A stretch of DNA of 32,000 bases, taken from NCBI GenBank assembly GCA_902384455.1, contig CABMCB010000011.1:18090-50089 (forward strand), read 5' to 3'. The first letter of the stretch is position 1, and each line of letters begins with the position of its first letter. The notes below the pieces were generated by a model. That model searched no databases and was not told where the DNA came from. It saw only the letters and a list, made by a program, of their open reading frames with translations. Positions 1 to 32,000 of the stretch are shown here, piece after piece. The position numbers were made by a program, and so were the translations under genes. The stretch comes from an uncultured archaeon (GTDB lineage: Archaea > Altiarchaeota > Altiarchaeia > IMC4 > SCGC-AAA252-I15).

Positions 1-235
1 GAACTTTGACTCCAACGAAGTTTTTTATGACGCTCTTCCAGCTTTCCGCGTACTCAACAGTGAAGCCGCCGCCCCACGCAGCAACCACTTCCTTAACGCT
101 CTCCTCAACCCGAGGGTCGCGGGCATCCATAATAACCTTACCTGCCCCAAAAGCCCTCGCAGTCAAGCACACGTGAGTAGAAAGCCGCTTGTCCCTACCC
201 ACCCTATGACCCAACCTGAGCACGGTCACTTCCAT
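1..235 (-). CDS. trm56: tRNA (cytidine56-2'-O)-methyltransferase aTrm56, N-terminal part; the gene runs off the left edge
   Basis: Own minus-strand translation from the ATG at 235 gives MEVTVLRLGHRVGRDKRLSTHVCLTARAFGAGKVIMDARDPRVEESVKEVVAAWGGGF... The VLRLGHRxxRDKRxxTHVxLxARAFGA block is the characteristic N-terminus of archaeal SPOUT-class aTrm56. It is absent from the ORF track because no stop codon lies inside the window. Confidence 0.8.
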   Translation of the reverse strand, partial: MEVTVLRLGHRVGRDKRLSTHVCLTARAFGAGKVIMDARDPRVEESVKEVVAAWGGGFTVEYAESWKSVIKNFVGVKV

Positions 236-332
236 GGTGAATACTTTTTGACGCCGCCTTTTATTAGGAGGAGACCGGACGAATTACCGCGTTTAGGCCG
301 ACTTTTAGCGGCTGCCTCCCATTGTCTTTCTG

Positions 333-1901
333 ATGAGTGAAACAGTAGAAGACGCAGGCGGCCACCATCATAAGGCGCTTCACGCTACTCCGCTGCGCTC
401 TGTGATGCTCAAATCCAGCATCTGGATGCTGGTCGGACTCTTTTTCACACGATTCTTGGGTTACGTATTCAACAGCTTACTTACCAAAAGCTTCAGCGAA
501 GCAGAATACGGATTTTACTCTCTCCTTTGGAATGCCCCAATGTTTGTGGCCACCGTCGCCTTAGTCAGCGTCGGAGCGGCAGTCGAAAGGTACACCGCCT
601 ACTACCGAGGACTAAACAAGAACGACGAGGCGGCTTCGGCGGCAGCCACAGGATTCGCCATAAACCTCATCCTAACGTTAGCTGTGATAGCGGTATTCGC
701 ACTAGCTTATGCGACTGGAACCGTATCACTCACACCCCTCGAAGCTGTGGTCGCAGCCGTATTCTTCATCGCCCAAGGCCTGAACCTCTGGATGAACGGC
801 GTACTGACAGGATACCGCCGCCCGGAACGCACAGTACTATACAACTTCCTCCACTACGCAATAAGAGTCCTTCTTGTCGCCTCAGTAATCGCGATAGGCC
901 TGCCCTTCGAATGGGCGCTTACTGTGATGGCGGCGGCATTCGCAGTGACCGTTTTCATCGGCGTTGTTGACGCTTTTGGGTCGGTTTATAGGGGCGCGTT
1001 TAACAGGGGTCTTTCGTCTGAGCTTATTCGTTTCGGCGGGGCGGTGACTGCGGTTGTGGCTGCGGACAATGTGCTTTCGTGGGCGGACATTTTCATAATA
1101 AAGGTTTTCATGACTTCGGCGGACGTGGGGATATACTGGGGCGTGTGGATTCTCGCTTCCATACTTTGGACTCCGCTCCTTGCTATATCTCTCATATACA
1201 GTCCGATAGCCACGGAACTGCTCGGAAGCAAAGCCCACTTGCGCCTAAGCAAACTCACTGTGTATCTGACAGATAGGTACGTGCTGCTTTTTACTCCGGC
1301 CGCGTTCTTCCTGGCTTTGTGGGCGCCTCAGCTGTTGCGTTTTGTTTACACCGGCGCTTACGCTGAGGCATCCAACGTGATGGTCATTCTCGTTGTGGGG
1401 GTGTGGATTGTAGGGTTCTCTCGGGTATTCAGGCAGATTATCACATCCTCCGGAAAGCCGAAGGCGGAGGCGGGGATTATTATTGCTGCGGCGGCCATCA
1501 AGGTCGTGTTGAATGTGTTGCTTATTCCTGCTTTCGGGCTTATGGGGGCGGCTTACGCGACGCTCATCGCTTCGTCGTGGATTGCCTTTAAGTCGTATGG
1601 TTACGCAAGGAATGTGGTTGAGATTCCTTTGTCTTTTGCTACAACGGCTAGAAATCTTTTTGCGTGCGCTTTAGGCGCAGTTCCGGCAGCTTACGCAGTG
1701 TATTTCATATGGGGTTACTTGGGTCTGGCTCTTTCGGCCGTCATTTTCGCGGTAGTCTGGTTTGCGGCTGTGATGCTCCTTAAACTCCTTACGGCGCAGG
1801 ACGTCGACGCGGCAGAGAGCATGTTGGCTAAGGCGCGTTTAGGCGAGGGCGTACGAGGAAGCATTAAGGATTTCCTCTTTTTGGGAGTGCGCGGCAACTG
1901 A
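333..1901 (+). CDS. Wzx-like oligo/polysaccharide flippase (MOP superfamily polysaccharide biosynthesis protein)
   Basis: 522 aa starting at an ATG. The protein is hydrophobic throughout, with about 12-14 predicted TM helices. Length and organisation are typical of Wzx/'polysaccharide biosynthesis protein' families, and it sits in a glycosyltransferase cluster. The family call is by architecture and context only. Confidence 0.65.
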   Translation: MSETVEDAGGHHHKALHATPLRSVMLKSSIWMLVGLFFTRFLGYVFNSLLTKSFSEAEYGFYSLLWNAPMFVATVALVSVGAAVERYTAYYRGLNKNDEAASAAATGFAINLILTLAVIAVFALAYATGTVSLTPLEAVVAAVFFIAQGLNLWMNGVLTGYRRPERTVLYNFLHYAIRVLLVASVIAIGLPFEWALTVMAAAFAVTVFIGVVDAFGSVYRGAFNRGLSSELIRFGGAVTAVVAADNVLSWADIFIIKVFMTSADVGIYWGVWILASILWTPLLAISLIYSPIATELLGSKAHLRLSKLTVYLTDRYVLLFTPAAFFLALWAPQLLRFVYTGAYAEASNVMVILVVGVWIVGFSRVFRQIITSSGKPKAEAGIIIAAAAIKVVLNVLLIPAFGLMGAAYATLIASSWIAFKSYGYARNVVEIPLSFATTARNLFACALGAVPAAYAVYFIWGYLGLALSAVIFAVVWFAAVMLLKLLTAQDVDAAESMLAKARLGEGVRGSIKDFLFLGVRGN

Positions 1902-1931
1902 TTATTAAGATTCCGCGCGAAGTTATGTTGT

Positions 1932-2297
1932 ATGGCTGACGCGGGCAAGACGAGTGTGGCCGCAATGCTCCTCGTTGTGGCGTGCACTTTGTTTACCACC
2001 ACCGGCCAGCTTATGATTAAGGCGGGGATGAACAGGTTCTCTTTGACTGTTCCCGGAACGATTCTGAACCTTCCTCTTGTCGGAGGACAACTAATCTACG
2101 CCTTTTCCGCCATCCTGCTTGTGGCCGCACTGGGACGGGGGGAGCTGTCTGTGCTTTATCCCATTTTTGCCACAGGGTACGTGTGGGTTACTCTTCTTTC
2201 GACGGTTTTCCTTGGAGAATCGTTTGGGATTTTGCGTTGGGCTGGCGTTGGTTTCGTGTTGATTGGCGTTAGTTTGCTTGGGAGGGGGCAGAAGTGA
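1932..2297 (+). CDS. Small 4-TM DMT/SMR-type protein (EamA half-domain, ArnE/ArnF-like), subunit 1
   Basis: 121 aa with four hydrophobic helices. The GELSVLYPIFATGYVWVTLLS...RWAGVGFVLIGVSLL pattern is typical of EamA/ArnE-like half transporters. Its stop codon overlaps the GTG start of a paralogous neighbour (GTGA at 2294-2297). Confidence 0.6.
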   Translation: MADAGKTSVAAMLLVVACTLFTTTGQLMIKAGMNRFSLTVPGTILNLPLVGGQLIYAFSAILLVAALGRGELSVLYPIFATGYVWVTLLSTVFLGESFGILRWAGVGFVLIGVSLLGRGQK

Positions 2298-2647
2298 CGA
2301 CCCAATTTATTGGCGTAGGGCTAATTCTGGTGGCCTCGGTTTTTGCGGCGTATGGGGCGTTGTCTTTGAAGCGTGGCTCTGAGGCGCTGAAGAAGGGTTT
2401 TATTTCGCTGATTAGAGATGGGAATTTCCTTGTTGGAGTGCTGTTTTACGGAGTAAGCACCGTATTTTATCTTTCGGGGTTGAGGTTCGGCGACCTGTCT
2501 ATGCTTTACCCGGTGTCTTCTACAAGCTACATCTGGGTTTCATTTTTGTCCGTCCGCCACCTCAACGAGAAGATGAACAACTACAAGTGGGCCGCAATCG
2601 TGTTCATTCTTTTGGGCGTGTCGCTTATCGGCTTAAGCGGCAGATGA
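2294..2647 (+). CDS. Small 4-TM DMT/SMR-type protein (EamA half-domain, ArnE/ArnF-like), subunit 2
   Basis: 117 aa with a GTG start preceded by GGAGGGGG (2281-2288). It is a paralogue of the upstream gene (GDLSMLYPVSSTSYIWVSFLS...KWAAIVFILLGVSLIG). The 4-nt overlap implies translational coupling and a likely heterodimer. Confidence 0.6.
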   Translation: MTTQFIGVGLILVASVFAAYGALSLKRGSEALKKGFISLIRDGNFLVGVLFYGVSTVFYLSGLRFGDLSMLYPVSSTSYIWVSFLSVRHLNEKMNNYKWAAIVFILLGVSLIGLSGR

Positions 2648-2660
2648 ATCTGAGCGGGCG

Positions 2661-3674
2661 CTACGTGTCTTTTTGGGGGTCTGAGAAGGCGTCTGTGATA
2701 AGCGCTATTGCGGCTATGTAGGGTATGTAGTACCGGGTGTCTACGTATTGGGTGATCCAATAGAACCCTAAGAGCAGCAGAGTAAGCAGTATGTCGAATA
2801 GATGCGGCTTCTTCCGCATAAGGAACATGAGCACTGCAATTGGAGGCAAGTAGAATCCGAGCCTTAGCACCATCTCCTTTGTGGCCACGGGAATCTGGTG
2901 CAGCCAGAAGCTGGTGAATGTTGAGCCTTCGCCCGCATTCTGCATGAAGCTCCACGCGTACTTTTCCTTGAAAGAGCCTCCGCCTCCCGCAAACTGCAAG
3001 ACTGCTAACACAAGCAGAGGCGCCAAAATCTTGTACTGCCTCCTGCGTAACGAATCCAAAATGAAAACGAGCGTCAAAACAAGCGCCTGCTCGCGCAGGA
3101 AAGAGTAATAAGCGAGGAAAAAAAGGTACGACAAACTGCCTTTCCGATAGAGAACGTAAATCAAGAGGAAAACAAGCACCGAATACATGTCAGTGGCCAC
3201 GGTAAGAGCAATCCGAGTCCAAAGGAAATACACCGCCCCGACAGCCCCAGCCCACGGGGAAACAAACGCCAAAAGAGCCACAGCCAGAATGAAAGAGCCC
3301 ACGTTCACAAACAACATGAAATCCGGGTTATCAGACAACGCTACTATCCGCACATAAGCAGTCCTAGAAGAAAAAAAACGAATATTACTCTCACAGACAT
3401 CCACAGTGATATTAAACCTAGAATCAAGGCGCGGCCCAACCGTATCCACTGCGGCCTCGCAGTGATGCGGGTTGCCTTTCAACTGCTGCGCCAAAGCGTA
3501 GTATTCGAGGAAATCCGGCCCGTAAGGCCTTACTACCTGCGCGCGCAGAAGAACCGCAAGCAAAACCGCGGAGACTACGACTACCAAAGGCGCAATATAA
3601 CGATGCTTAAGAGGATTACTAGTTTGCGCGTGCCCTTTGTTTTTGGTTTTGCCGCTTAATCTGTGAGAAGGCAT
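2661..3674 (-). CDS. Polytopic integral membrane protein of unknown function, in the glycan cluster
   Basis: 337 aa starting at an ATG. A basic N-terminus is followed by one TM, a loop of about 75 aa, then about 8 further TM helices. I recognise no family motif. Confidence 0.55.
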   Translation of the reverse strand: MPSHRLSGKTKNKGHAQTSNPLKHRYIAPLVVVVSAVLLAVLLRAQVVRPYGPDFLEYYALAQQLKGNPHHCEAAVDTVGPRLDSRFNITVDVCESNIRFFSSRTAYVRIVALSDNPDFMLFVNVGSFILAVALLAFVSPWAGAVGAVYFLWTRIALTVATDMYSVLVFLLIYVLYRKGSLSYLFFLAYYSFLREQALVLTLVFILDSLRRRQYKILAPLLVLAVLQFAGGGGSFKEKYAWSFMQNAGEGSTFTSFWLHQIPVATKEMVLRLGFYLPPIAVLMFLMRKKPHLFDILLTLLLLGFYWITQYVDTRYYIPYIAAIALITDAFSDPQKDT

Positions 3675-3805
3675 TTTGAGGAATCGTACTTCGCCCGCTT
3701 ACGTAAGTATCTGAGCCCGATAAAAAAAAGATTAGCCGCAACTGTATCAAACACCCGGCGCACGTTAAAAGGCCGATTAACGTAATTAGTAGGGGACGAC
3801 ATACC

Positions 3806-4933
3806 ATGAAGATAGGCCTGACTTCAATAGTCCTTAACAAGAGGGGCGGAATCGCAAGGTACGTGGTCGAGCTCGCTGAACGCTTCGTTAAGGAAAACGA
3901 AGTCCACATAATAACTTCTAGAGTAGAACACCCGGTTCAAGGCGCAATAATACACCAAGAAAATATCATCTGGAACCCCATCTCAGCCCAGGTGGCTTCG
4001 GCCGCTATAAGAAACACTTTGGCTGCGAACCGGCTGAAGAAGGCGGATGTAATCGATTTTATTCATGGGCAGGGGGCTGAGGTTGTTTCTCCTGATGTGA
4101 TTACGGCGCACAGCTGCCATAAGGCGGCGGTTGAGCAGTTCAAGAGGGAGAGGGGGCTGAAGTACCGGCTGATGAAGCCTTTTGAGCCCAGAAGCGGAGT
4201 GGTCCTTGCTATAGAGAGGCGTAATTTCACCGCGAGGAAATTCAAGAAGGCGATAGCCAACTCCCACAACGTCAAAGACGACCTGATGAAGTATTACCGC
4301 GTGCCTGAGGAAGACATCCGGGTCATATACAGCGGAGTAGACACCCAAGAGTTTAACCCCGCGAAAAAGGCGGGAAGAGACAAAATTAGAGAAGAGATAG
4401 GAATCAGACCAGAAGACAAAGTGGCCGTATTCTCAGGCTGGGAATTCAAGAGGAAGGGATTGATGCAGATAGTCAAGGCGATGCCTGAGATGAAAGGCGT
4501 AAGCGTGCTCGTCTTGGGCAAAGACGACCCCGAACCCTACCGCGCAGAAGCCAGAAAACTTGGCGTCGCAAACAAACTATTCTTCACGGGATTCGTGGAC
4601 AACATAAGCGACTACTACGCAGCAGCAGACTTAATGGTTTTCCCCACCGCATACGAGCCTTTCGGCCTCGTGATTATCGAGGCGATGGCTACCGGCTTGC
4701 CTGTGGTGACAAGCAGGTCTGCGGGGGCGGCGGAGATAATTGAGGACGGTAAGGATGGGATTCTTATTGACGACCCGCATAGTTCCAGGGAGATTGCGGA
4801 GAAAGTCAATTACATCATCGACAACGACCTTTTTGACAGCATAGGCGCTAAGGCGTGCGTTAAGGCGAACGTGTGCTCTTGGGACAATATTGCCAGGCAG
4901 ACTATGGACGTCTACAAGGAGATCCTGCAGTAG
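3806..4933 (+). CDS. Glycosyltransferase, family 4 (GT-B fold)
   Basis: 375 aa. The C-terminal E-x7-E region FPTAYEPFGLVIIEAMATGLPVVTSRSAGAAEII is the classic GT4 signature. Confidence 0.85.
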   Translation: MKIGLTSIVLNKRGGIARYVVELAERFVKENEVHIITSRVEHPVQGAIIHQENIIWNPISAQVASAAIRNTLAANRLKKADVIDFIHGQGAEVVSPDVITAHSCHKAAVEQFKRERGLKYRLMKPFEPRSGVVLAIERRNFTARKFKKAIANSHNVKDDLMKYYRVPEEDIRVIYSGVDTQEFNPAKKAGRDKIREEIGIRPEDKVAVFSGWEFKRKGLMQIVKAMPEMKGVSVLVLGKDDPEPYRAEARKLGVANKLFFTGFVDNISDYYAAADLMVFPTAYEPFGLVIIEAMATGLPVVTSRSAGAAEIIEDGKDGILIDDPHSSREIAEKVNYIIDNDLFDSIGAKACVKANVCSWDNIARQTMDVYKEILQ

Positions 4934-4934
4934 A

Positions 4935-5795
4935 CTATTTGTATGCTATGATGAGGCGGTTTTCGCTCACCGAGCCGTCCTCCATCTTCTTGTCGGGCTC
5001 ATGGATAGTCTTAAAACCGTTATTGCCGAAGAAGGTGAGTAATGCGTCTGCGTTGTATTCTTCCCTAAAAGGGACGTTGTGGTACTCCAAGGCGACCTTC
5101 TTTATTTTATCCAGAATGGGCTTCGGCAGGCTAAAGAGGATGTCGTATTCTCCGCCTTCAATGTCGATCTTCATGAAGTCCACAGACGCAATCTTATTTT
5201 CTTTCATGAAATTTTCCAAAGAGACGCACGCCACCTTAACCGCCTTCCCCACCGGCTTAGTCGTGGAAGAAACACCTCCGTCTTCCACGTCAACAAACAA
5301 GTCTATAGTACCATCAGAAACCGAAACCGCCTTGTTGATAGGATGAATAACCCCCTTGACCAAATTCTTATTCAACTCTATGTTCTCAAGAAACATGCCG
5401 AAGTTCTCCGGCTGAGGCTCAAAAGAATAAACGTCGCACCTTACCATAGATGCCGCCAAGTTGGAGAACACACCAATGTTAGCGCCCAAATCGAAAACCA
5501 CCGAACCGTCCCTTATGTCTCCAGCCTCAACATGATATACGTTCTCACTCCAGACTTCCTTTATCACTATTCCGTCGCCGTCAGACGTGGAGTTCCTCGC
5601 CTTGAAACTAAAACCACCCGGAAGAGAAACAACCCTAAAACTCCTCTTCATCAAACCCAACTTAAGCCCCCAAAAACGGACGACATTCGAGGCCTTACGT
5701 TTGATGAACCGAAGAGTCTTGCCGGGATTCTTGAGAACAAAAACGATTTTGTTTGCCATAAGTCTCACGGTAGTTGGAATAAGTTTTGCCCTCAT
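4935..5795 (-). CDS. FkbM-family SAM-dependent methyltransferase
   Basis: 286 aa. It has a SAM-binding motif VVFDLGANIGVFS and the FkbM-type motif VDFMKIDIEGGEYDIL. It is the last gene of the minus-strand operon AglH-GT4-kinase-FkbM. Confidence 0.75.
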   Translation of the reverse strand: MRAKLIPTTVRLMANKIVFVLKNPGKTLRFIKRKASNVVRFWGLKLGLMKRSFRVVSLPGGFSFKARNSTSDGDGIVIKEVWSENVYHVEAGDIRDGSVVFDLGANIGVFSNLAASMVRCDVYSFEPQPENFGMFLENIELNKNLVKGVIHPINKAVSVSDGTIDLFVDVEDGGVSSTTKPVGKAVKVACVSLENFMKENKIASVDFMKIDIEGGEYDILFSLPKPILDKIKKVALEYHNVPFREEYNADALLTFFGNNGFKTIHEPDKKMEDGSVSENRLIIAYK

Positions 5796-5814
5796 CGGTT
5801 AAAAAAAGAAAAAG

Positions 5815-6831
5815 CTACTCAGCGACTTCCCATGTCTCAAGCCCGTGCATGTCGAAGCTGAATTTCACCGGCTTGGCGCCCGCCTTAGCAAGCGCCGCCT
5901 CCACCTTATGCTCTGTGTTTGGCTCGCAGTAGAAAAACATGTGGCCCCCTCCTCCTGCGCCCGTTATTTTTCCGCCTATCGCCCCGTTTTCGCGGGCTGC
6001 TTTGTATAGTTTGTCTATGAAGGGTGTGGTCATCAGCGGGCTGAATTTCTTTTTTGTCAGCCATCCTTGGTGCAGCAATTCTCCAAAGTAGTTGAAGTCT
6101 CCGCGCACCAGCGCCTGCTTTACTTCCTGAGCCAATGCCTTAGTCTCTTCGAGTGCGTCCACCACGTCCCTGTCGCGTCTGACGTAGCTTTTGGTCTGGT
6201 TGGCGATTATGTCGCCGCTTTTTTCGCGCTCCTGCGCGTGCACCAAAACGATGTTTTTCTCCAACTCCAAGAGGTTGTCGCGCCTTATGCGCAAAGGATT
6301 GATTCGGACGAAATCGTTGCCCTTAAACTCCATGTAATTCAGTCCGCCAAAAACAGCCGCATACTGGTCCTGGCGGCCGCCGAGGTTATGCAGTTCTTCG
6401 CGCTCCAGCTTGAATGCGAGTTCGGCTATTTCGTAGTTTGTTATGCGCCTGTCGCTTAGCGCGTGGTTGAAGAGTCCTATTGCCGCGACGAACGCTGAGG
6501 CTGAGCTTCCCAGTCCGCTTCTAGGGGGGACATCGCTTCGCAGGTAGAGGTTTACTCCGTTTATGGGTTTGAAGTGTTTGGTTACGGCTTTGAGCAGGTC
6601 GAGGTTTCCGTCGTAGCGCAAATCCTTGAGGCGTTTGTACTTTATTTCTGCGTTGTAGTCGTCGCTTCTGAGGCTGACTCCTGCGTCGGGCCTAAACGAT
6701 AATGTTCCCCAAGCGTACTTGTTGATTGTGACGTTGACTACGCACCCGCCGTGCTCTTCGGTGAATGGGCTAACGTCCGTTCCGCCTCCCGCAAAACTTA
6801 TTCTTACTGGAGCCCTGCTTCGGATAATCAT
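5815..6831 (-). CDS. GHMP-family sugar kinase (HddA / D-glycero-D-manno-heptose-7-phosphate kinase-like)
   Basis: 338 aa. It has the N-terminal RAPVRISFAGGGTD motif, the GHMP motif II PPRSGLGSSASAFVAAIG, and the C-terminal GKITGAGGGGHMFFY motif. Confidence 0.8.
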   Translation of the reverse strand: MIIRSRAPVRISFAGGGTDVSPFTEEHGGCVVNVTINKYAWGTLSFRPDAGVSLRSDDYNAEIKYKRLKDLRYDGNLDLLKAVTKHFKPINGVNLYLRSDVPPRSGLGSSASAFVAAIGLFNHALSDRRITNYEIAELAFKLEREELHNLGGRQDQYAAVFGGLNYMEFKGNDFVRINPLRIRRDNLLELEKNIVLVHAQEREKSGDIIANQTKSYVRRDRDVVDALEETKALAQEVKQALVRGDFNYFGELLHQGWLTKKKFSPLMTTPFIDKLYKAARENGAIGGKITGAGGGGHMFFYCEPNTEHKVEAALAKAGAKPVKFSFDMHGLETWEVAE

Positions 6832-6837
6832 CGTAAG

Positions 6838-7974
6838 TTAGTTTTGAGAGGAAACGGACTTATATACTTCCCTGATTTTCTCTGAGACGACGTCCATCGT
6901 AAAGTTTTCTTTGACCCGCACAACACCTCTTTCAGAAAGTTTCTTGCGCAGGACGTCGTCCGTCAAAAGGCGCTTCAACGCCAATGAAAACGCTGATGAA
7001 TCGTTCACCGGAACAACCAATCCGGCATCGCCCACTACATGCGACGGCCCTGAAAAATTGGTGGTCACGCACGGGATCCCGCACGCCATTGATTCAACAA
7101 GGACTAATCCGAAAGCTTCCTGGCGGCTGACGCTGGAGAGAGCAAATACGCGGGCTGCGCGGTAGTAGGTGGGCAAATCTTTTGGGGACACTTTCCCGGC
7201 GAAAACTACGTCAGAAACCCCTAATTGGGCGACCTGCTTTTCAAGGTCGGCAAGAAGCGGGCCTTCCCCGACGATTATTAGGGCGGCGTCAGGCACTTCT
7301 TTTTTGAGGGTGGCGTATGAGTTCAGGAGAACCGGCAGTCCCTTGTATCCTATGAGCCGGCCTACGAAGAGGATTATTTTTTTGCCGGCTATTTTGTGGC
7401 GGGCGGCTATGTCTGGGTCGCCTTTTGCTTTGGCTGTAAATAGTGCGGGGTCTATGAAGCTGGGCGCCTCCACGACTTTGCCCAGATAGTTTTTGAGCAC
7501 GGGAGACTCTTTGGCGTACTCCTGCGTGGTCGCGAAAATTTTGACCGCGCGCCTAAGAGCGGCCTTAAGCAGCAGATTGTACGCGGCCATCGGCAGCGCG
7601 TATATTGCGCTTGTTCTTATTGCGTCTGCGTGGTATGTGACTACAAGGGGTTTTTGGCGAAGATAGCTTGCCGCGCACGCAAAAAGCATGTTGGGGGGGT
7701 CAGGAAGGTTGACGTCGATTAAGTCGTAATCGTCAGACATCAGGTGGAACAAAGTTCCCGGACACCATGGCGCAGAGAAGAAATTGATTAATGACTTGCT
7801 TCTGGCGACTTTGATGCCGTCCATGACTTCAGAAGAAGGAGACGACGACTCGGACGTAGTGTACACCGTAACGTCTTCTTCATGGGCGACAAGCCACTTG
7901 GACAAATCGTAAACCCGAGACTCCAACCCACCCCGATAAGGGGGAAAATGCTTGGACACTTGAGCTATCTTCAT
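6838..7974 (-). CDS. Glycosyltransferase, family 4
   Basis: 378 aa. The N-terminus MKIAQVSKHFPPYRGGLE and the C-terminal SRQEAFGLVLVESMACGIPCVTTNFSG are GT4-type motifs. Confidence 0.85.
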   Translation of the reverse strand: MKIAQVSKHFPPYRGGLESRVYDLSKWLVAHEEDVTVYTTSESSSPSSEVMDGIKVARSKSLINFFSAPWCPGTLFHLMSDDYDLIDVNLPDPPNMLFACAASYLRQKPLVVTYHADAIRTSAIYALPMAAYNLLLKAALRRAVKIFATTQEYAKESPVLKNYLGKVVEAPSFIDPALFTAKAKGDPDIAARHKIAGKKIILFVGRLIGYKGLPVLLNSYATLKKEVPDAALIIVGEGPLLADLEKQVAQLGVSDVVFAGKVSPKDLPTYYRAARVFALSSVSRQEAFGLVLVESMACGIPCVTTNFSGPSHVVGDAGLVVPVNDSSAFSLALKRLLTDDVLRKKLSERGVVRVKENFTMDVVSEKIREVYKSVSSQN

Positions 7975-7980
7975 GACGGC

Positions 7981-9009
7981 CTACCCCAAGTAACTGTAGA
8001 CTGCAAACACAGCAAACACTACCTCGACGGCAAGCAGAACCAACACAAGCCTCAACTCAGTGATGCCTTTAGTCAAGTACATTATGAGGCGAGGAAGCCC
8101 ATAAACTTCGGAAAAATTAGGGCAAAAAAGAACCATACCCTTACGCTCACACCAAGAAGGATGCTTAAACCTACCCCTAATCTTAAGAAACAACTCCCCG
8201 AAAAACGGGAGAATAAGAATGATGCCGACCTTCTCAATGTTACCGACGATTACCGCGGCCGCAAGAACCGCCCCTATAGTCAGAGTCCCTACGTCGCCTA
8301 TGAAAATGCGCGCAGGATACCAGTTGTAACGCAAAAAGGCCAGCAATGCTCCGGCCATGGCGGCGGACAAAATGAAGGCTTCCACGCTTCCGGGGTAAGA
8401 ACCTAAAGAAAGCGAATAAGAAACCAACGCAACTGATGAAAGCATTATGACGCCCAACCCCGCTTCAAGCCCGTTGAACCCCGCCAGAATGTTTGTGGCG
8501 TTGCTTGCGCCGGTTATGGCAAGGGGAATCAGCACAAGGACGTAGAATATTCCGAAGTCCACCGAACCGACAAAAGGAAGAGTCATCGTAGTCTCCCCCA
8601 CCTTCAATGCGACAAGAGGAAGCGCCGCAAAAATAGGGATAACCGCCTTCACTTCCTGCCGGATAAGAAGCAAGTCATCGACAATACCGATTAAAGCCGT
8701 AATCAAAACCGTCGAGAACGCAGCAAGAAGCGCAGGAAGAGAAAGCCGCAGAGGAATCACGTTGAAAGTAGACAAAGCCACCGCAATAAGAACTCCGACC
8801 AAAAAACCCGTGACGATAGCCAAACCCCCCATCTCAGGAACCGCAACATCACCATCCTTACAACGATCTTTCCCGCTAATACCCGCCGCCAAAAGCCGCG
8901 GCATCATCCACGGTATAAGCAACCACGTCACCACAAAGGCGGCGGCCGGCACAGCAAGGAGTTCCAGCATCTCGCAACGGATATGGGTTTTAGACAATAA
9001 AACAGGCAT
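7981..9009 (-). CDS. aglH: Dolichyl-phosphate HexNAc-1-phosphate transferase (AglH/WecA/MraY superfamily), glycan-initiating enzyme
   Basis: A polytopic membrane protein with GKDxxKxxxxxVPEMGGL and NATNILAGFNGLEAG motifs typical of archaeal AglH / eukaryotic Alg7 homologues. The ORF-track start at 9024 is a TTG. ATG codons occur at 9009 and 8970, and 8970 (MLELLAVP...) is an equally plausible start. Confidence 0.8.
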   Translation of the reverse strand: MPVLLSKTHIRCEMLELLAVPAAAFVVTWLLIPWMMPRLLAAGISGKDRCKDGDVAVPEMGGLAIVTGFLVGVLIAVALSTFNVIPLRLSLPALLAAFSTVLITALIGIVDDLLLIRQEVKAVIPIFAALPLVALKVGETTMTLPFVGSVDFGIFYVLVLIPLAITGASNATNILAGFNGLEAGLGVIMLSSVALVSYSLSLGSYPGSVEAFILSAAMAGALLAFLRYNWYPARIFIGDVGTLTIGAVLAAAVIVGNIEKVGIILILPFFGELFLKIRGRFKHPSWCERKGMVLFCPNFSEVYGLPRLIMYLTKGITELRLVLVLLAVEVVFAVFAVYSYLG

Positions 9010-9040
9010 AACCACCAAATCCAAGGGACGCCAAATATGT

Positions 9041-9048
9041 TTTTAATA
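9041..9048. promoter_or_regulatory. A/T box (TTTTAATA) in the divergent gap between the aglH operon and tRNA-Gly; candidate TATA element
   Basis: The box centre is about 30 nt upstream of tRNA position 1 (9075). Read on the other strand (TATTAAAA), it lies about 35 nt upstream of the ATG at 9009. It is the only A/T-rich element in the 65-nt gap. Confidence 0.35.
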
Positions 9049-9074
9049 CTAAGATACCCTATTTCTTTGCTTGC

Positions 9075-9147
9075 GCGGCTGTAGTGTAGCCTGGTATCAC
9101 TCGAGATTGCCAATCTTGCAACCCGGGTTCAAATCCCGGCAGCCGCA
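9075..9147 (+). tRNA. tRNA-Gly (anticodon GCC), 73 nt, no intron, CCA not encoded
   Basis: Hand-folded cloverleaf. Acceptor stem GCGGCTG/CAGCCGC, D stem GTG(T)/(T)CAC, anticodon stem CGAGA/TCTTG with loop TTGCCAA. T stem CCGGG/CCCGG with loop TTCAAAT, discriminator A. Confidence 0.95.
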
Positions 9148-9169
9148 ACCGAAATAATCCCCCACCTCA

Positions 9170-9201
9170 GACGGAAATATCCGTCCTCTTCTTCGCTTTT
9201 T
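9170..9201 (+). terminator. Stem-loop plus T-run downstream of tRNA-Gly
   Basis: GACGGA-AATA-TCCGTC (9170-9185) is a 6-bp stem with a 4-nt loop. It is followed by a pyrimidine tract ending in TTTTT (9197-9201). Archaeal termination commonly uses oligo-T. Confidence 0.35.
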
Positions 9202-9222
9202 ACCAACACAACCATCCGGGAC

Positions 9223-9230
9223 TTTTAAAG
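9223..9230 (+). promoter_or_regulatory. Candidate TATA box (TTTTAAAG) for sppA; implies a leaderless or very short-leader mRNA
   Basis: The box is centred about 25 nt upstream of the ATG at 9252. No SD-like sequence lies in between. Confidence 0.35.
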
Positions 9231-9251
9231 CAGACGATACAGTAACTTACC

Positions 9252-10280
9252 ATGCGAACAGCAATCAAAGTAGCAATAACACTGGGGATACTCGCCGTAT
9301 TTCTCACCGGAATAATAATCGGCTTAATGATCATCATCCAAAAAGAAACAGGAAAAAAGACAGAACCAACAAGACCCAAACAACTAAGCTTCACAGGCAA
9401 CCCCAACGAAACCGAAGAAACACCCGAACTAAACCTACCCCAAGAACCCCTTTTCCCATTCCTTGAAAGCCGCACCGTCATGGTCATACCCATCCGCGGC
9501 ATGATAACATCCGAAGACTGCGGCGGAGACTTCATCTCAGGCACCCCAACATGCGCAAACCCCAGCTTCCTAAAAGAACGCCTCAAAGAAGCCTCAGACG
9601 ACAACAACATAAAAGCAGTCGTACTAGACATAAACAGCGGCGGAGGCGAAGTAGTCGCAAGCAGAGAAATGATGCGCTCCGTACGAGACTTCGACAAACC
9701 AATAGTCGCCCGAATAGGCGAAATAGGAGCATCAGGCGCATACTACGTCGCCTCAGCATCAGACTACATCATAGCAGACGACGACTCAATAACAGGAAGC
9801 ATCGGCGTAATAATGGAAATACAACAATACTACGGCCTAATGGAAAAACTAGGCTTAAACGTAACAACAATAAAAGCGGGCAAAAACAAGGACAGCGGAA
9901 GCCCCTACCGCCCCATGGAACCAGAGGAAAAAGACAGATTCCAAAGCCTGCTCGACCAAGTACACCAAGACTTCATAAATGACGTAGCCCAAAACAGAGG
10001 ACTAGACAAGGAACAAGTGACTAATCTGGCCACAGGCGACGTCTACTTAGGCAAAGAAGCAGTCGGATTAGGACTAGTTGACGGACTAGGCGGAATGGAC
10101 GAAGCCACACTGAAGGCAGCCGAAATTGCGGGAATCGAGGGCCAGCCCGACGTTGTGGAGCGCCCAAACGACAAGCTTACTTTAGCGGACCTTCTTTCAA
10201 GCATGTCTGCGAACGCAGGCTACGGATTAGGACGCGCCTTGCTTGCGCAGGATACGTCGAAGGCCCAGCTGAAGGTTTAG
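9252..10280 (+). CDS. sppA: Signal peptide peptidase SppA (S49 family, 36K type)
   Basis: 342 aa with an N-terminal TM anchor. S49 motifs are present: VVLDINSGGGEV, GASGAYYVASASDYI (catalytic Ser region) and TIKAGKNKD (catalytic Lys region). Confidence 0.85.
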   Translation: MRTAIKVAITLGILAVFLTGIIIGLMIIIQKETGKKTEPTRPKQLSFTGNPNETEETPELNLPQEPLFPFLESRTVMVIPIRGMITSEDCGGDFISGTPTCANPSFLKERLKEASDDNNIKAVVLDINSGGGEVVASREMMRSVRDFDKPIVARIGEIGASGAYYVASASDYIIADDDSITGSIGVIMEIQQYYGLMEKLGLNVTTIKAGKNKDSGSPYRPMEPEEKDRFQSLLDQVHQDFINDVAQNRGLDKEQVTNLATGDVYLGKEAVGLGLVDGLGGMDEATLKAAEIAGIEGQPDVVERPNDKLTLADLLSSMSANAGYGLGRALLAQDTSKAQLKV

Positions 10281-10316
10281 AGGGCGGGTTTGCCTTGGCG
10301 GGTGCTGTTGCTGCGT

Positions 10317-10323
10317 TTTTAAA
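10317..10323 (+). promoter_or_regulatory. Candidate TATA box (TTTTAAA) for rps17e
   Basis: The box is centred about 27 nt upstream of the ATG at 10347. Confidence 0.35.
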
Positions 10324-10346
10324 CTCTGGGGGCATATTTGTTAGTC

Positions 10347-10541
10347 ATGGGTCGTATTAAAAGCCAGTACCTGAAGCGTGTGGCGGAGGAGCTTGTTGAG
10401 AAGTTTCCTCAGGATTTCACGAAGGATTTCCAGGGCAACAAGGTGAAGGTACAGGAGCACATCACTAAAGTGAATCCCCCAATTCGAAACAAGATTGCGG
10501 GGACTATAACGCGGATTGTGAAGAGGACTCCTGCCGCGTAA
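10347..10541 (+). CDS. rps17e: Ribosomal protein eS17
   Basis: MGRIKSQYLKRVAEELVEKFPQDFTKDFQGNKVKV... is the canonical eS17 N-terminus. The ORF-track start at 10338 is a TTG, and the first ATG is at 10347. Confidence 0.9.
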   Translation: MGRIKSQYLKRVAEELVEKFPQDFTKDFQGNKVKVQEHITKVNPPIRNKIAGTITRIVKRTPAA

Positions 10542-10555
10542 GGCAACACCTGTTT

Positions 10556-11323
10556 TTAGGTTCTGTAGCAGGGTTCTTCGTATATGCATCCTGCGCATTT
10601 TTTGTGGCTTCCGTGTGGGCATACGCCTGAGTCTTTTTTTGTCGTTAGGATGTTTTGAACCGCGTTTATGGACTCTATGACCTGGTTTTTTCTGGCTTCC
10701 GTTATTATTACGGGAGTGAATGTGGCGGACAACGGGTCGTCGAGGTATGATACGGGTGGCGCGTTGGATTTTGCGCAGTTTATGAGTGCGTACGCTGTCG
10801 CCTTGAATATTTCGTTTTCTTTGGGTCTGCCCGCGTCGTTTTCTGCGATTATTACGGGGGCGTAGGGTGTTTGGCGCATGTAGTCGGGGGTCCCTCGTAT
10901 GTTAAGCTGCAAATGATTCAGATTCGGCTCTCTGACTGCGGGAGTAAGGTAATTTGCGGCAACTGAACCTGCTTCTTCCTTAAGGCGCATGAGGGATTGG
11001 GCAAACGCAGGCATTTCAAGTCGCAGTTCGTCTGCCGCCTTTGCTACGGCGTCTTGCGGAGTGCTTTTTAGTTCAGGGTAGCTTCGGGTTTTTTCGACCG
11101 CCAAGCAGAGCGCTTTTTCGCATTCCGGCTGCAGGTCTTGCTCGCGTTTTAGGATGTTTGGGCGTTGAAACGCTAATTCCTTAAGAAGGATGCGGCGGGC
11201 TAACCTTATGTGGTGGACGGGTTTGGGCGCCGGATTAACCTGGAGGATGCTGCGCAGGAAAATTCGTCGGGGGCAGTAGTTGTATTCTGCAATCTGGCTA
11301 ACCGTGATCGCTGCTGAAGTCAT
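10556..11323 (-). CDS. Cas4-like / RecB-family PD-(D/E)XK nuclease with a 4-Cys Fe-S signature; stand-alone, no CRISPR nearby
   Basis: 255 aa. The N-terminal motif is ITVSQIAEYNYCPRRIFL (Cas4 'YxYCPRxxY/F' with Cys17). The C-terminal motif is C243-x2-C246-x5-C252 (CAGCIYEEPC). A motif II-like GTPD147 is followed 14 residues later by E161, then a QhxxY-like KATAYAL. The ATG overlaps the stop of the upstream gene (ATGA at 11320-11323). Confidence 0.6.
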   Translation of the reverse strand: MTSAAITVSQIAEYNYCPRRIFLRSILQVNPAPKPVHHIRLARRILLKELAFQRPNILKREQDLQPECEKALCLAVEKTRSYPELKSTPQDAVAKAADELRLEMPAFAQSLMRLKEEAGSVAANYLTPAVREPNLNHLQLNIRGTPDYMRQTPYAPVIIAENDAGRPKENEIFKATAYALINCAKSNAPPVSYLDDPLSATFTPVIITEARKNQVIESINAVQNILTTKKDSGVCPHGSHKKCAGCIYEEPCYRT

Positions 11324-11751
11324 TTTTGGCGCTCCACATGTTGGGCTACAACTTCTATCTGCCCCCGGTATAATGCCACTGTGCCGACAACCTGCACAGT
11401 CTCGTTAATTGAAGGTTTAATATCCCCAACGAGGTTCAGAGGAACATACACCTCAACTTTCCCCGTATTATCCCTAAGCGTTACCGCAACAGAACCGCCG
11501 TCAAACACATGAACACGCTCTATTCGCCCAACAATCAACAAGTTTTTGTCTAAGTCCGCCGACGATATGTCTGAGATTTGAGCCGTGGGAGGCTTAAGGA
11601 TTGCCCCCGCGTAAGCGAAAAGGATTAAGCCGACTATTGCCGGCAGGAGCGCCCAATGCATGACGTCGTCCATTGCAGACTTTGTTGATTTGACGGTTGA
11701 AAAACAAAAGGAAGGAGGCCGTTTTTGGGCGGTTTTGTAGTATTCCGGCAT
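11320..11751 (-). CDS. Membrane-anchored OB-fold (tRNA_anti-like nucleic-acid-binding) protein
   Basis: A basic N-terminus is followed by one TM (WALLPAIVGLILFAYAGAIL). A roughly 85-aa domain follows, LLIVGRIERVHVFDGGSVAVTLRDNTGKVEVYVP...VQVVGTVALYRGQIEVV, which has the typical OB-fold anticodon-binding-like pattern. The ORF-track start at 11760 is a GTG. The first ATG is at 11751, and ATGs at 11673 and 11661 are also possible starts. Confidence 0.5.
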   Translation of the reverse strand: MPEYYKTAQKRPPSFCFSTVKSTKSAMDDVMHWALLPAIVGLILFAYAGAILKPPTAQISDISSADLDKNLLIVGRIERVHVFDGGSVAVTLRDNTGKVEVYVPLNLVGDIKPSINETVQVVGTVALYRGQIEVVAQHVERQK

Positions 11752-11791
11752 GTTAGGCACTACTTAAGCCTTCAGCGTAAATGCATAACCG

Positions 11792-11974
11792 ATGTTCGTC
11801 CGCACAAAAACAATATCCGGCAGAACCTACTACTACCTCGTTGAAAACAAGAGGATAAACGGCAAAGTACGCCAGAAAGTACTTGAATACATCGGCCCCA
11901 CCGCACCTAAACCTGAAGCTGTAGAGGAGATTAAACGCCGCCAAAAAGGAGCAAAAGCACCCCAAACGGCTTAA
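11792..11974 (+). CDS. Small basic protein (60 aa), unknown function
   Basis: The sequence begins [36 protein letters not shown] and continues into a K/R/P/A-rich tail. Its stop overlaps the stop of convergent rpl40e (11971-11974). The N-terminal pattern resembles N-termini I recall from IS1634-type transposases, at recall level only. Confidence 0.4.
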
Positions 11975-12135
11975 CCGCTTGTGGCGCCGGCAGTAACCTT
12001 CTTCTTGTTTTTCCTGCGGATTCTGTTTGGAGCACCGCACTTGCGGCACTTCGTCGCAGCCACAGGATTCTTGGCGTTGCACTTCATGCAAACGCCCTTA
12101 AACAGCCGAACCTCAGCTTCAGGAAAACGAGCCAT
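11971..12135 (-). CDS. rpl40e: Ribosomal protein eL40
   Basis: [46 protein letters not shown] carries the canonical eL40 C-x2-C...C-x2-C zinc ribbon. The real ATG is at 12135. The 86-aa ORF-track version (to 12231) is an upstream extension. Confidence 0.9.
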
Positions 12136-12160
12136 GACTCTAAATACTAAGCAACACCCC

Positions 12161-12168
12161 TTAAAAAG
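12161..12168 (-). promoter_or_regulatory. Candidate TATA box (CTTTTTAA on the minus strand) for rpl40e
   Basis: The box is centred about 30 nt upstream of the ATG at 12135, with no SD between them. Confidence 0.35.
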
Positions 12169-12340
12169 GCAAAACAGAAAAAACCGGCTGCACACAAACT
12201 TGCGCCACACAAGCAACGGAATCCACAACACTATTCACAGGCTGGAACCTAATCAACCTACTGCTCAACATCTAAAGGCCCTAGAACATACGGTTTCTGG
12301 AATTAATGAAGTAATCGATTACGACATATAGGGCCGTTTT

Positions 12341-12511
12341 TTATTTTTGCCAGAACCCGAGACGTTCCCCGTACGCGATGAAAATAAGGATGGCAGATAC
12401 TTGGATAAAAGCCCCCTCCAAACTTGTCGGACCCCCGATTTTGTACGTTAGAAAAGCTACTGCCCCGAAGAATAGAAAAATTTTTAGAATATTCAATTCG
12501 TTCAGAATCAT
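12341..12511 (-). CDS. Possible small membrane protein (56 aa), below the ORF-track cutoff
   Basis: Own translation gives MILNELNILKIFLFFGAVAFLTYKIGGPTSLEGAFIQVSAILIFIAYGERLGFWQK, with two hydrophobic segments. An A/T box (CTATAGTATG, minus strand) lies 16-27 nt upstream. No homology is recognised. Confidence 0.3.
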   Translation of the reverse strand: MILNELNILKIFLFFGAVAFLTYKIGGPTSLEGAFIQVSAILIFIAYGERLGFWQK

Positions 12512-12581
12512 TCTACACGATACATACTATAGCCGCTGAGAGTTAGCGAATGCGGCTTGGTTTCTTTCTTTTTCATTAACG

Positions 12582-12609
12582 TTTTTCTTTCTTTTCAAAG
12601 AAAGAAAAA
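12582..12609 (-). terminator. Perfect A/T-rich inverted repeat immediately 3' of initiator tRNA-Met
   Basis: The plus strand reads TTTTTCTTTCTTT-TC-AAAGAAAGAAAAA, with 13-nt arms. It begins 8 nt downstream of the tRNA 3' end. On the transcribed strand it gives a hairpin flanked by T-runs. Confidence 0.4.
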
Positions 12610-12616
12610 GGTTATT

Positions 12617-12691
12617 TAGCGGGGGGTAGATTTGAACTACCGACCTTCGGGTTATGAGCCCGACGAGCACTCCTGGCTGCTCCACCCCGCT
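12617..12691 (-). tRNA. Initiator tRNA-Met (anticodon CAT), 75 nt, no intron, CCA not encoded
   Basis: The reverse complement is AGCGGGG-TG-GAGC-AGCCAGGAGT-GCTC-G-TCGGG-CTCATAA-CCCGA-AGGTC-GGTAG-TTCAAAT-CTACC-CCCCGCT-A. The A1:U72 pair and three consecutive G:C pairs closing the anticodon stem are archaeal initiator hallmarks. Confidence 0.95.
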
Positions 12692-12806
12692 GTTTGGTTG
12701 GGCTTTTAGTATTGTGGTTGTGCGGTTAAAAAAGGGTTTTTTGCGGGCTGTTTTGGTGGCGACGTCAGTTTTTTTTATGTTACGTCGGTTAATAGGGTAT
12801 GGGGGG

Positions 12807-14732
12807 ATGAAAAGGAGTAGGCGCGCTTCTGGCGGAGGGCAGAAGAGGAGGTTGTGGGAGTATGTTGTTCTCATCCTCCTTTTGGGGGCCGTGTTTTATG
12901 CGCATCCGTTTGGGGAGCAGGAGTTTGGCGGGGGATTCAGGGTCTGCCTTGATTTCATTCAAAAGGGGGAGGGGTTGTATAACCTCCAGCCGTACTGCAG
13001 CCAGACTCCGTTCATCTACTATTACGGATACATCATACGGCAGATAATTGGGGACAGCCTCCTTGATTTTGTTTTGGCGGCGACGACTCTTGTTGCGGAT
13101 GCGGTAGCTTATGTGGTGCTTAGGCGGGTTCTTGAAGCTGAGAAATTGCCTTCAGGGTTCCTGTATGATGCGGCGTTCATCTTGTTCATGGTGACGCCTA
13201 GCGTAAATCAGCTTCCGTCTGCTGCGGCCGCGGCGGCGGTAGCGGCTGCTACGTACGTTTTGTTGTATGGTAAAAGTCGTCGTCGTTTTTTGGTTGGGGG
13301 CGTTCTTTTTTCTGTGGCGACGTTTAGTAAGTATACTGCCGCCGTTCCTTGCGTGGGTTTGGGTTTGTTTTGCCTCTTTAGCGGCGGGCATGTTAAGGTA
13401 AAGCGTAATTATCCTTTTTTTGTTGTTAGTGACGAAGGGCGTTTTTCTTTCGTTTTCAGCCGTTTGTTGTTGCCGACTTTGATTCTTTTTATTTTTTTGC
13501 GGATGGTGTATCCTCATTTTTTGGAGTACACTTTGCTTGCGCACGTGTATAGGGCGCAGCTGACGTCTTGGCAGGCGGTGTTGGAGATGCTTATTATGTA
13601 CAGGAACGCGGTTCCCGCAGTACTTTATGCGGCGGCCGTATTTTACGCGGTAAAAGAGGGTGCGTTAAGGAGCCGGCGCTTGATGTACGCTGTTGTTTCG
13701 GCTGCGGGGCTTCTGCTTTTGATGTACAGCTTCACCCGCGCAACAGGGATGTTCACGCCCCCGATATATTATGCGCTGCCTTACCTCCCTTTCATTGTAG
13801 TAACGCTTGCTGCCGTGCAGGTAAAGTATCCTAAGATGCATGTTCTCTTGTTCATCCTGCTGATTGTTTACCCCACTCTTCAGGTGAGCCCGGTAGACAA
13901 GTACTTGCACAGGGATGAGTCCGCCGACCTTCAGAAATTCCGCGCATTAGCTGACTGGGGATTCCACTTTATTCCGCCGCAGAATGGTCGCGTCTTAATT
14001 GAAGTCAGCGACGACGACTATTTGGATACGTTCTTTGCTACGTTCAACATCACCACCGTTGACAGGAACCAGATTGACACCATATCGCCGAAACAATCCG
14101 TAGGCCATGAAGACCCCGTGTGGGCGCCTAATCTTCGCAGACTGCTTGGGATTCAGTCGACTGACGATAATATTGAGTTGACTGATGCCGAGAAGGACAT
14201 ACGCAAGAAATTGCTCAACGGCACTTACAGCCTTGTCATTTACGGGCCCCCCAGTTGGACTAGCGTAATACGAATTTTGGAGGAGGTTGAGAAAGACGGG
14301 CTTTACTCTACTACAGACCAGATGCACGTATTGCTTGGCATAAAGAACGAGCCGGTGAGTTACTGCGTAGCCATCACCCCCAACTCGTATTACGGGGGGA
14401 CTGGACGTTCCGATTCGACCCTTTTTTTCAGGGAGGATGAGCAATGCCAGAAATTCCTAAACGACGGGCTAATGTATTACGGAGGGCACTTTAACGAAAT
14501 CTGCGCTGAAAGCAAGAAAATCGCGGGCTTAATCCACGATATGTACTGGAGGATTCGCCCCGACATGTATTTCCCCACATGCCCCAGCGGAGGCAAACGC
14601 GAAGTTTGGCTAAGCAAAGACACCCGGCTCATGGAAGGCAGAGACGTCGCCTTGGTGCTTGCGGCCTCCATTGCGTTGTATTTTGCGGTCCACTATGGGG
14701 GAGGCAGCTTGCGCTTCAAAACTCCCCCATAA
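12807..14732 (+). CDS. Large polytopic membrane protein, GT-C-like architecture (possible lipid-linked-sugar-dependent glycosyltransferase)
   Basis: About 10-12 TM helices span the first roughly 400 aa. A soluble domain of about 220 aa follows, then a final TM (VALVLAASIALYFAVHY). The ORF-track start at 12654 lies inside the tRNA gene and is rejected. In-frame ATGs are at 12777 and 12807, and the latter is preceded by GGGGGG. The family call is by architecture only. Confidence 0.45.
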   Translation: MKRSRRASGGGQKRRLWEYVVLILLLGAVFYAHPFGEQEFGGGFRVCLDFIQKGEGLYNLQPYCSQTPFIYYYGYIIRQIIGDSLLDFVLAATTLVADAVAYVVLRRVLEAEKLPSGFLYDAAFILFMVTPSVNQLPSAAAAAAVAAATYVLLYGKSRRRFLVGGVLFSVATFSKYTAAVPCVGLGLFCLFSGGHVKVKRNYPFFVVSDEGRFSFVFSRLLLPTLILFIFLRMVYPHFLEYTLLAHVYRAQLTSWQAVLEMLIMYRNAVPAVLYAAAVFYAVKEGALRSRRLMYAVVSAAGLLLLMYSFTRATGMFTPPIYYALPYLPFIVVTLAAVQVKYPKMHVLLFILLIVYPTLQVSPVDKYLHRDESADLQKFRALADWGFHFIPPQNGRVLIEVSDDDYLDTFFATFNITTVDRNQIDTISPKQSVGHEDPVWAPNLRRLLGIQSTDDNIELTDAEKDIRKKLLNGTYSLVIYGPPSWTSVIRILEEVEKDGLYSTTDQMHVLLGIKNEPVSYCVAITPNSYYGGTGRSDSTLFFREDEQCQKFLNDGLMYYGGHFNEICAESKKIAGLIHDMYWRIRPDMYFPTCPSGGKREVWLSKDTRLMEGRDVALVLAASIALYFAVHYGGGSLRFKTPP

Positions 14733-14736
14733 ATAA
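14729..14736 (+). promoter_or_regulatory. Candidate TATA box (ATAAATAA) for the metallophosphoesterase gene
   Basis: The box is centred about 29 nt upstream of the ATG at 14762. It overlaps the stop codon of the upstream gene. Confidence 0.3.
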
Positions 14737-14761
14737 GGGGGTTCGCATATGTAACCGTAAA

Positions 14762-15442
14762 ATGAAGATTCTCCTCCTGTCTGACATCCACGGCTACTTG
14801 GACGGCATAATACACGCCAGAAACTACTGCGTCAAGGAGCACGTTCACTCAGTCATCCTAATGGGGGACTACAGCGTAGGCATAAAGGAGGCCAGCCAAA
14901 ACAGGGTGGACGCCACATACAGCATTGAGGTCCTTAAGGAAAACGCCAAAATCCTGGCTATACCCGGCAACACAGACCAGATTTCGTTGGTGGACGTGTT
15001 CAAGAAGGAGGGGGTAAACCTGCATGACACTGTCGTGGAAATAGACGGCGTCTCGTTTGTGGGCTTTGGAGGCAGCAACCCCACTCCCTTTAGGACGCCC
15101 ACTGAATTCACTGAGGAAGAGATTAAGCAGCGCATAGGAGCGCATCTAACGCGCCTCAAAAAAGAGGGGAAAACCAAAGTCGTATTGATAGTGCACTTCC
15201 CCCCAAAAGACACCGCCTGCGACAAACTCCCAAACGGCCTACACGTAGGAAGCCAAAGCCTTCGGGCCCTAATCGAGGAGTATCAGCCGGCAGCCTGCTT
15301 CGTAGGCCATATACATGAGGCTGGTGGGACTTTCGATAAGATTGGCGGAACAATAGTCCACAACGTGGGGAAACTCGACTTAGGCGGGGCTTCCGTCTTT
15401 GACACCCAAACTTTGATTGCGACGCCTGCGAGCATAGAGTGA
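14762..15442 (+). CDS. Calcineurin-like metallophosphoesterase
   Basis: 226 aa starting from MKILLLSDIHGY. The motifs D-x-H (SDIHG), GD (LMGDY), GN-x-D (PGNTD), H (IVHFPP) and GH-x-H (VGHIHE) occur in canonical order. The ORF-track start at 14579 is an upstream extension overlapping the previous gene. Confidence 0.8.
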   Translation: MKILLLSDIHGYLDGIIHARNYCVKEHVHSVILMGDYSVGIKEASQNRVDATYSIEVLKENAKILAIPGNTDQISLVDVFKKEGVNLHDTVVEIDGVSFVGFGGSNPTPFRTPTEFTEEEIKQRIGAHLTRLKKEGKTKVVLIVHFPPKDTACDKLPNGLHVGSQSLRALIEEYQPAACFVGHIHEAGGTFDKIGGTIVHNVGKLDLGGASVFDTQTLIATPASIE

Positions 15443-15515
15443 TAGCGCCTCGCGCCTCCGCTTTTTAATGGGGAAAAAACATACTTAATGGGAGGGCAAA
15501 CGGGGTAGCAAAAAC

Positions 15516-16688
15516 ATGAATAGAAGACACATAACCTTCGCCTGCGTCATCCTGCTGCTTTTAATCCCCGCCGCATCCGCAAAACGCATACTTTTCTACG
15601 AAATATCCTCAGGAAACGACTACCGCATAGAAGGCGGCTACAGCAAGCTGCTGGAGGAACTGCGCACACGAGGCCACGACGTTGCCTCCATGACCAAAGG
15701 TGAAATAACCAAGGAAGCCCTCACAAACTACGACCTACTTATCATCCCAGACCTGAACAGGCCGCTGAAGTCCGCCGAAATTAGCTCGATCATCTGGTTT
15801 GTCCTGCAGCAGGGCAAAGGGCTTTTCATCATCGGAGGCGAGCCTACGTCAGTCAACATGCTCACAATACCGTTTGGCGCAACAATAGACGACGGACGCC
15901 TTGTGGACACGACAAACCCCATAACAGGCGACGCCGACAGAACGCACTTCGTCATATCCCGGTTCAACGAGCTGCCGACAATGAGAGTGCTACGCCAAGG
16001 CATAACTAAAGTGGGCTTCTACGGAGGATACGGCCTAAGACCGGCCGCAGACGCTAAAATAGTATCGACAGGTGACACCGACACTTATTCTGAAACGGGA
16101 AGCTTTGCTTCCGGAAGCCAACCCCCAATTTCCGCCGCAACCATATTCGGCAAAGGCCTCGTCTTCATCCACACTGACGCCGCATTCCTCTCCGACCAGC
16201 ATATAAACGACTTCGACAACAAAAGGTACGGCCTCAACATAATCGAGTGGTTGGCGATAAGCAGTGAGACTCTTCCTCAGGGCAACAGTACTCAGGAGTT
16301 GCAGATTATAATTGGGGAGTATAAGTTGGAGAACGCCCGCTTGCTTCAGCAGGTCACCCAGTGCACTGAGGAGAAAACAAGCATATTCAACATTAACGCT
16401 CAGATTACAAGCGAGCTTCTTGACGCTAAAACCCAGGTTGAGGAGCTGCAGCACGGGCGCATAGGGCCTTTCACGCCGACTAACTGGGCTATCATTGGTT
16501 TGGGCGTGCTCATATTCATTTCCGCTTTGATGGTTTCCCGCAAGCGCGCTAAGGTCCAGAAGGCTGAGGACGTCTTGGGCGAATTGGGGTATGAGATGGA
16601 CGACAAGAAAGGCAAGGGAGGCGGTCAAGGCATTGTGGGCGGGGACTTGAGCGACCTGGGGCTTAAGGAAGAGGACCTGGGCATTTGA
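15516..16688 (+). CDS. Secreted, C-terminally anchored surface protein with a DUF4350/GldG-like N-terminal domain and a coiled coil
   Basis: It has a signal peptide (ITFACVILLLLIPAASA). A domain follows with KRILFYE...YDLLIIPDLNRPLKSAEISSIIWFVLQQGKGLFIIGG, a flavodoxin-like 'ABC-type uncharacterized transport system' pattern. A heptad-like region (QELQIIIGEYKLENARLLQQV...QVEELQ) comes next, then a TM (WAIIGLGVLIFISALMV) and an acidic/Gly tail. Confidence 0.45.
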   Translation: MNRRHITFACVILLLLIPAASAKRILFYEISSGNDYRIEGGYSKLLEELRTRGHDVASMTKGEITKEALTNYDLLIIPDLNRPLKSAEISSIIWFVLQQGKGLFIIGGEPTSVNMLTIPFGATIDDGRLVDTTNPITGDADRTHFVISRFNELPTMRVLRQGITKVGFYGGYGLRPAADAKIVSTGDTDTYSETGSFASGSQPPISAATIFGKGLVFIHTDAAFLSDQHINDFDNKRYGLNIIEWLAISSETLPQGNSTQELQIIIGEYKLENARLLQQVTQCTEEKTSIFNINAQITSELLDAKTQVEELQHGRIGPFTPTNWAIIGLGVLIFISALMVSRKRAKVQKAEDVLGELGYEMDDKKGKGGGQGIVGGDLSDLGLKEEDLGI

Positions 16689-16748
16689 TTCGTAGGTTTG
16701 ACTGACCTAATTTCTTCTTTGATATTTAAGTCGTCAGCCGAATAAGCA

Positions 16749-17318
16749 ATGGAGTATTCTTCACGCAACATGACATCCAGATACGCTAATCCTCAAGAGA
16801 GAGCGCCGGAACGCCAGAATGGTTCCCGGATGGAGGCGGCGGTCATGGAAGCTTACCGAAACCGCGATTTCCCCGCCATACTTACCGCCGCATCTAAGTT
16901 TCTGGATGAAGCCTACGACGAAAAAGGCGACCTTAAAGCAGGCTACAACACAGAATACCTCCCCCGCGCATGGAGCTACGCAGCCGCAGCATTCGAAGCA
17001 GACGGAAGAAGAGACTACGCCTACCACTGCCTAAGAGCCGCCGACACTTATGGAGTGCTGGATTCAGAAAACTCCGGCGGAGTAGCAGAAGGCCTCAAAA
17101 GGTATGAACTCGATTTTGGGGTAATACGGTATCAGGACGGCACTTCAGTCGGCGAACCTCATCCCGGAATCAACATGCTCAACGCGCTCCCCGACATGAG
17201 ATGTAGGAGGCCTGATTTGGTTAATCCTGCTGAAGTGAAGCAGCCGCAGAGGTATCTGCCTGTAACCCGCAGTTCAGTCATAGGGGCGCTGCTGAAGCTG
17301 CTACAGAACAAGGCGTAA
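16749..17318 (+). CDS. Hypothetical protein
   Basis: 189 aa starting at an ATG, with an A/T box (ATATTTAAG) about 23 nt upstream. No recognisable motif and no TM. Confidence 0.4.
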   Translation: MEYSSRNMTSRYANPQERAPERQNGSRMEAAVMEAYRNRDFPAILTAASKFLDEAYDEKGDLKAGYNTEYLPRAWSYAAAAFEADGRRDYAYHCLRAADTYGVLDSENSGGVAEGLKRYELDFGVIRYQDGTSVGEPHPGINMLNALPDMRCRRPDLVNPAEVKQPQRYLPVTRSSVIGALLKLLQNKA

Positions 17319-17320
17319 GC

Positions 17321-17695
17321 TTACTTTTTGATGTTCCAATCGCGGTGGGTGGCTTCAGAAATCTTGGATAGAATCTGCTTCAAATCCGCGTCGGTAACAG
17401 GCGTTGGAAGACGCCTAGCCTGATGAAGCTGCACTAGAATCAACTCCACCTGCCGAGCGTAATCAGGCCTGGCAACCCTTACGTTTCCCAGCCGGCTTCT
17501 TGCCTCGGGAGTAAGTATTTGAGCCAGAATCATCCGAAGCTGCTTTTCATACTCTTCGGCGCGAATCTGCTGCTCAACCTGCTCTTGAGTAGAAGCCTGA
17601 GCCTGCTGGCGCGCCATCAACTCCTGAAGGCGCTTCTGCCGAAGTGAATCAAGGTCTTCGTCCAAATCAGATGACCCCCTCTCAGCCGCCGGCAA
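17321..17695 (-). CDS. PDCD5/TFAR19-like double-stranded-DNA-binding protein
   Basis: LRQKRLQELMARQQAQ...ILAQILTPEARSRLGNVRVARPDYARQVELILVQL...VTDADLKQILSKI matches the archaeal dsDNA_bind (MTH1615-type) family. The only start upstream of the conserved block is the TTG at 17695, preceded by AAGGG. Confidence 0.8.
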   Translation of the reverse strand: MPAAERGSSDLDEDLDSLRQKRLQELMARQQAQASTQEQVEQQIRAEEYEKQLRMILAQILTPEARSRLGNVRVARPDYARQVELILVQLHQARRLPTPVTDADLKQILSKISEATHRDWNIKK

Positions 17696-17703
17696 ACAAC
17701 CCT

Positions 17704-18126
17704 TTACTGCTTGGCAACCGACGCAGCAAGATTATCCAAGTAAGCGCGGCCTTTTGGCGTGATGACCCGGCCTTTTTTGTTTTCCGTTTTGACTGTGTAG
17801 CCGAGTTCGTCGAATTTTTGCAGCGCATGCCGCAGTATTTTGCCGCTGCCTCTGCGGAATTCTTCTGGTTTCACGCCCCGGTGTTTTCGGCCGCCGTATT
17901 GGGTTCGTAGTCTTTGTACGCCTACTGGTCCGTCGACGTATATTCTTCTGAGTACGGCTGCTGCTCGGGTCCACCACCAGTCTGCGTCTTCCGGCGGGCT
18001 TTCTTTGGTTACGCCTGTTTTGACGTAGAGCGCCCACTGGGGGCGTTCGAGTTTTACGTTCTCTTTCAGGTCTTTTGCAGTTGCTTTTATGAGTTTTTCG
18101 GGGTGTACGTCGTATACTGTCGCCAT
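17704..18126 (-). CDS. rps19e: Ribosomal protein eS19
   Basis: MATVYDVHPEKLIKATAKDLKE...PQWALYVKTGVTKESPP...WWWTRAAAVLRRIY...GVQRLRTQYGG is the canonical eS19 pattern. Confidence 0.9.
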   Translation of the reverse strand: MATVYDVHPEKLIKATAKDLKENVKLERPQWALYVKTGVTKESPPEDADWWWTRAAAVLRRIYVDGPVGVQRLRTQYGGRKHRGVKPEEFRRGSGKILRHALQKFDELGYTVKTENKKGRVITPKGRAYLDNLAASVAKQ

Positions 18127-18127
18127 G

Positions 18128-18577
18128 TTAGTGTTGCTCCGTTTCGTTGAATTTGACGATTTCTGTTTTGTCGAAGAATAGGGGTATTTCTTGGTTTGCT
18201 GATTCGCGGCTGTCGCTTGCGTGGATTATGTTTTGTTCTATGCGCAGTCCGAAGTCGCCGCGTATCGTCCCCATTTCCGCTTTTGCGGGGTCTGTGTTGC
18301 CTATGATCCGGCGGACTAGCGCTACTGCGCTGTCGGTGTCCAATACGTCCGTGTCCAGTACGCATGCGACCATAGGGCCGGCGGTCATCTGGTCTACTAG
18401 GTTTTGGTAGTAGGGTTTGTTTTCGTGTTGTTTGTATAGTTGCGCCGTTTTTTCTTTTGTTAATTGCATGACTCTTAGTCCGACTATGCGTATGCCGTGT
18501 CGTTCGAAGCGCGTTAGTATTTCTCCGACAAGTCCGCGTCTTACGGCGTCCGGGCGGATGACTATTAGAGTCTTCAT
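18128..18577 (-). CDS. ndk: Nucleoside diphosphate kinase
   Basis: TLIVIRPDAVRRGLVGEILTRFE...YKQHENKPYYQNLVDQMTAGPMVA...GTIRGDFG...NIIHASDS, including the catalytic His. It contains a 5-aa tandem duplication, listed as a separate repeat feature. Confidence 0.9.
   Translation of the reverse strand: MKTLIVIRPDAVRRGLVGEILTRFERHGIRIVGLRVMQLTKEKTAQLYKQHENKPYYQNLVDQMTAGPMVACVLDTDVLDTDSAVALVRRIIGNTDPAKAEMGTIRGDFGLRIEQNIIHASDSRESANQEIPLFFDKTEIVKFNETEQH
18332..18361 (-). repeat. In-frame 15-nt tandem duplication inside ndk (VLDTD-VLDTD)
   Basis: The coding strand reads GTACTGGACACGGAC followed by GTATTGGACACCGAC. The two copies differ only at three synonymous third positions. Confidence 0.8.
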
Positions 18578-18587
18578 TTTACCGTTT

Positions 18588-18941
18588 TTATTTTGCGCTC
18601 TCCTTTTGTTTGGCTTTCTTTGGCGCAGCTGCGGACTTTGTTTCTTTGGGTTGCGGTTGCTTGGAGGGCGTTTCTTTGCCGGGAGTTTCTTCGTTTAGGT
18701 CTTCTTCACTGATTAATGTGGCTGCTTCTTCGTGTGATGCTTTTACGCCGCCTTTGATTAGTATGGCTTTTTCGGTGTGGTATAGTTGGGTCCACTTGAC
18801 TTTACGTGGTTTTCGCTTGAGGTTCAGCGCGTTTTTCTCTGTTTTGCTGCTGCCGAATGCCAGTGCTTTCCCTCTTTTGGTTACGAATAGGACGCCGGTT
18901 CCTTTTGGGATTTGTTTTCCTGAGAAACTGTCTATTGCCAT
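18588..18941 (-). CDS. rpl24e: Ribosomal protein eL24, cysteine-less form with a long charged C-terminal tail
   Basis: MAIDSFSGKQIPKGTGVLFVTKRGKALAFGSSKTEKNALNLKRKPRKVKWT aligns with the archaeal eL24 consensus (C-x-F-C-G-x-x-I-x-P-G-x-G...F-C-S-S-K-C-x-K-N...KxxWT). The position between rps28e and ndk is the conserved one. Confidence 0.8.
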   Translation of the reverse strand: MAIDSFSGKQIPKGTGVLFVTKRGKALAFGSSKTEKNALNLKRKPRKVKWTQLYHTEKAILIKGGVKASHEEAATLISEEDLNEETPGKETPSKQPQPKETKSAAAPKKAKQKESAK

Positions 18942-18943
18942 CT

Positions 18944-19135
18944 TTAGTTTAGGGGTTTAGCTTCCCGCTCTGTTTCTTTTAAGTCTAGGACGTCGCCTTC
19001 TTGCACGGGTGTGCGCACGTTTCTGCGGATGACTCGGCCGTTGCTTGAGCCTTCCTGTATTTTGCACATTACTTGGATTACTTCTCCGTAGATGCCGGTG
19101 CGCCCTATGATTTTTACTACCTCAGCAAGTACCAT
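18944..19135 (-). CDS. rps28e: Ribosomal protein eS28
   Basis: MVLAEVVKIIGRTGIYGEVIQVMCKIQEGSSNGRVIRRNVRTPVQEGDVLDLKETEREAKPL is canonical eS28. The real ATG is at 19135. The ORF-track version to 19300 is an extension into rpl7ae. Confidence 0.9.
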   Translation of the reverse strand: MVLAEVVKIIGRTGIYGEVIQVMCKIQEGSSNGRVIRRNVRTPVQEGDVLDLKETEREAKPLN

Positions 19136-19137
19136 TT

Positions 19138-19497
19138 TTATTTGGCCAGTTCTTTGATTTTGGCTGCTACTTCTGTTAGGTTTTCTTTGGTTTTTCCTTC
19201 TTCTACTATGCATGCGGAGGCTGTGGGCACGTGTATGCCTACTGCTTCTCCGATGTCTGCTTTGGGCAGGAATAAGTAGGGTATGCCTTTTTCTTCGCAT
19301 AGTATCGGCAGGTGCATTACGATTTCTGGTGGTTCTACGTCGCCGCCGATGAAGACGAGTTTTGCTTTGGCTCGTTCTACTGCTTTGGTGACTTCGTTTG
19401 TTCCTTTGCGGATTTTTCCGGATTCCTTTGCTCCCTCTAGAAGTTCCAAACTTTTGTTTTGGATTTCCTGGGGGACTTCAAATTTTACGTAGCTCAT
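19138..19497 (-). CDS. rpl7ae: Ribosomal protein L7Ae (K-turn binding protein)
   Basis: [72 protein letters not shown] is canonical L7Ae. It is the first gene of the six-gene operon. Confidence 0.95.
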
Positions 19498-19504
19498 TGT
19501 TTTA

Positions 19505-19523
19505 CCTCGCTTTCGTTCACAGG
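19505..19523 (-). promoter_or_regulatory. Candidate K-turn hairpin in the rpl7ae 5' leader (possible autoregulatory L7Ae binding site)
   Basis: The transcript-sense sequence is 5'-CC-UGU-GA-AC-GAAA-GC-GA-GG-3', followed by UAAAACA-AUG. This gives a C-stem CC/GG (extendable to ACC/GGU), a 3-nt bulge UGU, and tandem sheared G.A/A.G pairs. An A.C pair and a C-G pair follow, closed by a GAAA tetraloop. The 3' strand contains the SD-like GAGGU, 8 nt before the AUG. Confidence 0.5.
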
Positions 19524-19639
19524 TGTGCGGAAAGGAAAGTGAAAGTAGTATATGTCAAGTGTGTTAATAAATGTGTTTGATTTACGTTGACGGCGTATTT
19601 GCGAATATATATTAGGAGGAATTCCGTATATTATACAAG

Positions 19640-20071
19640 ATGAAGTCCGGCCTCGTTGTGCTCATGTTGGCGGTGGTTGTCTTAAGCGCCGCTTGCCTGC
19701 AGTCTGACCCTACCGGCCGCGTCGTTGACGTTAAGGTGCCGTCTTGTAAGTTGTGGGGTGGTACTGTTGAGATTAAGACTGAGCGGGGGGCGACTATTTT
19801 TGGTAGTTGGCTTGGGGAGTCTGACGGCAGGCGTTTGTCTGGTTTCATGGATGTGGGAGGCGGAAAGTGGGTTTTGAACGCCAGCTTTAATGAGGGCGCT
19901 TCCAACGGGTTTTTCTATTGGACTGACGACGCTTCAAGGACTTATATTTCCGGGACTGTGGCGGGCAGAGTTGAAAGCGACGTGTTTTCAGGTGTGGTGG
20001 ACGGCAGCGTTACTGCGCAGGGCGAAGCGTATCCTTTTTCGGGCGTGATGAACGGCAGTTGCCGTGTTTAG
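19640..20071 (+). CDS. Small secreted protein / putative lipoprotein
   Basis: 143 aa. A signal peptide ends in the lipobox-like VLSAAC. The mature part is Gly/Ser/Val-rich and looks beta-rich. I recognise no family. Confidence 0.5.
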   Translation: MKSGLVVLMLAVVVLSAACLQSDPTGRVVDVKVPSCKLWGGTVEIKTERGATIFGSWLGESDGRRLSGFMDVGGGKWVLNASFNEGASNGFFYWTDDASRTYISGTVAGRVESDVFSGVVDGSVTAQGEAYPFSGVMNGSCRV

Positions 20072-21723
20072 GGGTGCGTTAGGTAGAATATTGTCTTCCC
20101 GTTTTCTTGGCGGTCTAGGCGGGCGAACCCTATGCGTTCCAGCTGTACTATGTCGTTGACTTTAACTGACGAGACCGCGTCTTCCGCGTATCCTGTCTTT
20201 GTTCCGTCGGGGGTCACCAGCTCTAGGGGATGCGACTTTTGAACCCAATGTATCTTAGGCAGGCTGCGGTCTTCTTTGGATATGCAAGTGAGGACTAGGG
20301 GGGCAGTTAACTCTACTTTGAAGGGGTATAGCCCTATGAGCTTTATTTCGTCTCCTTCCGCCAGTTTGTCCGCGTCTTCTTTGGACAATAGCACCGGCAT
20401 GTCGGGGTTGTAGGGGGATTCTCTTACTCCGCGGTTTTTGTGAGCTGGATGGTGGAATAAGCGGGCTGTTTTCCCCGGCGCGCACGTTAAGCGGGCTTCC
20501 ACGGGGTTTAGGACTGCGAATATGCGGTTGACGTGCGGGTCCAGCAGCTTCCTGTTTTCCGCGTATAATCCAGTCAGACTTACTGCGACGTCGTTTTCCG
20601 ACAACCCCAAACTTATCATGAAATTCCTTATGGCTTCGGGCTGTATCCCTCGCCGCTTCAGCGCCCGCAACGTGGGCAGACGAGGGTCATCCCAACCAGA
20701 GTACGTTCCTGCGGCGATGTCGCGGCTCATCTGGCTGCTGCTGAATTTCCCGTGCTCATGTATCCTCAGGCGACCCCAATGCAGGACGTTGGGTTGAGTC
20801 CAGTTGAGGTACTTGTATAAGTAGCTTTGGCGTTTTTCGCTGTCAGCCAAGTCTTTTCCGCGCAGCACGTGCGTTACCCCCGTGAGGTGGTCGTCGATTG
20901 CGCTTTGGAAGTCGAGAAGCGGCCATGCGCGGTATTTTTTTCCGGCTTTGGGGTGGGGTTCTGTGAGTATGCGGAATGCGACCCATTCTCTTAGTGCGGG
21001 GTCTGGGTGCGACAGGTCTGTTTTGATTCTAAGCACGGCTTCGCCTGGTTTTGTGGGGCCGTCTCGCATTTTCTCCCATTCCCGCATGTTTTCTTCTGGG
21101 GTTTGGTTTCTGTGTGGGCAGGGTTTTCCTGCGTCTTTGAGTGGTTTGAATTCGGTTTGTTTGCAGGTGCAGACGTAGGCGTTTCCTTGTTTTATGATTT
21201 CTTCGGCGTACTGGATGTATGTGGGTATGCGGTCGCTGGCTACGTAGACTTCGTCTGGGGCTGCATCTAGCCACTTGCAGTCTTCTATTATCCAGTCGTA
21301 TGCTGGGAGGTAGGGTTTCTTTGTTTTTGGGTCTGTGTCGTCGAATCTTAGGATGAATTTTCCGCCGTACGTTTTGGCGAGCGTATGGTTTATTATGACT
21401 CCGCGGGCGTGGCCGAGCGTTAAGGGGCCGTTGGGGTTTGGCGCGAATCTTAGGGTTGGTTTTTTGGGGTTGTCGGGTAGGGAGAGTTGTGGGTGTTCTT
21501 GTTGCGTTTCTTTTTTGTTTTCAGCGGGCGCCTCCTTTTTGAGCGCTTCGTCCGGGAGTGCGTTGACTTTTGCGACTACTTCGGCGGCTTTCTCTGCGAC
21601 TTCCTTGCTTTTGCTTCTAAGCGCCGGGTTGGATGCTAATGCTCCTCCTACTACCGCTTTGACGTCGGCTTTCCCGAATTTGAGCCGGTTTTTGACTGCT
21701 AAAGCGCGAAGTAGGTCTTCCAT
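20068..21723 (-). CDS. gltX: Glutamate--tRNA ligase (archaeal type)
   Basis: 551 aa. It has an archaeal-type N-terminal helical extension, the class I HIGH region RFAPNPNGPLTLGHARG, and conserved blocks FILRFDDTDP, VTHVLRGKDL and GWDDPRLPTLRALKRRG. Confidence 0.9.
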   Translation of the reverse strand: MEDLLRALAVKNRLKFGKADVKAVVGGALASNPALRSKSKEVAEKAAEVVAKVNALPDEALKKEAPAENKKETQQEHPQLSLPDNPKKPTLRFAPNPNGPLTLGHARGVIINHTLAKTYGGKFILRFDDTDPKTKKPYLPAYDWIIEDCKWLDAAPDEVYVASDRIPTYIQYAEEIIKQGNAYVCTCKQTEFKPLKDAGKPCPHRNQTPEENMREWEKMRDGPTKPGEAVLRIKTDLSHPDPALREWVAFRILTEPHPKAGKKYRAWPLLDFQSAIDDHLTGVTHVLRGKDLADSEKRQSYLYKYLNWTQPNVLHWGRLRIHEHGKFSSSQMSRDIAAGTYSGWDDPRLPTLRALKRRGIQPEAIRNFMISLGLSENDVAVSLTGLYAENRKLLDPHVNRIFAVLNPVEARLTCAPGKTARLFHHPAHKNRGVRESPYNPDMPVLLSKEDADKLAEGDEIKLIGLYPFKVELTAPLVLTCISKEDRSLPKIHWVQKSHPLELVTPDGTKTGYAEDAVSSVKVNDIVQLERIGFARLDRQENGKTIFYLTHP

Positions 21724-21763
21724 GATGAACGTATCTTTGGGGTTTAGCCGTTAAATCAGCGGC

Positions 21764-23035
21764 TTACTCTTTTTTGAGGCTGTAAAGCAGCATCCCGGTC
21801 CGCGGCTTGGGGTAGAAGAAGGTGCTTTTGGGCGGCATCCGGCCGTTTACTTTGGCTACTGCGATTAGGTCGTCGGCGGGTGTGGAGTTTACGAGTATTG
21901 CGGCTTGGGCTTTTCCGTCTTTTACTGTTTGTATTGCTTTTTTGGAGTCGTGTTGGTATGTGATGTTTCCTCCTACTGTCACGTCGTCTTTTATGCCAAG
22001 TATTGAGTCCAGCAGTATGCTGTGCAGTACTGTGACGTCTAGGCGCCTTAAGTGTGAGGGCACGTTGGGTAGTATGCGTTCAGCGTCTTTCTTTGATAGA
22101 GTCAGGACGTGGGCGTCGTGCGGTCCGAAGTACATTACGAATGCGTGGTGGCTTTTGTGTTTTTCAAGTTCGTCTTCGGGTTTCATTCCCGACGGCAGCG
22201 GGTGGACTGTGAACGCGGTCCTTATCTTCTGGAGGGCTTCGTCTGAAGTCATCGGCAGAGTCCTTATGAGCCGGTGGTAAGGCATCACAAGCAGACCGGG
22301 GTCTTCCACGGCGACGACAAAGACCATTACGTAGGCGGCCAGGGTGTTTTCGGGGTGGCGCTGCTTGTACATGTGGGCGGTCTCGTACCGGTGGTGGCCG
22401 TCGGCGATGTATAGGTCTTTTTCTTTGAATGTTTGTGTGATTGTGTTTATTTTTTCTTTGTCTTGTATTGCGTAGAGGCGGTTTATGATGCCTTCTTCGT
22501 CTTTGAATGAGTATAGGGGCGTTGTTTTTGCGGCTTCTTCCAGTAGGGGTTTTATTGCGTTTTCGCCGTCGTTGTATATGAGGAATACGGGGGAAAGCTG
22601 TGTTTTTGCTGCTTCTGTTAGGGCGAGGCGGTCTTCCTTTAGGGTGCTCATTGTGTTTTCGTGCGGGTGTACGCTACCGGACCCTAGAGGTTCAATTTTG
22701 ATTAATGCTTGTAGGCCTAGTCTTCTTCGGGTTATTCCGTCGTGAGCCGTGAATGTTTGTTCGTAGACGTAGTATATGGGTTCTTTTTCTTGGATTATGG
22801 TTTCGTCTTTTATCCATGAGGTGAGGCGTTCTGCGGCTTCTTTGTAGCGGTCTGCCGCTTCGTGGGATTGAGGCAGGTCGACGTGGACTATGTTGTGGGG
22901 CTCTTTCTGCGATAGCCTCGTTCTTAGTTCTGGGGATACTACGTCGAAGGGCGGAGCAGTAAGAAGTGAAAGGTCTTTCTTCAACTCAAGGCTGTACCTT
23001 AATCCTCTGAAAGGCTTTATTTCGACCATCCTCAT
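21764..23035 (-). CDS. DUF1015-family protein (conserved, function unknown)
   Basis: 423 aa. The N-terminal IKPFRGLRY...APPFDVVS and central IADGHHRYETA motifs are the DUF1015 signatures as I recall them. Confidence 0.7.
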   Translation of the reverse strand: MRMVEIKPFRGLRYSLELKKDLSLLTAPPFDVVSPELRTRLSQKEPHNIVHVDLPQSHEAADRYKEAAERLTSWIKDETIIQEKEPIYYVYEQTFTAHDGITRRRLGLQALIKIEPLGSGSVHPHENTMSTLKEDRLALTEAAKTQLSPVFLIYNDGENAIKPLLEEAAKTTPLYSFKDEEGIINRLYAIQDKEKINTITQTFKEKDLYIADGHHRYETAHMYKQRHPENTLAAYVMVFVVAVEDPGLLVMPYHRLIRTLPMTSDEALQKIRTAFTVHPLPSGMKPEDELEKHKSHHAFVMYFGPHDAHVLTLSKKDAERILPNVPSHLRRLDVTVLHSILLDSILGIKDDVTVGGNITYQHDSKKAIQTVKDGKAQAAILVNSTPADDLIAVAKVNGRMPPKSTFFYPKPRTGMLLYSLKKE

Positions 23036-23082
23036 GGACTAAGTAGGATAAGAAGAAAAACAAAGCGGTTTTAACGGCGCAA

Positions 23083-23448
23083 TTAAAGCAGTTTCAGTCG
23101 GCTGGTTATCGCGTCCACGTCTTTGTCTGGTGCGGGCCCTATTGCTATGCATGTTGTTGTGCCGGGTAGTATTTGGGTGAGCCCTGCGTCGTTTATTATG
23201 GCCGTGGGGAGTCCTGCGCGCTGGGCTTCTTGGAATAGGTTTAGCAGTTCGGCTTCGGAGGTGGCCTTGAGCACTATCTTTTTTTGGCCTTCTCTCATCC
23301 ATTCTGTTTTGTGGGGGCTTTTGTCTGCTGCTGTTACGCTGGCGTGTGCTGCTTGTGCGGCGGTTTTTCCTTTGCCCATCAGCAGGTCGGTTCGGATGAT
23401 TATTGCCTGTTTGTATTCGTAGTCGGATGATTTTTTAGTGGCGGCCAC
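23083..23448 (-). CDS. pth2: Peptidyl-tRNA hydrolase, archaeal type (Pth2)
   Basis: KQAIIIRTDLLMGKGKTAAQAAHASV...KIVLKA...AGLPTAIINDAGLTQILPGTTTCIAIGP is canonical Pth2. The only start upstream of the conserved block is the GTG at 23448. Confidence 0.9.
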   Translation of the reverse strand: MAATKKSSDYEYKQAIIIRTDLLMGKGKTAAQAAHASVTAADKSPHKTEWMREGQKKIVLKATSEAELLNLFQEAQRAGLPTAIINDAGLTQILPGTTTCIAIGPAPDKDVDAITSRLKLL

Positions 23449-23489
23449 ATTAAGTTAAGGGGATACGCATTTATTTAGGGGGGATTTTT

Positions 23490-24200
23490 TTGGCGGATGA
23501 GCGCGTTAGGACGGGGGTTTCGGGTTTGGATGACGTGGTTAGCGGCGGTTTGATTAGGGGTCATTCTTATCTTGTTTCTGGTGCGCCGGGTACGGGGAAG
23601 TCGGTTTTGTGTTTGCAGTTTATTGTCAGGGGTGCGCAGGATTTTGGCGAGCCGGGTTTGTACATTACGGTTGAGGAGTCGGCTGATGACGTGAGGGATT
23701 ACGGGAGGCGTCTTGGGCTTCCGGTTGATGCGCTTGAGAAGGCGGGCAAGGTTGTGATTGTTGAGCAGCCGGTCCTTAAGGGGAGCGCTGTTTCCATGGA
23801 GTTCATTGAGAAGTTGATTGAGGATAATGGGGTCAAAAGGGTTGTTCTTGATTCGATTACTCTTTTCGAGTACCTTCACGGGGGGAGGGAGTTGTCCATG
23901 AAAAGGGACGTTCTGAAGTTCATGGATTTGATGAAAAAAAGAGGCGTGACTCTGATGGCAACTGCTGAGCGCAGTCACGCGGATGTTGACCGGCTTGTCT
24001 ACAGCATGGAGGACTTTCTTTTTGACGGACTCGTTCTTTTGTTGCGTTTGCGCTGCGAATCCGGTTTTGAGCATGCTTTGACTGTGCTTAAGATGCGGGG
24101 CGTAAGTCATAGTATGGGTATTCATCCCGTCGTCATAAGCGGGGGCGGAATCTCATTGACCGGAAGCAGGAAGGATTTGAAGGGAGGTAAGGTTAAGTGA
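23490..24200 (+). CDS. Single-domain KaiC/RecA-superfamily ATPase
   Basis: RVRTGVSGLDDVVSGGLIRGHSYLVSGAPGTGKSVLCLQFI contains the Walker A motif, and VVLDSITLFE is the Walker B region. It has a TTG start at 23490, with GGGGGG 6 nt upstream. Confidence 0.8.
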   Translation: MADERVRTGVSGLDDVVSGGLIRGHSYLVSGAPGTGKSVLCLQFIVRGAQDFGEPGLYITVEESADDVRDYGRRLGLPVDALEKAGKVVIVEQPVLKGSAVSMEFIEKLIEDNGVKRVVLDSITLFEYLHGGRELSMKRDVLKFMDLMKKRGVTLMATAERSHADVDRLVYSMEDFLFDGLVLLLRLRCESGFEHALTVLKMRGVSHSMGIHPVVISGGGISLTGSRKDLKGGKVK

Positions 24201-25222
24201 AGGAGGTTTGGGTTAGGGCTGACGGAAAAGAGCCTTGGGATGAGCGGAAGGAGAAGGTGACTTCTGCCCTTGAGTGCGGAGCGGACGCAGTGTGGGTTAA
24301 CGCAGGGGAGGAATCTAGCGTCAGGCGGCTGGGGAAAATCAGGGTCATAAGCGAAGGGAACGCGGCAGACATCAAGGTTGGGCGCGACGTCTATTATCGC
24401 GTGATTGAGAGGAAGGGGGACGAGCAGGCGATATCTAAGGCGGGGCACTCGCACGCTTATGTCGCGGTTAAGACCTCCAACTGGAAGGTTATTCCTCTTG
24501 AGAACCTCATCGCATCGCTTCAGGGAAAGAGCCGCATCATAGTCGAAGTGTCTGACGCCGAAGCCGCTAAAGTCGCGTTGGAGACTATGGAGGTTGGCGC
24601 TGACGGAGTTCTTGTTGACGCAGACAGAGGAGTAATAAACAGGGTGAAGTCTGCCGCTGACGACAGGAACAGGGAGAGGTTTCCTCTTGTTGCGGCTAAG
24701 GTCACTGCGGTAAAGTCAGTCGGCATGGGGGATAGGGTGTGCGTGGATACTGCGAGCATATTCACTTTGGGAGAGGGGATGCTTGTGGGCAGCCAAAGCA
24801 GCGCCCTGTTTCTCGTTCACAGCGAAACGCTCAAGACGGAGTACGTCGCAGCCCGCCCATTCAGGGTGAACGCAGGCGCAGTACACGCCTACGTAAGGCT
24901 CGCAGGAGGCAAGACTGAGTACCTGTCTGAGCTAAAGGCGGGAGACGACGTGCTTGCAGTCAACGCCAAAGGAGAAAGCAGAATCATGGTAGTCGGACGC
25001 TGCAAGATAGAGAGGAGGCCTCTGCTTCTTGTTGAGGCGGAATACGAAGGGAAAAAGATTTCGACGCTCCTACAAAACGCCGAAACCATTTGCCTTGTGG
25101 GCGAAGAAGGCAAAGCCATAAGCGTCTCTGCGATAAAGACAGGCGACAAAGTGCTCGTCCACATAGAGGAAGTTGGCCGCCATTTCGGAATGAAGATTAA
25201 GGAGACGATTAAGGAGAAATGA
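24197..25222 (+). CDS. aroB': 3-dehydroquinate synthase II (archaeal ADH-dependent DHQ synthase)
   Basis: 341 aa with strong end-to-end resemblance to the MJ1249 family. Matching blocks are [81 protein letters not shown] and [15 protein letters not shown]. The GTG start overlaps the kaiC-like stop (GTGA), with GGGAGGT upstream. Confidence 0.9.
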
Positions 25223-25911
25223 GGAACAAACTGAGGAAGCTTAGGAGCCAGAATAAGGCGGTGTTCTACATTGCCGTGGGAGTTGTGGCATTGATGTTTT
25301 TGTGGACTGCTTATTCAGTGTTGCGCAACGGGCAGCACGGGCAATCCGTAGCTTCCCAATATAATTACGCTACTGCCACAACGAAAAGTTTAATGACTAC
25401 GTCTACAACCACCACAATTTTAAGCACAATGAAAACTACGTCAACACAAATCCCTCAGACTAAAACTCGGAGGGCGGCAGTATTGGAGACTGCTAAAGGC
25501 ACGATTACTTTCGTTTTATACGAGAATGAAGCCCCCGTTACAACCAAGAACTTCATAGGTCTTGTGGAGCGCGGGTTCTACAGGAACATGGTTTTCCACC
25601 GGGTTGTGCCTGGGTTCGTGATTCAGACCGGCGACCCCACGGGTACTGGCAGGGGAGGAAGTGATGCGACTATTCCTCTTGAAATCAGCAAGGCGCTAAC
25701 CCACGTCAAAGGCGCAGTGGGTATGGCGCGCTCAAACGACCCCGACAGCGCAAGCAGCCAGTTTTACATAACGTTGGATGACACGCACCAGCTTGACGGC
25801 GGATACGCAGTATTCGGGAAAGTAGTCTCTGGGATGGACGTCGTAGAAAGCATTAAGCAAGGAGACACGTTAATCTCCGTCCGGCTCATAAACTACACCG
25901 GCGACACATAG
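25219..25911 (+). CDS. Cyclophilin-type peptidyl-prolyl isomerase, N-terminally membrane-anchored with a Thr/Ser-rich linker
   Basis: It has a TM ([21 protein letters not shown]) and a linker [33 protein letters not shown]. The cyclophilin core shows [15 protein letters not shown] and SQFYITL...[11 protein letters not shown]. The ATG overlaps the upstream stop (ATGA), with AAGGAG upstream. Confidence 0.85.
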
Positions 25912-26541
25912 ATGAACCTCACTTACCTTGGGCACGCGGGGTTCCGCCTCCAATCTAAAGAAGGAGTAATCTACTTCGACCCCTATCAGATAAAGAAACC
26001 CATAAACGACGGCGACATAGTGCTCGTAAGCCACAGCCACCGCGACCACTGCGACCCCGAAAGCATACTCGCAGTCTCAAAGAAAGACGCAGTCGTCATA
26101 GCGGCACAGAACGCCGCAGCCAAAGCGTCAGCTCAACATTCTGTTTCCGAAGGAAACGCCCTTTCAGTAGGCGGCTTCAAGATAACCGCAGTCCCAGCAT
26201 ACAACACAAACAAGCCATTTCACCCGCGCGGATTCGGCGTAGGATTCATAGTGGAAGCCGAAGGAAAACGCATATACCACGCAGGAGACACCGACGCCAT
26301 AAACGAGATGATGGAGTATGGCCCAGTCGACGTGGCGCTTCTTCCCGTGTCCGGAACATACGTGATGACGGCACCCGAGGCCGCAGAAGCCGCCAAGCTC
26401 GTCAAGGCGAAACTCGCAATCCCAATGCACTATGGGGAAGTAATAGGAAGCAAAGACGACGCCGTATTCTTCAAAAAGCTCCTTGAAAGACTTAATGGGA
26501 AAGTAGTAATCCTTAATGTTGGGGAATCGCTTGACGCCTAG
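25912..26541 (+). CDS. MBL-fold metal-dependent hydrolase (UPF0173-like)
   Basis: MNLTYLGHAGFRLQSKEGVIYFDPY...VLVSHSHRDHCD...YHAGDT...PMHY is the beta-lactamase-fold H-x-H-x-D-H pattern. The ATG directly abuts the upstream stop codon. Confidence 0.8.
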   Translation: MNLTYLGHAGFRLQSKEGVIYFDPYQIKKPINDGDIVLVSHSHRDHCDPESILAVSKKDAVVIAAQNAAAKASAQHSVSEGNALSVGGFKITAVPAYNTNKPFHPRGFGVGFIVEAEGKRIYHAGDTDAINEMMEYGPVDVALLPVSGTYVMTAPEAAEAAKLVKAKLAIPMHYGEVIGSKDDAVFFKKLLERLNGKVVILNVGESLDA

Positions 26542-26551
26542 TCGCTTGACG
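26527..26551 (+). repeat. 10-nt direct repeat TCGCTTGACG at 15-nt period, straddling the MBL gene stop codon
   Basis: The copies lie at 26527-26536 and 26542-26551, with the stop TAG at 26539-26541 between them. Confidence 0.7.
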
Positions 26552-26564
26552 GGAAAAAACGATT

Positions 26565-28223
26565 TTATTTTGCGAGCGTAGCTTCTGATTCGGACCTGAA
26601 TGTTTCCAGAAGCTGCCAGAACAAGAGGCGTGTTCTGTGGTTGTCCATTATGTCGTCTTTAGCGTGTTTTTTACCTTGCCGTCTGTTTTCGGCCGCTTCC
26701 TGCATTAGGCGGTGTACTGTGTGGACGCTTCCCATCCGGTATCCTTGAACGCCGTACAAAACCATGTCATTCACGTCTTGAGGGTCTGTGGGAATCTGCC
26801 CGTTAGGCTGAAGGTCGTTTGTGAAACCGTCCCTGTGGGCGTCAGCCAATACTTCAGAAACCCACCCTGCGCCTGCCGCAAAGTTTTGGATGGGATTGTC
26901 CCATTGGATTAGTATGTGACGGTTGGGGTCGAAGTTACGCCTCCTGCCCTCGGAGTCAGGCATCCCAGCTATGCGTCCCGCCCACGCTTGCGCGACAGTC
27001 TGTTCGCCTTCTCCCGTCTTAGCGGTTCCGAATGGGTAGGGAATCGTTACGAACGCGGTTTTGTCGTGCGTTTGTAATTGCTGGTCTTCACCTAACACCG
27101 GGATATACTGGGGCACCCTTATCAATGATTCTATTTCTTGGGCGTTTTGCGCTCGTGCTACAGACAAAACGACGTGGTCTAGCGGCAGGCTTATGAAACT
27201 GGTTGAGTTAGAGCCAATCTCCGTACGGACTTCATCAGGCAGACTCCCTCCCATATCAACCCACAAAGAAAGCAGGCGACGCTGACTTCTCCCGTCCCTC
27301 TCCCTTTCCGCCTGAGCGTAAGAACGCCCAAACCTCATCATGAAAGAAGACAGATGCTCCATTCCATACGCGGTATTGAACTCCATCAAACCTAAGTCGT
27401 ATGTTCCATTGCTGTTTGGGCCCTGCGTAAGAAGGCTGTCCCAGCGGGACTCTATGAATCCCATTGAAAGCAGAAACAACGGGTGCATCTGAGTTAAGCC
27501 TCCGATAATAGCGACATCGTCAGACGAAACTTTTGCGTAAGGCGCCGTCTGGCTCACCCTAAGTTTTTGTTCTGCCGCCGTCAAATGGCGTTCGTTTCTT
27601 CCCCTCATAATATGCTGCCTAGTATCGGCCGTGGACTGACTGAATCGGGCGATTAATTCAGCGTCAGAAAGAGGACTTCCTTCAACGTGGATTCTGGCAG
27701 GGTCATGAGGCATTGTGCCGTGAACCTTGCCTTGGGCGTCAATCATCTGCGCCCGACCCCCTAAGCTTTCAGTCAAATCGTAGACTGCAAATCCAGTCCA
27801 CCGCCTTAAGCCTGCGTCAGCGCCGTATTTGGCCAAATCAACGTCAAAAGAGAACTCCCCAACCTTCCTTTGTTCCGCAGGCGTGGGAGTTTCATGAACA
27901 GGCTTCGGAGTAAGGAGGTCCTTCAAAAAATGCCCTGCCCGATAAATGCCATATCCTACTACACCCAATCCCGCAAGAGTAAGGCCTATCCGTACTGGAA
28001 GTTGCCAAAGGAACTCCCTGCGGCTCATAATATCTTCATCGTCACCTGCAACATCAACCCGCGCCCGCCTCCTCCTAAAACGCCGGCTGTCAACGATGGA
28101 GGGGTCGCTAATCTCTCCTTGAGGTGGTCTTACGTCAGGCGGACGCTCATCCGAACCGCCGCCCCTAATCATACGTCCCCCACGAATCTCGAAGTCGTCG
28201 TCGGGAGGCTTATTCTGAGACAT
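26565..28223 (-). CDS. Membrane-anchored (RR-motif plus TM) protein with a diverged lytic-transglycosylase (SLT / goose-lysozyme-like) motif set
   Basis: The ORF-track start at 28253 is a TTG, and the first ATG is at 28223 (MSQNKPPDDD...). A charged N-terminus is followed by SRREFLWQLPVRIGLTLAGLGVVGYGIY. The external part then carries four motifs in order: LLSMGFIESRWD (E-S motif), DLGLMEF (GLMQ-like), WDNPIQNFAAGAGWVSEVL (NIxxGxxYL-like) and LYGVQGYRMGSV (AYNxG-like). About 165 aa are inserted between motifs II and III. Confidence 0.5.
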   Translation of the reverse strand: MSQNKPPDDDFEIRGGRMIRGGGSDERPPDVRPPQGEISDPSIVDSRRFRRRRARVDVAGDDEDIMSRREFLWQLPVRIGLTLAGLGVVGYGIYRAGHFLKDLLTPKPVHETPTPAEQRKVGEFSFDVDLAKYGADAGLRRWTGFAVYDLTESLGGRAQMIDAQGKVHGTMPHDPARIHVEGSPLSDAELIARFSQSTADTRQHIMRGRNERHLTAAEQKLRVSQTAPYAKVSSDDVAIIGGLTQMHPLFLLSMGFIESRWDSLLTQGPNSNGTYDLGLMEFNTAYGMEHLSSFMMRFGRSYAQAERERDGRSQRRLLSLWVDMGGSLPDEVRTEIGSNSTSFISLPLDHVVLSVARAQNAQEIESLIRVPQYIPVLGEDQQLQTHDKTAFVTIPYPFGTAKTGEGEQTVAQAWAGRIAGMPDSEGRRRNFDPNRHILIQWDNPIQNFAAGAGWVSEVLADAHRDGFTNDLQPNGQIPTDPQDVNDMVLYGVQGYRMGSVHTVHRLMQEAAENRRQGKKHAKDDIMDNHRTRLLFWQLLETFRSESEATLAK

Positions 28224-28268
28224 TAAACACCGCCTTAATAACCGTGCAAACAAAGCAAAAAAAGTGAT

Positions 28269-29678
28269 TTAACCTTTGACTACGCCAAGCGGCGTAAGGC
28301 GCGCGACAGAACGGGAAATTCCAGCAAGCTCCACGCTCCTTATGACTTCGTCCACATCCTTGTACGCCTCAGGCATCTCCTCAGAAAGCACGTCAACGCT
28401 TGCCGCTTTCACCACCATCCCGTCCTTAGCCATCTTGGAGGCCACCTGCGCGCCTTTAACCCGCCTCTTCGCCTCGCTACGAGACATTACGCGGCCTGCT
28501 CCGTGGCATGTGCTCCCGAACGTTTCTTCCATAGCAGTCTGAGTTCCAGTGAGCACGTAGCTTGCCGTCCCCATGCTACCGGGTATTATAACAGGCTGAC
28601 CGATGCTTCGGTACTCGGAGGGGATTTCTTTTCGGCCTGCTGCGAAAGCTCTTGTGGCGCCTTTCCTGTGGACGCAGACTTCGCCTACGCCAGCGTGTTC
28701 CTCGAATTTGGCTATGTTATGGCAGACGTCGTACATGAGGTCGAGTTGGGAGTCGGGGAAAATCTTTGCGAAAACCTGCCGGACATAATGGGTTATCGCC
28801 TGCCTGTTGGCGAAAGCATAATTCACGGCGCACCTCATGGCGGCAAGATAATCCTCCGCCTCCTTGCTTCCGACAGGAGCGCACGCAAGCTCGTTGTCCG
28901 GAAGACTTATTCCGTACCGCCTGCCGGCCTCAAGCATGACGCTTATGTAGTCGTCGGCGACCTGGTACCCGAGGCCTCTGCTTCCGCAGTGAATCATCAC
29001 CGCAATCTGGCCGACGTCGTTTAGGCCGAATGCGTGCGCTGTTTCTTCGTTGAGTATTTGGTCTACCCGCTGTATTTCAAGGAAGTGGTTTCCGCTTCCG
29101 AGCGTCCCGCATTGAGGAGCGCCTCTGGACTTGGCGCGGCTGCTAACCTTACTGGGGTTTGCGCCTTTGATGCGGCCGTTTTCTTCCGTGTGCGCAAGAT
29201 CTTTTTGGGTCGCCATGCCTTCTTTGATTAGGTATGCAGCTCCTTCGGTCAGGACGGAGTCGACGTCTGTTGCGCTAAGATGGAGTTTGCTTTTGCCGCC
29301 CAATCCACAGGGCACCGCATCGAACAATTCGTTTATGAGTTCCTTAAGCTTGGGTTTGACTTCTTTTTCAGTGAGGTTTGTTGTAAGCAGCCGTACGCCG
29401 CAGTTGATGTCGTAGCCTACTCCACCCGGGCTTATAACTCCTTCCTCAATGTTGAACGCTGCGACTCCGCCTATGGGAAATCCGTACCCGTAGTGGGCGT
29501 CAGGCATCGCAAGACTCTCTTTGACTATGCCCGGCAGCTTCGCGACATTAGAGACCTGCCTGTAAACGCCTTCCTCCACAGTCGGAAGAAGTTCACGGCT
29601 AACATAAATCCTGCCGGGAACACGCATACCCTCCTCACGGAACTCCCACACACCAGGCCGAATTTCTTTGGGCGTCAT
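28269..29678 (-). CDS. rtcB: RNA-splicing ligase RtcB (3'-phosphate/5'-hydroxyl RNA ligase)
   Basis: 469 aa. Motifs present are LAMPDAHYGYGFPIGGV, GYDINCGVR, GSGNHFLE, HCGSRGLG and STCHGAGR. There is no intein. Confidence 0.95.
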   Translation of the reverse strand: MTPKEIRPGVWEFREEGMRVPGRIYVSRELLPTVEEGVYRQVSNVAKLPGIVKESLAMPDAHYGYGFPIGGVAAFNIEEGVISPGGVGYDINCGVRLLTTNLTEKEVKPKLKELINELFDAVPCGLGGKSKLHLSATDVDSVLTEGAAYLIKEGMATQKDLAHTEENGRIKGANPSKVSSRAKSRGAPQCGTLGSGNHFLEIQRVDQILNEETAHAFGLNDVGQIAVMIHCGSRGLGYQVADDYISVMLEAGRRYGISLPDNELACAPVGSKEAEDYLAAMRCAVNYAFANRQAITHYVRQVFAKIFPDSQLDLMYDVCHNIAKFEEHAGVGEVCVHRKGATRAFAAGRKEIPSEYRSIGQPVIIPGSMGTASYVLTGTQTAMEETFGSTCHGAGRVMSRSEAKRRVKGAQVASKMAKDGMVVKAASVDVLSEEMPEAYKDVDEVIRSVELAGISRSVARLTPLGVVKG

Positions 29679-29733
29679 TTGAAGTAAAGTGATTTGAGCG
29701 GTAAGGGTATTTAACGGGGCTTGGGTTGGGACT

Positions 29734-31251
29734 TCACGTGCGCGAGGTCATGGGAGCAATTAATGAGTCGACTGGCGCATAGTCGTCGGTCAAAACCGGC
29801 ACGTCGTCCAATTGAACTTCGCCCTCATACAGAGTATTAATCTTCTTCAAAACGTCGCTTGAGTTTAGTCCCACGTCCGTTTTTTCTGCGCTTAAAATCA
29901 GGCGTTCTTTACCTAACCCGCCGTCTCTTGTTGTGAACGTGATTATCGTGCTTCTTTGGTTGGTGTCGTTTGAAGTGAAGTAGAAGACGTCGAGAGGGCC
30001 GAATACTTCCCGGTAAGTCTTGTATTCCGAGCGGAACATTAGGCCTTCTTCGCCGGATAGTGCGGACACTATTTCTGCGGCGAAGACTCCTTTTTCTGTG
30101 AGGTGGTCTTTTATGCTTTGAGCCATTTGTTTTGTGGTGAGGTGGAAGGGTATGGCGTGTGTTCCGCCGTATATGTCCAGTATTATTAGGTCGTATTTTT
30201 TGTCTGAATCCGAGAGATACATTCGGGCGTCTTTTTCTATTAGATTGATTCTGTCGTTGCCTGTTAGGCCGAAGTATTTTTCTGCTGCTGCGAGCACTTC
30301 CGGGTCTATGTCCACCACGTCTATTGTGGCGTTGGGGTGTAGTCGCGCGAGCTCTTTGGGTCCTGCGCCGCTTCCGCAGCCTAAGACGAGTATGTTGCGT
30401 ATCTGGGGTTTGTAGAGCCACGCGAGGTTGTAGTAGTCTACGTATTCGTAGAATGACGTGTTTGAGGGCATGCGTATTCCGCCTTGAAAGAGGCTTCCGA
30501 GCGCCAGCAGTCTCGTTGTTCCATTGGCGGCTTGATTGTCGGTCACCTGGAGGTATTCGTACGGCGTGTCTTTTGCCAGAAGAACGTGGGTGGAGTTGTT
30601 TTCCCCGAAAGCCAGTGGTGACGTTGATGTGACGCGGATGGATAGGTAAACGACTGAAGCAAGCACCATGAGTATGAGGCTTACGTCTCTTCCTCCGATG
30701 TAGATGCTTATTGCAAGGAGGAGCAGACTTGTTCCGTATACTATTGAAGTAACGCCAATGTAGGGGATTAGGATGAACCCGGTGGCAAGCGTTCCTATAA
30801 TGCTCCCTATTGTTGAGAGTGCTATCAAATTGCCTGCTGTTCGCCCGGTTTTCTCTAGCGCATTTATCTTTATTTTGAGGGCGAACGGCGTCACCATACC
30901 CAGAAAGTAGCTTGGCATGAAGAGGGCGACTACTGATGTTACTAGGGAACCCGCCTTGAATCCTGCGACGTTCTTAAGTATTGTTCCTAAGAAGACAGTA
31001 ATGTAAGGCATGAGGGCGACGAAAAATGCGGCGTAAAGTATGACTTCAGACAGTTTCTTGGGCGACGGATTCTCGTCTGCGAAAATACCCCCGCGGTAGT
31101 AACCTAAGCTTAATGCTGCAAGCACCACGCTTATCAGGCTAGTCCACACGAAAAGCGAGTTCCCGTAAATGGGCGCAAGAAGCCTGCTTGAAAGGACTTC
31201 AACAACCATGACTGCCGCCCCACACAGGAAAACAGTCGCCTTAAGCCGCAT
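29734..31251 (-). CDS. Membrane-fused spermidine-synthase-like (aminopropyl/methyltransferase-fold) protein
   Basis: An N-terminal domain of about 7 TM helices is followed by a SAM-fold domain: ILVLGCGSGAGPKEL, VDVVDIDPEV and YDLIILDIYGG, the spermidine synthase family pattern. Confidence 0.75.
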   Translation of the reverse strand: MRLKATVFLCGAAVMVVEVLSSRLLAPIYGNSLFVWTSLISVVLAALSLGYYRGGIFADENPSPKKLSEVILYAAFFVALMPYITVFLGTILKNVAGFKAGSLVTSVVALFMPSYFLGMVTPFALKIKINALEKTGRTAGNLIALSTIGSIIGTLATGFILIPYIGVTSIVYGTSLLLLAISIYIGGRDVSLILMVLASVVYLSIRVTSTSPLAFGENNSTHVLLAKDTPYEYLQVTDNQAANGTTRLLALGSLFQGGIRMPSNTSFYEYVDYYNLAWLYKPQIRNILVLGCGSGAGPKELARLHPNATIDVVDIDPEVLAAAEKYFGLTGNDRINLIEKDARMYLSDSDKKYDLIILDIYGGTHAIPFHLTTKQMAQSIKDHLTEKGVFAAEIVSALSGEEGLMFRSEYKTYREVFGPLDVFYFTSNDTNQRSTIITFTTRDGGLGKERLILSAEKTDVGLNSSDVLKKINTLYEGEVQLDDVPVLTDDYAPVDSLIAPMTSRT

Positions 31252-31330
31252 AAACGTATGATATGAGGGACAGAATATATTAGGGCAGGATGACGACGTT
31301 TTTTAGCCGGCATTACTTTTAGGATAAGTT

Positions 31331-32000
31331 ATGGCGTCCGAAACAAAGAAAGACAAACCAGAAGAAGGCAACGGCGAAACGCCAGCCGAAAAAGGAAAAA
31401 AGAAAAGCATATACTTCTGGTTCGTAGTAGGCGTACTGATAGTCACAATCGGCTTTGGAACATACACCCTAATGAAACCCAAAACAACGGAAACCACAAT
31501 AGCAGGCATAAAAATAATAGCCGAAACACCAATCACAGACCTGATAGGACAAAAAGACGTGTTCATAGGCCAACAAACAGACCCCTCCGCCCTAACATGC
31601 GCATTCGAAATATCCGCCGTAAGCAACATAGTCCGCCAAGGATACCGCATAGACATCGCCTACGGAGACACAGGAGTCTACATAAGAAAAGACGGCACAA
31701 CAATCCGCGGCCGCACCCCAAACGACCTGCTTAACGCATGCCACGCCTTCCTGTGCGCAAGAGACCAAATTGAGTGCCCCGACAACTTCGACCGCATAAA
31801 GGCCATCGTTTATTCTGCGCCCAAACTTAACGCAGTAGTAGACTCGAACCTCTCATCCAACGCAACCCGAAACTACCCTGAACTGATGGGCGTATTAGGT
31901 TACGTTCAAGCTCAGCGCGCAGACACCAACGGCGACGGAGTACTAAACCAAACGGAGATAAGCGAAAACACGGTGTACATATTCCCCTACCTCCAAGACG
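31331..32000 (+). CDS. Partial CDS (runs off the right edge): N-terminally anchored protein with an EF-hand/dockerin-like Ca-binding loop
   Basis: Own translation from the ATG at 31331 gives 223 codons with no stop: MASETKKDKPEEGNGETPAEKGKKKSIYFWFVVGVLIVTIGFGTYTL...ADTNGDGVLNQTEISENTVYIFPYLQD. It has a charged N-terminus, one TM, four Cys, and a DxNxDGxxxxxE loop at 31922-31957. It is not in the ORF track because it lacks a stop. The listed antisense ORF 31303..31656 is rejected. Confidence 0.6.
   Translation, partial: MASETKKDKPEEGNGETPAEKGKKKSIYFWFVVGVLIVTIGFGTYTLMKPKTTETTIAGIKIIAETPITDLIGQKDVFIGQQTDPSALTCAFEISAVSNIVRQGYRIDIAYGDTGVYIRKDGTTIRGRTPNDLLNACHAFLCARDQIECPDNFDRIKAIVYSAPKLNAVVDSNLSSNATRNYPELMGVLGYVQAQRADTNGDGVLNQTEISENTVYIFPYLQD

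What the first reader, a model, noticed from the sequence alone, without database searches (positions are those of the whole stretch)
1..32000. Block-wise flipping of keto/amino (G+T vs A+C) strand skew, independent of gene borders and orientation
Read by eye and spot-checked by hand counts, the plus strand alternates between G+T-rich and A+C-rich blocks.

Hand counts of G+T per 60 nt:
- 961-1020: 44/60
- 17761-17820: 41/60
- 9361-9420: 11/60
- 8761-8820: 19/60

Approximate A+C-rich blocks: 1-950, 1170-1260, 2800-3990, 4200-4680, 5210-5920, 6850-7150, 7720-10020, 11360-11560, 11760-12330, 13960-16260, 16750-17040, 24800-26540, 27230-28500, 29470-29900, 31300-32000.

Approximate G+T-rich blocks: 960-1170, 1270-2790, 3990-4200, 4680-5210, 5920-6850, 7150-7720, 10020-11360, 11560-11760, 12700-13960, 16260-16740, a long 17700-24800 block, 26560-27230, 28500-29470, 29900-30680.

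The switches fall inside intact genes. Examples are the flippase near 960, the GT4 gene at about 3990/4200/4680, sppA near 10020, and DHQ synthase near 24800.

The 17.7-24.8 kb block runs through minus-strand genes (whose codons then end in A/C) and plus-strand genes (whose codons end in G/T). The skew therefore follows the DNA strand, not the coding strand.

In sppA codons 150-250, third positions are almost exclusively A or C. In the KaiC-like gene they are almost exclusively G or T.

NNA<->NNG and NNC<->NNT changes are nearly always synonymous transitions. The two codon usages are therefore interconvertible by a strand-specific C->T plus A->G (deamination-type) bias that saturates silent sites.

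I know of no standard feature that flips replication-type skew every few hundred bp within reading frames. Possible explanations:
- Mosaic recombination between lineages whose homologous regions sit in opposite replication orientation.
- Very dense or variable replication initiation.
- Strand-specific ssDNA exposure or editing.
- Assembly chimerism between strains.

The skew also explains the many long spurious antisense ORFs, because T-poor strands lack stop codons.
Basis: seen in the sequence. Interest (0 to 1): 0.75.

Follow-up and report, generated by a model that had tools for sequence, protein, structure and literature searches.

The report
Keto-skew sawtooth anchored at GGCC sites
In this uncultured archaeon's DNA the silent codon positions switch every few hundred bases between G/T-rich and A/C-rich, even inside genes. 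More than half of the clear A/C-to-G/T switches sit on the 4-base palindrome GGCC, as if each GGCC were a tiny replication origin; I know of no described precedent.

Summary
The four hand counts are exact.

**The blocks**
- G+T at synonymous third positions (K3) is blocky inside genes after controlling for amino acids (z = 25.7).
- Only the keto/amino axis is blocky. G+C versus A+T and purine versus pyrimidine are not.
- The same genes in the two nearest syntenic relatives show nothing (z about 0).

**A DNA-level process**
- The two block types have exactly complementary third-position compositions, in genes of either orientation.
- Synonymous Leu first positions and conservative amino-acid pairs (V/I, A/T, R/K) shift in the same direction.
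- This points to a strand-symmetric, transition-type process acting on DNA. It does not fit codon selection or an assembly artefact.
- Block borders ignore gene borders.

**New result: GGCC**
- GGCC marks the amino-to-keto jumps. The site-centred step has t = 8.2, against |t| < 4.1 for every other 4-mer.
- GGCC lies within 20 nt of 16 of 30 confident amino-to-keto borders, but of only 1 of 28 opposite borders.
- On each strand, DNA 3' of GGCC is G+T-rich for about 400 nt. The relatives show no such effect.

**Reading**
- Best explanation: a GGCC-anchored, outward-directed strand asymmetry (nick- or primer-initiated synthesis or strand displacement), added to large per-gene differences in mean skew.
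- The enzymology is inferred, not shown.
- Mosaic recombination and chimerism are disfavoured.

The parts
1..32000 (.). Mosaic of keto-rich (G+T) and amino-rich (A+C) blocks on the plus strand. There are 109 Viterbi segments, median 145 bp. It is strongest at synonymous third positions (about 0.22 versus 0.78).
17746..24125 (+). Longest keto-rich stretch on the plus strand, interrupted only by five 37-106 bp amino patches. It spans the minus-strand genes S19e, NDK, L24e, S28e, L7Ae, GluRS, DUF1015 and PTH2, whose codons end in A/C (K3 0.12-0.25). It also spans the plus-strand KaiC-like gene, whose codons end in G/T (K3 0.76). Its left edge lies at the GGCC pair 17748/17769.
8560..10238 (+). 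Longest amino-rich block (plus-sense K3 0.14). It runs from the 5' half of the minus-strand GT_4 membrane glycosyltransferase gene, across tRNA-Gly, through nearly all of plus-strand sppA. It ends 24 nt before the GGCC at 10262.
897..900 (.). GGCC at the amino-to-keto switch inside the flippase gene (border at 914).
4000..4003 (.). GGCC at an amino-to-keto switch inside GT4a (border at 3989).
4664..4667 (.). GGCC at an amino-to-keto switch inside GT4a (border at 4670).
6375..6378 (.). GGCC at an amino-to-keto switch inside the GHMP kinase gene (border at 6371).
7046..7049 (.). GGCC at an amino-to-keto switch inside GT4b (border at 7058). A second case in the same gene is the GGCC at 7585, with the border at 7598.
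10262..10265 (.). GGCC at the amino-to-keto switch at the 3' end of sppA (border at 10239). The keto block that follows continues into the convergent Cas4-like gene.
16230..16233 (.). GGCC at an amino-to-keto switch inside DUF4350 (border at 16245).
17209..17212 (.). GGCC at an amino-to-keto switch inside hyp189 (border at 17202).
17748..17751 (.). GGCC at the left edge of the long keto-rich stretch, at the 3' end of S19e (border at 17744). A second GGCC lies at 17769.
25017..25020 (.). GGCC at an amino-to-keto switch inside DHQS-II (border at 25004).
28493..28496 (.). GGCC at an amino-to-keto switch inside RtcB (border at 28485). Further cases are 28926 (border 28935) and 29656 (border 29662).

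Best explanation
**What is shown**
- The window carries a strand-asymmetric, transition-type compositional bias. On one strand amino bases are replaced by keto bases (A->G and C->T), which is the same as G->A and T->C on the other strand.
- The bias has driven silent sites close to an equilibrium under purifying selection.
- Its polarity is set locally, not by gene orientation. A large part of the polarity map is anchored at the palindrome GGCC.
- On each strand, DNA 5' of a GGCC is A+C-rich and DNA 3' of it is G+T-rich for about 400 nt. The plus-strand skew therefore jumps up sharply at GGCC and drifts down between sites, giving a sawtooth.
- This is the geometry of a replication origin, where the outward-growing strand is keto-rich. 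Here it is repeated every ~300 bp.

**What is inferred**
- GGCC is probably the entry point of a recurrent DNA transaction that runs outward on both strands.
- Candidates for the initiating event are a nick made by a GGCC-specific system, such as a restriction-modification nickase, a phosphorothioation site (GpsGCC) or Vsr-type repair, or a preferred priming site.
- The nick or primer would be followed by strand-displacement or repair synthesis.
- The 3' side would become keto-rich for one of two reasons. Either the displaced strand is deaminated while single-stranded, or the resynthesised strand accumulates G.T-mispair errors.
- Because the sites are fixed in cis, the polarity persists long enough to saturate silent sites.

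**Second component (shown; cause unknown)**
- Genes differ widely in mean skew.
- Coding strands are A+C-rich on average, and extremely so in the ribosomal-protein, NDK, GluRS, DUF1015 and PTH2 genes.
For: **DNA-level and strand-symmetric**
- The two block types have complementary third-position compositions, and the values are the same in + and - genes.
- P(G|purine) in coding-keto (cK) blocks is 0.82, against P(C|pyrimidine) of 0.83 in coding-amino (cM) blocks. P(T|pyrimidine) in cK blocks is 0.64, against P(A|purine) of 0.69 in cM blocks.
- Leu TTR versus CTR tracks block state (OR 4.2, p 1e-15). Arg CGR versus AGR does not.
- Within-gene amino-acid shifts go the same way: V/I 1.83, A/T 1.42, R/K 1.38, M/T 1.53 (all).
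- Only the keto/amino axis is blocky.
- The effect is specific to this organism.
- Borders are independent of gene borders.

**GGCC**
- Enrichment at amino-to-keto borders: 19 observed against 5.9 expected.
- Site-centred step +0.167, t = 8.19. The next 4-mer, CGGC (4.06), overlaps GGCC. The null sd is 1.0, with a maximum of 3.4 in 1000 random site sets.
- The positional model gives dLL 132-149 at length scales of 200-400 nt, against a maximum of 21.7 for random sites. It adds dLL 138 on top of per-gene intercepts.
- No other plain or gapped palindrome has an effect.
- The step is seen at four-fold sites (t 6.8), at non-coding sites (t 3.5), in both the A<->G and C<->T components, in + and - genes, in all three frames and in both halves of the window. 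A gene-free test gives t 7.6.
- GGCC lies within 20 nt of 16 of 30 amino-to-keto borders and 1 of 28 keto-to-amino borders (OR 47, p 1e-6).
- Only 1 of 107 GGCC sites sits on a keto-to-amino transition, against 12 expected.
- The effect reaches about 400 nt.

**Precedents for the components**
- GGCC-specific modification and cleavage in archaea (SuaI/M.SuaI, PMC5809426).
- GpsGCC phosphorothioation with a proposed nick intermediate (PMC6435447).
- Upward skew jumps at fixed origins, known as N-domains (PMC2764438).
Against: - GGCC position explains only about 20% of the likelihood gain of a two-state HMM. Adding a single gene-orientation term raises this to about 34%.
- Only about 25% of GGCC sites are clear switch points. 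79 of 107 lie inside uniform blocks.
- 11 of 30 confident amino-to-keto borders have no GGCC within 40 nt.
- Per-gene means explain more than GGCC does (dLL 608). Their cause is not established.
- No GGCC-specific enzyme gene is visible in the 32 kb, and the rest of the genome could not be fetched.
- Everything rests on one 32-kb window of one metagenome-derived contig.
- GGCC is a palindrome, so a DNA-level polar effect cannot be told apart from an effect read along either RNA.
- A residual correlation between neighbouring codons (0.19 at lag 1) is unexplained.
Confidence: 0.5

Rival explanations
1. Mosaic homologous recombination. Short tracts come from related lineages in which the same genes sit in the opposite replication orientation and so carry the opposite silent-site skew.
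For: - Blocks are tract-like (median 145 bp) and ignore gene borders.
- The two block types are exact complements, as expected for leading- versus lagging-strand versions of one locus.
Against: - Recombination breakpoints should be symmetric. GGCC instead marks 16 of 30 amino-to-keto borders and 1 of 28 keto-to-amino borders.
- From the compositions, donor and recipient would share only about 20% identity at third positions, or roughly 70% overall. That is far below what homologous recombination normally tolerates (established knowledge).
- No lineage closer than 69% RtcB identity exists in 5.8 billion proteins.
- Nearly every gene would have to be mosaic.
Confidence: 0.08
2. Transcription-associated asymmetry. 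Blocks would be sense and antisense transcription units, with the template strand becoming keto-rich, for example through transcription-coupled repair synthesis. This would be the main driver, with GGCC only a modifier.
For: - Gene-level means explain much of the variance (dLL 608).
- The genes expected to be highly expressed (ribosomal proteins, NDK, GluRS) are uniformly and extremely A/C-ending.
- Blocks run across tandem, probably co-transcribed genes (r = 0.72).
- KaiC and hyp143, which lie antisense within the long ribosomal-protein block, carry the opposite coding-sense skew.
Against: - Borders show no enrichment at gene starts or ends.
- The median block is 145 bp, with many runs of 7-14 codons.
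- The sign is opposite to the known transcription-associated bias, in which the coding strand is G+T-rich (established knowledge).
- The hypothesis does not predict a palindromic 4-mer at one border type.
- Relatives with the same operon show nothing.
Confidence: 0.15
3. Codon-level selection. A/C-ending codons are the Watson-Crick-decoded, fast codons and G/T-ending codons are wobble-decoded, and selection strength varies along and between genes.
For: - Highly expressed genes use A/C endings.
- There is a weak rise of G/T endings at codons 11-30.
Against: - G/T-ending blocks reach 0.8-1.0, far past the neutral 0.5, and are the exact complement of the A/C-ending blocks.
- Leu first positions, amino-acid composition and non-coding DNA shift in the same direction.
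- The relatives' ribosomal-protein genes have K3 of 0.39-0.57.
- The GGCC step is unrelated to reading frame.
Confidence: 0.03
4. Artefact. The contig is a chimeric or consensus assembly of strains, or carries chemical or enzymatic base conversion introduced during library preparation.
For: - The contig is a metagenome assembly, and raw reads could not be inspected.
- The A->G plus C->T pair is also the signature of deamination damage.
Against: - The changes are filtered by selection. A falls from about 0.33 to 0.09 at third positions, but only from about 0.30 to 0.25 at first and second positions.
- All 34 ORFs stay open, and most have strong Pfam matches. RtcB scores 592 bits and DHQS 436 bits.
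- Assemblers cannot join haplotypes that differ at most third positions.
- An artefact does not predict the one-sided GGCC association.
Confidence: 0.04
5. Selection for nucleic-acid structure. A/C-rich arms would pair with G/U-rich arms around GGCC centres, forming hairpins or cruciforms.
For: An amino-rich stretch followed by a keto-rich stretch is the compositional signature of an inverted repeat centred at the switch.
Against: Flanks of the same GGCC site are no more complementary than flanks taken from different sites. The z scores are +1.2 at arm positions 1-5, +0.7 at 6-10, -0.9 at 11-20 and about -3 beyond 20 nt.
Confidence: 0.02

Closest known systems
Replication-associated strand asymmetry with sharp upward skew jumps at origins and gradual decline between them (bacterial GC/TA skew; mammalian N-domains, PMC2764438)
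   Same: - G>C and T>A occur together on the outward-growing strand.
- The jump at a fixed cis site is sharp, and the return between sites is diffuse.
- The bias accumulates at silent and non-coding sites over evolutionary time.
   Different: - The scale is about 0.3 kb, not 0.1-5 Mb.
- The anchor is a 4-bp palindrome present about 111 times in 32 kb.
- Switches occur inside genes.
- The amplitude at silent sites (0.2 versus 0.8) is, to my knowledge, larger than in any cellular chromosome.
- It is not shown that GGCC initiates replication.
Vertebrate mitochondrial heavy/light-strand asymmetry (deamination of the displaced single strand; own knowledge)
   Same: - The same mutation pair (A->G plus C->T on one strand).
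- Near-saturation of silent sites.
- Genes on opposite strands have complementary codon endings.
   Different: - Mitochondria have one polarity for the whole molecule, set by OH and OL.
- Here the polarity flips about 100 times in 32 kb of a chromosome that carries ribosomal-protein genes.
GGCC-specific DNA modification systems: SuaI/M.SuaI (GG-m4C-C) in Sulfolobus acidocaldarius (PMC5809426) and Dnd phosphorothioation at GpsGCC with a proposed nick intermediate (PMC6435447)
   Same: - The same 4-bp palindromic target, acted on in both strands.
- The phosphorothioation pathway provides a plausible source of site-specific nicks.
   Different: - To my knowledge, no flanking compositional polarity has been reported for these systems.
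- No such gene was seen in the window.
- Membership cannot be tested without the rest of the genome.
Strand-coordinated mutation clusters around DNA breaks (kataegis-type; own knowledge)
   Same: - Strand-coordinated, deamination-type changes.
- The affected strand switches at a defined point.
   Different: - Deamination of the 3' tails left by 5'->3' resection predicts keto-to-amino at the break. The opposite sign is observed.
- Known clusters are single somatic events, not an evolutionary equilibrium.

Membership tests
Replication-associated strand compositional asymmetry | G>C and T>A occur together on the same strand, at silent and non-coding sites. | tested here: met
   - GC skew and AT skew are anti-correlated (r = -0.57).
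- Third-position composition is G.39 T.33 C.19 A.09.
- Non-coding DNA also steps at GGCC.
Replication-associated strand compositional asymmetry | Polarity changes only at origins and termini, that is, a few times per chromosome. | tested here: not met
   There are 108 polarity changes in 32 kb, most of them inside genes.
N-domain-type sawtooth (jumps at initiation sites) | Sharp upward (amino-to-keto) jumps at fixed cis sites, and diffuse downward transitions between them. | tested here: met
   - GGCC lies within 20 nt of 16 of 30 upward borders and 1 of 28 downward borders.
- K3 declines from 0.66 to about 0.42-0.47 across GGCC-GGCC intervals.
N-domain-type sawtooth (jumps at initiation sites) | The jump sites are sites where DNA synthesis initiates. 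| not testable with these tools
   This needs nascent-strand or Okazaki-fragment mapping, or nick mapping, in the organism.
Transcription-associated strand asymmetry | Polarity follows gene orientation, with the coding strand G+T-rich and borders at transcription-unit ends. | tested here: not met
   - Both polarities occur in genes of both orientations.
- The genes expected to be highly expressed have A+C-rich coding strands.
- Borders are not enriched at gene ends.
Translational codon-usage bias | One preferred codon set, limited to synonymous codon choice and unrelated to the complementary strand. | tested here: not met
   - The two block types are complementary.
- Amino-acid composition and Leu first positions shift with block state.
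- Non-coding DNA is also affected.
Mitochondrial-type ssDNA deamination asymmetry | A->G and C->T bias on the same strand. | tested here: met
   Both components step at GGCC (t 6.0 and 8.1), and both differ between block types.
Mitochondrial-type ssDNA deamination asymmetry | A single polarity set by one pair of origins. | tested here: not met
GGCC restriction-modification or phosphorothioation system | The genome encodes a GGCC-specific methyltransferase, endonuclease or Dnd proteins. | not testable with these tools
   - None is present among the 34 window genes.
- The rest of the contig and genome could not be retrieved.
GGCC restriction-modification or phosphorothioation system | The target site is avoided or otherwise marked in the host genome. 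| tested here: inconclusive
   GGCC has observed/expected 0.82, so it is not clearly avoided. GATC has 0.08.
Break-associated strand-coordinated clusters (kataegis type) | The retained 3' tails are deaminated, giving keto-rich DNA 5' of the break on each strand. | tested here: not met
   The observed sign is the opposite: keto-rich DNA lies 3' of GGCC on each strand.

The most novel reading that the evidence does not exclude
In this archaeal lineage a 4-bp palindrome, GGCC, is a chromosome-wide cis-acting start point for outward-directed DNA synthesis or strand displacement on both strands. These are nick- or primer-initiated 'micro-origins' spaced about 300 bp apart. The resulting strand-asymmetric amino->keto mutation pressure is strong and stable enough to dictate synonymous codon choice, and to shift amino-acid composition, block by block inside genes. 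Local codon usage would then be set mainly by distance and direction to the nearest GGCC, not by translation.
Probability: 0.3. Interest if true: 0.92.

Novelty: categorically new. Interest (0 to 1): 0.85.

Why it matters
If it is real across the genome, this is a new determinant of codon usage and protein composition: position relative to a short DNA site.

It would also be a natural, sequence-readable record of where a strand-specific DNA transaction starts and how far it travels, here about 400 nt.

It would make an uncultured archaeon's DNA repair or replication mechanics testable from sequence alone.

It would show that skew-based origin prediction, codon-adaptation indices, HGT detection by codon usage and ORF calling can all be misled in such genomes. 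T-poor strands, for example, produce long spurious antisense ORFs.

It also gives a concrete search image for other genomes: anti-correlated GC and AT skew at sub-kb scale, plus a step at a palindrome.

Tried and rejected
- **Nearest-neighbour context as the driver.** P(K3 | N2 or next N1) varies only from 0.34 to 0.55, and not along the keto/amino axis.
- **Amino-acid composition or transmembrane segments.** Blockiness survives shuffling within amino acid. The flippase is membrane-spanning throughout, yet it flips at codon ~195.
- **Plus-sense versus coding-sense HMM comparison.** Uninformative: the gain is 697 in both, because most switches are intragenic.
- **Opposite-orientation junction test.** Only 9 junctions, r = +0.3 to +0.4, not significant. 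It rejects coding-sense continuity (about p 0.003 by Fisher z, my calculation) but cannot prove strand continuity.
- **Metagene 5'/3' profile.** Only a weak 5' rise.
- **Other motifs.**
  - No k-mer marks the keto-to-amino borders beyond multiple-testing noise.
  - TCGA has a long-range score (dLL 59) but no local step (t 0.1).
  - GCCGGC gave t 5.4, but on only 12 sites.
  - No gapped palindrome has an effect.
- **Extended inverted repeats around GGCC.** Absent.
- **Fetching more of the source contig.** Failed. The one genome-contig scan found only a 48%-identical relative.
- **Loci from the look-up of encoding contigs.** They were not exported to the script sandbox. They were brought in through DNA alignment chunks.
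- **One logistic-regression script timed out** and was rewritten.

Full report
**1. Source and annotation**

The window is archaeal, with 51% G+C. ORFs with Pfam support give 34 genes:
- a glycosylation cluster (flippase, two EamA, two GT4, FkbM, GHMP kinase, GT_4 membrane transferase, PMT_2);
- sppA, a Cas4-like nuclease, a metallophosphoesterase and DUF4350;
- the conserved archaeal cluster dsDNA_bind, S19e, NDK, L24e, S28e, L7Ae;
- GluRS, DUF1015, PTH2, a KaiC-like ATPase, DHQS-II, cyclophilin and an MBL-fold protein;
- a 562-aa hypothetical protein, RtcB, a SpeE-like membrane protein and a small hypothetical protein.

Two tRNAs are present.

RtcB, GluRS and sppA are identical to NCBI proteins VVB51026.1, VVB51018.1 and VVB51000.1 of an 'uncultured archaeon' on a 66,368-bp contig. 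The nearest RtcB relatives are only 69% identical. Of the hits that carry a source name, most are labelled Altiarchaeota. The contig itself could not be retrieved.

Two syntenic relatives served as controls: L002 (Logan SRR22387775) and L003 (ENA ERZ27250192).

**2.

The four hand counts are exact. G+T per 400 nt ranges from 0.32 to 0.71.

In the window, GC skew and AT skew are anti-correlated (r = -0.57). In L001, L002 and L003 they are positively correlated (+0.61 to +0.75), which is the ordinary purine loading of coding strands.

Per gene, G+T at third positions (K3, coding sense) runs from 0.12 (L7Ae) to 0.86 (hyp117). Within genes, 25-codon windows swing between 0-3 and 7-10 out of 10.

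I shuffled synonymous codons within each gene and amino acid. This keeps protein sequence and gene-level codon usage fixed.
- Observed autocorrelation of K3 exceeds the shuffles in 24 of 34 genes at p <= 0.004, with pooled z = 25.7.
- At four-fold sites z = 14.6.
- The same sites show no blockiness on the G+C/A+T axis (z = 0.25) or the purine/pyrimidine axis (z = -1.4).
- On one and the same set of orthologues, the window gives z = 12.0, L002 gives -0.15 and L003 gives 0.5.
- The relatives' ribosomal-protein genes have K3 of 0.39-0.57, against 0.12-0.24 in the window.

A two-state HMM fits K3 of 0.27 and 0.77, with mean runs of 33-44 codons. Viterbi decoding gives 109 segments: median 145 bp, mean 285 bp, longest 2467 bp.

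The K3 distribution in 30-codon bins is strongly over-dispersed (sd 0.235 against a binomial 0.091). It is broad, not cleanly bimodal.

**3. It is a property of the DNA, symmetric between strands**

I classified codons by block state in the coding sense.
- Coding-keto blocks have third-position composition A.09 C.19 G.39 T.33.
- Coding-amino blocks have A.33 C.43 G.16 T.085.
- Each is the complement of the other, and the values are the same for plus- and minus-strand genes.
- Two independent equalities hold. P(G|purine) in keto blocks is 0.82, against P(C|pyrimidine) of 0.83 in amino blocks. P(T|pyrimidine) in keto blocks is 0.64, against P(A|purine) of 0.69 in amino blocks.
- A tRNA- or translation-based preference gives no reason for these equalities.

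The synonymous first position of leucine follows the block state (TTR versus CTR, odds ratio 4.2, p 1e-15). Arg CGR versus AGR involves no keto/amino change and does not follow it (p 0.43).

Conservative amino-acid pairs linked by the same transitions shift in the predicted direction, even when stratified by gene: V/I 1.83, A/T 1.42, R/K 1.38, V/A 1.28, L/P 1.40, M/T 1.53.

A at third positions falls about 3.5-fold between states. A at first and second positions falls only from about 0.30 to 0.25. The changes have therefore passed through purifying selection. This, together with intact ORFs and strong Pfam scores, excludes a chemical or assembly artefact.

Nearest-neighbour context has only a modest effect, and the effect is not aligned with the keto/amino axis.

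**4. Relation to genes**

Block borders are no closer to gene starts or ends than random positions.

Across 24 same-orientation gene junctions, plus-sense K3 in the flanking 30 codons correlates at r = 0.72. That is the same as for adjacent windows within genes.

Across the 9 opposite-orientation junctions r is +0.29 to +0.43, which is not significant. This is incompatible with coding-sense continuity, which predicts about -0.72. It does not prove strand continuity.

There is also a gene-level component.
- Coding strands are A+C-rich on average: 5738 against 3886 codons, with an orientation coefficient of -0.24.
- This is extreme in the ribosomal-protein, NDK, GluRS, DUF1015 and PTH2 genes.
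- Per-gene intercepts give a log-likelihood gain of 608.

**5. GGCC anchors one of the two kinds of border**

Reverse complementation maps an amino-to-keto border onto itself, so the two border types are physically distinct.

A k-mer count within 30 nt of the 30 confident amino-to-keto borders gave GGCC 19 times against 5.9 expected (p 1.5e-5). Nothing comparable appeared at keto-to-amino borders. Composition alone predicts the reverse: GG followed by CC fits a keto-to-amino junction.

An HMM-independent test measured K3 in the 60 nt to the right minus the 60 nt to the left of every occurrence of each 4-mer.
- GGCC gives +0.167, t = 8.19, n = 97.
- The next 4-mer is the overlapping CGGC (t 4.06). 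All others have |t| < 3.8. The other 15 palindromic 4-mers have |t| < 2.4.
- 1000 sets of 100 random positions give t with sd 1.0 and a maximum of 3.4.

Robustness of the GGCC step:
- It is positive for all NGGCCN flanks and for 75% of sites.
- It holds at four-fold sites (t 6.8).
- It is present but weaker at first and second positions (+0.03 each).
- It is present in non-coding DNA (+0.084, 8 sites, t 3.5).
- It is absent for G+C content.
- It is seen separately for A<->G (t 6.0) and C<->T (t 8.1).
- It is seen in plus genes (t 4.8) and minus genes (t 6.5), in all three frames and in both halves of the window (t 5.6 and 5.8).
- A gene-free version using all positions gives t 7.6.
- L002 and L003 show no step (n = 68, mean -0.026, t = -1.3).

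Position of GGCC relative to borders:
- GGCC lies within 20 nt of 16 of the 30 confident amino-to-keto borders, against a random expectation of 12.6%.
- It lies within 20 nt of 1 of the 28 keto-to-amino borders.
- Counting GGCC within 40 nt instead (19 of 30 against 1 of 28) gives Fisher odds ratio 47, p 1e-6.
- Among 107 sites, 27 sit on an amino-to-keto change and 1 on the opposite change. About 12 are expected for each.

Shape and reach:
- K3 on the plus strand falls from 0.66 just 3' of a site to 0.42-0.47 just 5' of the next.
- When the other neighbouring site is more than 250 nt away, the 3' side stays at 0.65-0.73 and the 5' side at 0.43-0.48. This holds out to about 400 nt, then both return to about 0.52.

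How much GGCC explains:
- A model summing sign(d)exp(-|d|/lambda) over sites gains 132-149 log-likelihood units at lambda 200-400.
- Random site sets gain 4.5 on average and 21.7 at most.
- The model adds 138 units on top of gene intercepts.
- No other palindrome, plain or gapped, has an independent effect (137 patterns).
- The flanks of a site are not inverted repeats of each other.

**6. What this means**

Silent sites are close to saturation while proteins are conserved. The bias must therefore have kept the same polarity at each place for a long time. Single hypermutation events cannot produce this, because they would hit non-synonymous sites as well.

A fixed cis site that sets polarity solves that problem. 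The geometry is that of an origin: an upward skew jump at the site, keto-rich strand pointing away on both sides, and a diffuse return between sites. This is the N-domain picture of mammalian replication (PMC2764438), reduced about 1000-fold in scale.

I therefore infer a recurrent DNA transaction that starts at GGCC and proceeds 5'->3' outward on both strands. It could be strand-displacement or repair synthesis from a site-specific nick, or preferred priming.

The 3' side could become keto-rich in two ways.
- The displaced strand is deaminated while single-stranded, as on the mitochondrial heavy strand (own knowledge).
- The resynthesised strand collects G.T-mispair errors.

The second version would also account for A+C-rich coding strands in highly transcribed genes, if transcription-coupled repair resynthesises the template strand. 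That step is speculative.

GGCC is a documented target of archaeal and bacterial modification systems. Examples are SuaI/M.SuaI (PMC5809426) and GpsGCC phosphorothioation with a proposed nick intermediate (PMC6435447). No such gene lies in these 32 kb, and the rest of the genome is out of reach.

A double-strand break with 5'->3' resection and deamination of the retained tails predicts the opposite sign.

**7. Limits**

- GGCC position explains about a fifth of the HMM gain, and about a third when one gene-orientation term is added.
- Most GGCC sites lie inside uniform blocks.
- 11 of 30 confident upward borders have no GGCC within 40 nt.
- The cause of the gene-level component is unknown.
- After fitting genes and GGCC, a correlation between neighbouring codons of 0.19 remains.
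- All of this comes from one window of one metagenomic contig.

**8. Verdict**

Its recombination and chimerism options are disfavoured.

The finding gains a concrete, testable anchor in GGCC. I know of no described system in which a short palindrome sets sub-kilobase strand-skew polarity inside genes.

Noticed in passing
window 1-32000: GATC occurs only 10 times against 124 expected from base composition (observed/expected 0.08). CTAG has 0.28. The remaining palindromic 4-mers range from 0.52 to 1.43. This suggests strong selection against GATC, for example from a GATC-specific restriction activity.
   Followed up: no
window 12617-12691 (-) and 12654-14732 (+): tRNA-Met (CAT) overlaps the first 38 nt of the longest PMT_2 ORF. 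The real start of that gene is probably further downstream.
   Followed up: no
window 19498-20067: There is a 570-bp spacer between L7Ae and GluRS. It holds a 143-aa plus-strand ORF (19640-20071) with no Pfam match. In L002 and L003 the two genes are about 100 bp apart. The spacer is keto-rich (0.63), like its surroundings, so the ORF may be real or may be a by-product of the stop-poor strand.
   Followed up: partly
window 23490-24200 and 25219-25911: The KaiC-like ATPase gene and the cyclophilin gene are absent from the otherwise syntenic PTH2-DHQS-MBL region of L002 and L003. They are insertions, or losses in the relatives. Even so, KaiC carries the polarity of the surrounding block.
   Followed up: no
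L003 8127-9610: The GluRS gene of relative L003 is called as three fragments (73, 193 and 173 aa). This indicates frameshifts or assembly errors in that contig.
   Followed up: no
window, all genes: After fitting per-gene means and GGCC positions, adjacent third positions remain correlated (0.19 at 3 nt, 0.08 at 6 nt, about 0.05 at 15-30 nt). There are also pure runs of 7-14 codons of the opposite type inside long blocks, for example 3636-3663 (all keto) and 10904-10928 (all amino).
   Followed up: partly
window 10556-12091 (-): Three genes appear to form one operon: a Cas4-like PD-(D/E)XK nuclease, an OB-fold protein and a 112-aa hypothetical protein. This is a possible DNA-end-processing module. 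No link to the skew was tested.
   Followed up: no
window, e.g. 23475-24125 (-), 5079-5861 (+), 9200-9697 (-): Long antisense ORFs with no Pfam match lie opposite real genes. 23475-24125(-) also has a non-coding codon-position composition (first position G 0.16, C 0.41).
   Followed up: partly
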